IMG/VR virus record: IMGVR_UViG_3300021403_000011
Location: 1 to 59,588 of that record
Source: a virus
Lineage: Duplodnaviria > Caudoviricetes
DNA length: 59,588 bases
Direction: 5' to 3' (one strand)
The translations under genes and the position numbers were made by a program. Numbering within the stretch: position 1 is the first letter of the stretch; the number at the start of each line of letters is the position of its first letter. Below, piece after piece: positions 1 through 59,588 of this stretch. Below the pieces are notes generated by a model. It worked only from the letters and a program-made list of their open reading frames with translations, was not told the DNA's origin and searched no databases.

Positions 1-226
1 CCGCGAGTGGGACGCGGCCGAGGCGTGCTGGACGGGCGACACCTGCAGCGCGACAGTCACGATGCTGGGCCGGTACCCGCTCGACGGGCTAGAGCGCGGC
101 CAGGTCCGCCTCTCGGTGATCCTGATCCGGAAGCCCATCCTCGTGCCGGGGGACCTCGCCGAGGAGCGTCGGCGACGGGATGCCCAGGGGACGGATGACC
201 TCTAGTCGATCTATGCTCGCCGCGCT

Positions 227-508
227 GTGCGCGACGAAGACGACACCGACGTCGAGACCCTGGACGGCGACCAAGTAGTCGAGGTAACCGACGCCGAGAT
301 CGCGGCCGAGACGAGGATCGGGGACGGGGACATAGCTGCCGAAGTGACCAAGCCGCACGACGGGGGCGAGTGGCTGACCGGCTTCAACAAGGGGGTCCTG
401 GCGGGGCGGAACGACTACGAGCAGGCCCTCAAGGCCGTCCTGGGAGACGGCCCGTTCTTCGATGACATCGCGCAGAAGGTGCGGCTGGTCCTGGCGGGCG
501 GTACTTGA
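227..508 (+). CDS. hypothetical protein
   Basis: ORF with GC3-rich codons in the + strand gene run; start uncertain. Confidence 0.5.
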   Translation: MRDEDDTDVETLDGDQVVEVTDAEIAAETRIGDGDIAAEVTKPHDGGEWLTGFNKGVLAGRNDYEQALKAVLGDGPFFDDIAQKVRLVLAGGT

Positions 509-532
509 CCGCCTGCTAGGCGTACCCCCAAC

Positions 533-982
533 ATGGGGGACATGCTCCAGACGGACTTCGACACCCACGACTCCGACGTCCACCAGGAGGCGTCGACGTT
601 CCCCGCGATCCCCGGCGCGACCACCGAGGTGACGATCTACGACACCACCAGGGTCGAGGCGGGGCGGTACCAGATGGAGCCGCTGGCCGCCAGTGGCGCG
701 AAGTCCCGCTCGTGCTCGCACATCAAGGGCGCGCTGCTGTCTCTGTTCGGCGACCAGATCGTGACCGTGAAGGTCTACTACATGATCGCCGGGCAGTGGC
801 GCGCCGTGAACGGCGCCGCCGGCGCCGGCAACGCGACGACCGCGAACCAGGCGTTCGCGAAGTTCTACCCGTTCGGGGGGGACGACACGAAGATCACCTA
901 CACCACGGGCGGCACGCCGCCGACCACGCTGGGGATCTCGAACCGGCTGTCGAAGTACCCGACGGCCAACGCGATGCCGTAG
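533..982 (+). CDS. hypothetical protein, possibly virion-associated
   Basis: 149 aa, Thr/Ala/Gly-rich, typical codon usage. Confidence 0.6.
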   Translation: MGDMLQTDFDTHDSDVHQEASTFPAIPGATTEVTIYDTTRVEAGRYQMEPLAASGAKSRSCSHIKGALLSLFGDQIVTVKVYYMIAGQWRAVNGAAGAGNATTANQAFAKFYPFGGDDTKITYTTGGTPPTTLGISNRLSKYPTANAMP

Positions 983-992
983 GAGAGGAACG

Positions 993-1304
993 ATGCCCCA
1001 CCCGCAGCCGCGCCTCCGCCTCCTGCCGACACCGACGGCGTTCGACTACGTCGAGGAGGCGCTGGCCGAGCAGCACCGGGTAAACGGCCAGCTCGCGGGC
1101 GAGCTGCGCGGTATCCGCGAGGAGCTGCACGCCATGAACGGTAAGCTCGGCGAGCTCGACGGCCTGAAGAAGCGCTGGGACAGGGTGTTCCAGGCGATCC
1201 TCATCGCGGCGGCGCTCGCGGCGGTCGGCGCGGTCGCGAAGTCCTGGGCGAGGGGCGAGGAGGCGAGGGCGCAACCCCCAATGATCGAGAGGCAAACCCG
1301 ATGA
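993..1304 (+). CDS. coiled-coil protein with C-terminal TM helix (possible lysis accessory)
   Basis: AGGAGAGG SD; hydrophobic VFQAILIAAALAAVGAVA. Confidence 0.6.
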   Translation: MPHPQPRLRLLPTPTAFDYVEEALAEQHRVNGQLAGELRGIREELHAMNGKLGELDGLKKRWDRVFQAILIAAALAAVGAVAKSWARGEEARAQPPMIERQTR

Positions 1305-1573
1305 GTGATAACGGCAGGGACGACGACCAGAGCTTCAACGACACGCCGCCCCAGCTCCCGCAGGTCACGCTGAAGGAGCACCGACCGTACGTCCTGGCGC
1401 TGATCTCGATCGTCGCGCCGTTGCAGGAGGCGGTACACAGACTCACGAGCATCTGCCACGAGATCCGCGTCGCCCGCGACCCGATCGGCGCGCGGACCGT
1501 CGAGGAGATCGGGAAGGCCGGCGCTCAGATCGAGCTGGTCGGCAAGTCGATCCGCACCGCATTCGGAGGTTGA
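1301..1573 (+). CDS. hypothetical protein
   Basis: ATGA-coupled to upstream ORF. Confidence 0.55.
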   Translation: MSDNGRDDDQSFNDTPPQLPQVTLKEHRPYVLALISIVAPLQEAVHRLTSICHEIRVARDPIGARTVEEIGKAGAQIELVGKSIRTAFGG

Positions 1574-1576
1574 ACC

Positions 1577-1846
1577 ATGGACAAGAACCTGCAGCTCATC
1601 TGGACGAACCGCGTCCTCCGAGTGTTCTCGGTCATCACCGGGATCGTCGGCGGCCTGGTGGCCGTCGTCGCGATGGTCGGCGACGTCGTGAAGACCATCC
1701 AGGGTCTGGGTCTCGTGCCGAACAAGTGGCTCGGGATCGCCGGCGGCCTGGTAACCCTCGGCACGATCGCGGCGACCTACTCGAAGACGCCGTCGCAGGC
1801 GATCGCCGCCGCGGTGCCGCCGGGGAAGACGCCGCCGCCCGGGTAA
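1577..1846 (+). CDS. putative holin-like membrane protein
   Basis: 89 aa, two hydrophobic segments, GGAGG SD. Confidence 0.5.
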   Translation: MDKNLQLIWTNRVLRVFSVITGIVGGLVAVVAMVGDVVKTIQGLGLVPNKWLGIAGGLVTLGTIAATYSKTPSQAIAAAVPPGKTPPPG

Positions 1847-1849
1847 TAT
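1844..1849 (+). promoter_or_regulatory. TAATAT -10-like box overlapping upstream TAA stop, 8 nt before ATG 1858
   Basis: GGGTAATATCCCCGGGTATG; member of a recurrent motif family. Confidence 0.6.
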
Positions 1850-1857
1850 CCCCGGGT

Positions 1858-2271
1858 ATGAGCACAGCCGAGGAGCAGGAGAAGGAACGCGCCACCTACG
1901 CCCGGGGGCTCGCCCAGGGCGCGCTCGGCGGGCGCGATGGTGAGCAGGCAGTCGAGGACGCCGTGACCGAGTTGGTCATCAACCTCCTCACCATCCACGA
2001 GAGGACCATCGCGGCGAAGAACGCCTTACTGAAGGAGAATGCCCAGCTGCGCGACCAGCTCGCCGGGAACACGCGCGAGCTGCCGCCGGGCTCGACCCTG
2101 GATGACCAGCTCGAGCAGGTGGCGGCGATGGCGCGCGAGGTCTTGAAGCGCTCGGGATCGGGCGGCCGCCTGCGCTCCCTGGCCTTCCTGTGGGAGGAGG
2201 GGCGGGCCATCGTCCTGCACGCTCAGGAAGCACCGGCGCCCCTGATCCAGGTCGCGACCAGCTTCTCGTAG
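1858..2271 (+). CDS. hypothetical coiled-coil protein
   Basis: Start re-called to MSTAEEQ after the TAATAT box. Confidence 0.6.
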   Translation: MSTAEEQEKERATYARGLAQGALGGRDGEQAVEDAVTELVINLLTIHERTIAAKNALLKENAQLRDQLAGNTRELPPGSTLDDQLEQVAAMAREVLKRSGSGGRLRSLAFLWEEGRAIVLHAQEAPAPLIQVATSFS

Positions 2272-2355
2272 CCCCCCCCATCTTGACGGCCAAGTAACGC
2301 ACTGAGATTCTTTGGTCTGGGCCCCGCGGGGGTCCTCAAACCAAGGAGATCGACG

Positions 2356-2814
2356 ATGCCCAGCTTTTCCGTTTCCGGTTCCATCGCAGTGGCGGCCACC
2401 AAGACGCCGCTGATCATTGGCAGCGGTGGCACCTCGAGCCCCCGTACCCGCATCACGCAGTTCGTGCTGTCGGCCTCGGGCACGCCGTCCTCGGACGCCG
2501 GCTACGAGATGCAGGTCAAGCGCGCCACCGCGCTCGGTACCTCGACCGCGTTCACGCCGAACCCGGTGGACCCGGCCGAGACGGCCTGCGAGACCACGGC
2601 CGGCGTCAACTGTTCGGTCGAGCCGACCTACACGGCCAGCTCGCAGCTGAAGGACATCCTCTGCAACCCGCGCGCGACGTGGACCTGGATGCCCTACCAG
2701 ACCGAGGGCGAACTGGTGATCCCGGCGACCACGGCGAACGGCATCGGCTGGCAGCTTCAGTCGGCCGGCGGCGTCGGCACGAACGTCTTTGTCGACGCGA
2801 CCTTCCGCGAGTAA
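2356..2814 (+). CDS. putative virion structural protein
   Basis: AAGGAG SD, TTGACG at 2283, Ser/Thr/Gly-rich beta-type composition. Confidence 0.65.
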   Translation: MPSFSVSGSIAVAATKTPLIIGSGGTSSPRTRITQFVLSASGTPSSDAGYEMQVKRATALGTSTAFTPNPVDPAETACETTAGVNCSVEPTYTASSQLKDILCNPRATWTWMPYQTEGELVIPATTANGIGWQLQSAGGVGTNVFVDATFRE

Positions 2815-2823
2815 CATCGCGGG

Positions 2824-3048
2824 ATGATCGCGGACCCGAACAACGCGGGCGCCACAGACGTGACCGCACCGGCGCTCCCAGGACAGGGCGGCCTGGAGGA
2901 CATCCGGTGCGGTGACTGCGGCGGGCTCGTGAAGCAGGAGCGGAGCCGGTGGCGCAACCCGCCGCCGCGCTTCATCCCCGGCCCGTGCGCCGCCTGCAAG
3001 CGCGTCGAGGTGGGCGCGCCCGGCGGCCTTCCACCGCTGGTGACCTGA
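2824..3048 (+). CDS. small Zn-ribbon protein
   Basis: CGDC...CAAC; TAACAT box 6 nt upstream. Confidence 0.5.
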   Translation: MIADPNNAGATDVTAPALPGQGGLEDIRCGDCGGLVKQERSRWRNPPPRFIPGPCAACKRVEVGAPGGLPPLVT

Positions 3049-3326
3049 TGGCGGCGGGGCAGCACAGGGCGCTCGGTGCCATCCTGATCTCGATGCCGGG
3101 TCAGGCCCAGGTAGAGATCGAGACCCACACATGTCAGCACTGCAACGGCATCGTCGAGACGAAGGGTCCCGGGGTGGACCCGGGGAAGACGTCGGGCTGG
3201 TGCGGGAACTGCTTCGCGATCATCTGCATCCGCTGCGCAACGAACGGACGCTGCACGCCGTTCGAGAGGAAGCTGGAGAGGGTCGAGAGCCGCGCTCGCT
3301 TCCTGGAGTCTATCGGGCTGGGCTGA
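3048..3326 (+). CDS. Cys-rich hypothetical protein
   Basis: TGATG overlap; CQHC, CGNC, CIRC motifs. Confidence 0.6.
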   Translation: MAAGQHRALGAILISMPGQAQVEIETHTCQHCNGIVETKGPGVDPGKTSGWCGNCFAIICIRCATNGRCTPFERKLERVESRARFLESIGLG

Positions 3327-3360
3327 CCGGTGGGCCAGCGGCGGCCGAGGAGGTGAACCC

Positions 3361-3735
3361 GTGCCGCTGATCGGGAAGAGGATGGCCTCAGACGAGGCCG
3401 CGAAGCTGCCCCTGGCCCACGAGGTGCCGCCGCACCCAGACCGGGCCGCGCTCGACCGCGCGGGGACGACCGCGCGGCTGACCGCGTATGAGAAGGCCCG
3501 GGCGTATGCCCGGCCGCACTGGCACAGCTACCAGCACGCGGCGTGCGGCGAGGTCACGCATCTGCGCTATGACGACGAGGTCGTGGGCCTGGCGCAGAAC
3601 CCGCGGCGCCCCGCGCGCGCCCGCAAGGGCCTGTGGTGCGCCAGCTGCAAGGCCATGTTCCCCGTCGGGAACAACGGGGAGTTCTACTGGGTCAACACCG
3701 CCGGCACCGTCACGCAGGTGAAGGTCGGGACCTAG
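3361..3735 (+). CDS. hypothetical Zn-binding protein
   Basis: GGAGG SD; HxxCG...WCxxC...GEFYW. Confidence 0.6.
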   Translation: MPLIGKRMASDEAAKLPLAHEVPPHPDRAALDRAGTTARLTAYEKARAYARPHWHSYQHAACGEVTHLRYDDEVVGLAQNPRRPARARKGLWCASCKAMFPVGNNGEFYWVNTAGTVTQVKVGT

Positions 3736-3738
3736 CCG

Positions 3739-6294
3739 ATGGCCGGCGCGTTCAAGCAAGACCCGCTGATCCTGACCGTGTCGGGGTCCGGGACCTCGAC
3801 GACGTCGAACCCGCCCGGGTTCCCCGCGGTGACGGCCGGCAGCTCGATCCTCGCCATCGGCACCAACGACACCGGCGGCGCCGGCGACCCGAGCGTGGCC
3901 GACGATGACCCGACCAACCTCGCGGCGTACACCAAGCTCGAGGACGTCACCGACACCACGGACGGCCAGCGCTTCTACGTCTTCTGCAAGGAGAACACGA
4001 GCGCTAGCGCGGTCCGCGTCATCACCATGACCTGGACGGCCGCCGTCGCCGCGCGCGGCTTCGGCATGGCGGAGATCTCGGGCTCGATCGCGCCGGGGGG
4101 CATCGACAAGCACGTCAGTAACTTGCAGACCGCCCCCACGACGGGGACCGACGCCGTCACCAGCGGCAGCTCCGGCACGCTGTCGAAGTCCCCCAACTTC
4201 GCCGTCGCGATCTCGATGGACATGTCGGGCTCGACGGCGCCGGCGACGGGCACCGGATGGACGAGCCCGAACGCAAACTATACCGGCTGGGCGACCTACG
4301 GCGGCGTGCGCATGGAGGGCAAGAACACCTCCGCCACCACGCCGATCGCGGGCACGTTCACCGCGATCGCGAACACGATCCACATCACCGCCCTGGTCGT
4401 GTTCGACGACATCGGCTCATCGGGTGGGGCCGTGACCACGATCTCCGACGAGGCGCCGCCCCGCCGACCACCGTTCCAGTCGACCGGCGATCGCCAGGCC
4501 GAGCAGTGGACGCTCCAGCCGCTGGGGGCCTCGCAGCCGATCAAGTCCTTCCTGGCGACCGAGGGGATGGACCGGCGCCCGTCGTCCGTGCCGCGCCACA
4601 CGTCCGTGCCGTGGACGCTGACCGCCCTGGCCACGCCGACGATCAAGCCGTGGTGCGACCTCGCGCCGCCGGCGCGCGTCCCGCCCTGGGCGCGGCCGCG
4701 CGTGCTCCAGCCGGACGTCTCGATGCAGCCGCTCGGGCAGTCCTCACCCGTGCGGAACTTCCTGCACCAGCACCCGGCGATCGCGCCGCCCTGGCGCGGG
4801 CCGCGCCCCCAGCAGCAGCCCTGGGTCGGCGCGCCGATCGTGGCCTCGCTGCCCGCGCTGCTGGTCAACGACGAGGCGCAGGTCGTGCGCCCGCGCCGCA
4901 TCCGGCGCTGGGCCCCCATGGGAGCGTTGGCGCGCGCGGCGCCCAGCACCGAGAGCTTCCCGTTCGCGCCCGACGCCACGGGGCGCTTCCTCGTGGACTC
5001 CCACGGCGCGCCGGTGCCGATCATCGCGCGCACCGCCTGGGGCATCCAGAGCCTCGGCAGCTCGGACTTGGCGGAGTTCCTCGACGACACCGTGGCGCGC
5101 GGCTACACCGGGATCGAGTGCCAGATACCGTGCAACCTGGCGGCCATCCACAACAACCCGTTCGACTGCAACGGCAACCTCCCCTTCAACAAGCTGCTCG
5201 ACACGTCCACCTGGACCACCGGCTCCTTCTCCGGCAGCAAGCCCGACCTGTCCACGCCGAACGCGGCGTTCTGGGCGAACGTCGACAACATCGTCGCGGC
5301 CTGCCGCACGCGCAAGCTGTGGATGGTCTGGTTCTCCGCCTACCTCGGCATCGACAGCAGCGAGGGCTGGGAGACGACCATGACGGCCAACGGCGACCCC
5401 GCGACGATCGCGTACGGCGCGTTCGTGGCGAACCGCTATAAGCCCCAGCCCAACATCGTGTGGGGGACCGCGGGAGACACCGCCTCGGGGTTCGACGAGG
5501 AGGACGACCACATCACCGGGCTGCAGTCGGTGTCGGGCCAGCGCTCGGGGCCCCAGTTCACGGCGGAGCGCAACGGCGGGTCGATCTCGAGCGACGGCAC
5601 CGGTCCGCTCGGCGCGGCCATGACCATCAATGGTGGCTACGACTGGCCGACGGTGATCGCGCAGTGCCGGCGCGCCTACGCCTTCGGCACCACGACGCGC
5701 GCCATCCCCTCCTTCATGATCGAGGGCCCCTACGACGAGGAGGGGCCAGACGGCAACAACATCAATACCATCGCGACGCAGCCCGTCCGGCGCTGGCCCT
5801 GGTGGGCCATCATCGAGACGATCGGCGGGTTCATCCAGGGCAACGGCTACATCTGGCCGTTCAACCCGACGGGGACGCCGCCCGCGACCGACAACTGGAA
5901 ACTCCACAAGAACACGCAGACCACCCAGGACATCACGCGCCTCGCTGCCCTCTGGAAGTCCATCGCGTGGTGGACGCTGATCCCGTCTGGCCAGAGCACG
6001 ATGGGCACGCTCATCACGTCCGGGGCGGGGACCCCCGACAACGCCAACTACGTCGCGTCCGCCTGCAACCCGGCCGGGTCGCTCTGGATCGCCTACGCCG
6101 GCCCGAGCCGCGCGAGCACGTTCACCGTCGACATGACCGTGATGCGCGGGACGGCGACGGCGCAGTGGTGGAACCCGTCGACCGCCGCGTTTACCTCGGC
6201 CGGGTCGATCGCCAACACGGGCACCCACACGTTCACGGTCCCCGGCGACAATGGGACGGGGTTCTCCGACTGGGTCCTGGTGATGACGGCGTGA
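3739..6294 (+). CDS. multidomain protein: N-terminal virion-like domain, Pro-rich linker, DUF4038/GH140 (apiosidase)-like domain, C-terminal collagen-binding-like domain
   Basis: GRFLVDSHGAP..TAW, FVANRYK..PNIVW..AGD, FMIEGPYD, WWNPST...DWVLV motifs. Confidence 0.7.
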   Translation: MAGAFKQDPLILTVSGSGTSTTSNPPGFPAVTAGSSILAIGTNDTGGAGDPSVADDDPTNLAAYTKLEDVTDTTDGQRFYVFCKENTSASAVRVITMTWTAAVAARGFGMAEISGSIAPGGIDKHVSNLQTAPTTGTDAVTSGSSGTLSKSPNFAVAISMDMSGSTAPATGTGWTSPNANYTGWATYGGVRMEGKNTSATTPIAGTFTAIANTIHITALVVFDDIGSSGGAVTTISDEAPPRRPPFQSTGDRQAEQWTLQPLGASQPIKSFLATEGMDRRPSSVPRHTSVPWTLTALATPTIKPWCDLAPPARVPPWARPRVLQPDVSMQPLGQSSPVRNFLHQHPAIAPPWRGPRPQQQPWVGAPIVASLPALLVNDEAQVVRPRRIRRWAPMGALARAAPSTESFPFAPDATGRFLVDSHGAPVPIIARTAWGIQSLGSSDLAEFLDDTVARGYTGIECQIPCNLAAIHNNPFDCNGNLPFNKLLDTSTWTTGSFSGSKPDLSTPNAAFWANVDNIVAACRTRKLWMVWFSAYLGIDSSEGWETTMTANGDPATIAYGAFVANRYKPQPNIVWGTAGDTASGFDEEDDHITGLQSVSGQRSGPQFTAERNGGSISSDGTGPLGAAMTINGGYDWPTVIAQCRRAYAFGTTTRAIPSFMIEGPYDEEGPDGNNINTIATQPVRRWPWWAIIETIGGFIQGNGYIWPFNPTGTPPATDNWKLHKNTQTTQDITRLAALWKSIAWWTLIPSGQSTMGTLITSGAGTPDNANYVASACNPAGSLWIAYAGPSRASTFTVDMTVMRGTATAQWWNPSTAAFTSAGSIANTGTHTFTVPGDNGTGFSDWVLVMTA

Positions 6295-6298
6295 TGCC

Positions 6299-8134
6299 AT
6301 GCCAGAAATCGTAGAGACAGCGCAGTACCAGCAGTCGACGGACGCGCTCGCGCCCCTGGTCGCGGACCAGGGCACGTGGTTCGACCAGTCGCCGCTGCCG
6401 CCGCGCCCGCCCGTCCCGCCGGCGGTCGAGCGCGGCGCGGACGCCTGGTTCCTGTCGCCGCTGGTGGCGGCGCTGCCGTCGGTCCTGCAGCAGCTGCTGG
6501 CGACGCCCCCGCGCGCGCCCGCGGCCCGGGCCCCGATCCCCGCCCTGGAGCTGCGCCCGCTGGGGCAGTCGTCACCGGTCGGCGTCCTCGGGTGGGAGCT
6601 ACCCGGCGCGCGCCCGCCGCCGCCGGTGCCGCGCAACGCCGCCGGCGCCGACTGGCCGCTGCGCGCCTTCACCGCGTCGACGCCGCTGCTCTCGACGCTG
6701 GACCAGCCCCCGAACCGACCGCCGCCCGGCACCCCGCCGCGCATCGGCGCGCCCGCGCTCGAGCTCCGGCCCTTCACGTCGTCGACGCCGTTGCTGCCGG
6801 GCCTGGACCAGCCGACCGCGCGCGGGCCGGCGCCGGTCCCGCCGCCGCGCCCGATGGAGCAGGCGCAGCCCCTCGGCCCCGGGATCATCCTGCCCACCGG
6901 CTGGGAGGTCGCCGTCATCCTGGCCCCGCCGGTGGCGCGCGCGCGGATGGTCGCGGACGCCTTCGCGCTGGCGCCGCTCGCCCCGCAGCTCGGCGTCACC
7001 GGCTGGGAGGTGCCGCCGCTGCCGCCGCGCGCGCCGGCGCCGATCCCGCGCCCGTCCCCGCTGGCCGTGCCGCCGGGCACCATCATCCCTCAGCTGGTCA
7101 ACTCGAGCTGGGGCTGGGAGCCGCCCGGCCGTGTGCCGCCGCGCGTGCCCTGGATCCCGCGCGTCGAGCAGGCCGACCCGCCCGGCAACTTCCTGTTCCC
7201 GCCCGCCGCCTCGACCGGCTGGGAACCCCAGGGGGCGCAGCCGCGCTCGGTGCCGCGCGTCGCGCGCTTCGAGGTCGCCGGCCCGGTCGGTTCCCCCGTC
7301 GTAGTCCTGGCCCCCTCGGGCTGGGAGCCGGCCTTCCTGCGCCCGCCGGCGGCGCCGCGCCTCCCCATCCCCGGGTCATCCCTGCCCCCGGGGGCCCTGA
7401 TCCTGCCCTGGGGCTGGGACTCCGGGCCCGCCCAGGGAAGGCCGCCCGGCGCGCGCCAGATCGCCCAGGACGCCGTCCTGCCGCCCCTGGCCGTCCTGCT
7501 ACCCTACTTCGCGCCGGACGCCGGCGGGCGCGTGCTGCTGGCCCGGGCGCCCCAGCGCGTCGAGCAGGTCCCTGGGACCCAGCTCGTGGTCCTCGGCCCG
7601 ACCGGCTGGGAACCGGCCAGCCCACCGCCGCGCCGACCGTACCCGACCATGCCGGCGGCTCGTTTCCACGGCGGTGCGGACTTCGGCCTGCTGATGCCGC
7701 CGCCGGTGCTGGCAGTCTTCCTGGACGTAGAGCCCACGCTCTACCGCCAGCGGGTCCGGTACCCGGTCGAGCTGCTGATCGTCCCGCCGTCCTACCCGGT
7801 GCTGCCCGCCCCGGCCCTGCCGAAGTTCCCCCTGCCCCCGCCGTTCGTCGTCCAACTCCAGGACGAGGACGGGCCCGCGGACCTGACCGGCCTGACCGTC
7901 GTGTGCAGGACGATGCCGGCCGACCACGCGCGCGCGGTGCGCGTCGAATCCGCCGACGTGGTCGACGCCCTCCGCGGGATCGTCCAGAAGGCGTGGACCG
8001 AGCAGGACCTACGCGGGATCCCGACGGGGGACATGCTGGTGCAGTTCGTGACGATCGACGGCGCGGGTCGACCGCGGACCTACCCTGGGGGCGGGCGCTA
8101 CTACCACGTCGAGATCACGGGGAGGACCAGGTGA
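6299..8134 (+). CDS. Pro-rich repeat protein with C-terminal BppU-like domain
   Basis: Repeated xGWE-PxxPPR units; C-terminal VQLQDEDGPADLTG..VDALRGIV..W..TYP. Confidence 0.6.
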   Translation: MPEIVETAQYQQSTDALAPLVADQGTWFDQSPLPPRPPVPPAVERGADAWFLSPLVAALPSVLQQLLATPPRAPAARAPIPALELRPLGQSSPVGVLGWELPGARPPPPVPRNAAGADWPLRAFTASTPLLSTLDQPPNRPPPGTPPRIGAPALELRPFTSSTPLLPGLDQPTARGPAPVPPPRPMEQAQPLGPGIILPTGWEVAVILAPPVARARMVADAFALAPLAPQLGVTGWEVPPLPPRAPAPIPRPSPLAVPPGTIIPQLVNSSWGWEPPGRVPPRVPWIPRVEQADPPGNFLFPPAASTGWEPQGAQPRSVPRVARFEVAGPVGSPVVVLAPSGWEPAFLRPPAAPRLPIPGSSLPPGALILPWGWDSGPAQGRPPGARQIAQDAVLPPLAVLLPYFAPDAGGRVLLARAPQRVEQVPGTQLVVLGPTGWEPASPPPRRPYPTMPAARFHGGADFGLLMPPPVLAVFLDVEPTLYRQRVRYPVELLIVPPSYPVLPAPALPKFPLPPPFVVQLQDEDGPADLTGLTVVCRTMPADHARAVRVESADVVDALRGIVQKAWTEQDLRGIPTGDMLVQFVTIDGAGRPRTYPGGGRYYHVEITGRTR

Positions 8135-8466
8135 CGCCAGACTTCGAGATCGGGCAGGGGGACCTGCTGCCTCCCTTCCAGCGCCAGCTCCTGAACGCGG
8201 ACGGCACGGCGGAGGACCTCACGGGGAAGACGGTCATCTGGCGGGTCAGGACGCCGGGCTGCTGCGCGCGGGAGCTCGAGTCGACCGGGACGATCGTCGA
8301 CGCCCGGGGCGGGTACGTCTCGCACGACTGGCAGGCAGCGGAGACCCTGACCCCGGGCATCGTCTACGTCTATGCGGTGGCGACCGCGGCTGGATCGGAG
8401 CCGCGCGCCTACCCGCCGCCGCCCCTCGGGTGCTGGACGGTGCGGGTGCTGCCTCAGCTCCGGTAG
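8131..8466 (+). CDS. BppU-like domain protein
   Basis: GTGA overlap, GGAGG SD; FEIGQGDLLP..DLTG..VDARGGYV..W; resembles the upstream C-terminus. Confidence 0.6.
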   Translation: MTPDFEIGQGDLLPPFQRQLLNADGTAEDLTGKTVIWRVRTPGCCARELESTGTIVDARGGYVSHDWQAAETLTPGIVYVYAVATAAGSEPRAYPPPPLGCWTVRVLPQLR

Positions 8467-9203
8467 GGGATCACCGCCAGGACGGTCCGCACGTTCGTCC
8501 CCGACTCGCGGAACGCGCCATCCGGGAGGTCCTCGATGTACCCGCCGCCCGAGTCGACGACGGCGCGAAACTCCTGCGCGATCCGGTCCTGCCGGAAGCG
8601 CGCGCCAGCCGACATCACCGCCGCGAGCACGCCGCCGCGCTTCAGGAACTTCAGCGCGTGGAGCACGTGGGCGACATCCTGTCGCTTCGCGAACGGCGGG
8701 TTCATGATGACGCGGTCGTAGAGCGGGATCGGCGTGACCGCGAGGAAGTCAGCCTCCTCGGTCACCACCGGCAACCCGGCGAACACAGCGCGCAGGTAGG
8801 CGCAGTGCTTCGCCTGGACCTCGTAGCAGTCGACGACCTCCGCGAGGTCGGCGACCCGCCGGACGAGCGCGCCGCGCCCGGCGCTCGGCTCGAGGATCTT
8901 GTGCCCCGGCTTCACGTCCGCCTCGTCGACCAGCAGGCCGGCGACCACCTCGGGGGTCTCGAAGAAGCCGAAGTCCTGGGGTCGAGCCACCTCTCCCGTC
9001 AGGACGATCTGGTCGAGCGCGTCGGCCGCGCCGCCGTCAGATAGATGGGCCTTGTCCTTCCGCGACCACTTCCAGCCGGCCGCCTCCAGGACCTTGTTCA
9101 CCTTCTCGTAGGTCTTCCTCTCGAGCTGCTCGGGCAGGTACAGCTTGTCCGCCTCGGTGCGGCAGTTCGCCAGGATGAGCATCACGTCGTCAGTCACTCG
9201 CAT
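8454..9203 (-). CDS. class I SAM-dependent (probably adenine DNA) methyltransferase
   Basis: FFETP, LEPSAGRG (motif I), MNPPF (motif IV), FRESGTNV; GAGGAG SD. Confidence 0.85.
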   Translation of the reverse strand: MRVTDDVMLILANCRTEADKLYLPEQLERKTYEKVNKVLEAAGWKWSRKDKAHLSDGGAADALDQIVLTGEVARPQDFGFFETPEVVAGLLVDEADVKPGHKILEPSAGRGALVRRVADLAEVVDCYEVQAKHCAYLRAVFAGLPVVTEEADFLAVTPIPLYDRVIMNPPFAKRQDVAHVLHALKFLKRGGVLAAVMSAGARFRQDRIAQEFRAVVDSGGGYIEDLPDGAFRESGTNVRTVLAVIPYRS

Positions 9204-9260
9204 GGGGTCTCCTCTCTGCGCTTGTTATTACCCCGCGTCGATCGCGTAACATCGGGCGAC

Positions 9261-10067
9261 GTGGGTGCGCTCGCATACAACCCAGACGTCGCCATAGCCC
9301 GCGCGAAGTACCAGCAGCGGGTCATCGACGCGCGCACCAGCCTCCAGAACTTCATCGAGTTCGCCGGCCGCTCCGAGGAGGGCGCCGGCATCGAGCTGGA
9401 CCACATCCACAAGATGTGGTGCCACCACCTGACCTACTGCTGGTCGCGCGGCCTGCACGCGGGCATCCTGGCGCCGTTCGGGTCCGGCAAGTCGTCGACC
9501 CTGGCGGTGCCCCTGTCGTGCTACCTGATCGGGCGCAACCCGCAGATCCGGATCAAGTTGGTGGCCAACCACGACGACTACGCCAAGCGCCGGGTCGGCG
9601 CCGCGAAGGCGATCATGGAGACCGTCGAGTACCAGCAGGTCTTCCCGCACATCGTGCCAGGTGAGAAGTGGACCGACCACGAGCTCGAGGTGGCGCGCAT
9701 GCGCGGCCCGATCGATCCCACGCTCCACGCGCGCGGCGTCCTGACTGCCGGCGTCGGCACGCGCGCTGACGTCGAGATCTTCGACGACGTCTGCGACCAG
9801 CTCAACAGTGAGGAGCCCGGCAGCCGGCGCAAGGTGAAGGAGTTCGTGCGCCGCACGTGGCTCTCCCGCCTCGACCAGAAGGCCGGGCGCGCGCTCTGGA
9901 TAGCGACGCCCTGGGACCCGGACGACGCGACCTACGACTTGATGCACGACCAGAAGTGGGCGTTTCTTGTCCAAAGGGTCGCTAAGAGCCACACCGAATA
10001 CGACCAGGAAGTCTTCAATGTCGGCGACGACTATACGGTCGGGTTGGAGGCAATATTGAAGAGATGA
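9261..10067 (+). CDS. terL: terminase large subunit, ATPase half only
   Basis: Walker A APFGSGKS, G.RAD, Walker B IFDD, coupling ATPW; GTG 8 nt after TAACAT. Confidence 0.85.
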   Translation: MGALAYNPDVAIARAKYQQRVIDARTSLQNFIEFAGRSEEGAGIELDHIHKMWCHHLTYCWSRGLHAGILAPFGSGKSSTLAVPLSCYLIGRNPQIRIKLVANHDDYAKRRVGAAKAIMETVEYQQVFPHIVPGEKWTDHELEVARMRGPIDPTLHARGVLTAGVGTRADVEIFDDVCDQLNSEEPGSRRKVKEFVRRTWLSRLDQKAGRALWIATPWDPDDATYDLMHDQKWAFLVQRVAKSHTEYDQEVFNVGDDYTVGLEAILKR

Positions 10068-10597
10068 CCCACGGAAATGCTCGCCTGCGCCGCCCGCTGC
10101 GCATCTTCGAGGACCGAGTGGAGATCCCGCTGACGCGCGGCAAGGTCGCGATCGTCGACCTGATCGATGCGGACCTCGCGTACTTCAATTGGACGACGGA
10201 GGCCAGTCAGGACGGACTGCGGTGGTACGCGCATCGCAATGGCCCGCGTCCCCGTCGGGAATGCATAAAGCTCCACCGCGAGATCGCGAAACGGATGGGG
10301 CTCAAGTTGAACGGGCGGGAAGTCGATCACCACGATGGCGATGGACTCAACTGCCGGCGGGTCAACCTGAGGCGCGCGTCCAGCGGTCAGAACAAGCACA
10401 ACGCGAGGAAGCCGCGCAACAACAAGAGCGGGTTCAAAGGGATCTCATGGAGGCAGGACAGCCAGAAATGGCAGGTCCACATCCAGGCCAATAAGAAAGC
10501 CCACTACCTGGGATTGTTCGCTGACCTGTCAACCGCGGTCGCCGCGCGGTCTGAGGCCGCGCAGCGTCTCCACGGGGAGTACGCCCGGGCCGTGTAA
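10064..10597 (+). CDS. HNH-AP2 homing endonuclease
   Basis: VDHHDGDGLNCRRVNLR..QN; AP2 SGFKGISW..KW..I..YLGLF..AAQRLHGEYA. Confidence 0.9.
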   Translation: MTHGNARLRRPLRIFEDRVEIPLTRGKVAIVDLIDADLAYFNWTTEASQDGLRWYAHRNGPRPRRECIKLHREIAKRMGLKLNGREVDHHDGDGLNCRRVNLRRASSGQNKHNARKPRNNKSGFKGISWRQDSQKWQVHIQANKKAHYLGLFADLSTAVAARSEAAQRLHGEYARAV

Positions 10598-10607
10598 TAT
10601 CCCCCGC

Positions 10608-10964
10608 ATGAGCATCAACGCCAAGGAAGCCAAGGAACTGGGCGACCTCGTGGTCGAGGCGGCGCCGGGCCTCGGGGAGACGCCGCTGGCCAAGCTCCAG
10701 GAGCTCCTGGCCATCGTCATCGCCGAGACCACCAAGACGAACAACGGGGTCGAGGAGCGGGTGCGCGAGGCCGGCAGCATCCCCCCCGACATCACCATCG
10801 TGCTCATGCACTACGGCGCGCTGACGGCGATCTACCGCGACCTCCCGTCCGGCGACAGCCGGCGCGCTCTCATCCTCGCCGGCGAGCAGGTCGGCGCGTT
10901 CATCGCGAAGAAGTACGGCGAGAAGCTCCGAAGTGAGCTCACCGCCAAAACCACCACGCACTGA
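10608..10964 (+). CDS. hypothetical protein
   Basis: ATG 7 nt after TAATAT at 10595. Confidence 0.65.
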   Translation: MSINAKEAKELGDLVVEAAPGLGETPLAKLQELLAIVIAETTKTNNGVEERVREAGSIPPDITIVLMHYGALTAIYRDLPSGDSRRALILAGEQVGAFIAKKYGEKLRSELTAKTTTH

Positions 10965-10981
10965 GAGGAGCCGAACCCGCC

Positions 10982-11482
10982 ATGGCCAAGCCCAGGAACC
11001 CACGCACACCCAAGCAGAAGGACGAGATCGTCAGCCGCGTGAAGCGGATGCTGCCCTGCGCCATCGACGAGAAGGTCACCAAGAAGAAGGAGAAGCGCAT
11101 CGTCCACGCGCTGACCGAGAAGAAGGACGAGCAGGAGAAGATGAACGCGGAGATCCTGCCCCGTCGGAAGAAGATCAAGGAGCTCGAGGGGGAGATCGAG
11201 ACCCTCCGCGCGCAGATCGAGAACGGCACCGAGGACCGCGAGGTGCTGTGCGACGTCGTCAAGGACTTCATCCACCACAAGGTGCTGGTCCGCCGCCGCG
11301 ATACCGGCGACGTCGTCGAGGACCGGACGATGACCGAGGAGGACCGCCAGGAGGACCTGCTCAAGGCCAGGGGTAAGAAGGCCAAGGCCGGCGAGGCGGA
11401 TACCGATGACAATGACCACGGCGACGTCGACGACGAGGGCGAGATCCCACCCGACGGTGACGGTGAGCCCGAGGTCCACTAG
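10982..11482 (+). CDS. hypothetical coiled-coil protein with acidic tail
   Basis: GAGGAG SD, strong codon bias. Confidence 0.7.
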   Translation: MAKPRNPRTPKQKDEIVSRVKRMLPCAIDEKVTKKKEKRIVHALTEKKDEQEKMNAEILPRRKKIKELEGEIETLRAQIENGTEDREVLCDVVKDFIHHKVLVRRRDTGDVVEDRTMTEEDRQEDLLKARGKKAKAGEADTDDNDHGDVDDEGEIPPDGDGEPEVH

Positions 11483-11484
11483 CC

Positions 11485-11586
11485 GTGACGGGCGCCGGCG
11501 AGTACCTGGCCGACCTGGGGTGGCGTGTCGCCACCGCGGCGGTGGTGCTGCTCGGCGCGCTGCTCCTGTTCGGCCCCTGGCCCTAG
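11485..11586 (+). CDS. 33-aa single-TM peptide
   Basis: MTGAGEYLADLGWRVATAAVVLLGALLLFGPWP fills the intergenic gap. Confidence 0.4.
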   Translation: MTGAGEYLADLGWRVATAAVVLLGALLLFGPWP

Positions 11587-11620
11587 ACGGCCGGGGGCCG
11601 AGCGTGGCAGCATCGGTCCC

Positions 11621-12055
11621 ATGAGCACCGTCTGCCGCTACATCTTCCTGCTAGCTCTCGGTGGTTGGCTGTCGTCCCAGGTCGCGAGCTGCGCCACCAC
11701 CACGGCTGTCGTCGCGACGGTCAAGGACTGCGGGAACCAGGTCACGAATACCGTGGCCCGCGGCATCTTGAACGACGTCTCGACGGCGGTCGTGTGCGAC
11801 GGCGGCAGCGTCAGCGCGCTCCCCGCGTGCGTCCTGGCCGGCCTGGCGTCGATCGCCAAGCAGGCGGGCTGGGCGGCGGTCGACTGCGCCCTGGCCGAGG
11901 TCCAGAAGGACGCGGCGAGCAACGTGAACAACCTCCCCGCGGCCTCCGCCCCCGACGAGCAGGAGCTGCTCAGGTGGCGGCGCGCGAGCGCGGCGATCGC
12001 CTGGAGGTCCGGGCCGGACGGGGGATCCGGCACCGCGCCCCCAGGGGCGCCATGA
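11621..12055 (+). CDS. putative lipoprotein
   Basis: Signal-like N-terminus with VASC lipobox-like motif. Confidence 0.6.
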   Translation: MSTVCRYIFLLALGGWLSSQVASCATTTAVVATVKDCGNQVTNTVARGILNDVSTAVVCDGGSVSALPACVLAGLASIAKQAGWAAVDCALAEVQKDAASNVNNLPAASAPDEQELLRWRRASAAIAWRSGPDGGSGTAPPGAP

Positions 12056-12780
12056 GCTGCATCGCCGTCGTCAACCGCGTCCCCGGGCTCGACGACGGGG
12101 ACGCGGCATTCTGGGCCGAAGCCTGGAACCAACAGGCGCGCGAGGTCGCGGACGTGCATGGGGTCCAGTACACCCCGGTGGTCTTCTACGGCACGGCCGA
12201 GGGACTGCCGATCGACTGCCGCATCCTGCAGGTCCTGCCCCAGATCGACGTGCCGGGCGCTTCCGGGTTCCACGACGACGACCTCGGGGTGGTGTTCGCC
12301 GAGATAAAGGTGACGGCCGAGACGTCGGTCACCGGGTCGCACGAGGTCGCCGAGGAGATGGCCGACCCGACGGTCAACCTCTGGGACCCGTTCGACGACG
12401 ACCACGAGCAGGCGCACGAGCTCTGCGACCGCGTCGAGGGCGACTTCTACGTCCAGCAGGCGACGGTGCTCGGCAAGACGCGTTCGGTGCAGGTGTCGAA
12501 CTACCTGCTGCCGTCCGCCTTCGACCCGGGCGGCAAGGCGCCGTTCGACCGGATGGGCAGGCTCACGTCCTGGAACGGGATGACGGCCGGTGGCTACGTG
12601 ATCGTCAGGGACATCGGCACAGGCAAGGTCAGCGACGTCTTCAAGGACGACGGCGTCGGCAGCGGGCACGTCGCCGCGCGCCGCGCCCCCCGCGTCATCC
12701 CGGGGCCTGCCGCCGCCGCCGCTATCACCGAGAAGCTCGGCAGGTCCGGCTCCCGCCTCGCCCGCCGCCTCCGCGGCTAG
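12052..12780 (+). CDS. putative zincin-like metallopeptidase
   Basis: GFH, SHEVAEEMADP, ELCDRV, VSNY motifs; ATGA overlap. Confidence 0.6.
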   Translation: MSCIAVVNRVPGLDDGDAAFWAEAWNQQAREVADVHGVQYTPVVFYGTAEGLPIDCRILQVLPQIDVPGASGFHDDDLGVVFAEIKVTAETSVTGSHEVAEEMADPTVNLWDPFDDDHEQAHELCDRVEGDFYVQQATVLGKTRSVQVSNYLLPSAFDPGGKAPFDRMGRLTSWNGMTAGGYVIVRDIGTGKVSDVFKDDGVGSGHVAARRAPRVIPGPAAAAAITEKLGRSGSRLARRLRG

Positions 12781-12811
12781 GTCAACTGACCGGGCGGGTA
12801 ATATCCCGTCC

Positions 12812-13273
12812 ATGGGTAGCCGCGTCGGCGTCCTGAAGATAGCCGCCAAAAAGCTCGGCCTGGAGTTCGGCTGCGACACATGGCACCCGCGGTCAGCGTT
12901 CGGCGCGGATAAGAGCCGCAATGACGGGTTAGCTGCGGCGTGCACAAAGGCCAGGGCGGCGACGCATCCTCCAGGGTGGGAACCCGCGCCAAAGACGAAC
13001 CCTCTTACGGGTAAGCCGGGGCCGGCTCCGGCCCTTGGCCGCGATGGCGACAAGATCCAAGCCAGGTCGCGGATCAATCGTGAGGTCAAGAACGGTTCAA
13101 GGCCGAACCCAAACACGGTCCCGTGCACCGACTGCGGGCACTTGGGCAAGGATCGGCGACATGAACACGACCACTATCGTGGCTACGCTGCTGAACATCA
13201 TGGGGATGTCCAGGTGGTCTGTAGTCGGTGCCACCACGAGAGGGAGATGAAGCGTGGGCGAAACGTCCATTGA
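12812..13273 (+). CDS. HNH-like endonuclease
   Basis: CTDCG..HEHDH...VVCSRCHH; lower GC; TAATAT 7 nt upstream. Confidence 0.65.
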   Translation: MGSRVGVLKIAAKKLGLEFGCDTWHPRSAFGADKSRNDGLAAACTKARAATHPPGWEPAPKTNPLTGKPGPAPALGRDGDKIQARSRINREVKNGSRPNPNTVPCTDCGHLGKDRRHEHDHYRGYAAEHHGDVQVVCSRCHHEREMKRGRNVH

Positions 13274-14282
13274 ATGGAGCCAATTTACGGTCAACCCCAT
13301 CCGCGCGCGGCCGAAGAACAAGCCGGGCGCGCGCTCGGGGCACTACTGCGAGAAGGTCAGCCCCGGCTGCAAGAACTGCTACAGCTCGAGCTTCCAGCCG
13401 CGATTCGGCATGCCGCGGTTCGAGGACGCGGAGATCGACGACCTGGAGGTCTACCTGGACCCCGAGGTCCTGAGGCAGGTACTGCGCCGCCGGCAGCCGA
13501 CGAAGTTCTTCTGGTGCTCGATGACGGACGTGTTCGGGCGCTGGGTTCCGGACGAGTGGATCGCGGCCTGCTTCGGGGTGATGGCGGCGACGCCCCACCA
13601 CACCCACCAGGTGCTGACGAAACGCGCGGAGCGCCTGCCCCAATGGTTCGAGTGGATCAAGGGCCAGTGTTTTACCGGTAATCCGTTTCTGCAGGATTCG
13701 TATGCCCTGTGTTCCACGTGCGCATTCCTTACGCAGGACGTCGCCGGGATCGATGTCCAGAAAGAATCAAGGTCTCCGATAGCAGGCCGAGCTGCTTGGC
13801 CGCTATCCAACGTCCACGTCGGGGTCAGCGTCGAGACCCAGGAGTACGCCGACCTGCGGATCCCGCTGCTGCGCAAGGTGCCGGCGGCAGTGAAGTTCGT
13901 CAGCGCCGAGCCGCTGCTGGGCCCGGTCAACATCTTCGACGTCGACCAGGAGGACGGCGACTACGGTCCCGGATGGGACCTCAAGCACGTCGAGCACCGG
14001 ACCGACTATGGGACTGGCGTCGAGCACGACGTCGACGCGCAGACGGGCATTGATTGGGTCATCGTGGGCGGCGAGAGCGGGAACCGCGCGCGCGATTGCG
14101 ACCTGGCCTGGATGCGCTCCCTGGTCCGGCAATGCCAGCGCGCCCAGGTCCCGGTCCTGGTCAAGCAGCTCGGCGCGCGGCCGGTCGACGGCGGCCAACT
14201 CATCCAGCTGCGCGGCAGCAAGAAGGGCGGGGACATAGAAGAATTTCCGAACGAGTTGCGGGTCCGGGAGTTCCCGCTGTGA
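13254..14282 (+). CDS. DUF5131 / phage Gp37-Gp68 family protein
   Basis: TSIEW, CEKVSPGCKNCY, SMTDVF, QVLTKR, SAEPLLG, WVIVGGESG, KQLG. Confidence 0.9.
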   Translation: MGETSIEWSQFTVNPIRARPKNKPGARSGHYCEKVSPGCKNCYSSSFQPRFGMPRFEDAEIDDLEVYLDPEVLRQVLRRRQPTKFFWCSMTDVFGRWVPDEWIAACFGVMAATPHHTHQVLTKRAERLPQWFEWIKGQCFTGNPFLQDSYALCSTCAFLTQDVAGIDVQKESRSPIAGRAAWPLSNVHVGVSVETQEYADLRIPLLRKVPAAVKFVSAEPLLGPVNIFDVDQEDGDYGPGWDLKHVEHRTDYGTGVEHDVDAQTGIDWVIVGGESGNRARDCDLAWMRSLVRQCQRAQVPVLVKQLGARPVDGGQLIQLRGSKKGGDIEEFPNELRVREFPL

Positions 14283-14425
14283 AACGCATCTGGCGCTGGC
14301 TGCGCGCGCGCTGGCGGGGAGAGCTGACAGACGAGGAGCTAGGACAAGTTCAGGTGGCGGTGCGCCTGGGGATCCGAGACGCATTTAGGGATCTCGGTTT
14401 TAAGGTCGACGAAAGGGAGCAATGA
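14279..14425 (+). CDS. small hypothetical protein
   Basis: GTGA/ATGA-coupled on both sides. Confidence 0.45.
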   Translation: MKRIWRWLRARWRGELTDEELGQVQVAVRLGIRDAFRDLGFKVDEREQ

Positions 14426-14865
14426 AAGTTCTGTCGGCCTGGCAGCCCTACGCGCAGCTGATGGTGCTGGGCAGCAAGGGCATCGAGACGCGCGGCTGGC
14501 CCCTCGGCGTCGTGCCGCAGCGGATCGCGATCCACGCCGCGAAGTCCGTCAGGGCGCTGCGTGAGGTGTTCACGCAGCCGCACTTCTACGAGGCGCTCGA
14601 AGCGGCCGGCTTCACCCACTCGGAGGCGCTTCCGCTCGGCGCGCTGGTCGGGACCGTCGAGGTCTACGGCTGCACCCCGACGGAGGAGGTCGACCCGGCG
14701 GTGATCGGGATGCGTGAGTACGCATTCGGTGACTACGGCCCCAAGCGCTTCGCGTGGCACCTGCGCAACCAGGTGAGCTTCCCGCCGATCCCGATGGTCG
14801 GGCACCAGGGGCTGCGCGAGCTCCCGCCGGACATCCTGGCGTTCATCCCGGAGCGCGCGCTGTGA
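14422..14865 (+). CDS. ASCH domain protein
   Basis: MKVLS..QPYA..GxKxIETR.W..IAIHA..G.QGL. Confidence 0.85.
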   Translation: MKVLSAWQPYAQLMVLGSKGIETRGWPLGVVPQRIAIHAAKSVRALREVFTQPHFYEALEAAGFTHSEALPLGALVGTVEVYGCTPTEEVDPAVIGMREYAFGDYGPKRFAWHLRNQVSFPPIPMVGHQGLRELPPDILAFIPERAL

Positions 14866-15326
14866 GCGTCGCGATCGTCGGGGAGCTGAACCCATACGGC
14901 GCCAACCCGCGCTATGCGCTTTACCACGAGCCGCGCAACGCGAGCGGCGACCGTCTCCGGCGCATCCTGGGGCTCACGGTGCGCAGCTACGTGCCGTTGC
15001 CGAAGTACAATCTCTGCGTCGGGGACTGGTCGATGAAGGCGGCGCGCGCGCGGGCGCAAGAAATCTGGGACGCGCACGACCTGATCGTCACGCTGGGAGT
15101 CCGGGTGCGCAGCGCCTTCAACCAGCTGATCGGCACGCCGGGTTGTTCTGGGGTCGGCTTGGACATGATCCACGGGCACACGGTGGTCACTCTGCCGCAC
15201 CCGTCAGGGCTGTGCCGCGCGTGGAACATCACGGAGAACGTGGCCGACGCGCGCGAGCTGGTGCAGCGGTACACGGGCCTGCCGTGTGGCGAGGTCGAGG
15301 AGTTCCTCCGCGGGGCCGGGACGTGA
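14862..15326 (+). CDS. uracil-DNA glycosylase superfamily-like protein
   Basis: IVGExNP, SG.RL, IVTLG, LPHPSG motifs. Confidence 0.6.
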   Translation: MSVAIVGELNPYGANPRYALYHEPRNASGDRLRRILGLTVRSYVPLPKYNLCVGDWSMKAARARAQEIWDAHDLIVTLGVRVRSAFNQLIGTPGCSGVGLDMIHGHTVVTLPHPSGLCRAWNITENVADARELVQRYTGLPCGEVEEFLRGAGT

Positions 15327-15556
15327 TCCCCTGCGATGCCGATAGACCCCTGTACCTGGGGGCGTGGCGCAAGAAGGACCGGGTCCGGGATCGGTTCCGC
15401 GGGTGGGCGGACGAGACGCGCGTGACGTCGTGCCGAACGGTCACCGGCGGCCGGTTGGTCACGATCGAGACCCCCGGGTGCCCACCCGCCGAGATCTGGG
15501 CCTGGGAGCTGCTGGAGATCTACGAGGAGGCGCGCGGTGAACCCGACCTTCTGTAA
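15323..15556 (+). CDS. hypothetical protein
   Basis: GTGA-coupled. Confidence 0.5.
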   Translation: MIPCDADRPLYLGAWRKKDRVRDRFRGWADETRVTSCRTVTGGRLVTIETPGCPPAEIWAWELLEIYEEARGEPDLL

Positions 15557-15761
15557 GGGGTGCGGCAAGCCGATCCGGTGGTACCAGGACGACCGCAGCG
15601 GCAAGCGGTTGCCGCTCGACCCTGACCCGCACCCCGACGGGGACATGCGCGTCAACGTCGTGCGAAACGACGTCGCGCGCGTGAAGAAGGGGTCCCACGC
15701 CCCCCTCTACCGCCTGCACTTTGACACCTGCGCCAAACCCTGGAGCGGTCCACGAAAATAG
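15537..15761 (+). CDS. small Zn-binding protein
   Basis: CKGCG.PIRW...PLDPDP...HFDTC. Confidence 0.65.
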   Translation: MNPTFCKGCGKPIRWYQDDRSGKRLPLDPDPHPDGDMRVNVVRNDVARVKKGSHAPLYRLHFDTCAKPWSGPRK

Positions 15762-15764
15762 TTG

Positions 15765-15793
15765 TGGACAACCGTTACGATATTTACTAACGT
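15765..15793 (+). promoter_or_regulatory. sigma70-like promoter with conserved spacer (copy 1)
   Basis: TGGACA-ACCGTTACGATATTTAC(17)-TAACGT. Confidence 0.75.
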
Positions 15794-15851
15794 GGTCTGC
15801 GTAGGACGGGACGGCGATGAGCCGGGCCGAAACGAACCGAGGAGGTTCCCG

Positions 15852-16100
15852 ATGAGCGAGCGTGAGACGAGGTACTTCGAGAGGGTGGGCGCCGCGAAGA
15901 CTCCGGTGGCCCTGGCAGGCGCCTTCCGCCGCGGGCGTCGCAAGGTCGGCGATCGAGTCATGTTCCGCAATGGTTCGGCCCCTGGCGGCTGGCGCGCCGG
16001 TCGCGTGGTTGCCTGCGGGACCCACCGCGCTCGGGTGGCGTTCACGTTCTTCAACGGCCGCACCTCCGAGCGCAGCGTCCCATACGCGGACCTGCAGTAG
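15852..16100 (+). CDS. hypothetical protein
   Basis: GAGGAGG SD downstream of the promoter. Confidence 0.6.
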   Translation: MSERETRYFERVGAAKTPVALAGAFRRGRRKVGDRVMFRNGSAPGGWRAGRVVACGTHRARVAFTFFNGRTSERSVPYADLQ

Positions 16101-16189
16101 CTGCAGCCTTGCCCGCCCGGCCTCACGGGGCCCGGCGGGGAGGGCGCGAGCCACTCCGAACGGACAACCAACGCACCGAGGAGACCACC

Positions 16190-17371
16190 ATGCAGAACGG
16201 ACAAGTCATCGACGTGAAAGAGATCAAGCCCCAGCGCCGCACCCTGGACGCGCACCATTCGGAGTACGCCAAGTTCTCCCCGGCGGAGCGCGAGGCGAAG
16301 GCGCGCGCGAAGCTGCGCGAGCGCATCAACGTGGGCCAGAAGGCGGCGATGGTCGCGCTGGAGCGCATCCAGCGCGAGGTGCCGGCGGACCGGATTGTCC
16401 GGGCTCGGGCGCTGGACTTCGTCGCCCGCGGTGACGGGTCGATCGCGGCCGTCCTTCCCCAGGGCGAGCGCGGCGGCCGCCTGGCGCTCGGCCTGCACAA
16501 GCACGCGCGCTCGCAGTTGGCCCAGCGGGTCGGCCTGCCGATCAAGTTCATGAACGAGATGCTCGCCGAGGGCGCTTGGGGCCAGGACCTGGTCGCGCAC
16601 AACCTGGCGAAGCTGGCCGGCAACGGCACCGATGAGAAACTGCTGGTGCGCGCGGTGGGCGACGAGGTGCGCGGCGTCCTCTCGTCCAGCTATCGCACGG
16701 ACGACAGCCGCCCCGCGCTGGACTCCCTCCTCGAGTTCGCCCGCGAGGTCAACGCGGTGGTGGTGCAGGGCCACGCGCTCGACACCCGGGTCAGCTTCAA
16801 GATCATGAAGGGCGAGCCGGTCGAGATCTTCCCGGGCGAGTGGGCGATCATCGGGCTCGACTACCGCACCAGCGACTACGGCAACGGCGCCCGCGAGCTC
16901 CTCGGTTGGATCGAGCGGCTGCTCTGCCTCAACGGCTGCGTGGTCACGACCAACTTCCGCCGCGTCCACCTTGGTGGCCGCATCGAGAGCGACGTCGACT
17001 TCTCGTCGCGGACCAAGAAGCTGAACGAGCAGTACACGCGCAGCGCGACCCGCGACATGGCGAAGGCCCTGCTGGGCGACGGCGCGATCGAGAAGATGGT
17101 CACCCTGGTCCGCAGTGCCAACGAGGCCGCGCTCGACCCCGACGCGGCCCTCGCGACCCTCAAGAAGAGCGTGAACAAGGAGGAGGAGAAGCTCATCGTC
17201 GAGAAGTACAACTCGCCCGACGTCGAGCTGCTCCCCGCCGGCAACACCGCCTGGCGCTTCAGCAACGCGATCAGCTGGCTCGCCGGCCAGGTCGAGGACC
17301 AGGACCGCCGGCTCGACCTCGAGCGCCTGGCCGGCCAGGTGGTGGAGGACGCGGCCAAGAAGGCGGCCTAG
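16190..17371 (+). CDS. DUF932-like protein
   Basis: LLVR..RGVLSSSY, SDYG.G, RLLCLNG, RRVHLG, T.W...NAIS; GAGGAG SD. Confidence 0.7.
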   Translation: MQNGQVIDVKEIKPQRRTLDAHHSEYAKFSPAEREAKARAKLRERINVGQKAAMVALERIQREVPADRIVRARALDFVARGDGSIAAVLPQGERGGRLALGLHKHARSQLAQRVGLPIKFMNEMLAEGAWGQDLVAHNLAKLAGNGTDEKLLVRAVGDEVRGVLSSSYRTDDSRPALDSLLEFAREVNAVVVQGHALDTRVSFKIMKGEPVEIFPGEWAIIGLDYRTSDYGNGARELLGWIERLLCLNGCVVTTNFRRVHLGGRIESDVDFSSRTKKLNEQYTRSATRDMAKALLGDGAIEKMVTLVRSANEAALDPDAALATLKKSVNKEEEKLIVEKYNSPDVELLPAGNTAWRFSNAISWLAGQVEDQDRRLDLERLAGQVVEDAAKKAA

Positions 17372-17385
17372 CTCGCGCCCTGCTC

Positions 17386-17409
17386 CGGCCCCCGGTGCGA
17401 CGGGGGCCG
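17386..17409 (+). terminator. GC-rich hairpin after DUF932-like gene
   Basis: CGGCCCCCG-GTGCGA-CGGGGGCCG; no U-tract. Confidence 0.35.
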
Positions 17410-17410
17410 C

Positions 17411-17635
17411 ATGGAGGGACACGAGATGAAAGTTGAAGACGTCAGGAAACGGGTCGCCGCGATCGAGGCGGTGGCGGCCGAGGGGGACGATGAGAAGGCC
17501 CACAGCATGGAGGACGAGCTCTGGTACGACGTCCTGCTGGCGATCTCTCGGTACCACCAAACTAGCTACACCCCCGCAATGGCGCGCGAGGCGATCAAGA
17601 CCAAGGACATCGACTTCCAGAGGAACTGCGCATGA
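17411..17635 (+). CDS. hypothetical protein
   Basis: GDDEKAHSMEDEL; start may be the second Met. Confidence 0.65.
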   Translation: MEGHEMKVEDVRKRVAAIEAVAAEGDDEKAHSMEDELWYDVLLAISRYHQTSYTPAMAREAIKTKDIDFQRNCA

Positions 17636-17847
17636 GCACCCAGGTCATCGACCTCTGCCAGCAGGACCTGTGCATGGCCCCAGCTGTCTCGACGGTCACC
17701 ATCACCAACGGTGACCAGTCGGTCGACGTCAAGGTCTGCGGCAAGCACGAGCAGGAGCTGCAGGACAAGGTGCGCGCCGCCAACGAGGAGCCCGGCGCGC
17801 AGCTGGGGCTGACGGTCGTTCCGCTGCCGGCGAGGGCTGGGGCGTGA
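17632..17847 (+). CDS. hypothetical protein
   Basis: ATGA-coupled. Confidence 0.55.
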   Translation: MSTQVIDLCQQDLCMAPAVSTVTITNGDQSVDVKVCGKHEQELQDKVRAANEEPGAQLGLTVVPLPARAGA

Positions 17848-18089
17848 GCGCCGCCGGCCTCGCCAACCCGGCGCCGGCGGCGCGCTCCCTGTCCCGGGAG
17901 ATCGAGCGCGTCGACCAGGACATGTGGGCGGTGCTCCAGCGCCACCTGAAGCACTGCCAGCTCTGCGCCGGCAAGAAGGCGGGCGAGGACCTGTGCACGC
18001 TCGGCGGCATGCTGCGCAACGCCTGGTGCGAGGTCCGGCAGCTCCAGCGCGAGCCGTCACGGTGGTCCCTCATCGAGGTCATCGCGTGA
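17844..18089 (+). CDS. hypothetical protein
   Basis: GTGA-coupled; HxxxCxxC. Confidence 0.55.
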   Translation: MSAAGLANPAPAARSLSREIERVDQDMWAVLQRHLKHCQLCAGKKAGEDLCTLGGMLRNAWCEVRQLQREPSRWSLIEVIA

Positions 18090-18592
18090 CCCGATCCCAC
18101 TACGAGGACGAGCCCAGCGTCATCGCCGCGCTCGAGCAGGCCGAGGACGCGGACCGGCGCGCGGACGGCCTGGTACCCTGCGCCGGCCCTGCCTGCGCAG
18201 AGTGGCTCCACCCCGGTCACGTGGTCATCCGCGACGGCGCGGATGCCTACGGCTCCTGCTGCGCGGTCCTGGGCGCGCGCGTCGACGCTGACATGGTCGA
18301 GGCGGTGTGCAGGACGATCTTCGCCAACACCGCCAACGGCGACGGCTTGGGCGTGGTCGGGAGACGGGTCTCCGTCCTGCGCCACGTCGGCAAGACCTGG
18401 GCGGTCGTCTACAAGGACGGGACGGTTCTGTTCGTCGCGCACGATGTATTCGAGGTCGCGCGCTGGTACTGCTTCGCGGAGTCAGGCGAGATGGAAGTCG
18501 GGCCAGACACGCCGCCGTACTGGCTGCCGACCGACGCCAAGCAGGCCGCGCGGATGTTTGAGGAGCGCACCATGTACATGAGGAGGGACTAG
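18086..18592 (+). CDS. hypothetical protein
   Basis: GTGA-coupled. Confidence 0.55.
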   Translation: MTRSHYEDEPSVIAALEQAEDADRRADGLVPCAGPACAEWLHPGHVVIRDGADAYGSCCAVLGARVDADMVEAVCRTIFANTANGDGLGVVGRRVSVLRHVGKTWAVVYKDGTVLFVAHDVFEVARWYCFAESGEMEVGPDTPPYWLPTDAKQAARMFEERTMYMRRD

Positions 18593-18595
18593 ACC

Positions 18596-19141
18596 ATGAG
18601 CACGAACTGGATCCTGAGCCAGCTGAAGCACCAGGCGCGCGGCGTGGCCGACGCGACTGACGCGAACGCGGCCGCCGCCGCCGACAAGAAGACCGTGTCG
18701 GTCGAGCTGCTGGACGCGGTCGTGGAGGCCGTGCGGCCGGCGCTCCGCGCGCTGGCGAGCCGGATCGTCATCGCGCGCGCCGTGAGCGGTGCGGGCACGA
18801 CGGAGAAGACCCTCGACGAGCCGGGCCTCTTCCTGGCGTCGACGGGCCCGGCGCCGGCGACCCCGGGTAAGGCGGACCTGTTCCTCTGCCGCGAGGGATC
18901 GTTCGTGCTGCTCGGCTACGACGAGGCCGTCGACGTCGGCGGCGTGAGGCAGTGGAAGGCCGCCGTCGTCGAGCTGGCCACCCGCGACGTGGTCGACATG
19001 TTCCCGCTGGCGGTGGTCCTCGACTCGATCGCGCGCGCGCTGGTCGAGCAGGCGAAGAGCAACACCACGAAGCGGACGCAGGAGATGGTGAACCAGGCGG
19101 CGCGGCTGCGCGCGCTGGTGACGCTGGTCCGGTCGATCTGA
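18596..19141 (+). CDS. hypothetical protein
   Basis: GGAGG SD, codon bias. Confidence 0.65.
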   Translation: MSTNWILSQLKHQARGVADATDANAAAAADKKTVSVELLDAVVEAVRPALRALASRIVIARAVSGAGTTEKTLDEPGLFLASTGPAPATPGKADLFLCREGSFVLLGYDEAVDVGGVRQWKAAVVELATRDVVDMFPLAVVLDSIARALVEQAKSNTTKRTQEMVNQAARLRALVTLVRSI

Positions 19142-19186
19142 CCGTGCCGGGTAATATCAGAACGACCGATGAGAGGAGGGAGCGAC

Positions 19187-19525
19187 ATGGGGGCAGCAGC
19201 GAGGATGATCGAGGACGACCACCGGTGGTTCGCGCCGTCTGACCGGGAGGCGCCGCGGGAGGCGTTCGATGACGTCACCATGGTCACGGAGGTGTCGGCG
19301 GCGGACATCGAGATCGTCGAGGAGGAGGACCTGCCGCCGGTCCTGCCGACGCCCGCGCAGCGGAGCGCGACCCCGCTCCCGACCGGGGAGCGGCGAGACA
19401 CCCGCTTCGCGGAGCTGAGCACGATGGTCGACGAGATGCGCGTCGTCCTGCGCGAGCACAACATGGTGGACCAGGAGATCGACTCGGTCGAGTGGGCCCT
19501 GCGAGAGAGGATCGCCAAGCTATGA
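19187..19525 (+). CDS. hypothetical protein
   Basis: TAATAT at 19152, GAGGAGG SD. Confidence 0.6.
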   Translation: MGAAARMIEDDHRWFAPSDREAPREAFDDVTMVTEVSAADIEIVEEEDLPPVLPTPAQRSATPLPTGERRDTRFAELSTMVDEMRVVLREHNMVDQEIDSVEWALRERIAKL

Positions 19526-19764
19526 GACCGCCATTCGTGACCGTGAACAGACCAGAGCGGGGGGGGGCGCACCACGTCGAGGCGCTGGCCATGGACGTGG
19601 TCAACAAGCTGTATGAGGAGGCGCCGGACCGGTGGGCCCAGCTGTGCCACGAGGCCGTCAAGAGGGGGCTCAAGCCGCTGAAGTACGCCGAGAACCTAAT
19701 CCGCGACCTCCTGCAGACCGCGGTGCTGACCAAGCCCAGAAACGAGAACGGGGCCCAGAGCTGA
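19522..19764 (+). CDS. hypothetical protein
   Basis: ATGA-coupled. Confidence 0.55.
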   Translation: MRPPFVTVNRPERGGAHHVEALAMDVVNKLYEEAPDRWAQLCHEAVKRGLKPLKYAENLIRDLLQTAVLTKPRNENGAQS

Positions 19765-20318
19765 TGCGGTTCGCCACCATGGCGTCCGACCCGGCCTGGA
19801 AGTTCGGCGACAGACTTCCTGGCGCCGGGCGCGGTGCTGCTAAGAACTACCGCGTGATGTCCATCGAGGACATCATGCAGTACCCGATCCCGCCCATGCT
19901 CGACGACTCCTACCTGTTCCTGTGGCGGGTCTCGGCGATGGTCGAGGAGGCATACCGGGTCGTCCGCGCGTGGGACTTCAACCCGAAATCCGAGGTGGTC
20001 TGGGAGAAGCTCACGAAGGAGGGCAAGCCCTGGTTCGGTATGGGGCACCACGTGAGGGCCGCGCACGAGACCTGCATCATCGCTACGCGCGGGAGACCGA
20101 AGCGACTCGCGGCCAACGTCCGCAGCCGGTTCGCAGCGCCGGTACCGCGCGACGCCGATGGCAGGTACATCCACTCGGCCAAGCCCGAGGAGTTCTACAG
20201 GGACGTAGTGATGAGGCTCGCCGGCGGTCCCTACGTCGGGCTGTTCGAGCGCCGGCACCGCCCGGGGTGGGTGACGATCGGCGACCAGGCATGGGGACCA
20301 CCGGAGGTAGGAATATGA
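19764..20318 (+). CDS. MT-A70 family adenine methyltransferase
   Basis: DPAW, Y..MS, LFLW, W.K, GMG...R..HE, HSAKP, LF.R..R.GW. Confidence 0.85.
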   Translation: MRFATMASDPAWKFGDRLPGAGRGAAKNYRVMSIEDIMQYPIPPMLDDSYLFLWRVSAMVEEAYRVVRAWDFNPKSEVVWEKLTKEGKPWFGMGHHVRAAHETCIIATRGRPKRLAANVRSRFAAPVPRDADGRYIHSAKPEEFYRDVVMRLAGGPYVGLFERRHRPGWVTIGDQAWGPPEVGI

Positions 20319-20587
20319 ACACGAGGTCGCAACGGATCGCGAAGGCGCGAGAGTACCTGACGATGGCGCAGCTGAACGACGCCGAGCAGCTCCTCCTGGC
20401 CGAGAGGTTGATCGACGAGGTGTTCGCCCGCGTGTGCCCGATGACGGACCCGCAGATATGCATCGCCGAGGGCTACCTGGCGTCCGCGTCGCACGCCGTC
20501 GAGCAGGCCAGATTGCTGGTCGAGTCGTGGCCGCATGACAGCCTCCCGGCCGACCCGGACCTCGAACCGGAGAACGTCCGTGGATGA
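20315..20587 (+). CDS. hypothetical protein
   Basis: GGAGG SD, ATGA overlap. Confidence 0.55.
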   Translation: MNTRSQRIAKAREYLTMAQLNDAEQLLLAERLIDEVFARVCPMTDPQICIAEGYLASASHAVEQARLLVESWPHDSLPADPDLEPENVRG

Positions 20588-20921
20588 CGACAGGCACCTG
20601 TTCTCCCGCGGGTTCTTGGGGCAACCGGCCCCGGTGCCGAAGATGAGCCCGCTCCCGTGGACGCTCAAGGAGCACTTCAACCACGGTCCTGGCGGTCATG
20701 TCGACCGAGTCTGGGTCGTCCTGGACGCGGACAGCAAGGCGGTCGCGGAAGTCGACCGCTGGCAGGACGCTGACCTGATCGTCAGGTCGGTGGGCACCAG
20801 GGTCGAGCCGGGCACGATCGAGGAGCTGGTCTCGACCGCGAACCAGGCCATCGCCCGGGGGATCGCGCCGCACCTCGTGCTCGCGGCGCTGGAGACCCAC
20901 CTCGTGAGGAAGCTCTCGTGA
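20580..20921 (+). CDS. hypothetical protein
   Basis: SPLPW..DADLIV; overlapping gene chain. Confidence 0.55.
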   Translation: MDDDRHLFSRGFLGQPAPVPKMSPLPWTLKEHFNHGPGGHVDRVWVVLDADSKAVAEVDRWQDADLIVRSVGTRVEPGTIEELVSTANQAIARGIAPHLVLAALETHLVRKLS

Positions 20922-21163
20922 TCCGCAGGTTCTTCCGGTGGCTGCGCCGCCTCCTCCCCTACCCCGGACCCCGGGGGGCGGCGCAGCCTGCAGTGCCGAG
21001 GCGGGTCCTGCACTTGATGGACCCGGGGATGCGCAGCGCCTGCGACGGCGCTGCGGCATCCGCGAAGAACTGGGTGACGGTCCAGCTCGAGCACGTCAAC
21101 TGCAAGGAGTGCCTGCGGATCGGCCGCCGCCGCCGCGTGCGCCGAGTGACGAGGGTGCGGTGA
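20918..21163 (+). CDS. small Cys/His protein
   Basis: GTGA-coupled; H..AC...VNCKEC. Confidence 0.5.
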   Translation: MIRRFFRWLRRLLPYPGPRGAAQPAVPRRVLHLMDPGMRSACDGAAASAKNWVTVQLEHVNCKECLRIGRRRRVRRVTRVR

Positions 21164-21384
21164 TGGGGACGATCGAGACGACCTGCGCCATCCTGGGCGG
21201 CCTGCTCCGCGGCGCGACCCACGACCGGCGTTCGCTGGCGCACGTCCACGGCATGACCGTCGCCTCCGCCGACCGCTACATCCGCCACCTGTCGACGGTC
21301 CCAGGCGTCGTGATCGTCAAGAAGGGGCGGCGGCTGCTGGTGTCCTTCTCATTCGGCGTAGCGCTGAAGGGCCTGGGGATATGA
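21163..21384 (+). CDS. small HTH-like protein
   Basis: TGATG overlap; LA..HGMTVASADRYI. Confidence 0.5.
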   Translation: MGTIETTCAILGGLLRGATHDRRSLAHVHGMTVASADRYIRHLSTVPGVVIVKKGRRLLVSFSFGVALKGLGI

Positions 21385-21710
21385 ACCGCAAGGCCTTCCT
21401 TGAGCGCTACGGTCGCAGCCAGCGCGCCCCAGCGGTCATCCGGGTCCTGGAGGACGCCTTCAAGCTGGAGGCATACCTGCGCCGCAACTCGATCTTCATC
21501 GTGAAGCACGTCCCGGTCGACGGGTTCGTGACCGAGCTCCGCTGGGACCGCCGCACGAAAAGGAGCGAGTTACAGCTGCTGGTGGCGACGCTCCGCCAGA
21601 GCGGGACCGTCCACGTCCGCCCGATCAAACAGTGCAACTCCAGCCTTATCAAGGAACTGGGCCCGGCGCTGGCCACCCTCATACGCCGACTGACCGAGGT
21701 GGCACCGTGA
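21381..21710 (+). CDS. hypothetical protein
   Basis: ATGA-coupled. Confidence 0.55.
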   Translation: MNRKAFLERYGRSQRAPAVIRVLEDAFKLEAYLRRNSIFIVKHVPVDGFVTELRWDRRTKRSELQLLVATLRQSGTVHVRPIKQCNSSLIKELGPALATLIRRLTEVAP

Positions 21711-22009
21711 GCGACCTGGTCCGCTGCAGCTGCGGTTGGTCCGTACCGGAGGGCAGCGTCGTCGGCGTCCCGATGCTCGTGGTCCTGGCGCCGCACGTGA
21801 CCGACATGCTCCAGCACTGGCGCGACGGCCACCAGGTACAGTGCCGGTCCGAGCTGCGCCACCCGATCCGCTCCCTACTCAAGCGCTATCGCCAGCTCCA
21901 GCGCGAGAAGCACCACTCCGGCGACGACGCCGAGAACCTGCGCGAGGAGTTCCGCAGGCGCGGCCTCCGCTTCGAGGCATACGACCCCTTCACCGACGAG
22001 TGGAACTAG
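21707..22009 (+). CDS. hypothetical protein
   Basis: GTGA-coupled, GAGG SD. Confidence 0.55.
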   Translation: MSDLVRCSCGWSVPEGSVVGVPMLVVLAPHVTDMLQHWRDGHQVQCRSELRHPIRSLLKRYRQLQREKHHSGDDAENLREEFRRRGLRFEAYDPFTDEWN

Positions 22010-22011
22010 GC

Positions 22012-22428
22012 GTGCCCGAGGAGACCACCATCAACGGCGAGCGCTGCGAGCTCATCACCGACTTCGAGCAGCTGCGCGAGGCGGACGTCGTCTACGTCGT
22101 CCGCTGCATGTTCTGCGGCGCGGCCCGCCACCGCGCGCTGCTCGGCCGCCGGTACCCGGCCGTGCCGTCCCGCGACCATCTGGGCACCGTCATGGTCTCC
22201 CCGGCCTTCTCGATGCTGCCCAACCCGCACGCGCGCCACAGCGAGGCCGTCCTGGTCCCGGCGAACGTCGACCAGCGGATGATCTGGCGGGTCATCGACC
22301 CCCAGAAGGCGACCGGCGAGGACATGAAGCGGGGCCAGCTGGACGCGCGGCCCCGGCAGAAGACGGACCTCGAGACGCTGGGCCAGGACCTGAAGCAGCA
22401 CCGCAAGCACGACAGGGAACGGTCGTGA
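22012..22428 (+). CDS. hypothetical protein
   Basis: Codon bias; CxxC. Confidence 0.55.
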   Translation: MPEETTINGERCELITDFEQLREADVVYVVRCMFCGAARHRALLGRRYPAVPSRDHLGTVMVSPAFSMLPNPHARHSEAVLVPANVDQRMIWRVIDPQKATGEDMKRGQLDARPRQKTDLETLGQDLKQHRKHDRERS

Positions 22429-22526
22429 GCTGGTGGGACGCCCCGCGCTTCAGCGCGCAGCACGTCGTGGCCTTCGTCATCGCGGTCAGCATCGTCGAGG
22501 TCCTCGTGATCCTGGCCCTGAGATAG
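22425..22526 (+). CDS. 33-aa single-TM peptide
   Basis: MSWWDAPRFSAQHVVAFVIAVSIVEVLVILALR, GTGA-coupled. Confidence 0.5.
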   Translation: MSWWDAPRFSAQHVVAFVIAVSIVEVLVILALR

Positions 22527-22535
22527 GAGGAACCC

Positions 22536-22802
22536 ATGGGAAGTGACAGGCAGAGGTTCAGCACGGTCGCGTGCCCGTTCGGTTGCGACTGGTCGTGGGT
22601 CATCGTTGATTTCGCACCACCGCACTCGGTGCAGCACTACGTCGTCCCGGCGACCGGCGAGGACTCGATCGTCGTGATGGGCGAGGTCAACGGCCTCATC
22701 CCCCAGGTGACCGTCAGCATCCTCCGCCGCCACGCTGGCCAACTGAGCCCCAACTTCCTGTTCAAAAAGTCCCACACCTGCCCGAAGATCACCCGAGGTT
22801 GA
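22536..22802 (+). CDS. hypothetical protein
   Basis: AGGAGG SD. Confidence 0.55.
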   Translation: MGSDRQRFSTVACPFGCDWSWVIVDFAPPHSVQHYVVPATGEDSIVVMGEVNGLIPQVTVSILRRHAGQLSPNFLFKKSHTCPKITRG

Positions 22803-22805
22803 ACA

Positions 22806-22958
22806 TTGGCGAACAACGACCGCCCCGTGACCTGGTGGAACTGCCCGCGCATCAGCATCAAAGACGTGGTCTTGGTGACCGTCGGGTACCAGTTCGGGAG
22901 CTTCATCGGCCAGATCATCGTCGAACTGCTTCGCCGCGCGCTCGGGCTGGTATCCTGA
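22806..22958 (+). CDS. 50-aa hydrophobic peptide
   Basis: GAGG SD, TTG start, fills gap. Confidence 0.35.
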   Translation: MANNDRPVTWWNCPRISIKDVVLVTVGYQFGSFIGQIIVELLRRALGLVS

Positions 22959-22963
22959 CCGCC

Positions 22964-24475
22964 ATGCCTTATGCGAGTAACCGTCAGCGGCGCTTCCTCC
23001 ACGCGGTCAAGCCCGAGGTCGCGGCGGTCTACGACCGGCACGAGCGCCAGGCCCCGGCGATCGGCTCCGCGGTCGACTTCTCGACCCTGCGCCAGCGCGG
23101 CCTGGTCGGCATCTCGGACCGCGTCATCGCCGACCACCTGGCGATGTACGAGCGGTGGTGCGCGGAGCTGCGGCTGCTGGACGCTGCGATCGCCTCGCGC
23201 CCGCTGACCGCGCCGGCGGCGATGCCGAGCGCGGCGGTGGAGGACCTGCTGCGCCGGCGGGTGCGCGACCTGCCGCTCCAGGAGATCAGCGGCCGGCTCG
23301 AGGAGGTGATCGACCAGCTCAAGGGCGAGTTCGTGGCGAGGGGGATCACGTGGTTCCCGACGTTCTACCTGGGCGAGGCGGACTTCTGGACGGCCGATCG
23401 GGCGACGTCGATCAACGTGCCGTGGTACCTGGGCGACGACGTGCTGTGGTCGTTCGTGAACGGGCAGGACGCGCGTTACACGCCTGAGGAGGTACTGGGG
23501 ATCCTGCGGCACGAGGCTGGGCACGCGCTCGGCTACGCGTTCGAGCTCTATCGGCGACAGGACTGGAAGCGCACCTTCGGCAACTTCGGCGCGTCCTACC
23601 GCGACGAGTTCCCGATCGACGCGCAGTCGACGGACTACGTGCGCCACCTCCACGTCATGGACGCCGGCGCCAACGCGCACTACGCCCAGAAGCACCCGGA
23701 CGAGGACTGGGCCGAGACCTTCGCCGTATGGCTCGACCCCGGCAGCCGCTGGCGCGAGGCCTACGCCGCGTGGCCCGGCGCGCTGGCGAAGCTCGAGGCA
23801 GTCGAGCTGATGCTGGTGGGTGAGGGCGCGGCTTACGGCCTGCCGTCGGACACCAGGATCGGCCGGCGGGTCCCGTACGCGACGCTCGACTACACCGTGG
23901 GCGAGTACCTGGGGCAGGCCGAGCAGGACCGGCCAGACCCGCGCGCGGCGGCGCTGCGGCGGCGGCCGGAGGTGTACAGCGCGGTGGTGCTGCACGAGCT
24001 GTACTTCGGTGGGCTTGAGCGCGGCGCCAACGGTCTCGGCCTGGCGCTGACCGGCCGCTTCGCCGAGCTGGCGGGCCCGGACTGGGCAGCTGACTTCCGC
24101 GTGGCGGCGGAGGCGTCCGGCGTCGGCTGGGTGCTCGCTGTCTGGGACCGGCGCGACAACCGGGTGCGCAACGTCCTGGTGAGGGGGCACGACCAGGGCG
24201 TGCCCCCGGGGTGCGAGGTCCTGCTGGCGCTGGACATGCACGAGCACAGCTACGCGGCCGACGTCGGCGCGCGCCGGGACGCGTACGTCGCGGCCTGGTT
24301 CCGCAACGTCTCGTGGTCGGTGGTGAACGGCCGGCTCGACCGCGCGTACCCGCCGCGCGTGGGGGCATTCACGATCGAGAACCCTAACGCGATGTTCGTC
24401 GGGGACCTCGCCGAGCGCAGTGATGCCGTCTTCGTGCGCCGCGACGTCGTCATCAAGCCGCCCGGGGACATATGA
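22964..24475 (+). CDS. Fe/Mn superoxide dismutase-fold protein with inserted Zn-metallopeptidase (Peptidase_Mx-like) domain
   Basis: SOD: ISDRVIADHL.MY, VLHELYF, GW...WD, LLALDMHEHSY; peptidase: RHEAGH, YAQKHPDEDWAETFAVWL. Confidence 0.8.
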   Translation: MPYASNRQRRFLHAVKPEVAAVYDRHERQAPAIGSAVDFSTLRQRGLVGISDRVIADHLAMYERWCAELRLLDAAIASRPLTAPAAMPSAAVEDLLRRRVRDLPLQEISGRLEEVIDQLKGEFVARGITWFPTFYLGEADFWTADRATSINVPWYLGDDVLWSFVNGQDARYTPEEVLGILRHEAGHALGYAFELYRRQDWKRTFGNFGASYRDEFPIDAQSTDYVRHLHVMDAGANAHYAQKHPDEDWAETFAVWLDPGSRWREAYAAWPGALAKLEAVELMLVGEGAAYGLPSDTRIGRRVPYATLDYTVGEYLGQAEQDRPDPRAAALRRRPEVYSAVVLHELYFGGLERGANGLGLALTGRFAELAGPDWAADFRVAAEASGVGWVLAVWDRRDNRVRNVLVRGHDQGVPPGCEVLLALDMHEHSYAADVGARRDAYVAAWFRNVSWSVVNGRLDRAYPPRVGAFTIENPNAMFVGDLAERSDAVFVRRDVVIKPPGDI

Positions 24476-24687
24476 GCCGCCGTCGGATCCCCGAGGCCGC
24501 TAATCACGCCGCGAAAGACCCGCGCGGAATCTGGGGCGAGCTGCATTTCGTCCCTGACGGCAGACGATCGGTCTACTGGGTCTCGCGGCGCTACAGGGGC
24601 GGTTGGGTCATCAACGTCTGGCATCGCTGGGTCCCGAGGACGCACCATCAGGTCAGGCCCGCGGGGATGTTCGACCGTCGCGGGTAA
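24472..24687 (+). CDS. hypothetical protein
   Basis: ATGA-coupled; TAA stop forms the next TAATAT. Confidence 0.5.
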   Translation: MSRRRIPEAANHAAKDPRGIWGELHFVPDGRRSVYWVSRRYRGGWVINVWHRWVPRTHHQVRPAGMFDRRG

Positions 24688-24698
24688 TATCCCCATCG

Positions 24699-24962
24699 AT
24701 GGTCAGCGAGTATGTCGTCGGGCAGTGGCTGTTCGTCCGTTTTTGCGGGATGGACTGCTTCGGGAAGTTCGTCCATGCCAAGGAGCACCAGGTCGTGGTC
24801 GACGTCTTTTATGCCGAGTCAAAACCGGCTAACTATTTACCGACGAGAGCGGTCGATTACTTCGGTCAAAACGGATTGAGGAATCCGCCGTCACGGGTCG
24901 ATTTCGGGCGCGCCGCGTGCTTGATCGCCCCGGTCGAACCGCCATTGGTCCTGCCGGCCTGA
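24699..24962 (+). CDS. hypothetical protein (lower GC)
   Basis: ATG 8 nt after TAATAT. Confidence 0.5.
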   Translation: MVSEYVVGQWLFVRFCGMDCFGKFVHAKEHQVVVDVFYAESKPANYLPTRAVDYFGQNGLRNPPSRVDFGRAACLIAPVEPPLVLPA

Positions 24963-25009
24963 CACCGCGCTGGTGCGCGCGGTCTACCCGGACCTGGTAC
25001 CCTGATCGC

Positions 25010-25276
25010 GTGGTCAAGAAGGCCGCCGCCGCCCGGAAGTCCCGCCGCCAGCTCGCCACGGTGCACGCGCTCCCGGGCGCCGACCGCCCCGAGGACTCGC
25101 TCAAGCGCCTGCACGAGGTGCTTGCCAATGAGGCCCCGAGCGCGGTCATCATCATCAGCGTGGACGCCGGCGGGAAGATCGACGTCAGCAGCTTCGGCAA
25201 GCACGACGACGAGCAGCTGATGGTGGCGGCCGCGCGCATCATGCTGGTCGTGGCGCAGGGCCAGGCCGGCGAGTGA
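25010..25276 (+). CDS. hypothetical protein
   Basis: GTG 6 nt after TACCCT. Confidence 0.55.
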   Translation: MVKKAAAARKSRRQLATVHALPGADRPEDSLKRLHEVLANEAPSAVIIISVDAGGKIDVSSFGKHDDEQLMVAAARIMLVVAQGQAGE

Positions 25277-25305
25277 ACCGCGGCCAGCAGCTCCCGTCGA
25301 TCCCG
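25273..25305 (+). pseudogene. stranded original 5' end of the terminase nuclease gene (MNRGQQLPSIP)
   Basis: Encodes the same 11 aa as 25869-25901; GTGA-coupled to upstream stop; frame stops at 25320. Confidence 0.8.
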
Positions 25306-25323
25306 ACGGTAATATCCTAAGCC

Positions 25324-25872
25324 ATGCGCTTTATCGACCTGACCGGCGACATCTTCGGTCGCTTGGTCGTAATGGAACGAGCGCCGAGTCGCGCGCGGAA
25401 CGTCTACTGGTGGTGCCAATGCTCGTGTGGTCAGCGCTGTGCTGTGATGGGTGAGCTGCTGCGCCTGGGGAAGACGAGTTCATGCGGGTGCCTCAAGGCG
25501 GAGACGTACTACCAGATCGACGTGAAGCGCCCGGCAGTCATCGACGGGGACATTGTCCGCATCCAGCTGACCAAGGGCCTGGTGGCGATCGTCGACCTGG
25601 TCGACGCTGACCTGGCACTGTTCAACTGGTGCGCGCTCAAAGGTCGTGACACCTGGTACGCGGCTAGGAACAAGACCGTACCGGAACGCGAGACCATTCT
25701 CCTGCACCGCGAGGTGGCGAAGCGGGCCGGCCAGGCGATCGATGGGTTGGAAGTGGACCACAAGAACGGCGACGGCTTGGACTGCCGGCGGGACAACCTC
25801 AAGCCCGCCAGCCGTTCCCAGAACGCGATCAACACCCGCCGGTATCGCGAGAAACTGGCTACTCTCGGATGA
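25324..25872 (+). CDS. HNH homing endonuclease with N-terminal Zn domain
   Basis: DLTG..FGRL.V..W.CQCSCG..SSCGC; EVDHKNGDGLDCRRDNL..SQN. Confidence 0.9.
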   Translation: MRFIDLTGDIFGRLVVMERAPSRARNVYWWCQCSCGQRCAVMGELLRLGKTSSCGCLKAETYYQIDVKRPAVIDGDIVRIQLTKGLVAIVDLVDADLALFNWCALKGRDTWYAARNKTVPERETILLHREVAKRAGQAIDGLEVDHKNGDGLDCRRDNLKPASRSQNAINTRRYREKLATLG

Positions 25873-26627
25873 ATCGCGGGCAACAACTGCCGTCGATACC
25901 GTGCTGGTCCTTAAAGCACCCCAAGAAGGCCCTCGACGACCTGGCGCGCGACGAGGGGACGTGGAACCGCGGCTACGCGATGAACCCGATCTCCCCGGGC
26001 GAGCTGAAGTTCCCCAACTTTGAGAAGTGCCGGAAAACCGGGATCCTGCTGTCGGACCTGCACCAGCGCCAGCTGCCGGCCTACGTCGGGGTCGACCTGA
26101 GCTCCAAGAACCGCCCCGGCAACGCGATCGTGGTCGTGGGGCTCGAGCCACCGCTGATGCGCCGGTACCTGCTCGAAGTCCGGTTCGGCGCCTGGACCAG
26201 CCCGGACACCGCGTCGAACCTGGCCGAGGTCTGCTCCCACCACAACGTCCAGTGGATCCAGGTCGAGAACAACGCCTACCAGCAGGCCATCATCGACTGG
26301 GTCAAGAAGGAGAAGGCCAAATTCCCCTACTGGATGAAGATCATGCCGTTCACCACCGGCGCGGGGAAGGCAGACCCGCAGTACGGCCTGCCGGGCCTGG
26401 AGGTCGAGTTCAAGAACGACGGCTGGGTGATCCCCTACTCCGAGTACGAGAGCCACCCGACGACCTGCCTGTGCGACTGGTGCCACCTCGACAATGAGTT
26501 CCGGAACTACCCGCGCGCGGCGACGAGCGATGGCGTGATGGCGACCTGGTTCGCGAGGGACGCGGCGAACAAGTGGGCGCCCCGGACCGGCGGCGCCCGG
26601 GTGAAGGGGAACGTCCGGCGCAGGTAA
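25869..26627 (+). CDS. terL: terminase large subunit, RNase H-fold nuclease half
   Basis: Y.MNP, VGVDLS, IVVVG, VENNAYQ, YP..TSDGVMA. Confidence 0.8.
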   Translation: MNRGQQLPSIPCWSLKHPKKALDDLARDEGTWNRGYAMNPISPGELKFPNFEKCRKTGILLSDLHQRQLPAYVGVDLSSKNRPGNAIVVVGLEPPLMRRYLLEVRFGAWTSPDTASNLAEVCSHHNVQWIQVENNAYQQAIIDWVKKEKAKFPYWMKIMPFTTGAGKADPQYGLPGLEVEFKNDGWVIPYSEYESHPTTCLCDWCHLDNEFRNYPRAATSDGVMATWFARDAANKWAPRTGGARVKGNVRRR

Positions 26628-26637
26628 TATCCTGGGC

Positions 26638-27012
26638 ATGGGAGACAAGGCTGGCCAGGCACCGCTCCACGCGGTGGTCAAGGTCATGGAGGTGCGCGGC
26701 CCGCGCGGCGGGACGGTGCACGTGCTCGTCCTGTCCTGCGGGAGCTTCGTCACCCGGCGGCTGAAGGAGATACACGCGGCGCCCGAGAGCGTGCCGTGCA
26801 TCGCCTGCTTCGTCCGCGAGCAGATGACGCTGGAGCCGGTGGTACATGCCCGGATCACTGATGACCAACTCTACAAAGGCGTGGTGGCGACACGGTGCGG
26901 ACTGAACATCGACGTCGAGCAGGGCTGGGCATGGGGGCGCCATGACGTCACCTGCGGCCGCTGCGTCGCCGCGATGGACGCCGCGCCGAAGAAGAAGCGC
27001 CGCCGTGGGTAA
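26638..27012 (+). CDS. Cys-rich hypothetical protein
   Basis: ATG 7 nt after TAATAT. Confidence 0.55.
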   Translation: MGDKAGQAPLHAVVKVMEVRGPRGGTVHVLVLSCGSFVTRRLKEIHAAPESVPCIACFVREQMTLEPVVHARITDDQLYKGVVATRCGLNIDVEQGWAWGRHDVTCGRCVAAMDAAPKKKRRRG

Positions 27013-27223
27013 ACCGAACCTCAGGATAGCTTGCGTCGAGTTCTATGACGACGGCCCGGACGAGCAGGGGCGCCGCCACTACGCGCTGACGTGGTGGAGC
27101 GAGAGCGCGCCGATCCATTCGACGGTCCCCGGCCGCGAGCACATCTGTCTCGGGTACGGGCTCGGGATGCGGGGCCAGCACTTCCACGCGAACCCCGATC
27201 GGCTGGCGCCCCGGATCGTGTAG
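27005..27223 (+). CDS. hypothetical protein
   Basis: Overlapping chain; TAG stop forms TAGCAT box. Confidence 0.45.
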   Translation: MGKPNLRIACVEFYDDGPDEQGRRHYALTWWSESAPIHSTVPGREHICLGYGLGMRGQHFHANPDRLAPRIV

Positions 27224-27234
27224 CATCGGCCCCC

Positions 27235-27558
27235 GTGGCAGACATCATCGACGAACGCTCGGTCCTCACGCCGATCGCGGCCAAGGTGATCGAGGTCGCC
27301 GCGACGCCGCTGGACGCGCTGGGCTTCGCGGAGACGACGTCGATCAGCATCGGGCTGGGCGAGGACCGGAAGGCGTTCGTGTTCACGCTGTCGCAGAGTG
27401 CACGCGCCGCGATGAAGGACGACGCCGGCCGCGACCGCCTGGGGGACCTCGCGCTGCAGTTGGGCGCGTTGGTCAACCCGTCGAGCGCGGTGCTGGTGGT
27501 GCTGCCGGACGGGGAGCAGCTGTCCGCGTACCGCGTGGAGGTCGAGCCCCCGCGATGA
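27235..27558 (+). CDS. hypothetical protein
   Basis: GTG 8 nt after TAGCAT. Confidence 0.55.
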   Translation: MADIIDERSVLTPIAAKVIEVAATPLDALGFAETTSISIGLGEDRKAFVFTLSQSARAAMKDDAGRDRLGDLALQLGALVNPSSAVLVVLPDGEQLSAYRVEVEPPR

Positions 27559-27722
27559 GTCGCAAGACCAAGAAGAAGGTCCCGCTGCCGTATGACAGTC
27601 GCCTGTGGCCAGCTACGTATTGGAGGATCCCCAAGATGTCGTGGGCACCGCGCTGCCAGTGCGGTCGGCTAACCTGCAGCGAGTGCCACGCCGGCGCCGC
27701 CGCAAAGCTGGAGGCGCAGTGA
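27555..27722 (+). CDS. 55-aa Zn-binding peptide
   Basis: Coupled on both sides; CQCG..CSEC. Confidence 0.4.
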   Translation: MSRKTKKKVPLPYDSRLWPATYWRIPKMSWAPRCQCGRLTCSECHAGAAAKLEAQ

Positions 27723-29050
27723 AGAAGAAGCCCAGGGTCGACGTCCCGCCCGCGGCCGAGCAACGCCAGCGGATCGAGTACATGGAGCTCGGCGTCCTGC
27801 TCAAGTTCCCGAAGAACCCACGCGGGCACGACTTCGTCGCCCTGGGCGAGGCCTTCAAGGACCGGGGCTTCGTGACGCCGCTGTTGCTCGACGAGACCTC
27901 GGGGCTGCTGGTCGAGGGGCACGGGCGCCTCGAGAAGCTCGAGGAGATGCGCGCGGCCGGGGCGCCGCCGCCGGCGCGCATCGAGGACCGCGACGGCAAG
28001 TGGAGCGTGCCGGTGGTCCGCGGCGTCTACTTCGAGAACATGGACCAAGCCCGCCGCCACCTGCTGGGCGCGAACCGGATCGGCGAGGGGCTGTGGGACA
28101 ACCGCCTGACCGCGGACATGCTGGGCAAGCTCGGCGAGGGCAACCTGATCGGCAGCGGCTTCGGCGAGAAGGACCTCGTGACCTTCCTCGCGCGCGCCGG
28201 CGGCGCGCCGGGCGAGGGCGCGACCGACCCGAACGCGGTTCCCGAGCGCCCGAAGAAGGCGCGCAGCAAGACGGGCGACCTCTGGATCCTGGGCGAGCAC
28301 CGGCTGCTGTGCGGGGACTCGACCGTTGCTGCGGACGTGAAGCGGCTGATGGGATCGGATCGCGCGGCGATGATGGCGACCGACCCGCCGTACGGCGTCG
28401 ACTACACCGATGAGCAGCGCGTAGGCGCGGCGAAGCAGGTCGATGGTGGTAAGCGGAAGCAGATCTGGAAGGTGTCGATCGACAACGACGACAAGACCGG
28501 CGCCGACATCCAGCCCTTCCTCGAGGCCGTCTTCGCGGCGTCGCTGCAGCACGCGCTCGCGCCGAACGCCGCGTGGTACCTGTGGCACGCGCACATGACG
28601 CAGGGATTCTTTGCTGCTGCTGCTGCTGCTGCTGCAAACCTCGTGCTCCACCGGCAGATCATCTGGGTGAAACCTGGGATGCTGCTGGGGTTCGGCGACT
28701 ACCACTGGCGCCACGAGCTGTGCTTCTACGGGTGGGTCAAGGGCAGCCGGCCGCCGTTCTATGGGGACCGGAACCAGACGACCGTTTGGGAGGTGTCGAA
28801 CGAGACCGCGGCGGCGAAGCGCGTCCACCCGACCCAGAAGCCGGTGGAGATTTTCGAGCGCCCGATGAACAACCACGTCAAGCGCGGCGGCGTCTGCTAC
28901 GAGCCCTTCAGCGGGTCGGGCACCCAGATCATCGCGGGCGAGCGCCTGGGGCGCCGGGTGCTGGCGATGGAGAAGGATCCGGCCTACGTCGACGTCGCGG
29001 TCCAGCGCTGGGAAGAGTTCACCAAGCTGAAGGCCAAACTTCAGAAGTGA
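27719..29050 (+). CDS. ParB-like domain fused to N6/N4 DNA methyltransferase
   Basis: NPR.H, GF..P, GHGR; HRLLCGDS, DPPY, IIWVK, HPTQKP, EPFSGSG. Confidence 0.9.
   Translation: MKKKPRVDVPPAAEQRQRIEYMELGVLLKFPKNPRGHDFVALGEAFKDRGFVTPLLLDETSGLLVEGHGRLEKLEEMRAAGAPPPARIEDRDGKWSVPVVRGVYFENMDQARRHLLGANRIGEGLWDNRLTADMLGKLGEGNLIGSGFGEKDLVTFLARAGGAPGEGATDPNAVPERPKKARSKTGDLWILGEHRLLCGDSTVAADVKRLMGSDRAAMMATDPPYGVDYTDEQRVGAAKQVDGGKRKQIWKVSIDNDDKTGADIQPFLEAVFAASLQHALAPNAAWYLWHAHMTQGFFAAAAAAAANLVLHRQIIWVKPGMLLGFGDYHWRHELCFYGWVKGSRPPFYGDRNQTTVWEVSNETAAAKRVHPTQKPVEIFERPMNNHVKRGGVCYEPFSGSGTQIIAGERLGRRVLAMEKDPAYVDVAVQRWEEFTKLKAKLQK
28613..28636 (+). repeat. (GCT)7GCA triplet tract (poly-Ala8) inside the methyltransferase
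   Basis: Read directly from sequence. Confidence 0.9.
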
Positions 29051-29083
29051 CCGCCGGCCCGGATCGGGGTTAGGCTCTGGGGC

Positions 29084-29404
29084 ATGGCCAATGAGAACCC
29101 GCCGCCGCCGGACCCGAGGAGGATGGACTTCTACGCCCCGCGCGACGAGCGCTTCGACGTCGTCCTCTGCAAGGACGGCGTCGGCCACCACGCCGCCGCC
29201 GAGGGTGACTTCAAGCGGATCTCGGTCCAGACGGACCGGGGGGCCGCCGGCGCCCGCAACCTGCCCGAGGTCGAGGCCCTCGAGAAGGAGGGCTACAACA
29301 TCGTCAGCGTCGTCCCGCCGGGGTTGCTGACCGAGGGCGAGCGCATGGCGCGGCAGCGCGCGCACGACGACACCTACGGCGCCTTCGACCGGACCAAGGT
29401 CTAA
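29084..29404 (+). CDS. hypothetical protein
   Basis: ATG 7 nt after TAGGCT. Confidence 0.65.
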   Translation: MANENPPPPDPRRMDFYAPRDERFDVVLCKDGVGHHAAAEGDFKRISVQTDRGAAGARNLPEVEALEKEGYNIVSVVPPGLLTEGERMARQRAHDDTYGAFDRTKV

Positions 29405-29406
29405 CC

Positions 29407-29697
29407 ATGGGAGGTAACGGCATCGGCTGGGCGATCGACATGATGAAGGCTGGCGGGCGCGTAACGCGCGCGGGCTGGAACGGCAAGGGGATGTACCTGG
29501 CCTACCAGGCGGGCTACCCGGCCGGCATCCCCATCAACGCCAACACCGCACGCGCCACCGGGCTGCCAGAGGGGACGGTCTGCCGGTTCTTGCCGTACAT
29601 CATGATGCGCACGGCCGACGGGTCGTTCGTGCCGTGGCTGGCGAGCCAGACGGACCTGCTGTCGGACGATTGGGAAGCTTTGCCGCTGGGGACGTAA
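29407..29697 (+). CDS. DUF2829 / Tad2-like anti-defence sponge family protein
   Basis: A...MK.G.RV.R.GWNGKGM, PYI.M.T, VPWLASQTDLL.DDW. Confidence 0.85.
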   Translation: MGGNGIGWAIDMMKAGGRVTRAGWNGKGMYLAYQAGYPAGIPINANTARATGLPEGTVCRFLPYIMMRTADGSFVPWLASQTDLLSDDWEALPLGT

Positions 29698-29698
29698 C

Positions 29699-30124
29699 GT
29701 GAGCTTCATCGTCGACGCGGCGACCGGCGCCTTCGAGCAGACGGTCGACCGCATCCGGCGCAACGAGGATCACGGCGGCTTCAACCCGCGGCCCAAGCTG
29801 GACGAGAAGCAGCTCGCCGAGTTCCAGGCCGAGCAGCGCCAGGGCCGCACCGACGAGCCCTACCGCCAGTGCCTCACGTACCACGGCTTCGTCTGGCGCG
29901 AGGTCGAGCAGCTGCCGATGCTCGAGGGCGGCGTCTACCGCAGGGAGGGCGAATGGAGAAGCGCGAAGCTGCGCCTGGCGTTCACGCCGACGGACCTGGC
30001 CTCGAGCTTCCCGACGGGGCCAGAGAGCTTGGACCGGTACATCCGGGACGAGCTCCTGAAGCGCCAGGTGACGGCGGGGCGCGTGGCCAAGAAGGACCTG
30101 CGCCGCTCCCGCGACCGCAGGTGA
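29699..30124 (+). CDS. hypothetical protein
   Basis: Codon bias. Confidence 0.6.
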   Translation: MSFIVDAATGAFEQTVDRIRRNEDHGGFNPRPKLDEKQLAEFQAEQRQGRTDEPYRQCLTYHGFVWREVEQLPMLEGGVYRREGEWRSAKLRLAFTPTDLASSFPTGPESLDRYIRDELLKRQVTAGRVAKKDLRRSRDRR

Positions 30125-30274
30125 TCCTGCGGCCGACGACCACGCCGCGCCTGTCCCAGGACCTGCGGTTCCCGCCCGCCCCGACGACGAGGGCCCCGTG
30201 GTGGCGGCGCGCGGCGCGCCGGTGCTGGGCCCTAGCCTTGAAGTCCATGGGTCGCCCGTGAGACGCTCCGGGAC

Positions 30275-31972
30275 GTGAGCACCACGATCGAGGGCCGCCC
30301 GGCCGACACCGCGGTCCAGCCGAACGCCGACCAGCTCGTCCAGATGCTCCAGGACCGCGCCGTCTTCGGCGAGACCGAGCGCTACAGGCTGCTTGACCGG
30401 CGCGAGGCGTTCTTCCGCTGCCTCCAGTACCAGCACCAGGAGCGCGACTGGGAGGGGCGCAACGCGGACGCCTACGAGACGATCTCACCCGAGGTCACGT
30501 TCCCGAAGGCGATGGGGCCCACCGACGCCATCGACAACCTGCTGGCGCGCGACAAGCGCCCGACGGCGCCGACGAACCGGGTGCGCACGATCATCAAGCG
30601 CTACACCGGCCTGCTGTTCTCGGAGAAGCGCAGGCCCGCCGTCCAGGTCGCGAACGACCCAGACACCGAGGCCTTCCTGGAGGCGGTGCGGGAGGCGTCC
30701 GGGTTCTGGGCCGCGATGCGCACCGCGCGCGACAAGGGCGGGGCGATGGGATCGGTGGTGATGACGGTCGGCTGCCAGGACGGCAAGTTCAACTACGAGG
30801 TCCACAACTCGAAGAACGTCACGCCGGTCTGGGCCGACCGCCGCAAGCTGCAGCTCGCCGGCATCCTGGTCATGCAGCGCTACCTGCGCGAGGTCGACGT
30901 CGTCGCGGAGGACGGCAAGAACGAGGGGACCGAGGTGGTGGACTACCTGTCGCGGCGGATCATCACGACCGACGTCGACATCGTCTACGAGGACGTCCGC
31001 GCCGACATGGCGCGCGAGGCGCCGTGGACGGTGCAGTCGAGCGTCCAGCACGGGCTGGGGCAGTTCCCGGGCGTCTGGATCCAGAACAACGCCGAGAGCG
31101 ACGACCAGGACGGCGACGCCGACTGCGAGGGCGCGTGGCAGACCATCGACGCCGAGGACCGGATGATCGCGCAATGTCATTCGGGCACGCTCAACAACCT
31201 CGACCCGACCCTGGTCACGAAGACCGACCCGACCGAGGTGCAGCAGCTGACGGCTGGGCAGGACCTCCAGAAGGGGTCGCGGAACGCGATCGAGGTGGGC
31301 TCGAAGGGCGACGCGAAGTACCTGGAGATGACCGGCGCCGGGATCGAGGCAGGCCTCAAGCTGACGGCCGAGTACAAGCAGACCGTCTGCGACCTGACCG
31401 GGATCGTGCTGATCGACGACGCGGACCTGGCGGCCGCGCAGTCGGCCAAGGCGATCGAGTTCCGCTTCGCGCCGATGCTCGAGCGCGCCGACGATCTCCG
31501 GGCGCAGTACGGCCCGGCGGTCATCCTGCTGATGCGGCTGACCGAGGCGATCGCGCGGAAGTTCACGTCGACGACGGTCACGATGCGGACGCTGGACGGG
31601 CAACTCGTTGACGGCGTGTTCCGGTTCGACCTGCCGCCGCGCGAGCTCAACGGCGATCTGGTCGACCACAAGCTCGGGGCCGGCGGCTACATCTCGCTGA
31701 AGTGGGGACCGTACTTCGCCCCGACGGCGTTCGACGTGCAGCAGGACATCCGCAACAGCTCCAGCGCCGCCGCCGCGGGGTTCATCCGCAAGGTGACCGC
31801 GGCCCGCCCGATCGCAGCCGCGTTCGGCGTCCAGGACGTCGAGGGAGAGGTCGACACCGCCACGAAGGAAGCCGACCAGCAGTCAGAGCAGATGCTCGCG
31901 ACGGCTCTCGGCCGGCAGAGCCCGTTCGGGGGCGGCAGCAGCCCGCCGGCAGGTGCCGGCGGGCGACCGTGA
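30275..31972 (+). CDS. portal protein
   Basis: 565 aa; I...YTGLLF, HGLG..P..WIQN, DAKYLEM.G, S.KAIE..FAP (SPP1-like portal features). Confidence 0.8.
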   Translation: MSTTIEGRPADTAVQPNADQLVQMLQDRAVFGETERYRLLDRREAFFRCLQYQHQERDWEGRNADAYETISPEVTFPKAMGPTDAIDNLLARDKRPTAPTNRVRTIIKRYTGLLFSEKRRPAVQVANDPDTEAFLEAVREASGFWAAMRTARDKGGAMGSVVMTVGCQDGKFNYEVHNSKNVTPVWADRRKLQLAGILVMQRYLREVDVVAEDGKNEGTEVVDYLSRRIITTDVDIVYEDVRADMAREAPWTVQSSVQHGLGQFPGVWIQNNAESDDQDGDADCEGAWQTIDAEDRMIAQCHSGTLNNLDPTLVTKTDPTEVQQLTAGQDLQKGSRNAIEVGSKGDAKYLEMTGAGIEAGLKLTAEYKQTVCDLTGIVLIDDADLAAAQSAKAIEFRFAPMLERADDLRAQYGPAVILLMRLTEAIARKFTSTTVTMRTLDGQLVDGVFRFDLPPRELNGDLVDHKLGAGGYISLKWGPYFAPTAFDVQQDIRNSSSAAAAGFIRKVTAARPIAAAFGVQDVEGEVDTATKEADQQSEQMLATALGRQSPFGGGSSPPAGAGGRP

Positions 31973-31988
31973 CAAGAGGAGGGTACCG

Positions 31989-32804
31989 ATGCGCAATAGA
32001 ATCCTGATCGCCAGTGCACTGACCGTCCTGCTCGCCGCCGCCTGCGGAGGCTCGTCCCCCGCGACCACCGAGGAAGCTCTCGTCGGAACGTACAATCTCG
32101 GCACCGGGTGGATGGTCGACGGCACGCTGTCACAGCCGATCCAGACGATGTTCCAGGAGGTCGACCAGGTGCCGAACACGCCGCACAGCCCGTCGGCCGG
32201 CGCCGCGTGGTCGATGTCGTTCGCCGTGGGTAACGGCGGGAGCGGCGTCTTCGGGTCCGACGGGATCCACGGCACGGGGAACCTGAACCAGATCACCTTC
32301 CAGATGTACCTGGTCAAGGCGACGCCCGCCTACTTCGTCGCGACGACGAACATCGTCTTCACGGACGGCGCCGGCCACATCGCGGCCGAGAACGGCGTGA
32401 TCAGCGTGACGCTGTCCCCATACGACAAGCTCCAGATGAATTGGCAGAGCGGGTACCTGACCTTCGCGACGTTCGACCCGCAGTGGAACTACAAGCAGTA
32501 CCAGCAGGTCGCTTGGTCATTCCCAGCTGGCGTGCTGCCGACGATCGCGTACAGCCCGGCGCTGTTCTTCACGCTGCAAAACAGCCAGTTCTACGACGGC
32601 TGCAAGAACGACATCCTGAGCTACGACGACAACGTCAACGACACAGGGCACATCGAGGTGCGCACGCTCTACGGCACGACGGGGGCCGCCACGATCCCCG
32701 CGTACGTGACCATCCCGACGTCACAGTCGATGTGCCAGCTGCAGGCCATCCACCACCCGGAGCTCGGCTATGACATCGCCCAGTGGCACGTCGACGGGAT
32801 TTAG
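31989..32804 (+). CDS. lipoprotein
   Basis: MRNRILIASALTVLLAAAC lipobox; GAGGAGG SD. Confidence 0.75.
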   Translation: MRNRILIASALTVLLAAACGGSSPATTEEALVGTYNLGTGWMVDGTLSQPIQTMFQEVDQVPNTPHSPSAGAAWSMSFAVGNGGSGVFGSDGIHGTGNLNQITFQMYLVKATPAYFVATTNIVFTDGAGHIAAENGVISVTLSPYDKLQMNWQSGYLTFATFDPQWNYKQYQQVAWSFPAGVLPTIAYSPALFFTLQNSQFYDGCKNDILSYDDNVNDTGHIEVRTLYGTTGAATIPAYVTIPTSQSMCQLQAIHHPELGYDIAQWHVDGI

Positions 32805-33396
32805 GGACCACCCCACGCTGACCCTGGCGCTCGACTTCGACGGTTCGCTGGTCGAGTCGCACTCCAAGCCGCTGCGCTGGCGCCCGCGCGCGAAGGACTT
32901 CATCCTGGCCGCCAGCGCCAGCGGCGCGACGCTCTGGCTACATAGCTGCCGCTGCGCGAGCGCCGTCGCGCTGGACATGGAGATGCCCGGCGACCCCGAG
33001 GCCTTCTGGCGATTCGGGCGCGTCCCCGAGGACCTCGAGTATTCCTGGGGCCTCTTCGAGGAGATGCGCGCATTCCTTGAGGCCGAGGGGGTCTGGGGCC
33101 TGATGCAGCCGTGGACGCGTCCCGGCAAACCGATCGCGGACATGTACCCCGACGACCTCGGCGAACGCCCCGACTGGCTTGCCCTCGCTGGCGAGCTGGG
33201 CCTATCCTTGCCGTATGCCCAGCAGGGAGGAGATCGCCAGGTGGTCACGGAGGGGATCGCGGCACCCGTCGCCGTCGTCAGCCCCAGCCCCGTCCCAGCA
33301 GCCTCCCCAGGCCCTGACCCAGGCGCCGCCGGGGATGGCATGGATGCTCCACCAGACGGGGACCTACGTCCTGGTCCCGCTCCCGGCAGCGCCTGA
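32770..33396 (+). CDS. HAD-superfamily-like protein
   Basis: LALDFDGSL, KPIAD.Y.DD. Confidence 0.65.
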   Translation: MTSPSGTSTGFRDHPTLTLALDFDGSLVESHSKPLRWRPRAKDFILAASASGATLWLHSCRCASAVALDMEMPGDPEAFWRFGRVPEDLEYSWGLFEEMRAFLEAEGVWGLMQPWTRPGKPIADMYPDDLGERPDWLALAGELGLSLPYAQQGGDRQVVTEGIAAPVAVVSPSPVPAASPGPDPGAAGDGMDAPPDGDLRPGPAPGSA

Positions 33397-33820
33397 TCCG
33401 GTCCGCCAGCCCCAGGGCGTCCGCGCCTACGCGCCGAACCAGGCGAACGGCTACGGCCAACCGCCGTCGAACGTCATCCCGTTCCGGAAGGTCGAGGAGT
33501 GCCAGCTCGTCCCGCCGGGCGTCGACCGGTTCGGGAACCCGGTCAACCCGTGGGCGGACTTCCTGGCGCGGCAGCCGGACCTCGACCCCAACCAGCTCGC
33601 GGGCCGCGTCGGCTTCGACGTGATGGGCCTGGTCCCCGGCGAGGAGGACCAGCGCCGGCTCGAGCAGCTGCACCACCCGGCGACGGTCCAGGACCGCAAC
33701 CCGAATGCCTCCGCCAGCTCCGACCCGGGCGCCGACGCCCGCGGCGGGCGCGGGTTCGCCGTAGCGCGCGCGGCCCCGATGCTGGTCCCCGGCGGCGCCG
33801 GGCCCGAGCCCGCGGCCTAG
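33215..33820 (+). CDS. Pro-rich hypothetical protein
   Basis: ATG 6 nt after TATCCT; overlaps the low-complexity tail of the HAD ORF. Confidence 0.55.
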   Translation: MPSREEIARWSRRGSRHPSPSSAPAPSQQPPQALTQAPPGMAWMLHQTGTYVLVPLPAAPDPVRQPQGVRAYAPNQANGYGQPPSNVIPFRKVEECQLVPPGVDRFGNPVNPWADFLARQPDLDPNQLAGRVGFDVMGLVPGEEDQRRLEQLHHPATVQDRNPNASASSDPGADARGGRGFAVARAAPMLVPGGAGPEPAA

Positions 33821-33823
33821 CCG

Positions 33824-34273
33824 GTGGCGAAGCCGGCTGCCGTCCGCGCCTGGGCGACCCGCATCAAGAAGCGCGCGGGCGCGTCCTCCGACGACCGGGT
33901 CGTCCGCCGCATCCAGCGCGAGGCCAAGCGCGCGGGCGCTACCCTGGCGCACGGCGGGAAGGGCGGCTTGGACCCTAGGCTGGCGCTCAAGGTGTTCCGG
34001 CGGGACCACTGGCGCTGCTCGAACCCGAAGTGCCCGACCCCCAAGAAGGACCTCGACCTGGACCACCAGAGCGGTCATCCGGAGGAGATCCTGCAGGACC
34101 CGAAGGCCCGGAAGGACCCCGGGGACCGGGCGGCCGCGCGCGCGGGGGATGACCCCAAGGACGACCGCTACTTACATACGTTGTGCGTCAAATGCCACGA
34201 CCGGGTCCACGACCGGGAACGGGCCATCGAGCAGGGGAAGCGTCCTAAACCGATGCGCGGCGCGGCCGGGTAA
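33824..34273 (+). CDS. HNH endonuclease
   Basis: VFRRD.WRC..C...LDLDH...LHTLC..CH..VH. Confidence 0.75.
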   Translation: MAKPAAVRAWATRIKKRAGASSDDRVVRRIQREAKRAGATLAHGGKGGLDPRLALKVFRRDHWRCSNPKCPTPKKDLDLDHQSGHPEEILQDPKARKDPGDRAAARAGDDPKDDRYLHTLCVKCHDRVHDRERAIEQGKRPKPMRGAAG

Positions 34274-34386
34274 TATCCCCCGTAGCGGCCAGGTATCGTA
34301 CCGCTGGGCAGGGCAAGGTTTGGATCGGATCGGCTTGGCGGGACATGGCGCGGGATTCCCCGTCCTCCAGTTGGAGGGGACGGGGA
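34271..34386 (+). repeat. TAATAT + (GGNNN) period-5 array + hairpin element (copy 1)
   Basis: 14 pentamers 34287-34356 (11 start GG); hairpin 34357-34386. Confidence 0.75.
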
Positions 34387-34398
34387 TCATTATTCCAA

Positions 34399-34427
34399 TG
34401 GACATCCGTTACGATATTTACTAGGAT
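34399..34427 (+). promoter_or_regulatory. sigma70-like promoter with conserved spacer (copy 2)
   Basis: TGGACA-TCCGTTACGATATTTAC-TAGGAT. Confidence 0.75.
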
Positions 34428-34469
34428 GGTCCTCAACGGCGATGAGCCGCAGAAACCGAGGAGGTTCCG

Positions 34470-34580
34470 ATGTCCCTGACCCTGCCGACCCTGATCCAAG
34501 TCGCCGCCCTGATGGGCGGCACCGGCGCCTGCAGCGCCAACGCGGTCCTGTTCCCACGCCGCCCGGTGGTGCGCTGGTGA
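34470..34580 (+). CDS. 36-aa peptide
   Basis: GAGGAGG SD; MSLTLPTLIQVAALMGGTGACSANAVLFPRRPVVRW; coupled to next gene. Confidence 0.5.
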   Translation: MSLTLPTLIQVAALMGGTGACSANAVLFPRRPVVRW

Positions 34581-35062
34581 CTAAGCTGGTCGTCATCCAG
34601 GACTCGTTCGTCCAGCCGGACCTGTGTGGTCCGTGCGGCGGGAAGTGCTGCCGCAACATGCCGGGGGCGGCGATGCCGTCCGACTTCGGCACGACCCCCG
34701 ATGAGATCCGCGCGCGCCTCATCGAGCGGCTCCGCACGGGACGCTGGGCGATCGACTGGTGGGAAGGGGACCCGCGACCGGACCAGGACGAGGTGAGTCG
34801 CGGGTATTTCGTGCGCCCCGCGACCAAGGACAGCCTCGGTGAGCTGCTCGACCCGTCTTGGGGCGGCGACTGCACGTTCCGCGGCGAGGGCGGATGTGAC
34901 ATCTTCGACGAGCGCCCGTCCGGATGCCGCGGACTGAAGCCGGCCCAGGACTCGAAGGGGTGCGAGGATGTCCACAGCGGGAAGCGAGACTGCGCGATCG
35001 CGTGGGTGCCGTACCGCCTGCTCATCGAGCAGGTCATCGCAGAACTTGGGGTGCGCCGGTGA
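34577..35062 (+). CDS. YkgJ-like Cys-cluster protein
   Basis: CGPCGGKCC...CTF..GC.I..RP..CR. Confidence 0.7.
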   Translation: MTKLVVIQDSFVQPDLCGPCGGKCCRNMPGAAMPSDFGTTPDEIRARLIERLRTGRWAIDWWEGDPRPDQDEVSRGYFVRPATKDSLGELLDPSWGGDCTFRGEGGCDIFDERPSGCRGLKPAQDSKGCEDVHSGKRDCAIAWVPYRLLIEQVIAELGVRR

Positions 35063-35385
35063 TCGCCCCGGGCACGGCCCCCGAGGCGGCGCGCGCGTTC
35101 CGCCGCGACGTCCTGGCGGTGGTGGTGTTCACCGTGGGGTGGATCGTCTTCGTGCTGCTGCTCGGGAGCTCATGCGGCGGCGTCCCGCTGGTCCCGCCCT
35201 GCGTCGAGCAGCTCGCGCCCGGCGACAACGCGGAGCTGAGCTCGCCGTGCCCCACCGCGCCCGGCTACAGCTTCGGCTGCGCCGGGTCGCCGAGCCAGAA
35301 GCCGCTGGTCGAGTGCGAGATCGACGATGGCCGGATCCAGCACTTCCGCACGGTCTGCGTCGACGCCTGCCCGGGGGCACGGTGA
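35059..35385 (+). CDS. Cys-rich membrane protein or lipoprotein
   Basis: TM segment then LGSSCGG. Confidence 0.55.
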   Translation: MIAPGTAPEAARAFRRDVLAVVVFTVGWIVFVLLLGSSCGGVPLVPPCVEQLAPGDNAELSSPCPTAPGYSFGCAGSPSQKPLVECEIDDGRIQHFRTVCVDACPGAR

Positions 35386-35618
35386 TGGCCGTCTACGCCG
35401 TCCGCCGCGCCGAGTTCGCGATCGAGGACCAGCAGCTGGTCGCGGTCGAGGTCTCGGACGGGAAGATCGAGCTGTACCAGGTCGACCCGGCCGACGGGAT
35501 CGAGATATGGGCCGGCTACGTCAGCAACCCGTCGATCCCCGCGATCGCGCGTATCGGCGCCGTCGAGGCGCTGGCGCGCGTGCCTCGACGCGAGCCGGAC
35601 CGGGTGCACAGGTGGTGA
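35385..35618 (+). CDS. hypothetical protein
   Basis: TGATG overlap. Confidence 0.5.
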   Translation: MAVYAVRRAEFAIEDQQLVAVEVSDGKIELYQVDPADGIEIWAGYVSNPSIPAIARIGAVEALARVPRREPDRVHRW

Positions 35619-35823
35619 CCGCCGGGGTTTGGGACGCCGGTGGCTGACCAGCGGCCCCCGAGCCCGTTCGAGCGCGACCTGGTCGAGCGGTTCCGGACGG
35701 AGCCCGGGTTCAGGAAGGCGTACGAGACCGCGCGCGGCGTGGCTGGCGCGCAACCGGAGGATCCCCGGCGCCCTGTGGCTGCCGGTCCGGTGCGAGCACA
35801 ACGGGGGAGGGAACAAAATAATC

Positions 35824-36078
35824 ATGGCGAGACTCAGCTGTCCTTGTGGCGTCGCGATCCGGCTCCAGCAGTCGCCGGACCCGAACGCGGCCGTCCTGGT
35901 GACCGAACGCGACGACGACGAGGTGGAGCGGCGCAACGTCGTCGAGTGCCCGGCGTGCCTATCACTGCTGGTCGAGACGCGTCCCTGCTCGAACGAATAT
36001 GTCCGGTTCTCCCCTGACAGCGATCATCCCCGCGGGATCGATCTCGGGCGCGGCCGCGGATTCTTCAGCCGGGGATAG
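35824..36078 (+). CDS. small Zn-ribbon protein
   Basis: CPCG...ECPAC. Confidence 0.5.
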   Translation: MARLSCPCGVAIRLQQSPDPNAAVLVTERDDDEVERRNVVECPACLSLLVETRPCSNEYVRFSPDSDHPRGIDLGRGRGFFSRG

Positions 36079-36080
36079 CC

Positions 36081-36278
36081 GTGCTGTTCATGGTCCACGC
36101 CCTCTGCTGCGACGGCAAGCGCCTGGCGCTCCAGGTGGCCCCCGACATGATGCTGTTGAAGGTCGGCCGGATCACCGAGTGGTGCCGCTGCCCCCAGGTC
36201 GTGTGGAAGCAGATCGAGAACGGCCCGCCGTTCCTGACCGCCCATGACGTCAAGGAATGGGTCCCAGGGCGCCGGTAA
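36081..36278 (+). CDS. hypothetical protein
   Basis: Stop forms TAATAT. Confidence 0.5.
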   Translation: MLFMVHALCCDGKRLALQVAPDMMLLKVGRITEWCRCPQVVWKQIENGPPFLTAHDVKEWVPGRR

Positions 36279-36288
36279 TATCCAAGAG

Positions 36289-37455
36289 ATGATCAATCTT
36301 CTGGCTACTGGCGAGATCGTCGACGTCTATGAGGACGGTCTGTTCTGCAAGCTTTGCAACACCTTCTTGGAATGTGCCGGGACTCACTTCTCGCGAAGAC
36401 ACAACTTGCCCGTACACCGGGGGATGTCGACGATCGATCGCCTACGCGTGTATGGACTCCCCCTGGGGGCTCGCCTTTCATCCGCGAGGCTCAGGAAACA
36501 GTTCCATGACCAGGTCGACTCATCATTCACCAATGGCGGGCACCGGTTTAAAAAAGGCGACAGGACCCCGGGGAGGGTGGCGCAGATCGGGATGAAGTCA
36601 TCGACCGCGATGCTCCAGGCCAAGCGAGCGGCAGCGGTAGCGGCGGGCCGATCCAAGCATGAGAAGGCTATCGACGTCAGGACTTGTGCGCAGTGCGGGC
36701 AGAGCTTCACACGGTGTCGGGGAGAAGCCACCAAGCTCTGTAGCAGGCCGTGTTGGGAAGCGTATATCTGCGCGAAAAACAAAAGCAGAACAGGCAGGAC
36801 GTACACCCCGGAGCAGATCGCCAAGTTTACGGCAGCGGCCATTTTGCGCGAGCAACGGCGACCACCGCGCCCCCAGAGACTTTGTTCAGTGCCGGAATGC
36901 GGGTTGCCGTACCTCACCAACGGCTACTGCAATGGACACGTGGGTTGGGCCCGGAAACACAACTGGGCGGTCCCCACCCACATGCTCCGAAGAAATCACC
37001 TTGGATACAAGGGCGTGACCGAGGACCGGCGTCGAGGGACGTACGGCTATCGGGTTCGTATCGACAAAATCGACCACCATGGTTCTGGGTTTAAGTCAGC
37101 CTCCGAAGCCAATGATGCATTGGTCTTGCTCAGGGGCCGCCTGAAGGATCATCATCCGGAAGATGAAGTCCAAGCAGACCCGCAACGCGAAGACCAGGCA
37201 GGTGACCCGCCTTTACGGCCAGCGCCGCAGGGCGACGGCCGCAGGGAAGACGGGAGAGATCAAGCGCAACGAGACGGCGATCGCCCAGATCGAGTCGATG
37301 CTGCTCTACGGCGTCTCTCGGGAATCGATGGCGCGGAAGCTGAAGCGCCCGATGCGAGTCATCGACCAGCACATCGACCGGGTCAGGAAGCGCTGGGAGA
37401 AGGAGGTCGCGAATGCGCGGCAGATCTTGCGACTCCGCAAGTTGGACAGAAGTGA
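36289..37455 (+). CDS. multi-Zn-finger DNA-binding protein (MucR/Ros-like N-terminus, homing-endonuclease-type modules)
   Basis: CKLC..THF.RRH...YGLP; CAQC..CS..C; CSVPEC..GYCNGH; GYKGV AP2-like; lower GC. Confidence 0.6.
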   Translation: MINLLATGEIVDVYEDGLFCKLCNTFLECAGTHFSRRHNLPVHRGMSTIDRLRVYGLPLGARLSSARLRKQFHDQVDSSFTNGGHRFKKGDRTPGRVAQIGMKSSTAMLQAKRAAAVAAGRSKHEKAIDVRTCAQCGQSFTRCRGEATKLCSRPCWEAYICAKNKSRTGRTYTPEQIAKFTAAAILREQRRPPRPQRLCSVPECGLPYLTNGYCNGHVGWARKHNWAVPTHMLRRNHLGYKGVTEDRRRGTYGYRVRIDKIDHHGSGFKSASEANDALVLLRGRLKDHHPEDEVQADPQREDQAGDPPLRPAPQGDGRREDGRDQAQRDGDRPDRVDAALRRLSGIDGAEAEAPDASHRPAHRPGQEALGEGGRECAADLATPQVGQK

Positions 37456-37558
37456 ATTGTCCTGGGCATCCCTGACCGCAGCCGAGCTCAAGCACATCAT
37501 CGACAACGACGGTCGCCTCCCGCCCGGCGTATCCGCAGAGCTGCTCCTCCGGAAGTAG
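37163..37558 (+). CDS. HTH protein, possible terminase small subunit
   Basis: G.S...MARKL..PMRVI..HI..VRKRW; precedes MuF. Confidence 0.5.
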   Translation: MKSKQTRNAKTRQVTRLYGQRRRATAAGKTGEIKRNETAIAQIESMLLYGVSRESMARKLKRPMRVIDQHIDRVRKRWEKEVANARQILRLRKLDRSELSWASLTAAELKHIIDNDGRLPPGVSAELLLRK

Positions 37559-37567
37559 ATTGGGGGC

Positions 37568-38491
37568 ATGGCCTCCCTGATCCGCGAGATCGTCGACCTG
37601 CACCGCCGGCAGCTGTTCGGCGTCATCGAAGTTCGCGGGGTGGGACGAATGCGACGTCTTTACGCCGACGCGCGCGGCGAGCTCGAGGCCAAGCTGCGGC
37701 GCCTGACGCGGACCGGGCGGGGGGACACATTCGGGGCCCAGCACCTGCGCATGGTGCTGACCCAGGTCAGCGACACGGTCGCGACCTTCGAGAAGGACCT
37801 GGTCCACCACATGGACCAGACCGGGCGCATGGCCGGGAACCTGGCGCCGAAGCACCTGGTGTCGATGGTCGGGAAAATGGAGGAGAAGTTCGGGCACATG
37901 ACCCCGGTCATCCAGGTGGCCCAGGCCGCGGTCGTGCGCGGGGCCTACCCCGAGGTCGCGCGCACGCTGCTGGACAAGTACCGCGAGAGCGCCGCGTTCT
38001 ACGGCCCGGAGACGATGCGCGCGATCCGGACGGGGCTCTCACACTCGATCATCCAGGAGGAGACGGTCGACGAGGCGGTGGGCCGCGTGGTGGAGACCGA
38101 CGGCCTGTTCGACGCCCAGCGCTGGCGGGCGGAGCGGATCGTGCGCACCGAGATGTCGTACTCGTACCACGTGACGAACCAGCGCGGCCTCGAGCAGCTG
38201 GCGCCGTCGGTCCCGAAGCTGATGAAGCGGCTGGTGACGACCCACGATGACCGGACCGGCGAGGACTCGATCGAGCTGGACGGGCAGACGGTTCCCGTCG
38301 ATCAACCGTTCGTATGGGTCGTCAAGGACGCGCGGGGGACGCCCACCGGGAAAGTCGTCAGGTACATGAGCCCGCCGAACAGGCCGAACGATCGAGAGAC
38401 GGTCATCCCGTGGGTCCAGGGCTGGGCCGAGCCGAGCCAGGTGACCGACCTCGGCGGCGTCCGGCCGTCGGTACCGTCGGACCTCGGGTAA
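37568..38491 (+). CDS. MuF / SPP1 gp7-like minor head protein
   Basis: RAERIVRTE, DDRT, LDGQ, PF, PPNRPNDR. Confidence 0.85.
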   Translation: MASLIREIVDLHRRQLFGVIEVRGVGRMRRLYADARGELEAKLRRLTRTGRGDTFGAQHLRMVLTQVSDTVATFEKDLVHHMDQTGRMAGNLAPKHLVSMVGKMEEKFGHMTPVIQVAQAAVVRGAYPEVARTLLDKYRESAAFYGPETMRAIRTGLSHSIIQEETVDEAVGRVVETDGLFDAQRWRAERIVRTEMSYSYHVTNQRGLEQLAPSVPKLMKRLVTTHDDRTGEDSIELDGQTVPVDQPFVWVVKDARGTPTGKVVRYMSPPNRPNDRETVIPWVQGWAEPSQVTDLGGVRPSVPSDLG

Positions 38492-38578
38492 TATCCCGGG
38501 TGTCATGGCAAGGCAGGGCGGGGTTAGGAGAGGTAAGGCAAGGCGGTGGGATCTCACTCCTCTAAAAGGAGCGAGATC
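38489..38578 (+). repeat. TAATAT + (GGNNN)8 array + hairpin element (copy 2)
   Basis: GGCAA GGCAG GGCGG GGTTA GGAGA GGTAA GGCAA GGCGG 38507-38546; hairpin 38550-38578. Confidence 0.75.
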
Positions 38579-38593
38579 AGTTTCCGTGCCCCG

Positions 38594-38623
38594 TTGACAG
38601 CGCGCGGGCGGCGGCCTCATCCT
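38594..38623 (+). promoter_or_regulatory. sigma70-like leaderless promoter
   Basis: TTGACA-18-CATCCT-7-ATG. Confidence 0.6.
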
Positions 38624-38630
38624 CGGGGTC

Positions 38631-39080
38631 ATGAACTCCGGCTATGACAAGGGCGACCTCAAGAGTTGGGCCGGCGCTGGTGACGGTGCGGCTGACCAGA
38701 GCCAGCAGAACGGTGCGGCCGACGACGGCACTGAAGGCCAGGACGGTGACCAGGACGAGGACGACGAGGGCGGCGGCCCGACCGACTGCTGCCAGATCCT
38801 GAAGGAGCTGAGCACCGACCTCGACGACAAGCTGAAGGCCCTCAAGGGCCTGACCCTCCCCGACGAGACCCCGAAGGCGTTCAAGAAGAAGTACGAGAAG
38901 TTCCAGGACGCCGTCGAGGAGCTCAAGACCGAGGCGGATGACCTCGCCGACGAGCACGAGGAGGAGCACGAGGAAGATGAGGAGTCCGACGAGGACGACG
39001 ACGAGTCGGACGACGAGGACGACGGCGGCAAGGACGACGACGGCGACGATGAGGCGGACGACGAGTCCGACGACGAGTAG
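38631..39080 (+). CDS. highly acidic protein
   Basis: Asp/Glu-rich tail, central helical hairpin. Confidence 0.7.
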   Translation: MNSGYDKGDLKSWAGAGDGAADQSQQNGAADDGTEGQDGDQDEDDEGGGPTDCCQILKELSTDLDDKLKALKGLTLPDETPKAFKKKYEKFQDAVEELKTEADDLADEHEEEHEEDEESDEDDDESDDEDDGGKDDDGDDEADDESDDE

Positions 39081-39256
39081 TGCCGCGCCCGAGTGCCATC
39101 CAGGACCCGCCCGAGCCGAGCATCCCGTTCGCTGACGAGGCGAACCCGGGGCTCGGCCGGCGCAGCGGACTGATCGAGCAGCAGCGCCGAGACAGCGGCG
39201 GGCTCGACGACAGCTCGCCCGAGAACCCGGTGCGGGACGACAACCCGATCAAGTAG
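39080..39256 (+). CDS. 58-aa acidic Pro-rich peptide 1
   Basis: Ends ENPVRDDNPIK; start overlaps upstream TAG. Confidence 0.55.
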   Translation: MPRPSAIQDPPEPSIPFADEANPGLGRRSGLIEQQRRDSGGLDDSSPENPVRDDNPIK

Positions 39257-39265
39257 GAGGCCGCC

Positions 39266-39421
39266 GTGCCCAGCCCACGAGAGATCGCGCTCCAGCAGAA
39301 CAACAAGGGGTCGTTCGAGCCCGAGCCGGACGACGACGAGCAGAACCCCAAGGCGAAGGAGCCGGACTACACCGGCAACCCGGGCGCGGCTCCCCCCGAA
39401 GAGAAGGCACCGTTCAAGTAG
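39266..39421 (+). CDS. 51-aa acidic peptide 2
   Basis: AGGAGG SD; QNNKGS..KEPD..APFK. Confidence 0.65.
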   Translation: MPSPREIALQQNNKGSFEPEPDDDEQNPKAKEPDYTGNPGAAPPEEKAPFK

Positions 39422-39433
39422 GAGGACCGTCCC

Positions 39434-39595
39434 ATGGCCGAGCAGAACGACAAGGGCAGCGACCCCAACGACGAGACCCTCCGCAAGTTCGGGGACCCGT
39501 CGAAGTCCGAGGACCACAAGGCGTTCGACCCGACGCAGATCCCGAAGGAGCCGGACCCGGTGCCCTTCAGGATCACCACCAGCGGCAACAAGTAG
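39434..39595 (+). CDS. 53-aa acidic peptide 3
   Basis: AGGAGG SD; QNDKGS..KEPDPVPF. Confidence 0.65.
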   Translation: MAEQNDKGSDPNDETLRKFGDPSKSEDHKAFDPTQIPKEPDPVPFRITTSGNK

Positions 39596-39632
39596 CCGCT
39601 CCCTCCCCAGTATCCACACGAAAGGCCGCACC

Positions 39633-39803
39633 ATGAGCACCGAAGCGAACTACGACCCGAACGAGGAGCACGAGAAGAAGGTCGGCCCCGACCACCCGAA
39701 CGTCTCGCCCGCCGACGCGTGGGGCGAGAAGCAGAACCCCGTCCGCGACACCGACGTGCCGTTCACGGGCGTCCGCGACGGCGGCACCAGCTCCGGCGGG
39801 TAA
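39633..39803 (+). CDS. 56-aa acidic peptide 4
   Basis: GAAAGG SD; QNPVRDTDVPF. Confidence 0.65.
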   Translation: MSTEANYDPNEEHEKKVGPDHPNVSPADAWGEKQNPVRDTDVPFTGVRDGGTSSGG

Positions 39804-39813
39804 CCGGACCCGC

Positions 39814-40206
39814 GTGGCGCAGTCGTCGCGGATCAAGGTCACCGGGATGGTCGCGGCGTCGCCCGCGACCTCCTCGGCGTACTCCTGCACGCTGCAGGCG
39901 CTGATGGACCTCAGCCTCTGCGCGGTCTACCAGGCCGCGAAGGGGGCCGAGCTGTCGATCGCGTCGACCGACCTCGCGCCCTACTCGGTCCCGTTCGAGA
40001 GCATCACGAAGGGCAGGTTCTTCTGCGCGCGCGTCCTCAGCGGCGCGTCGATGAAGCTGCTGATCACCACCGGGCTCGGCGTCGCGACGCTGCCGCTCTC
40101 GGACCGGTACATGATCCACAACCCGAGCGACGGGGACGAGATCACCGCGATCCAGATCGTCGGCACGGGAGACCTCGCGTACGTGCTCTCCGGCGACGTC
40201 CTGTGA
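39814..40206 (+). CDS. putative virion protein
   Basis: Head-module position, beta-rich. Confidence 0.6.
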   Translation: MAQSSRIKVTGMVAASPATSSAYSCTLQALMDLSLCAVYQAAKGAELSIASTDLAPYSVPFESITKGRFFCARVLSGASMKLLITTGLGVATLPLSDRYMIHNPSDGDEITAIQIVGTGDLAYVLSGDVL

Positions 40207-40287
40207 GCGGCCCCCTATCTTGACGGCGCTCCGCGCGCGGCGTTTCATCGTGATCGAGCGGAACGCAAACCCGACCAGGAGATCACC

Positions 40288-40689
40288 ATGAGCATCCGGA
40301 TTGAAGCGAACACCGGCCCCGAGAACCGCGCGATGGACATCTTCCGGGAGATCGGGCTCGGCGATCTCTTTGCCAAGCTGATCCTCGGTCTCACCGCGAC
40401 CGAGGCGGGCGCGACCATCACGTCGAACGTCTGCACGATGGCCAACCAGCCGGCCTACCTGTGGTCGGTGCAGGGCATCGGCGGCACCGCCGGCGAGCGG
40501 ACGATCCTGAAGGGTCCCATCACCGGCTCGCAGAAGATCACCCCGGCCCCCGGCCAGGTGGTCTGGGACGGCGGCAAGAAGCTGCTGTTCAACGTCGCGG
40601 ACGCGAACACCACGTGCGCGCTCCGCTACTCGACCGCCGCGGACACCACGCCCGGCGTCCTGGCTCGCGAGATCGGGCAGAACCCGTAA
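40288..40689 (+). CDS. putative head decoration/virion protein
   Basis: AGGAG SD; TTGACG at 40220. Confidence 0.6.
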   Translation: MSIRIEANTGPENRAMDIFREIGLGDLFAKLILGLTATEAGATITSNVCTMANQPAYLWSVQGIGGTAGERTILKGPITGSQKITPAPGQVVWDGGKKLLFNVADANTTCALRYSTAADTTPGVLAREIGQNP

Positions 40690-40778
40690 CGCCTGAACAT
40701 CCGCGCGCGCGGCGGGAATCCGCGCGCGCAGGCCGCCACCGGGGCCTTGTACTGGCGGGTACGAAAGGACCGTGACCC

Positions 40779-41597
40779 ATGGCCGACCCAGCAGCCCCCG
40801 CCCCGCAGAATCCTCCCGCCCCAGGCGCTCCCCCGGTAGCCCCAGCGGCCGCCCCACCGGCAGCGCCCGCTGCCCCCGCGCCGCGAGCGGCGGCCCCGCC
40901 GGCGCCCGCTCCCAAGAAGCCGAAGCCCGGGAACGTCGATGACATCCAGCTCGACAAGCACCCGAAGCTGCTCAAGCGGCTACGCCAGGAGGCCGCCCGC
41001 CAGGCCGCCCGCCTGGTCCAGGACAAGCTCGGCGTCTCCCTCGACGAGGCAGTGGAGCTGGTCAAGAAGGCCGGTACCGCGATCGACGCCGCGCCCGGCG
41101 GCGCTCCGCCGGCGGCGGCTCCCGCACCCGGGTCGGACCGCGAGAAGCGCTTGCTGGAGAGGCGCGTCGCCAAGCTGACCGCGCGCGTCGAGCAGTCGAA
41201 GCGCAAGGTGGTCTCGACCAAGCGCCGCGCGCGCGACGAGGTCGTCGAGCTCGAGCTGAGGCTGGAGACCCTGCGCGCCGGCATCAAGGACGACCAGGCG
41301 GACTTCGCGCTCTGGCAGTACCGCAAGGCAGTCGCTGCCGCGCCGGACGAGGCGGCGATCCCCGAGGCCTCCGCGTTCTTCGCCGGGATGAAGGCGTCGC
41401 ACCCGCAGATCTTCGCGGGCGCCGCGCCGTTGCCGCCGGTCACGCTGCGGCCGACGATGACGCCGCCCCTCAGCCTGCAGCCCGGCGAGGAGACGCCGGC
41501 GAACCGGAAGCCTGGCGACGAGCCGCCGCAGGTCGACGCGTTCAAGATGTCCGACGAGCAGTTCCGGAGGCACAAGGCGAGCTACGGCGTCCGCTAG
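40779..41597 (+). CDS. putative capsid scaffolding protein
   Basis: Pro/Ala-rich, coiled coil, directly before the capsid gene. Confidence 0.7.
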   Translation: MADPAAPAPQNPPAPGAPPVAPAAAPPAAPAAPAPRAAAPPAPAPKKPKPGNVDDIQLDKHPKLLKRLRQEAARQAARLVQDKLGVSLDEAVELVKKAGTAIDAAPGGAPPAAAPAPGSDREKRLLERRVAKLTARVEQSKRKVVSTKRRARDEVVELELRLETLRAGIKDDQADFALWQYRKAVAAAPDEAAIPEASAFFAGMKASHPQIFAGAAPLPPVTLRPTMTPPLSLQPGEETPANRKPGDEPPQVDAFKMSDEQFRRHKASYGVR

Positions 41598-41708
41598 GGG
41601 CCTTGACGGCGACGGCCGGAGTCCTGCACAGTTTTCGTCAGTACCAAGAACCCCATACCCGCCAAGAAGGAGAGCCGATCGATGAACTGACCCAACCACG
41701 AGGACCAC

Positions 41709-43094
41709 ATGGCGAACTTCCCCGACGGCTCCCTGCAGGTAACGTTCAACCCGACCGTTGCCGCGACGATCCAGGATCGCACTCTCCAGCGCGTCTACCG
41801 AGACGCCCTCTTCCCGAACCTGCTGTACCGGATGGAGGCCCAGGCGGAGATGTGGGGCGTCCACCTCGGCAGCTCCCAGACGTTCACGCGCACGGGCCTG
41901 ATGGAGGTCATCACCCGGCCGATCACGCCGAACACGGACCCGGTGCCGCTGACCTACTCGATGGAACAGTGGGACGCGACCGCGCAGCAGTGGTCCTCGG
42001 CCATCGACACGTCGATGCCGACGAGCTACCTGGCGCTGGCGTCGCAGTACCTGCGCAACGTCCACCAGCTCGGCATGCAGTCGGGCCAGTCGATCAACCG
42101 CATCGTCCGCGACAAGGGCTACAACGCCTACGTCGCCGGCAACTCGGTGGTCGACGCCGCCGCGGTCTCGACTGCGACCACGGTCCACGTCGCGAACCTG
42201 ACCGGGTTCACGTCGCAGCTGCTGAACGGCCGCCAGTCGGCGGTCAGCGCGTCGAACCCGATCGGGATCACCATCCCGGCCCAGGCCGGCGGCGCGTACG
42301 TCGGCCAGGTCACCGCGTTCACCCCGGATACGGTCGGCGACCCGATCCACGGCGGGACGCTGACCATCACCCCGGCGCTCACGGGCAACGTCGCGGCGCG
42401 CTCGGCGATCTTCACCGACAAGCACTCGGAGATCGTCTACTCCGGCGGCGGCGTCTCCATCGACGACATCGACGCGAGCGACCAGTTCGCGGTGCGCGAC
42501 ATCCGCACGGCGATCGCGAAGCTGCGGTTCAACAACGTGCCGCCGCACGACGACAGCCTGTACCACTGGCACCTCGACCCGCAGTCGGAGATGCAGATCT
42601 TCGCGGACAACGAGTTCCAGCGCCTGAACCAGTCGCTGCCGGACTACGTCCACTACCGCCGGTTCGCCATGGGCATTTTCGGCCAGGGCGTGTTCTACCG
42701 GAACAACGAGGCGCCCAACTCGCAGACCTGCAACCCGAACGTCGTGCGGGGCAACACGCACGGCTTCGAGCTGACCAACGGCGCGAGCATCGACATCCGC
42801 CGACCGATGTGCACGGGCATGGGCTGGATCGAGGAGAAGTACCTCGACGAGTCGCAGTTCATCTCGCAGGCCGGCGTGATGGGGAAGATCGGCGAGTTCG
42901 CGATCACCAACACCGGCGTGCAGGTGGTGACCGAGCGCATCCGCCTCATCATGCGGGCGCCGATGGACGCGCTCCAGCAGGTCACGACCGCGACCTGGTC
43001 GTTCAGCGGCGACTTTCCGGTCCCGTCGGACGAGCTCGGCCCGGGGTCGAAGGCGACCTTCAAGCGCGCCGTCATCGTCGCGCACGCGGCATAA
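41709..43094 (+). CDS. major capsid protein
   Basis: 461 aa, strong codon bias, own TTGACG-type promoter (41603), followed by terminator, between scaffold and neck genes. Confidence 0.8.
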   Translation: MANFPDGSLQVTFNPTVAATIQDRTLQRVYRDALFPNLLYRMEAQAEMWGVHLGSSQTFTRTGLMEVITRPITPNTDPVPLTYSMEQWDATAQQWSSAIDTSMPTSYLALASQYLRNVHQLGMQSGQSINRIVRDKGYNAYVAGNSVVDAAAVSTATTVHVANLTGFTSQLLNGRQSAVSASNPIGITIPAQAGGAYVGQVTAFTPDTVGDPIHGGTLTITPALTGNVAARSAIFTDKHSEIVYSGGGVSIDDIDASDQFAVRDIRTAIAKLRFNNVPPHDDSLYHWHLDPQSEMQIFADNEFQRLNQSLPDYVHYRRFAMGIFGQGVFYRNNEAPNSQTCNPNVVRGNTHGFELTNGASIDIRRPMCTGMGWIEEKYLDESQFISQAGVMGKIGEFAITNTGVQVVTERIRLIMRAPMDALQQVTTATWSFSGDFPVPSDELGPGSKATFKRAVIVAHAA

Positions 43095-43112
43095 GCCGCC
43101 GAAGGGCTACTA

Positions 43113-43156
43113 ATTAAAAAGGGCCGGTCCGGGGAAACCCGGGCCGGCCCTTTAAT
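43113..43156. terminator. bidirectional intrinsic terminator
   Basis: ATTAAAAAGGGCCGGTCCGGG-GAAA-CCCGGGCCGGCCCTTTAAT between convergent genes. Confidence 0.85.
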
Positions 43157-43171
43157 CGTGCCCCGTGAGCG

Positions 43172-43543
43172 CTAGGTGGCGGGCGTGGTCGCCGGGTCAG
43201 TCGTCGCCGGCGGCGTGGCGGGAGCGCCCGGGTCGGTCGCGGTCGGCGCCGCCGGGGTATTCGCGACGACCGCGGCCTGCAGCTCGGCGTTCGAGGCGCC
43301 GACCTGGGCGGCCAGGTCGTCGAGCGCGGCCTGGGTCGCCGGGTCGGCGCCGGGGACGGCCGCCTTGATCAGGTCGGGGATGCTGTTCAACAGCTTGACT
43401 GCGCCGTCGACGACGGTCTTCTCGGCGGCGACGGCGTCGATGATCTTCTGGAGCTGTACGGTTGCCATGCGGGTCTCCTGGATGAGGGTTTGCACCTGGA
43501 TGGTGAGTCCGTCCAGGGCCTGTCGGGTCTTGCGTCCGAACAT
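43172..43543 (-). CDS. coiled-coil hypothetical protein
   Basis: ATG 6 nt after TACCTT on - strand; L..AV.ANTP. Confidence 0.65.
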   Translation of the reverse strand: MFGRKTRQALDGLTIQVQTLIQETRMATVQLQKIIDAVAAEKTVVDGAVKLLNSIPDLIKAAVPGADPATQAALDDLAAQVGASNAELQAAVVANTPAAPTATDPGAPATPPATTDPATTPAT

Positions 43544-43560
43544 GCCGCCAAGGTAGTGGC

Positions 43561-43932
43561 TTGACGGCAGCGAGCGCAAGCGCCAACCTGGCGACAGATG
43601 GACTTCGTCACCGAGCTGCGCGTTTCAGGACGCGCCGGCGCGCGCCGGGCCGAGAGCCCGCGCACAGGTGGTCCTGGTCCGTCGATCTCTTTGGACACTT
43701 CGGTGTCCACTGGACCACTTCGGTGGTCTCGAGACGCTTCGGCGTCTCAAATTCCCGGTTTGCTACATGCGCCCGGCTTCGTGCCGCAAGCGCTGCGCTC
43801 GCTGGGGCCCGAGGATACGATTCGCGCTACCGCTACGGATCAGCGTCCGGCTCGTCCGGAAGAGATCTGAGACGTCGCTTGGCTCCGGCCGGGTTTCGTC
43901 TACTTGCGCGAATCAGCCCACGGGTTTGTCTT
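43561..43932 (+). ncRNA. candidate structured non-coding RNA
   Basis: Three tandem C(UUCG)G hairpins, several long-range complements, no convincing ORF. Confidence 0.5.
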
Positions 43933-43961
43933 CTGGTAGCATGACCGTGGAGGATCACCCC

Positions 43962-44246
43962 ATGGCAAACGTCCCATCCCTGAGCCCAGAGACCCCCGCC
44001 GCCCCGCAGAAGGCCAAGCCGAAAGCCCCGGCCGCGGAGATGAAGTGGTACCGCGTGATGTCGGCCAGCCAGCGCATCCCGCGCGCGCAGGGCGACTACC
44101 AGCTCAATCGAGGTAAGGTCATCAACTCGGCGAACTTCGACATCCAGTTGATCCAGAACCTGGGCGTCGAGCTCAAGGAGGTCGAGGAGCCCGGCTGGCA
44201 CAGGGCGAAGCAGGGCGCGCCAACCGACGGCGCCGACGCGGCGTAG
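43962..44246 (+). CDS. hypothetical protein
   Basis: GGAGG SD; TAGCAT at 43937. Confidence 0.65.
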   Translation: MANVPSLSPETPAAPQKAKPKAPAAEMKWYRVMSASQRIPRAQGDYQLNRGKVINSANFDIQLIQNLGVELKEVEEPGWHRAKQGAPTDGADAA

Positions 44247-44290
44247 CCCCCCATCTTGCGCGGGGCCCGCGCGGCGGGCATCCTCGATCC

Positions 44291-44713
44291 GTGGCCGAGA
44301 ACAACGCCGTCCTGTCCGAGGAGGAGAAGGGCCGCATCCTCTACCACATGGGTTATGGGCTGGTTAACGTCGCCAGCCTGTTCACCCTCGGCGTCCCGGC
44401 GATCAGCCAGCCGCTCTACATCGCGGCGTCGGCGATCGAGCACATCCCGGTCTCGCGCATCCAGCTCGTGCGCGAGATCGTGGCGGTGCTGGACCGCATC
44501 GACCAGGCGGACATCGAGGACATCGACTACATCCCGGCCGAGTCTCTCGGCGAGCTGACGCTGGCGGCTGACCGGCAGGACCGGATCAAGAACAAGCGGC
44601 GCGACTGGGCGAACCGCCTCTCGGACGTCCTGACCGCCCCGCTCAACCCGTACAGCGACCGCTTCGGCGGCGGCGGGCGGCCGATGAACTTCCGCGTCGC
44701 GACCGTCCGGTAG
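44291..44713 (+). CDS. putative head-tail adaptor
   Basis: Position; LSEEEK.RI.YHMGY. Confidence 0.55.
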   Translation: MAENNAVLSEEEKGRILYHMGYGLVNVASLFTLGVPAISQPLYIAASAIEHIPVSRIQLVREIVAVLDRIDQADIEDIDYIPAESLGELTLAADRQDRIKNKRRDWANRLSDVLTAPLNPYSDRFGGGGRPMNFRVATVR

Positions 44714-44782
44714 GGGCAGGCCCACTAGGCGGCGGGATCGCGTCGGCGTAGAGTCGGAGCAACCCTACCAGGAGAACGGACC

Positions 44783-45316
44783 ATGGCACGGAACACCTCG
44801 AACCGCCTGATCGAGCAGCTCGACCCCGGATCGCATCGCGACGTCCCGAACAACGCGCCCGCGGTCGAGACCGCGAACGCGCGCGTCGACATCATCGGGC
44901 CGTTCCGACAGGTCCAGGTGGCGGCCAACCAGTCGGCCGTGGCGCTCAGCACGGGCATCTCTGGCACGGACGGTCAGCCGGGGATCATCGCGCACAGCGC
45001 GGGCAAGATCTTGGGCATGACCTACAGCTTCAACGCTGCGGTGACCGCGGGCGGCGCCACGGCAGCGCAGCTCCAAGCGACGGTCGCACCCGCCGCGACG
45101 CTGACCGCGGCAGCCCAGGGCGACGTGGTCGCCGTGGCATCACAGGCATCACCGCGCCAGGCGGCCACGATCGACCAGTCGGCAGACATCTTGTTCAACA
45201 AGGGTGATGCCATCGGCGTCAACCTCTCGACCAGCGGCACCTTCGCGCCGACCACCGTGGACGTGGACGTCTTCCTGATCGTCCGCTGGGCCGCGAGCCC
45301 CGGCGTCCCGGCCTAA
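44783..45316 (+). CDS. putative virion protein
   Basis: AGGAG SD; beta-rich. Confidence 0.6.
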   Translation: MARNTSNRLIEQLDPGSHRDVPNNAPAVETANARVDIIGPFRQVQVAANQSAVALSTGISGTDGQPGIIAHSAGKILGMTYSFNAAVTAGGATAAQLQATVAPAATLTAAAQGDVVAVASQASPRQAATIDQSADILFNKGDAIGVNLSTSGTFAPTTVDVDVFLIVRWAASPGVPA

Positions 45317-45359
45317 ACCGCGCGCGTGGCGCGCTGGGCGCGCGCCAGGGAGGCGATCG

Positions 45360-45974
45360 ATGGGGTCCGACAGGGTTCCGACTGGGGACGTGGCGGCCGA
45401 GCTCCCGGAGTTGTCCGGGCGCCTCCGGCCGCCCGAGCCCCAGGCGATGCCGCAGACCCTGGCCGGCCGGCTGGTCCCCCTGGCCGACCGGCTGCGCGGG
45501 CTCAAGGCTAGGTTCGGGATCCGGCCTTACCGGGTCTTCCTGGTCCACGCGGTCTGGACCGGCGGTAAGCGCGGCATCGGCCACCAGCAGCTGACGAGCC
45601 GCTTCGAGATCATCCCGCCGCCGCGGGTGCGGGACCTGTCGGGCGTCAATCGGCGCCTGCGGGCCGCGGGGCTGACCGAGGAGGGGGACGTCACGATCGA
45701 TGAGATCTCGGCCAAGTACGCCGAGGACGACCTGATGGGCCGGACGCCCGACCTGCAGAACCCGGAGCTGCGGCGGACGCTGCGCCAGGACGTCGAGTTC
45801 TGGTGGGAGGTCCACGAGGCGCGCGCCGTCGGGGTACCGACCGTCATCCGCCGGTACAGCCCGCCGACCAGCGTGCCGACGCTGTCGCGCGACAACATGC
45901 AGTGGAAGGTGACCCTGACCAAGCAGGGCGAGGACCGCGGGCGTAACGGCGGGACCGACCGCAACGAACCGTGA
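45360..45974 (+). CDS. putative head closure protein
   Basis: GGAGG SD; neck-region position. Confidence 0.55.
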   Translation: MGSDRVPTGDVAAELPELSGRLRPPEPQAMPQTLAGRLVPLADRLRGLKARFGIRPYRVFLVHAVWTGGKRGIGHQQLTSRFEIIPPPRVRDLSGVNRRLRAAGLTEEGDVTIDEISAKYAEDDLMGRTPDLQNPELRRTLRQDVEFWWEVHEARAVGVPTVIRRYSPPTSVPTLSRDNMQWKVTLTKQGEDRGRNGGTDRNEP

Positions 45975-46537
45975 AGTTCACCTTCGATCAGTACGCCGAG
46001 CAGCTCCGCAAGGACGGCCACCTGGTGGAGGACGCCGTGGGCTTCATCCGCAAGACGGTGAAGCTCTACGGCCCGCGCTACGTCCAGGAAGAGATCCAGT
46101 CGGCGACGCCGCGCCAACCGGTGGACCGCGCCACCTACAAGCGGTCATTCCGGTTCGATGACATCCCCGGCGGCGCCGTCGCCTACAACTTCGCGCCCTA
46201 TGCGTCCGTCATCGAGCTCGGGCGTCGGCCGGGCGCGCGCATGCCGCCGCTCGAGCTCATCCTCGCCTGGGTAAAACGCAAGGGGATCGGCAGGGCGATC
46301 CACGGCCCCGTGCAGCCGCAATACGGCCCGCAACAGCGCGGCGCCAGGCGCAAGAGCGACCGGGCGCACGCAGTCGAGAACCAGCAGCACTGGATCGCGC
46401 TGCAGATCGCCCGGAAGATCCGCGCGCGCGGCCTGCCCGCGCACCACATCCTGAAGCTCGCGGGCGAGCGCATCGCGAAGCGGATCGCTGAGGACCTGGT
46501 CAAGGCCCTGGCGGAGGGGAGAGAATCGAGGGAATGA
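45971..46537 (+). CDS. HK97 gp10-like neck/tail completion protein
   Basis: PVD...Y.RS, APYA..IE.GRRPG..PP...I..W..RKG, IARKI..RG. Confidence 0.7.
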   Translation: MKFTFDQYAEQLRKDGHLVEDAVGFIRKTVKLYGPRYVQEEIQSATPRQPVDRATYKRSFRFDDIPGGAVAYNFAPYASVIELGRRPGARMPPLELILAWVKRKGIGRAIHGPVQPQYGPQQRGARRKSDRAHAVENQQHWIALQIARKIRARGLPAHHILKLAGERIAKRIAEDLVKALAEGRESRE

Positions 46538-47187
46538 TCACCCCTGAGCAATTCTCCCGCCACGCGATGACGGACCTCGAGACGGCGATCTCCCTGGCGG
46601 TCGCGCGCACCCTGAGCGTCCCGTTCCCCGGGCCCGGCGGCGTGGGGAAGATCGCCTTCACCCAGATCTTCGAGGACTGGCCGTCCTTCGAGAGCGAGTA
46701 CACGGACCCCTCCGGGGTCATCCTGCCCGATGAGCCGCTGGTGTACGGGCCGAGCCACCTGGTGCCGCACCTGCTCGAAGACACCTGGGAACCGGTCGGC
46801 GAGCCGGGGCTTGGTCTCTATGAGCTGTGCGAAGCGAGCCGCGACCTCGGGTTCCAGTATCGCTCAGGTAGCGCCGCCGAGCGCAACGCGCTGAAGGCCG
46901 GCATCGAGACCGCATTCGTGGTCCCCGAGGTGACGCTGGCGCCGGTGGCGGGCGAGCGCTACGGGATCCTGGCGACGATGCCGGAGTACTGGGGCCTGAC
47001 CGTGCGCCTGGCGATCGCCGATAGCATCAAGCTCGACGACGCCGACAGCGCGGCGAAGAACATCTGGGAGGGGCGCGCGACGATCCGCGCCCAAGCCAAG
47101 CTGGTGAAGTTGGCCGTCGTCCAGCCCTTCCGCGTGCGCATCAAGGAAGTCATCAGCGCCGCGCCGATCCCCCGGCCGGTGCCTTGA
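46534..47187 (+). CDS. putative tail terminator
   Basis: Directly before the sheath. Confidence 0.55.
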   Translation: MITPEQFSRHAMTDLETAISLAVARTLSVPFPGPGGVGKIAFTQIFEDWPSFESEYTDPSGVILPDEPLVYGPSHLVPHLLEDTWEPVGEPGLGLYELCEASRDLGFQYRSGSAAERNALKAGIETAFVVPEVTLAPVAGERYGILATMPEYWGLTVRLAIADSIKLDDADSAAKNIWEGRATIRAQAKLVKLAVVQPFRVRIKEVISAAPIPRPVP

Positions 47188-47218
47188 CAGGCTCCGCGCG
47201 CCGTCCGAGCATCGGGAC

Positions 47219-48904
47219 ATGGCGTTCTTCCTGCGCGTCCTGTCCTTCCCGCCGCTGACCCAGATCACCGCGATCCCGCAGATCGTCGTCATCGACCGGA
47301 CGGGCCCGACGATTTCGTTCGGGACGCAGCCCGGCGCCGCCTGCCTCGTGGGCGAATTCACCGCCGGCCTGTTCGTCCCGACGGAGGTCTTCAGCCAGCA
47401 GGACGTCACCAGCCAGTACACGGGCGACGGCAAAGTCTACCCGTACTTCTCGCAGGACGGGTCGGCCACCCCGATCCAGAACGGCACCCAGGTCGGCTAC
47501 AACGGCAACGGGATGCTGCAGCTGCTGAGCAAGACGTTCCAGCGCCTGATCCTCCAGCGCGTCGACCATGAGGCAGTCACCCTCGACCAGGGCACCGCGA
47601 AGGCGACCCTGTCCGTGACGGTGACGGTCGCCGTGTCCGACCAGGACGGCAGCGGCAACACCAACAAGGACATCGTCATCCCGGCCGGCGCGCGCTTCGG
47701 CGACGCAGTCTTCGGGTCCGCGACGCGCGTCTTCGGCGCCTCGGGCAACACCATCATCCCGGCGGGTACGGCGCTCACGTCGAACCAGGTCACGGTGCAG
47801 GTCCCCTGCTTCCCGATCCGCGTCGTCGAGCCGGTGGTGGCGACGGCGATCGCCGCGGTCGCCACGGTGATCGACCCCGTGCTGCAGAACGTCGCCGCGA
47901 CGACGCTGATCAGCGGCGTGAACAACTCGACGGCGCTCTGGCCCCAGGGTGTCGGCACCACGCTGGCGCTCCGCCTCGAGAGCCAGTACGCGCCGGCGAT
48001 CGCGAAGACGCTCCCGACGAACGCGCCCATGGACGCGATCACCATCATCTGGGCCGCGCGTCGCTCGTCGATCATCCGCCAGGCCCTGGCGCAGAACGCG
48101 AACGACTCGTCTGCCAACAGCCCGACCGGGCGCATCGCGATCGTCGCGGCGGACCCGGCTGCCAACGCCACCAGCGGCGCGGCCTCGGCCGCGGTCACCG
48201 CAGCGATCGGGCTCGCCAGCTCGGACAACTACGTCCAGCCGGCCGACCGCGTGGTCATCTGCTTCCCGATGACGAAGATCTTCGTCCCCGACTTCGGGGT
48301 CAAGGTCGTCACCAACAGCGACGGCTGGATGGCCACGACGCTGTCGAACTTCGCCGAGGAGGTGAACCCCGGCGCGCAGAACGCGTACATCCAGTCGATC
48401 GTCGAGCTGGAGGACGCGTTCATCGCGAACCCGCTGCTCAAGCCCGCGCACACCGCGCTCATCGCCGGCGGCGTCGCGGCGATCCGCCACGACACGAACG
48501 TCGGCTGGGAATTCGTCCAGGGCGTCACCGCGGCGAACAAGGTAACCTGGCCCACGCGCGTGCGCATCCAGCGGCGCCGCATGGCCGACCTGATCGAGGG
48601 GACCCTGGCCCAGCTCGCGGCCCCGTACCTCAAGGGGCCGGCGACCGTCGAGAACGTCGACGCGTTCGTAGGAGCGATCCACTCCTTCATGGACAGCCTC
48701 AAGAGCCCTGACCTCCCCGCGGCGCAGCGGATCGTCGACTACTTCATCGACGAGAAGTCGGAGAACACCCAAGTGCTCAACAGCCAGGGCGTGTTCGTCT
48801 ACAAGGTCTATGCCCAGACCCTGCCGTCGCAGGACTACATCGTGTTCGACACCCAGATCGGCGAGACCGTCGTCATCCCGAACCCCGTCGCCGCTGCGGC
48901 CTAA
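47219..48904 (+). CDS. tail sheath protein
   Basis: 561 aa; C-terminal RIQRRRM.D.I..., NT....GVF...; TTGACA-17-GAGCAT-6-ATG. Confidence 0.8.
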   Translation: MAFFLRVLSFPPLTQITAIPQIVVIDRTGPTISFGTQPGAACLVGEFTAGLFVPTEVFSQQDVTSQYTGDGKVYPYFSQDGSATPIQNGTQVGYNGNGMLQLLSKTFQRLILQRVDHEAVTLDQGTAKATLSVTVTVAVSDQDGSGNTNKDIVIPAGARFGDAVFGSATRVFGASGNTIIPAGTALTSNQVTVQVPCFPIRVVEPVVATAIAAVATVIDPVLQNVAATTLISGVNNSTALWPQGVGTTLALRLESQYAPAIAKTLPTNAPMDAITIIWAARRSSIIRQALAQNANDSSANSPTGRIAIVAADPAANATSGAASAAVTAAIGLASSDNYVQPADRVVICFPMTKIFVPDFGVKVVTNSDGWMATTLSNFAEEVNPGAQNAYIQSIVELEDAFIANPLLKPAHTALIAGGVAAIRHDTNVGWEFVQGVTAANKVTWPTRVRIQRRRMADLIEGTLAQLAAPYLKGPATVENVDAFVGAIHSFMDSLKSPDLPAAQRIVDYFIDEKSENTQVLNSQGVFVYKVYAQTLPSQDYIVFDTQIGETVVIPNPVAAAA

Positions 48905-48916
48905 AGGAGCTGACCG

Positions 48917-49366
48917 ATGCCTGATTCACTTCGCGCCCGCGGCCAGGAGACCCAGCTGCGGATCACCTTGAACGGCCAGATCCTGCGGACGTTCACGTCG
49001 ATCGAGAACTTCACGATCACGTACAACGTGACCATCCTCGAGAAGAACTACATCGGGCAGACGGCGCCGAACTTCGACGAGATCTTCATGGGCAGCGACT
49101 TCGAGTTCTCGCTGGACCCCGAGTCCAGCGAGGCTTTCAAGCTGGCCGACACGATCACCGAGCGCGCCAGCCGGCGCACGGCGCTGTCTGCGGCCATCGT
49201 CAACGTCGTCTCGATCTACAACTTCCCGAATGGCCAGCGCATCCGCGGGACGCTGCCGAACGTCAAGTTCGGGAACATCCCGATCGGCAACGGCGGGCGC
49301 GACCAGTACGTCAACTTCAAGTTCAGCGGGAAGTGCGAGTCGAAGCTCCTGCTCGCCGGGGTGTAG
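48917..49366 (+). CDS. tail tube protein
   Basis: 149 aa beta-rich protein after the sheath; AAGGAG SD. Confidence 0.75.
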   Translation: MPDSLRARGQETQLRITLNGQILRTFTSIENFTITYNVTILEKNYIGQTAPNFDEIFMGSDFEFSLDPESSEAFKLADTITERASRRTALSAAIVNVVSIYNFPNGQRIRGTLPNVKFGNIPIGNGGRDQYVNFKFSGKCESKLLLAGV

Positions 49367-49401
49367 ACTCCTCGGGGTAGGCCAACCCCAAGGAGATCCG
49401 C

Positions 49402-49767
49402 ATGACCATCGCACCCGCCGCCCTCACCCCGCCGACCCTCGCGCTCCCGGAGTACACGTACAAGATCCCCGAGTCCGCGCGCGAGTGGACCACCGACCCC
49501 ACGTCAGTGACCATCCGCAGCTTCACTGTCGGCCTCGAGCTCGACGCGATCGCCGCCGCCGTCGGGGAGCGCGTCCTGGCCTACGAGATCCTCCAGCGCT
49601 GCGTCATCAGGATGAACGGCAAGCCGGTCGACCAGGGCTTCGACCTGATGACCGAGTGCTCCCCCAAGGTCCGTTCCCTGCTAACCACCGCGGTCAATAA
49701 GCTGTTCCTGCCGAGCGCCGACGAGACGAAGGATTTTCTCGGCAGCGTGGAGGTAAAGGTGCCGTAG
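49402..49767 (+). CDS. tail assembly chaperone; predicted -1 frameshift product extends to 49943
   Basis: Between tube and TMP; G GTA AAG at 49752-49758; -1 frame open to TGA 49941-49943. Confidence 0.7.
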   Translation: MTIAPAALTPPTLALPEYTYKIPESAREWTTDPTSVTIRSFTVGLELDAIAAAVGERVLAYEILQRCVIRMNGKPVDQGFDLMTECSPKVRSLLTTAVNKLFLPSADETKDFLGSVEVKVP

Positions 49768-49947
49768 ACCCCGCAGCAGAGCTGCGGAAGGCCAGGGCCG
49801 TCCTGTGGCGCCAGGTGGCCTACGCCTGCAGGTACGGGAAGCAGCCGATGTCGGAGGTCTTCTCCCTGACCCCCGACAACCTCTGCCAGTTCACGGCGGC
49901 CCTGAGCGCCATCGTCGGGGACGAGAGCGACAAGAAAGGCTGACGAC

Positions 49948-51678
49948 GTGAGTGACGAGCACCGGAAGGTAGAGACAGAGTTCACCGCGAAGGACGCCGG
50001 CTACGGGGCCGGGCTCGCGAAGATCTCTCGCGCCTTCTCGGAAGTCCACCACAAGCTCGAGGGGATGCGGGAGAAGATCGGGGAGTTCCGGCGCGAGCAG
50101 GGGCTCACCACCGTCGCGGCTCTCGGGCTCGGGTACGGCATCGGTTCCTGGGTCGAGAAGATCAAGGAGGCGAACGCCGAGTTCTCGTCGACCCAAAAGC
50201 AGATCGCCGGCGTGCTCTCCGGCGCCCTCAACTTCGCCAAGGGGACCGACGAGCTCGAGCGCTACCAGCGCTCGCTGAAGCTCTCGACGGATATCACCAA
50301 GGAGCTGAACGAGACCGCGGGGCGCTTCACGCAGCCGCTCACCGACGTCGCCACGGCGTACAAGAGCATCGCGATCGCGGCCGGCGGCCTGGGCCTCAGC
50401 CAGAAGCAGGTCATGGACCTGACGGTCGCGGCGACGGCGACGGCCAAGCGCTTCGGCGTCAGCGGTGAGCAGGCGGCGACGGCGATCTCCCGCGCGCTGC
50501 AGACCGGCGCGGTCCGCGGCTTCGACCCGTTCGACAGCCGGCTCCGCCAGACCCTGGGCAACATGAAAAAACTGACCCAGGCGCAGCGCTTCGACCACAT
50601 CGAGAAGGCTCTCCGCGGGTCGATGGCGATCGCGGACGCGATGTCGGGCGGCATCGGCGGCGCGCTCTCCCAGGCGCGCCACGCGGTCGAGGGCCTACTC
50701 CGCGACGCGACCGGCCCGCTGTTCAAGGAGATCGCGGTCTCCCTCCAGGCGTGGAGCAAGCACATCCACGAGATGACCAAGGAGGGCAAGCCGATGGTCG
50801 ACATGTTCGCCGACAAGCTGGTCAAGGCCTTCCACGTCCTGCAGGACGTCAGCAAGTTCATCCGCGAGCACTGGGTGGCGATCGGCGCGGTGTTCGCCGG
50901 CATCAAGGCCGGCGGGATGCTGACCAGCGCCGCGGGCGCCCTCGGCGGGCTCGGTGAGACGCTCGGCGGTATGCGCGCCCTGTCTGGCCTGGGAGGCGCG
51001 GCCAGCGGGCTCGGCGGGATGCTCGGCACGCTCGGCGCCGTCGCGCCGGCCCTGGGCGGGATCGTCACCGCGGCCGGCCTCGCGGCGATCGCGCTCCACG
51101 GGGTCTACGAGGAGTGGCAGGGCCGGAAGAAGCAGGCGGCCGACCTCGGCGGGTTCTTCGACGAGATGGGCAAGGTAGCCCAGACGCGGCAGTACCTGAG
51201 GGCCCACGAGGCGGGGCTGACGCCGGACCAGATTGAGGCGGGCAAGGCCTACGCGCAGGCCCACGCGGCGGCGGCGATGGAGGTCCTTAAGCAGAAGAAC
51301 ATGCTCGAGGACGGGGTCCTGGCGATGCAGAAGTTCAACGGCGTCATGGACGCCATGTCCGACGACGTCCGGCAGAACTTCGCGAAGAAGCTCGGCATGG
51401 GCGGCCTCGGCGACGTGTCGAGCAGCATGCTCGGCGCTGCGGCGGCCGAGCTCCTGAACCACACCCAGCAGGCGGTCACGCGTGCGGCGACGCCGGTCAC
51501 CGACGACAAGTCGCTGAAGTTCGCGAAGCAGATAAACAACTTCTACGGCGGCGTCCACGTCGCGATGAAGTTCGAGGACACCGACCTGGACCGGGTCTTC
51601 CCGCGGTTCGTCTCGGCCTTGCAAAACGAGGTATCGAGCCGCACGCAGGCCCTCACCGCCGAGCCACAGGGGGACTAG
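49948..51678 (+). CDS. tape measure protein
   Basis: Helical, Ala/Gly-rich with hydrophobic stretch; position. Confidence 0.8.
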   Translation: MSDEHRKVETEFTAKDAGYGAGLAKISRAFSEVHHKLEGMREKIGEFRREQGLTTVAALGLGYGIGSWVEKIKEANAEFSSTQKQIAGVLSGALNFAKGTDELERYQRSLKLSTDITKELNETAGRFTQPLTDVATAYKSIAIAAGGLGLSQKQVMDLTVAATATAKRFGVSGEQAATAISRALQTGAVRGFDPFDSRLRQTLGNMKKLTQAQRFDHIEKALRGSMAIADAMSGGIGGALSQARHAVEGLLRDATGPLFKEIAVSLQAWSKHIHEMTKEGKPMVDMFADKLVKAFHVLQDVSKFIREHWVAIGAVFAGIKAGGMLTSAAGALGGLGETLGGMRALSGLGGAASGLGGMLGTLGAVAPALGGIVTAAGLAAIALHGVYEEWQGRKKQAADLGGFFDEMGKVAQTRQYLRAHEAGLTPDQIEAGKAYAQAHAAAAMEVLKQKNMLEDGVLAMQKFNGVMDAMSDDVRQNFAKKLGMGGLGDVSSSMLGAAAAELLNHTQQAVTRAATPVTDDKSLKFAKQINNFYGGVHVAMKFEDTDLDRVFPRFVSALQNEVSSRTQALTAEPQGD

Positions 51679-51679
51679 C

Positions 51680-52864
51680 ATGCCGTTCGACTCGCAGGAG
51701 CTCGGGCTCCAGATCAAGCTGCTCGAGGGGTCGATCTCGACGGAGACCCTGCAGACCGGCCAGCCTCCCGGGACGGTGCTGCTCGTCGGCCGCGCGGCGC
51801 ACTTCAAGGGCACCAAGTGGGGCCGCAAGATGCGGGTGCAGACCACCTTCAGCCCGGGCAACCCGAACGGGACCCAGCAGGTCATCGGCCGGACGCTGGA
51901 GCCGACGACGTTCACCGGCGAGTGGAACGACCGCTTCCTGGGCGACGGGCAGGCCCAGGCGCTGCGCGTCCTGTTCGAGCGCATCCACGACGCCGGCGTC
52001 TCGGTGCAGGTCACCTGGGGCGGCGCGCTCGGCGGCGAACCAGGCGCGCCGGTGCTGTCGGGTGAGGCCTACGTCCGGGTCGGGATCATGAGCGCATTCA
52101 CGCCGACGACCGACCGCGTGCAGGACGTCCCATGGGAGGCGACGTTCGACTGGCGCTCGGCGGGCGAACCGGCGGCGCCGCCGATCGCCGCCACCGGCAA
52201 GCTCAACCCGTCGGAGGGGTTCGGCGCGCTGACTGACCAACTCGACCTCGCGACCGCGACCTGGACCGCCGTCAGCCAGGGCCCGCAATTCGCCGCGGGG
52301 ATCTCCCAGGCCGCCGAGAACGCGATGGCCCAGGCGTTCGCCGCGGTGCAGTCGGCGAGCGACACGATCGCGAACGCGACCGCCCAGGTGACGTCGACGG
52401 TCGTCATCCCGACCCAGGCGGCGCTCCAGCTCATCGGCGCGGCGCAGACGGGCCTCCAGTCGATCGCGACCATGGAGTCGACGCTCCTCAACGTCAACCA
52501 GCTGCTGCTCGAGGTGCAGGACAGCGCGCTCGACCTGCTGCGCCTAAAGGACCAGGTCCTGACCACGCTGCAGGTCTGGCTGGGGGCGAAGGGCGCATGC
52601 GTCGACGCGAGCGAGGGGATGCAGCAGTACGTCGAGAGCGACGTCATCGCGGAGGTCCGCGCGCCGGCGGGAACGGACCTCCGCGACCTGGCCATTCGAT
52701 ACTACGGCGACGCCGACCTCTGGTTCGCGATCGCGCGCGCCAACGGGATCGACGGGTCCGCCGTGCCGTCGCCGCCCGGCGGCCCGAGCGACGACCCGGC
52801 GCGGCCGATCAGGATCCCACGCCCGCAGCCGGGGTCCTCGTCTGACATCCGGCAGCAGTGCTAG
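51680..52864 (+). CDS. tail tube initiator with C-terminal LysM/Tail X-like domain
   Basis: DLRDLAIRYYGDADLW.AIARAN. Confidence 0.75.
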   Translation: MPFDSQELGLQIKLLEGSISTETLQTGQPPGTVLLVGRAAHFKGTKWGRKMRVQTTFSPGNPNGTQQVIGRTLEPTTFTGEWNDRFLGDGQAQALRVLFERIHDAGVSVQVTWGGALGGEPGAPVLSGEAYVRVGIMSAFTPTTDRVQDVPWEATFDWRSAGEPAAPPIAATGKLNPSEGFGALTDQLDLATATWTAVSQGPQFAAGISQAAENAMAQAFAAVQSASDTIANATAQVTSTVVIPTQAALQLIGAAQTGLQSIATMESTLLNVNQLLLEVQDSALDLLRLKDQVLTTLQVWLGAKGACVDASEGMQQYVESDVIAEVRAPAGTDLRDLAIRYYGDADLWFAIARANGIDGSAVPSPPGGPSDDPARPIRIPRPQPGSSSDIRQQC

Positions 52865-53027
52865 CGCGTTTGTTCCAGAGCACGGCTTTCTGATCTCCGA
52901 ATGCATTGCCGCGGTAGTTCCTGGGGATAGCAGGCCCCTCGGCGCCGCATTCGAAGCACAGGATCTGATTCCCGTGTGAGCGACATAGGTTCGATGAACC
53001 GCAGAACGGGCAGGGGAGTAGGTCCAT
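52809..53027 (-). CDS. Lar-family restriction alleviation-like protein
   Basis: LLPCPFCG...C.ECGAEGP...A...WNKR; TAATAT 7 nt upstream. Confidence 0.7.
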   Translation of the reverse strand: MDLLPCPFCGSSNLCRSHGNQILCFECGAEGPAIPRNYRGNAFGDQKAVLWNKRASTAAGCQTRTPAAGVGS

Positions 53028-53065
53028 GCCTGGGATATTACCTGCCGGTCCGGTAGCATCGTCCC

Positions 53066-55279
53066 GTGGCCCTGACTGACCTCGCTGTCCTGGCCGGCGC
53101 GCAAGCCCCGGTCGGCGTCTCCCCGGCGCAGACGTCGAAGCCGATCGGCGGCAGCGTCAAGTACGTCTACCGCCCCGGGGTCATCGTCCGCCTGACCATC
53201 CGCCTGGATGACTGGTCGAACGCGGACGGTCCGCAGGCCCAGTCCGAGACCGTGCCCGCCAAGAACCCCGGCGCGCGCGTGATCCAGGAGGCCGCGTCCC
53301 TGCAGGCCCTCCAGGCGGTCCGGCGCGCGTCTGGTGAGTTCGACCCCGCGGCCGACGCCCAGGTCATCACCGCGCAGAAGAAGGTCGCGCGCGTGAAGGC
53401 CGGGAAGACCGCGGGCACGGGCGCGGCGGCGCCGGTTACGGCCACGCCGGACGACCGCACCATCCAGCTCGGCGTCGTGCCGCTCGATATCAGCGTCGAC
53501 CACAACGGCTTCCGGACCGCCGACAAGGTCTCGTTCGAAATCTCCCTGGGCGACCTGCCGCTGCCGCCCGATCTGATCCGGTCGCTGCTGGTCGAGGTCT
53601 TCGTCGGGACCGTCCCGGCGGACGACTTCGGCGACCCCGCGCGCTGGGTGCCGAACATCCTCGGCAACCCGCCCGACTTCCGGGGCTATGCCGAGCAGGA
53701 GAGCATCCAGGCGGACTACCAGACGCTGAAGGTCAGCGTTGACGCGCTCTCACTCGAGCAGCGCCTGATGGTGCTCAAGATCAACCCGTTCACCAAGGAC
53801 CGCGCGATCGCGAAGGGCGGCGAGCCGGTCACCGACTACATCCGCCGGTTGATCGCGACGATCCCCGAATTCAACGGCTCCCTGGGCGACGCCATCGGCG
53901 TCCGGATGTTCCCGAACGTCGCGCCCGACCAGGTTCCGCGCCTGGACGCGGCGCTGTTCAAGCGCAGCCTCCAGTCGGCGCAGTCGCGCGCGCAGGCCGG
54001 CGGCCCCGTGCAGGGCGGCCCACCGCCGGGGATCGACCCGTCCCAGGACCCGTCGGTCGGACAGCCCGGCGGTGTGGGGTTCCCGACGCCATCGCCGGCG
54101 GTCGCGGACGTATCGGTCTGGGACCTGGTCACGAGGGCGGCCGAGCTCGCCGGCGTCCTCCCGGTCTACGACCCGTCGATCGTCGCGCGCGACCTAGGCG
54201 GCAACGTCACTATGCTGGGCGCGAACAACATCCTGCTCGTGCCGCCGCAGACCATCAAGGAGACCCCCCAGGACGGCATCACGATCCCGGGTGGCCCGAC
54301 CGACGGCTTCTCGCGGGACCTGACCGTAGGCGGGACCAGCACCATCCACACCCAGGTCCGCTTCCTGGTGTGGGGCAACAACATCAAGTCGTACAAGATG
54401 ACCCGCAAGTACGGGCGCGAGAAGGCGCCGCGCGTGCGGGTGATGTGCCACAACCCGGACGCGCCGGCAGGCAAGCGCACCATGACGTCGGTGTTCCCCA
54501 CGACGGTCCGGGGAACGTCGGTATCGGCGATCGGGTCGGGGACCGGTAAGGGGCACGCGCCAATCGAGGAGGAGGTCGTCCGCGTGGTGCGCGAGATCCG
54601 GAGCCAGGCGCAGCTCGACGCGATCGCCGTCGCGCTCTACCACGCCATCGGCCGGCGCGAGGTGAGCTGCACCATCGAGACCGACGAGCTTGCGAGCTAC
54701 ATCGACCCGACGCGGCCGGAGACCCACAACGAGAACCCCGACCTCCTGCGGCTTCGCCCGGGGACCCCGTGCCGCGTGCTCGTCGCGCGCCGCGTGGCAG
54801 ACCCGGCGTCCGAGGGCTTCGAGGTAAACGGGCTCTCCGAGCTGATGGACCGGCGCTCGAACCCGGCGTTCCTGCGCAAGGCGCTGATGGACGGGACGAA
54901 CCTGATCGCGCCCGGCCTCGCGCGCGCCAAGCTCGAGGACGCATTGAACAAGCTGGAGAACGCCTTCCAGTCGTCCCGCCTCACCGACTGGTTCTACTGC
55001 CGGAACATGTCCTGGCACTGGTCGTCATCGGACGGCTGGTCGGCGACGATCGAGCTCGCGAACTACGTCGAGGCGCGGAACAGCCCGGCCAACCTGTCGC
55101 CGGCAGACGCCGCGCGCAACAACGCGATCAAGGCGGTGAAGCCGGTATCCAAGCCGGACCTGGCCGCGGCGGCGGCGCTGAGTGCCCAGAACGCGAACCT
55201 GGACGCCCTGATCGCGAAGGCGACGGCGACCCAGACGCCGACGGACCCCGCGCTGGCGGCGGCGCTGAGGGGTGAGTGA
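53066..55279 (+). CDS. baseplate hub protein
   Basis: 737 aa between tube initiator and spike. Confidence 0.6.
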   Translation: MALTDLAVLAGAQAPVGVSPAQTSKPIGGSVKYVYRPGVIVRLTIRLDDWSNADGPQAQSETVPAKNPGARVIQEAASLQALQAVRRASGEFDPAADAQVITAQKKVARVKAGKTAGTGAAAPVTATPDDRTIQLGVVPLDISVDHNGFRTADKVSFEISLGDLPLPPDLIRSLLVEVFVGTVPADDFGDPARWVPNILGNPPDFRGYAEQESIQADYQTLKVSVDALSLEQRLMVLKINPFTKDRAIAKGGEPVTDYIRRLIATIPEFNGSLGDAIGVRMFPNVAPDQVPRLDAALFKRSLQSAQSRAQAGGPVQGGPPPGIDPSQDPSVGQPGGVGFPTPSPAVADVSVWDLVTRAAELAGVLPVYDPSIVARDLGGNVTMLGANNILLVPPQTIKETPQDGITIPGGPTDGFSRDLTVGGTSTIHTQVRFLVWGNNIKSYKMTRKYGREKAPRVRVMCHNPDAPAGKRTMTSVFPTTVRGTSVSAIGSGTGKGHAPIEEEVVRVVREIRSQAQLDAIAVALYHAIGRREVSCTIETDELASYIDPTRPETHNENPDLLRLRPGTPCRVLVARRVADPASEGFEVNGLSELMDRRSNPAFLRKALMDGTNLIAPGLARAKLEDALNKLENAFQSSRLTDWFYCRNMSWHWSSSDGWSATIELANYVEARNSPANLSPADAARNNAIKAVKPVSKPDLAAAAALSAQNANLDALIAKATATQTPTDPALAAALRGE

Positions 55280-56013
55280 TGCCACCACGTAAGTCCAGGC
55301 TCGGGCCGATCGACTTCCGCCGGATGGCGCGCGGCATGGCGCAGCAGGGTAACGACCTCCGGCACTGGGTCTCCTACGCCACCGTCGCCACGGCGAACGG
55401 GGACGACGGGACCATGGACCCAACCGACCCGGACGCCATCCTGGTGACCCCGGCGGGCGTCGAGGTCGACGTCGTGCTCGAGCCGAGCGGCTACCCGTGC
55501 TCCGCGCGGTTCGGCGTCGCGGCCGGCAGCTGCAGCATCAACACCCCGATCCGCCCGGGTGACCAGGTGATCGTCGGGATCCCGGACGGCGACGTCTCCA
55601 TGGTCCCGCAGATCCTGTGCGTCATCACCGGCAGCTCGGACCCGATGCCGGTGGGGGATGACGGGCTTCCGATCTTCCGGAACGACCGGCTGATGATCTA
55701 CGCCGGCGCCGGCCTGCCCATCGAGATCCGTACGTCGAACGGGACGATGGTCCGGATCACCGACGACCTGGTGGAGGTCGGCGGGCAGGGCGTGACCGAG
55801 CAGGCGGTGCTGGGGACCACCCAGCGCCAGGCGGAGGCCACGCTCAACGCTACGACGCCGGAGGGGCTCCAGGGCATCTGGAACGCGGCGCAGGCCGCCT
55901 GCGTCGGTCCACTGGCGCCGCTCAAGCCGATGTTCGTCGCGGCGGCCCTGGCGATCGAGACGTACGAGGCCCAGGCGGACGGGTTCCTATCCGACGTCGT
56001 GAAGCTCCGGTAA
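55276..56013 (+). CDS. baseplate spike (gpV-like)
   Basis: P..PGDQV.V.IPDGD OB-fold signature. Confidence 0.7.
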   Translation: MMPPRKSRLGPIDFRRMARGMAQQGNDLRHWVSYATVATANGDDGTMDPTDPDAILVTPAGVEVDVVLEPSGYPCSARFGVAAGSCSINTPIRPGDQVIVGIPDGDVSMVPQILCVITGSSDPMPVGDDGLPIFRNDRLMIYAGAGLPIEIRTSNGTMVRITDDLVEVGGQGVTEQAVLGTTQRQAEATLNATTPEGLQGIWNAAQAACVGPLAPLKPMFVAAALAIETYEAQADGFLSDVVKLR

Positions 56014-56023
56014 CATCAGGGGC

Positions 56024-56860
56024 ATGGCAGGCGGATTCGGCGGCTCTGGCTTCGGTGGCTTCCCGCTCGGCGTCGGGGGGCCGCTCTCGGTCGTGCGCGC
56101 GCTGGCGGTCGCCGGCCAGGTGGTGCGCGTGGTGTTCAGCGAGGAACCGCTCCACCGCAGCGCGGCCGGCGCGATGGATGCCCTCAACCCGGCGAACTAC
56201 ATCTTCTCGGTCATCGGCGGCGCCGCGACGGCCCCGAGTCCCGTCGGCGTGAACCCAGCGATGGTCGTCGGCCCGACCTACGGCGTCCAGGGTAGCGCGC
56301 CCGAGCGCGGCTTCGACGTCGCGGTCGACCGCCAGCTCATCGTGGGGATCCACTACGTCGTCACGGTGCGCGACGTCGCCGCGCTGTCGGGGAGCGCCCT
56401 GGGCTCACCCGACTCGGGCGATTTCTTCGGCGTGACCCGGCTCGAAGAGACGCGCCTGCCAGTCCGTAACCAGGACCTGGTCGACTTCGCGTGCCCGCCG
56501 TCGCTCGGCCACTACGTCATCGACGACACGGGCGACATCGCCGTCGGGACCCCGGCGGACGGTACGGTCTGCCGGATCTTCCGCCGGCTCACCACCAAGA
56601 AGGACGCCTTCCGATGGCTGCGCGGCTACGGTGTCGGCATCGACCTCAAGGGCGTGGCCAGCACCGCTAGCCTGTCGGGCATGAAGAACGACGGCACGTC
56701 CCAGGTGAAGCTGGAGCCCGACGTCGCCGCCGCGTCGGTTGCAGTCACGACTCAGCCGGTCGGGATCGTCCTGGTACAGGTGCGCGCGCAGACCCGGCGC
56801 GGCGCCTTCGTCGACGTCGGCGCCAAGGTCTCCCCGACCGGCGTCTCCTTCTCCTCGTGA
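56024..56860 (+). CDS. baseplate wedge protein, gp25-like C-terminus
   Basis: RI.RRLTT...F.WL..YG.G. Confidence 0.6.
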   Translation: MAGGFGGSGFGGFPLGVGGPLSVVRALAVAGQVVRVVFSEEPLHRSAAGAMDALNPANYIFSVIGGAATAPSPVGVNPAMVVGPTYGVQGSAPERGFDVAVDRQLIVGIHYVVTVRDVAALSGSALGSPDSGDFFGVTRLEETRLPVRNQDLVDFACPPSLGHYVIDDTGDIAVGTPADGTVCRIFRRLTTKKDAFRWLRGYGVGIDLKGVASTASLSGMKNDGTSQVKLEPDVAAASVAVTTQPVGIVLVQVRAQTRRGAFVDVGAKVSPTGVSFSS

Positions 56861-56868
56861 GGTGACCC

Positions 56869-57987
56869 GTGGACCTACCCGACCGCTCAGACCTCGTCGT
56901 CGTCGCCCGCGAGTACATCCGCGGCCAGGCGATGCTGAACCCCGGCCTCCGCGTCAACCCCGCGTTGGTCGACGTCGACGGCAGCAACCTGAATCTCGAC
57001 GTCGGGTCCTCCGCGGTCATGGGCGAGGCCCTCACCGCCTCGTGGGCGGCGTGCGCGCGCGACCTCTTCCTGGGGACGGCGGAAGGCCCCGGGCTCGACC
57101 GGTACGTCTTCGAGCGCATGGGCGGGATGACCCGAAAATCATCGGCGCCGGCGTCGGTCGCGCTGACGCTGGCGCGGCCGACGTTCACTGCGGGCGGCGG
57201 GGTCGTCAATGCCAGCGCGCGCGTCACCACGCCGGGCGGGTCGATCTTCGCGCTCCAGACCGACGTCACGTTCGGCGCCACCGACCTCACCCAGCCCGCG
57301 GTGGGGATCGCCCAGGTCGTCGGCCCCACGCAGAACGTTCCGGTCAACACCCTGACCGCGTGGCTCGACCAGCCGTTCGACTCGACGATCACGGTCACGA
57401 ACCCCCAGGCCGCCGCGGGCGGTACGAACAATGAGAACGACGCGCAGCTGCGGGCGCGCGCGGCGGTCTTCTTCCTGACGATCCGGCGCGCCATCATCCA
57501 GGCGATCCAGTTCGCGGCGACCACCGTCCCCGGCGTCACCGTCGCGACGGCCTTCGAGATCCTCAACCCGGGCAGCGGCTACCCGGCCGCCGCCGTCGAG
57601 CTCATCATCGCGGACGACACCGGCGGCGCGTCGCCGACGATGATCCAGGGCGTGGTCGACGCGCTCCTGCAGTTCCGCGCGGCGGGGATCCCCGTCTTTG
57701 TATCCGGCGGCGACGTGGTGTTCGAGCCGGTCACCTACCACCTGTCCTTCGCGTCCGGCATCGACACCGTCGCGGCGACCGCCCAGGTGCGCGCCGTCGC
57801 GTCGGCGTTCTCCCAGTTCCTGCGCCCCGGGCAGGCCCTGCTGCGCTCCAACCTCCTCGCGGCGGCGAGCGCGGTCCCGGGCACGATCGTCGGCGACGAC
57901 GCGCTCCCGGTCCCCGTCGGCGACATCGTGCCCGTCACGAACAGCACGATCATCCGCGTCCGCCCGCAGGACGTGAGCTTCGTCTGA
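56869..57987 (+). CDS. baseplate J-like protein
   Basis: FL.TAEG..LD, VTNP..A.GG...E.D.QLR.R. Confidence 0.85.
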   Translation: MDLPDRSDLVVVAREYIRGQAMLNPGLRVNPALVDVDGSNLNLDVGSSAVMGEALTASWAACARDLFLGTAEGPGLDRYVFERMGGMTRKSSAPASVALTLARPTFTAGGGVVNASARVTTPGGSIFALQTDVTFGATDLTQPAVGIAQVVGPTQNVPVNTLTAWLDQPFDSTITVTNPQAAAGGTNNENDAQLRARAAVFFLTIRRAIIQAIQFAATTVPGVTVATAFEILNPGSGYPAAAVELIIADDTGGASPTMIQGVVDALLQFRAAGIPVFVSGGDVVFEPVTYHLSFASGIDTVAATAQVRAVASAFSQFLRPGQALLRSNLLAAASAVPGTIVGDDALPVPVGDIVPVTNSTIIRVRPQDVSFV

Positions 57988-59375
57988 TGGTCGACCCGGA
58001 GACGCCCGACACGCTGCTGGCCCTGCTGCAGCGGACCAGCGACGGCCAGGGCTGGCTGCAGCCCCAGCTCGACGACCCGGACGCGGCGACGCTGCTGATG
58101 GCGCGGGTCGCGATCTTCGCGCGGCTCGGCGTCGCCGCGATCCACAACGCCGCGCAGGCGACGATCTCCGGCGCGTCGGGCGGCAGCCCGGGGACGAGCG
58201 CGGTCACGATCTCGCGCGCGTCGGGGACGACCACGGGCACGATCCCCAAGGGGTTCGCGTTCGTCGACCCGCGCGGCGTGCGCGCCGTCCTGCAGGTCGA
58301 CGTCCCAGTCACGACCCAGACGGTGCTGGTCCTACCGGTCCAGACGCTGCGCCAGACGGAGCTCGTCAACACCGAGGCCGACCCGGAGTTCGAGGTCGAC
58401 CCGCAGAGCCCCGTCGTACCAGCGAGCTCGGGCATCCTGATCGCGCCCCCGGGGACCGGCGGCGTCGGCGCGAGCACGTTCCAGGCGGTCGGCCCGTCGA
58501 CGAAGATCGACGGCGGCGCGGCTGACTACCTGTCAGTCCAGGGCGAGGAGCGCGGGATCTTCCGCCAGCCCGGCGAGACGACCGCGGCCTACCGCCAGCG
58601 CGTGCTCAACATCCCCGACGCGGTCAGCCCGATCGCGATCGCCGACGTCGTGCAGGCGGCGGCGCAGCAGCCGGGGATCCCGCCGCTGCTCACTCTCGAG
58701 CCGTTCGAGGACGGGGCGACCCCGGCGCTGAAGGCGCTCCATGGGCTGGGGAGCTTCTCGGGGTTCGCGTGGGACGTGGACTTCTGGGACGACCCGCTCA
58801 GCGGGTTCACGCTCCTGGACCGGCGCATGGGGCGCGCGTACTTCCTCATCCAGGCCCAGGACTACGTCGTCGACACGCAAAACTTCGGCGTGTTCTGGGA
58901 CGACATGTTCTTCGACGACGGCGTCCTGGGGTTCCCCGCGGACGTCGACCTGTTCCCACCGGCGCAGTCCGCCGCGCTCCTGGCGATCGCTGCCAGCGTC
59001 GACCCCAAGCGCGCCGGCGGCGTGCAGTTCGACATCCAGCTCAAGAGCGGCGATCTGCTCGAGGGGCGCGGTACGCGCAGCGCCAACAGCTTCGGTGAGG
59101 TCGTCACGCTGACGCCCGCGGCGGGCGCCATCTGGTACTTGTCGCAGGTCCTCGCCGGCCACGACTCGCCGACGCCGAGCACGTCGATCGCCCACCACCT
59201 GACCTTCGACCTCGAGGACGGCTCCAGCTTCACCACCGCCGACTTCTCGCAGACCTGGACGGAGATCATCCCCCCGCCCGGCGCGCGTGTTACCGCGATC
59301 CATGGATTCTTACGGTCAGACGGAACGATCGTGGCCGATCTGGTCATCTACGTCAGAGCCGTTGCCGTGGGTTAA
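57987..59375 (+). CDS. baseplate wedge protein
   Basis: RGI.R.PGET..AYR.R; follows J-like gene. Confidence 0.65.
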   Translation: MVDPETPDTLLALLQRTSDGQGWLQPQLDDPDAATLLMARVAIFARLGVAAIHNAAQATISGASGGSPGTSAVTISRASGTTTGTIPKGFAFVDPRGVRAVLQVDVPVTTQTVLVLPVQTLRQTELVNTEADPEFEVDPQSPVVPASSGILIAPPGTGGVGASTFQAVGPSTKIDGGAADYLSVQGEERGIFRQPGETTAAYRQRVLNIPDAVSPIAIADVVQAAAQQPGIPPLLTLEPFEDGATPALKALHGLGSFSGFAWDVDFWDDPLSGFTLLDRRMGRAYFLIQAQDYVVDTQNFGVFWDDMFFDDGVLGFPADVDLFPPAQSAALLAIAASVDPKRAGGVQFDIQLKSGDLLEGRGTRSANSFGEVVTLTPAAGAIWYLSQVLAGHDSPTPSTSIAHHLTFDLEDGSSFTTADFSQTWTEIIPPPGARVTAIHGFLRSDGTIVADLVIYVRAVAVG

Positions 59376-59476
59376 TATCCAGCCTGCGGGGGGTCGCCAG
59401 GCGCGGTTTTGCCTGGCAAGGCTCGGCGAGGCATGGCAGGGAGGGGCTTCAACTTGTTTCTAAAGTTGAAGCCCCT
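59373..59476 (+). repeat. TAATAT + (GGNNN) array + 14-bp hairpin element (copy 3)
   Basis: GGCGC GGTTT TGCCT GGCAA GGCTC GGCGA GGCAT GGCAG GGAGG 59400-59444; stem 59442-59476. Confidence 0.75.
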
Positions 59477-59530
59477 ATCCTTTGTAAGTCCGCGCGGGAC
59501 GCGGACTTAGGCGTGACCGCACTTCTAGCA

Positions 59531-59559
59531 TGGACAAGCGTTACGATATTTACTAACGT
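59531..59559 (+). promoter_or_regulatory. sigma70-like promoter with conserved spacer (copy 3)
   Basis: TGGACA-AGCGTTACGATATTTAC-TAACGT; ATG 7 nt later. Confidence 0.75.
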
Positions 59560-59588
59560 TGTTCACATGAGGACAAACTGGGGATTCG

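Follow-up and report, generated by a model that had tools for sequence, protein, structure and literature searches.

The question raised by this locus is what is encoded by three period-5 GG arrays in the genome of a 69% G+C soil phage that is unrelated to Ounavirinae. The window, which is the whole stretch of DNA that was analysed, is 59.6 kb long and 68% complete, with about a third of the phage genome missing. The only sequencing run that contains its sequence is a DNA run. The arrays consist of 8-10 units each, begin at 34307, 38507, and 59400, and are all located on the plus strand. The arrays and the predicted hairpins that follow them are listed below.

34307 to 34356, plus strand: array 1, 10 pentamers in register, GGCAG GGCAA GGTTT GGATC GGATC GGCTT GGCGG GACAT GGCGC GGGAT
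34357 to 34386, plus strand: tail hairpin 1, predicted fold of 11 pairs and then TCATTATTCC, also called terminator-like
38507 to 38546, plus strand: array 2, 8 pentamers in register, GGCAA GGCAG GGCGG GGTTA GGAGA GGTAA GGCAA GGCGG
38550 to 38578, plus strand: tail hairpin 2, predicted fold GATCTCACTCCT / AGGAGCGAGATC and then AGTTTCC
59400 to 59449, plus strand: array 3, 10 pentamers in register, GGCGC GGTTT TGCCT GGCAA GGCTC GGCGA GGCAT GGCAG GGAGG GGCTT
59443 to 59475, plus strand: tail hairpin 3, predicted fold (z -6.1) GGGGCTTCAACTT / AAGTTGAAGCCCC and then TATCCTTTG
59485 to 59509, plus strand: second hairpin downstream of hairpin 3, predicted fold

The exact pattern (GGNNN)x6+GG occurs in the window only at 34307, 38507/38512, and 59415, on the plus strand each time, and has 0 occurrences across 100 dinucleotide-preserving shuffles. 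The three arrays also fall in phase in the MAFFT alignment, where the invariant columns are scaffold G's and C's only. The strict-register GG pentamers described by an earlier sequence-only reading of this DNA are therefore real, and shuffled sequence does not produce them at equal frequency. The unit starts with GG in 26 of the 28 pooled pentamers. Position 3 is C or T in 23/28 and A or G in 5/28, while positions 4-5 exhibit 10 distinct dinucleotides over the 28 pentamers. An extra in-phase GGGGT is located upstream of array 3 at 59390. The claim that no convincing open reading frame follows each TAATAT box holds for the arrays except for a 30-codon ATG frame at 38505. A hairpin after each array had also been described, and all three are predicted with sequences that differ from one another.

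A looser scan that requires 7/8 pentamers was applied to both strands of the window and four related genomes (~390 kb). It recovered the three arrays, one site in G002, and one site in G003, and nothing more. Both additional sites lie within an opposite-strand ORF and are coding look-alikes. The period-5 scan yields few false positives, namely these 2 per ~390 kb on both strands, and a 6.2-Mb GC-rich genome exhibits about ten distinct exact period-5 sites.

The Rfam search gave 0 matches at the gathering threshold for the whole window and 0 matches at E up to 1 for positions 34200-38700. The score of unit 3 for BjrC68 was 23.5 bits, where the threshold is 39, and it comes from the terminator hairpin. 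A known family that fits was instead identified in the literature, namely the vrRNAs of VIPR. These are ~100-nt RNAs with GGY/NN pentamer repeats and a 3' tail whose partner is the small RAMP protein Vipr, and DNA is read with a one-base skip (bioRxiv 10.64898/2026.04.26.720920). They are defined by tandem GG[C/T]NN with variable NN, a callers' minimum of 4 units, and typically 9-16 units, and the tail is invariant within the SUSP1 clade (bioRxiv 10.64898/2026.04.26.720920). According to bioRxiv 10.64898/2026.04.26.720927, Vipr protomers polymerise along the vrRNA with one protomer per GGY/NN unit. The earlier suggestion of an ~80-110 nt RNA that is read at a 5-nt period by an oligomer comes close to this description, and the reading is partly supported. 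The view that the arrays represent an undescribed system is not retained, because the VIPR preprints appeared in 2026, the arrays fit their vrRNAs, and such arrays are common in IMG/VR.

All three elements begin with a TAATAT box that is contained in a 10-bp motif, GGTAATATCC. This motif and the neighbouring promoter-like features are as follows.

34269 to 34278, plus strand: GGTAATATCC motif 1, -10-like promoter box, whose TAA at 34271-34273 terminates the HNH endonuclease gene 33824-34273
34284 to 34306, plus strand: predicted 5' leader of vrRNA-like unit 1, with the putative start at the A 7 nt past TAATAT
34399 to 34427, plus strand: next promoter TGGACA-17-TAGGAT, within a 25-bp box that is repeated at 15765 and 59531
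38487 to 38496, plus strand: GGTAATATCC motif 2, whose TAA terminates the head-morphogenesis gene 37568-38491
38594 to 38633, plus strand: TTGACA-18-CATCCT, 7 nt, ATG 38631, leaderless-type promoter of the scaffold/capsid operon
59371 to 59380, plus strand: motif 3, GTTAATATCC, 1 mismatch to GGTAATATCC, whose TAA terminates the tail gene 57987-59375
59531 to 59559, plus strand: third copy of the promoter, TGGACA-17-TAACGT, with the window end 29 bp further

Upstream frames of 150, 310, and 646 codons end in-frame at the TAA of the three TAATAT boxes; that each element starts at a TAA stop had been noticed before. The placement at transcription-unit boundaries with a new promoter after the hairpin is also borne out at 34399-34427, 38594, and 59531, and the position of the 38594 promoter is kept in relatives G001 and G002. 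The box had been presented as a part of the three-copy element, yet the motif occurs genome-wide: GGTAATATCC at up to 1 mismatch has 13 occurrences in the window against 0.44 expected, and 12 of them sit in a plausible context. At 8 sites an ATG lies 7-8 nt past TAATAT and opens ORFs of 72-388 aa, and the relatives exhibit TANNNT, 7 nt, and ATG at homologous genes. Based on this excess, the ATG spacing, and the TANNNT of the relatives, GGTAATATCC most likely acts as the promoter of leaderless transcripts. The start of unit 1 was placed according to the spacing at the 8 ATG sites, and a small stem AGCGG/CCGCT is predicted within its leader.

Such period-5 arrays are common in phages. The IMG/VR scan found at least 120 such loci, and the counts given here are among the 120 listed. 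The sequence-only reading had proposed to look for co-occurring genes. A Vipr homologue of phrog_4652 type was matched in 86/120 loci, among the matches listed, with a profile that was built from 74 array-adjacent proteins of the listed loci themselves. The array-adjacent family is phrog_4652, as 8/8 tested members match it (E 1e-07 to 2e-57), and 73/74 clustered Vipr-like ORFs share the strand with their nearest array among the loci listed. phrog_4652 can serve as a marker for Vipr. It is found in Escherichia phage phiSUSP1, the model phage of the published work, at 28489-29064 on the minus strand (E 2e-98), where one array region lies upstream of the Vipr gene and further arrays lie downstream on the same strand, which agrees with the published description (bioRxiv 10.64898/2026.04.26.720920). 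In the VIPR-positive locus L066, whose units surround a Vipr gene, the unit architecture of the window recurs as TTGACA-17-TATACT, 8-9 nt, an array, and terminator hairpins whose sequences differ. No Vipr was found within 3 kb in 11/120 loci among those listed, and such loci include solitary arrays that are preceded at 5-10 nt by an AT-rich box and followed by a hairpin. In some deposited phage records, such as that of Gordonia phage Trine with its gene 40, ORFs are annotated over arrays.

No Vipr was identified in the window. A search with phrog_4652 yielded no candidates at E up to 10, the six-frame search of the window with the 74-sequence profile gave no match at E up to 10, and hhalign gave at most 2% probability for Vipr among 51 predicted window proteins of 100-330 aa. 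A regular expression for the N-terminal Vipr signature, which catches only 45/74 known members, gave 0 matches in the window. Sequence searches also found no vipr in relatives G001-G004, which are 91-100% complete. For vap, a profile of 18 array-adjacent proteins of phrog_15946 type, which is one of six vap kinds, had no window match at E up to 10. The arrays have no counterpart in the four relatives apart from the coding look-alikes. The relatives carry other small genes or nothing at the unit slots, and the units thus behave as inserted cassettes. Between units 1 and 2 there is a 3.7-kb phage-specific island, which encodes an HNH endonuclease, a 161-aa protein of CxxCxxCC type, and ORFs below 90 aa.

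Natural vrRNA targets match at least 80% of the NN letters under the 1-nt skip and usually sit on a competing mobile element, the skipped base falling at the wobble position (bioRxiv 10.64898/2026.04.26.720920). The best 1-nt-skip scores of the three guides in the window are 14/20, 13/16, and 14/20 or lower, and no window site was called as matching at least 80% of a guide. Published VIPR systems are likewise without a self-match (bioRxiv 10.64898/2026.04.26.720920). The large collections were scanned for exact guide matches only. Guide 1 gave 0 viral and 3 unrelated bacterial matches, none in wobble register. Guide 2 gave 1 match with no open reading frame across the matched stretch. Guide 3 gave a single event of 3 near-identical ssRNA-phage contigs and 0 matches in genomes. 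Guides also scored no better than shuffled guides in the collected loci, excluding those fetched by the exact scans. No convincing target for any of the three guides was found in the window, viral collections, and genomes.

Each element probably constitutes a compact, independent gene whose product is a guide RNA of the vrRNA type known from VIPR, because GG in 26/28, C or T in 23/28, 10 NN types, and a hairpin after the array fit the published definition. Against this stand the failure to find a Vipr or a vap of the phrog_15946 type in the window, the A or G at position 3 in 5/28 units, the differing tails, the absence of the units from the relatives, and the lack of a convincing target. Array 2 with 8 units is also one short of the quoted 9-16, although it is above the callers' minimum of 4. 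The promoter, start, and end of the unit transcripts are predicted from motif spacing and hairpins. The host RNA polymerase would start ~7 nt past the TAATAT box, as at the leaderless mRNAs that the same GGTAATATCC motif would drive elsewhere in the phage, transcribe the 8-10 GGY/NN pentamers, and stop at the hairpin, giving RNAs of ~83-112 nt. By analogy with the published system, Vipr protomers would bind one per pentamer and hold GGY, and the NN pairs that they present would recognise double-stranded DNA, skipping one base for each pair, and lead to silencing of the target.

Three other explanations were weighed against vrRNA-type genes. A complete VIPR system in the window with an effector that has diverged too far, either as a new Vipr type or as a non-RAMP reader among the unannotated proteins, is very unlikely. 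RAMPs share little sequence similarity and are found by structure search, with seven VIPR types (bioRxiv 10.64898/2026.04.26.720920), many window proteins are without a family match, and the phage-specific island could offer a place for it. However, three sequence methods found nothing, the island contains no ~200-aa protein of unknown kind, and the published Viprs are linked by sequence, as all were gathered by PSI-BLAST from a single seed (bioRxiv 10.64898/2026.04.26.720920).

It is improbable that the arrays work independently of VIPR, as two-tier G-quadruplexes, protective or terminating 3' structures, a sponge for some other RNA-binding protein, or half-turn-spaced DNA sites. GG tracts with 3-nt loops can in principle form two-tetrad quadruplexes, all three arrays lie at operon boundaries directly before terminator-like hairpins, and no Vipr was found in the window. 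Quadruplexes or DNA sites would nevertheless leave C/T at position 3 (23/28) and the free positions 4-5 unexplained, the GGY signature recurs beside Vipr genes (86/120 loci among those listed), and the arrays are all on the transcribed strand downstream of a promoter-like box. The TRAP leader RNA of Bacillus also has a ~5-nt period and is read by a protein oligomer; its target consists of 9-11 (G/U)AG triplets with 2-3 nt spacing and belongs to trp gene regulation in Firmicutes. TRAP-type triplets are not conserved here. A TRAP-type binding RNA was rejected, since the conserved letters are GGY and the three letters up to and including the first G vary (AAG, AGG, GGG, TAG, TCG, TTG, and others). 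The analyses that were run gave no support to the TRAP, sponge, G-quadruplex, insulator, or DNA-site alternatives of the sequence-only reading. It is hardly credible that the arrays have no function today, as inert leftovers or as low-complexity sequence that arose by chance. They occur in no relative and so show no sign of purifying selection, G-rich period-5 runs arise as coding by-products in G002 and G003, and the GC-rich genome has its ten or so exact sites, but 0 of 100 shuffles reproduce the pattern. In addition, 59.6 kb hold three intact units with a common promoter box, strand, phase-perfect array, and hairpin, and none of the three is coding, in contrast to the sites in G002 and G003.

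Given vrRNA-type genes, the absence of a vipr from 68% of the genome and from the four relatives leaves solo vrRNAs or guides for a vipr in the missing third. The former are somewhat favoured and would exploit or misdirect the Vipr of a different element that shares the cell, and the latter are less likely. We tentatively consider it possible that the lineage of this phage lacks a Vipr and that three independently acquired solo guide-RNA cassettes misdirect or take over the Vipr of a rival. The rival, whether phage, prophage, or satellite, would reside in a soil host of high G+C, and the promoter box of the cassettes would also drive homing-endonuclease and other accessory genes.

The window units and the type II vrRNAs of phiSUSP1 both have conserved GGY and variable NN in tandem 5-nt units, a structured 3' tail (predicted here), a length of ~100 nt (predicted here), a phage location, and no self-match under the 1-nt skip rule. 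They differ in unit number (8-10 against 9-16) and in layout: the window units lie in three slots spread over 25 kb, each unit has a separate promoter box and terminator, and no vipr or vap was found in the window, whereas the phiSUSP1 arrays flank vipr. The window tails are plain hairpins of differing sequence, whereas phiSUSP1 has an invariant pseudoknot tail.

L066, from an uncultivated phage of 53% G+C in IMG/VR, resembles the window in its separate units with a sigma-70-type promoter, an array, and terminator hairpins that vary between units. By eye only, its tail (GGGTATCTCAC...GTGAGATAC AATTATT) resembles window tails 1 and 2 (GGGATCTCAC...GAGATC; ...GGGGATC ATTATT). Unlike the window, L066 has a phrog_4652-type Vipr gene between the arrays (E 4.5e-47 against the 74-sequence profile).

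According to bioRxiv 10.64898/2026.10.15.759431, solo vrRNAs without vipr/vap form a reported class in enterobacterial phages and satellites; they occur in F5 satellites and VIPR-null SUSP1-like phages and are thought to use or redirect Vipr from another element. The window units are similar in having no vipr/vap found alongside, in a window that is 68% complete. The published ones keep the tail of the exploited Vipr, occupy the vipr-vap deletion site, and target vipr, satellites, and REP elements, whereas the window units exhibit no trace of a deleted vipr-vap locus and no target was found for them. Class 1 CRISPR crRNA with its Cas7 backbone is likewise a guide RNA on a RAMP oligomer at a fixed period, and Vipr is a RAMP relative (bioRxiv 10.64898/2026.04.26.720920). 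The period is 6 in Class 1 CRISPR and 5 in the window, CRISPR specificity lies in one spacer rather than in NN pairs spread inside the repeats, and the window has no CRISPR array or cas genes.

VIPR is a newly described RNA-guided DNA recognition that has so far been found mainly in enterobacterial and Pseudomonas phages. This record adds phase-perfect genes, probably of vrRNA type, in an unrelated 69% G+C soil phage, as single promoter-array-terminator cassettes that are scattered in variable slots of the structural module with no effector gene found. If these are solo guides, they would point to a Vipr-bearing rival element in the same host and to guide-cassette traffic between phages. If the takeover of a rival's Vipr is true, the 'guns for hire' use of VIPR would extend beyond enterobacteria and also to guides with plain terminator-hairpin tails.

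The window contains the exact pattern (GGNNN)x6+GG at 34307, 38507/38512, and 59415 and nowhere else, each time on the + strand, and the pattern was absent from 100 shuffled versions of the window. The sequence-only reading had reported these arrays and had proposed the shuffle comparison, which did not reproduce them. The in-register arrays consist of 10, 8, and 10 units. GG starts 26 of the 28 units, C or T occupies the third position in 23 of the 28, and 10 dinucleotides occur at the last two positions. The three arrays were in phase in the MAFFT alignment. The other parts that had been described were also recovered. A strong hairpin is predicted 3' of each array, where that of unit 1 was additionally called terminator-like. 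TAATAT lies 5' of each array, and its TAA is the stop of the frame that precedes it (150, 310, and 646 codons, respectively). The promoters reported past the hairpins are TGGACA boxes at 34399 and 59531 and a TTGACA box at 38594. The sequence features of the three elements are real and far beyond chance. The downstream promoters of units 1 and 2 are as follows.

34399, + strand: promoter TGGACA-17-TAGGAT within a 25-bp box, further copies of which lie at 15765 and 59531
38594, + strand: promoter TTGACA, whose position, spacing, and leaderless ATG are kept in the related phage genomes G001 and G002

The 25-bp box, TGGACAnnCGTTACGATATTTACTA, is present in three copies (15765-15795, 34399-34427, and 59531-59559), and the first two copies are followed by similar leaders that end in GAGGAGGTTCC(C)GATG. 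Only 29 bp of the window remain past the third copy, thus the repeat may have broken the assembly. Rfam had been proposed as a route to a known family, and it returned no family at the gathering threshold for the whole window and no match at E up to 1 for units 1 and 2. The BjrC68 and snoRNA matches on unit 3 were below threshold and came from the hairpin, and they were rejected.

The window (59,588 bp, 69% G+C, judged 68% complete) bears nearly all of its genes on the + strand. No megablast match was found among GenBank phages, and no tRNA or tmRNA was found in the window. The capsid shares 31% identity with that of Streptomyces phage Kromp, and the portal shares about 27% identity with portals of Ralstonia and Komagataeibacter phages. 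Capsids with 44-69% identity to that of the window were found at eight IMG/VR loci, and three records among them are complete genomes of 87-93 kb that are collinear with the window. Four relatives (G001-G004, 91-100% complete) were used for comparison. An 88-kb phage-sized contig (L200) in a Myxococcales bin encodes a capsid 67% identical to that of the window, which may point to the host phylum or may stem from a binning artefact. The host is probably a high-G+C soil bacterium.

The sequence-only reading was right that TAATAT occurs in each element, but TAATAT is not a part special to the elements. When up to one mismatch is allowed, the window contains 13 copies of the motif GGTAATATCC versus 0.44 expected. 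The TAATAT box is therefore a genome-wide motif that is shared with coding genes. The start-associated sites are as follows.

1842, 10593, 12797, 19150, 24683, 25308, 26623, and 36274: start-associated GGTAATATCC box
53033, - strand: start-associated GGTAATATCC box
Units 1, 2, and 3: GGTAATATCC box 5' of each array

The 13th occurrence (50289, minus strand, GGTGATATCC) lies within coding sequence and looks like chance. At eight sites TAATAT is followed by ATG at exactly 7-8 nt, opening ORFs of 72-388 aa, and at a ninth the distance is 11 nt. At eight sites the gene before the box terminates on its TAA. The genes downstream are accessory genes, three of which encode HNH endonucleases or HNH-like proteins (12812, 25324, and 36289). 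Homologous genes in the relatives start with a -35 TGACA, a -10 TANNNT, 7 nt, and ATG. The simplest reading from these sequence patterns is that the GGTAATATCC box would be a -10-type promoter of leaderless transcripts. By the spacing at the ATG sites, transcription of the non-coding units would be expected from about 34284, 38502, and 59386, and the predicted RNAs would run to the hairpins, with lengths of about 112, 83, and 93 nt. Among the sequencing runs listed as containing this DNA, none is of RNA. Neither TAATAT nor an array was found within 10 kb of the capsid gene in the eight related loci (5-21 kb each). At least five HNH-type endonuclease genes are present in 60 kb, and several of them abut GGTAATATCC, which suggests mobile cassettes.

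10064-10597: HNH-type endonuclease gene
12812-13273: HNH-type endonuclease gene
25324-25872: HNH-type endonuclease gene
33824-34273: HNH-type endonuclease gene
36289-37455: HNH-type endonuclease gene

The arrays resemble the guide RNAs of VIPR, a phage RNA-guided system. Vipr is described as a protein of about 20 kDa, a relative of RAMP proteins, that binds vrRNAs of ~100 nt; the vrRNA consists of 9-16 YNNGG repeats, with conserved GGY and hypervariable NN, and a 3' tail, and double-stranded DNA is recognised through the NN pairs, each with one base skipped (10.64898/2026.04.26.720920). Vipr protomers are described to polymerise on the vrRNA, one per GGY/NN unit (10.64898/2026.04.26.720927). 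Solo vrRNAs are described on satellites and on 346 VIPR-null enterobacterial phages (10.64898/2026.10.15.759431).

The pattern GGCNN(GGNNN)x6GGC matched at least 120 stretches in IMG/VR. The contigs among the matches listed range from 39 to 71% G+C and many carry several long arrays. The ORFs adjoining the arrays fall into a single ~200-aa family, with one protein from each of 74 of the matches listed, where 73 of the 74 lie on the strand of the nearest array. A profile of this family matches 86 of 120 loci among the matches listed. All eight members tested match phrog_4652, the family of Vipr, and the tested members have no Pfam match. In phiSUSP1, the model phage of the VIPR preprint, phrog_4652 was identified at 28489-29064 on the minus strand (E 2e-98), flanked on that strand by array matches at 29165-29231, immediately upstream, and at 27619-27966, downstream. 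This layout is the one described in the preprint (10.64898/2026.04.26.720920). A second array-adjacent family, phrog_15946, was identified at 18 loci among the matches listed and is probably one of the accessory proteins. No second effector family is common to the loci without Vipr, and none there matches window proteins. The motif combined with an array was found in 14 IMG/VR stretches, none of which resembles the window.

No candidate for phrog_4652 was found in the window at E up to 10, and the profile of the array-adjacent Vipr family did not match its six frames at E up to 10. Comparison of 51 predicted window proteins of 100-330 aa by hhalign gave a Vipr probability of at most 2%, and a Vipr signature regex that recognises 45 of 74 known members gave 0 matches. 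No recognisable Vipr is therefore detected by sequence searches of these 59.6 kb, which are about two thirds of the genome. phrog_4652 is also missing from the four relatives (91-100% complete) and from the Myxococcales bin. The 3.7-kb island between units 1 and 2 encodes two HNH endonucleases, a 161-aa CxxCxxCC-type protein, and short ORFs, and it is missing in G001.

A stand-alone array unit is not unusual, given the layout of locus L066 and 11 loci without Vipr. L066 is VIPR-positive yet is built of three separate promoter-array-hairpin units like those of the window, each consisting of TTGACA-17-TATACT, 8-9 nt, an array, and a terminator hairpin. Its hairpins differ among units, and one resembles the window tails as judged by eye. 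Among the matches listed, 11 of 120 loci carry arrays that are flanked on either side by 3 kb or more and yet lack a Vipr match, and several of these exhibit an AT-rich box within a few bases 5' of the array and a hairpin 3' of it. At least one Vipr-less locus, L095, looks like plain G-rich sequence. Two period-5 GG runs in the relatives were rejected as homologous elements; both are antisense inside homologous ORFs.

G002 36854-36908, + strand: purine-rich period-5 GG run, antisense in the ORF for a two-domain protein with a proline-rich linker
G003 80895-80949, - strand: purine-rich period-5 GG run, antisense in the homologous ORF, proline-rich linker

In both ORFs the run codes for a proline-rich stretch immediately past the conserved N-terminal domain, which is 64% identical over 132 aa. 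Such runs are coding look-alikes that can be mistaken for vrRNA arrays and give false positives, thus the units are specific to the window phage within its group. Other small genes occupy the slots of the units in the relatives.

Other tails and repeats were observed elsewhere. Gordonia phages Trine (MH271318, 3155-3400) and MakoManhole (PQ184807, 2919-3050) carry a phrog_4652 Vipr and GGC arrays, which are separated by elements with a T-arm-like motif, GGTTCGACTCC. ARAGORN called one odd tRNA-like gene in Trine (3310-3378), and the annotated gene 40 CDS of Trine overlies the arrays. The main text of the discovery preprint makes no mention of tRNA-like tails (10.64898/2026.04.26.720920). L048, an IMG/VR contig of 31% G+C, exhibits long (GGTNA)n period-5 arrays on the minus strand (~10673-10850), separated by a unit with TAATATCC and a hairpin. 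L048 may represent a further VIPR type, in a phage of low G+C; its arrays resemble TRAP sites too when parsed as (U/G/A)AG-GU.

Targets were searched with guides 1-3, the NN readouts of the arrays. Under the 1-nt skip rule, 80% was reached in the window and relatives only by one 13/16 site in G001. The scans of large collections covered exact guide matches only. Guide 1 had none in IMG/VR and three unrelated bacterial sites outside the wobble register, and guide 2 extended to 18 bases had one site without an open reading frame across it. Guide 3 had none in the genome collection and matched three near-identical ssRNA-phage contigs in IMG/VR (L193-L195, 1.2-3.7 kb), which are genomes or fragments; L194 has genes for maturation, coat, and replicase proteins. 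Within the maturation gene, a segment of 29 nt agrees with 20/20 informative bases of guide 3 in the wobble register. This match was rejected as a target, since five exact-pattern collection scans yielded just this one event, in an RNA genome with 49% G+C, and it is probably chance. In the Myxococcales bin, 1, 0, and 2 near-matches for the guides versus 0 for reversed patterns were treated as chance level. The loci compared and this bin gave no guide matches above controls.

The arrays are probably vrRNA-type guide RNAs. If so, the balance tips slightly towards solo guides, as against guides that serve a vipr gene in the part of the genome that is missing. The leading mechanism of the sequence-only reading, an RNA of ~80-110 nt read at a 5-nt period, comes close to the truth, but its "undescribed system" does not stand; the class has been published as VIPR, and public viral contigs contain such arrays in abundance. 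The units of the window stand out by the lack of a recognisable effector gene, the plain and non-identical hairpin tails, the dispersal as three autonomous cassettes with a putative promoter box common to homing-endonuclease genes, and the lineage that carries them, an unrelated high-G+C soil phage.
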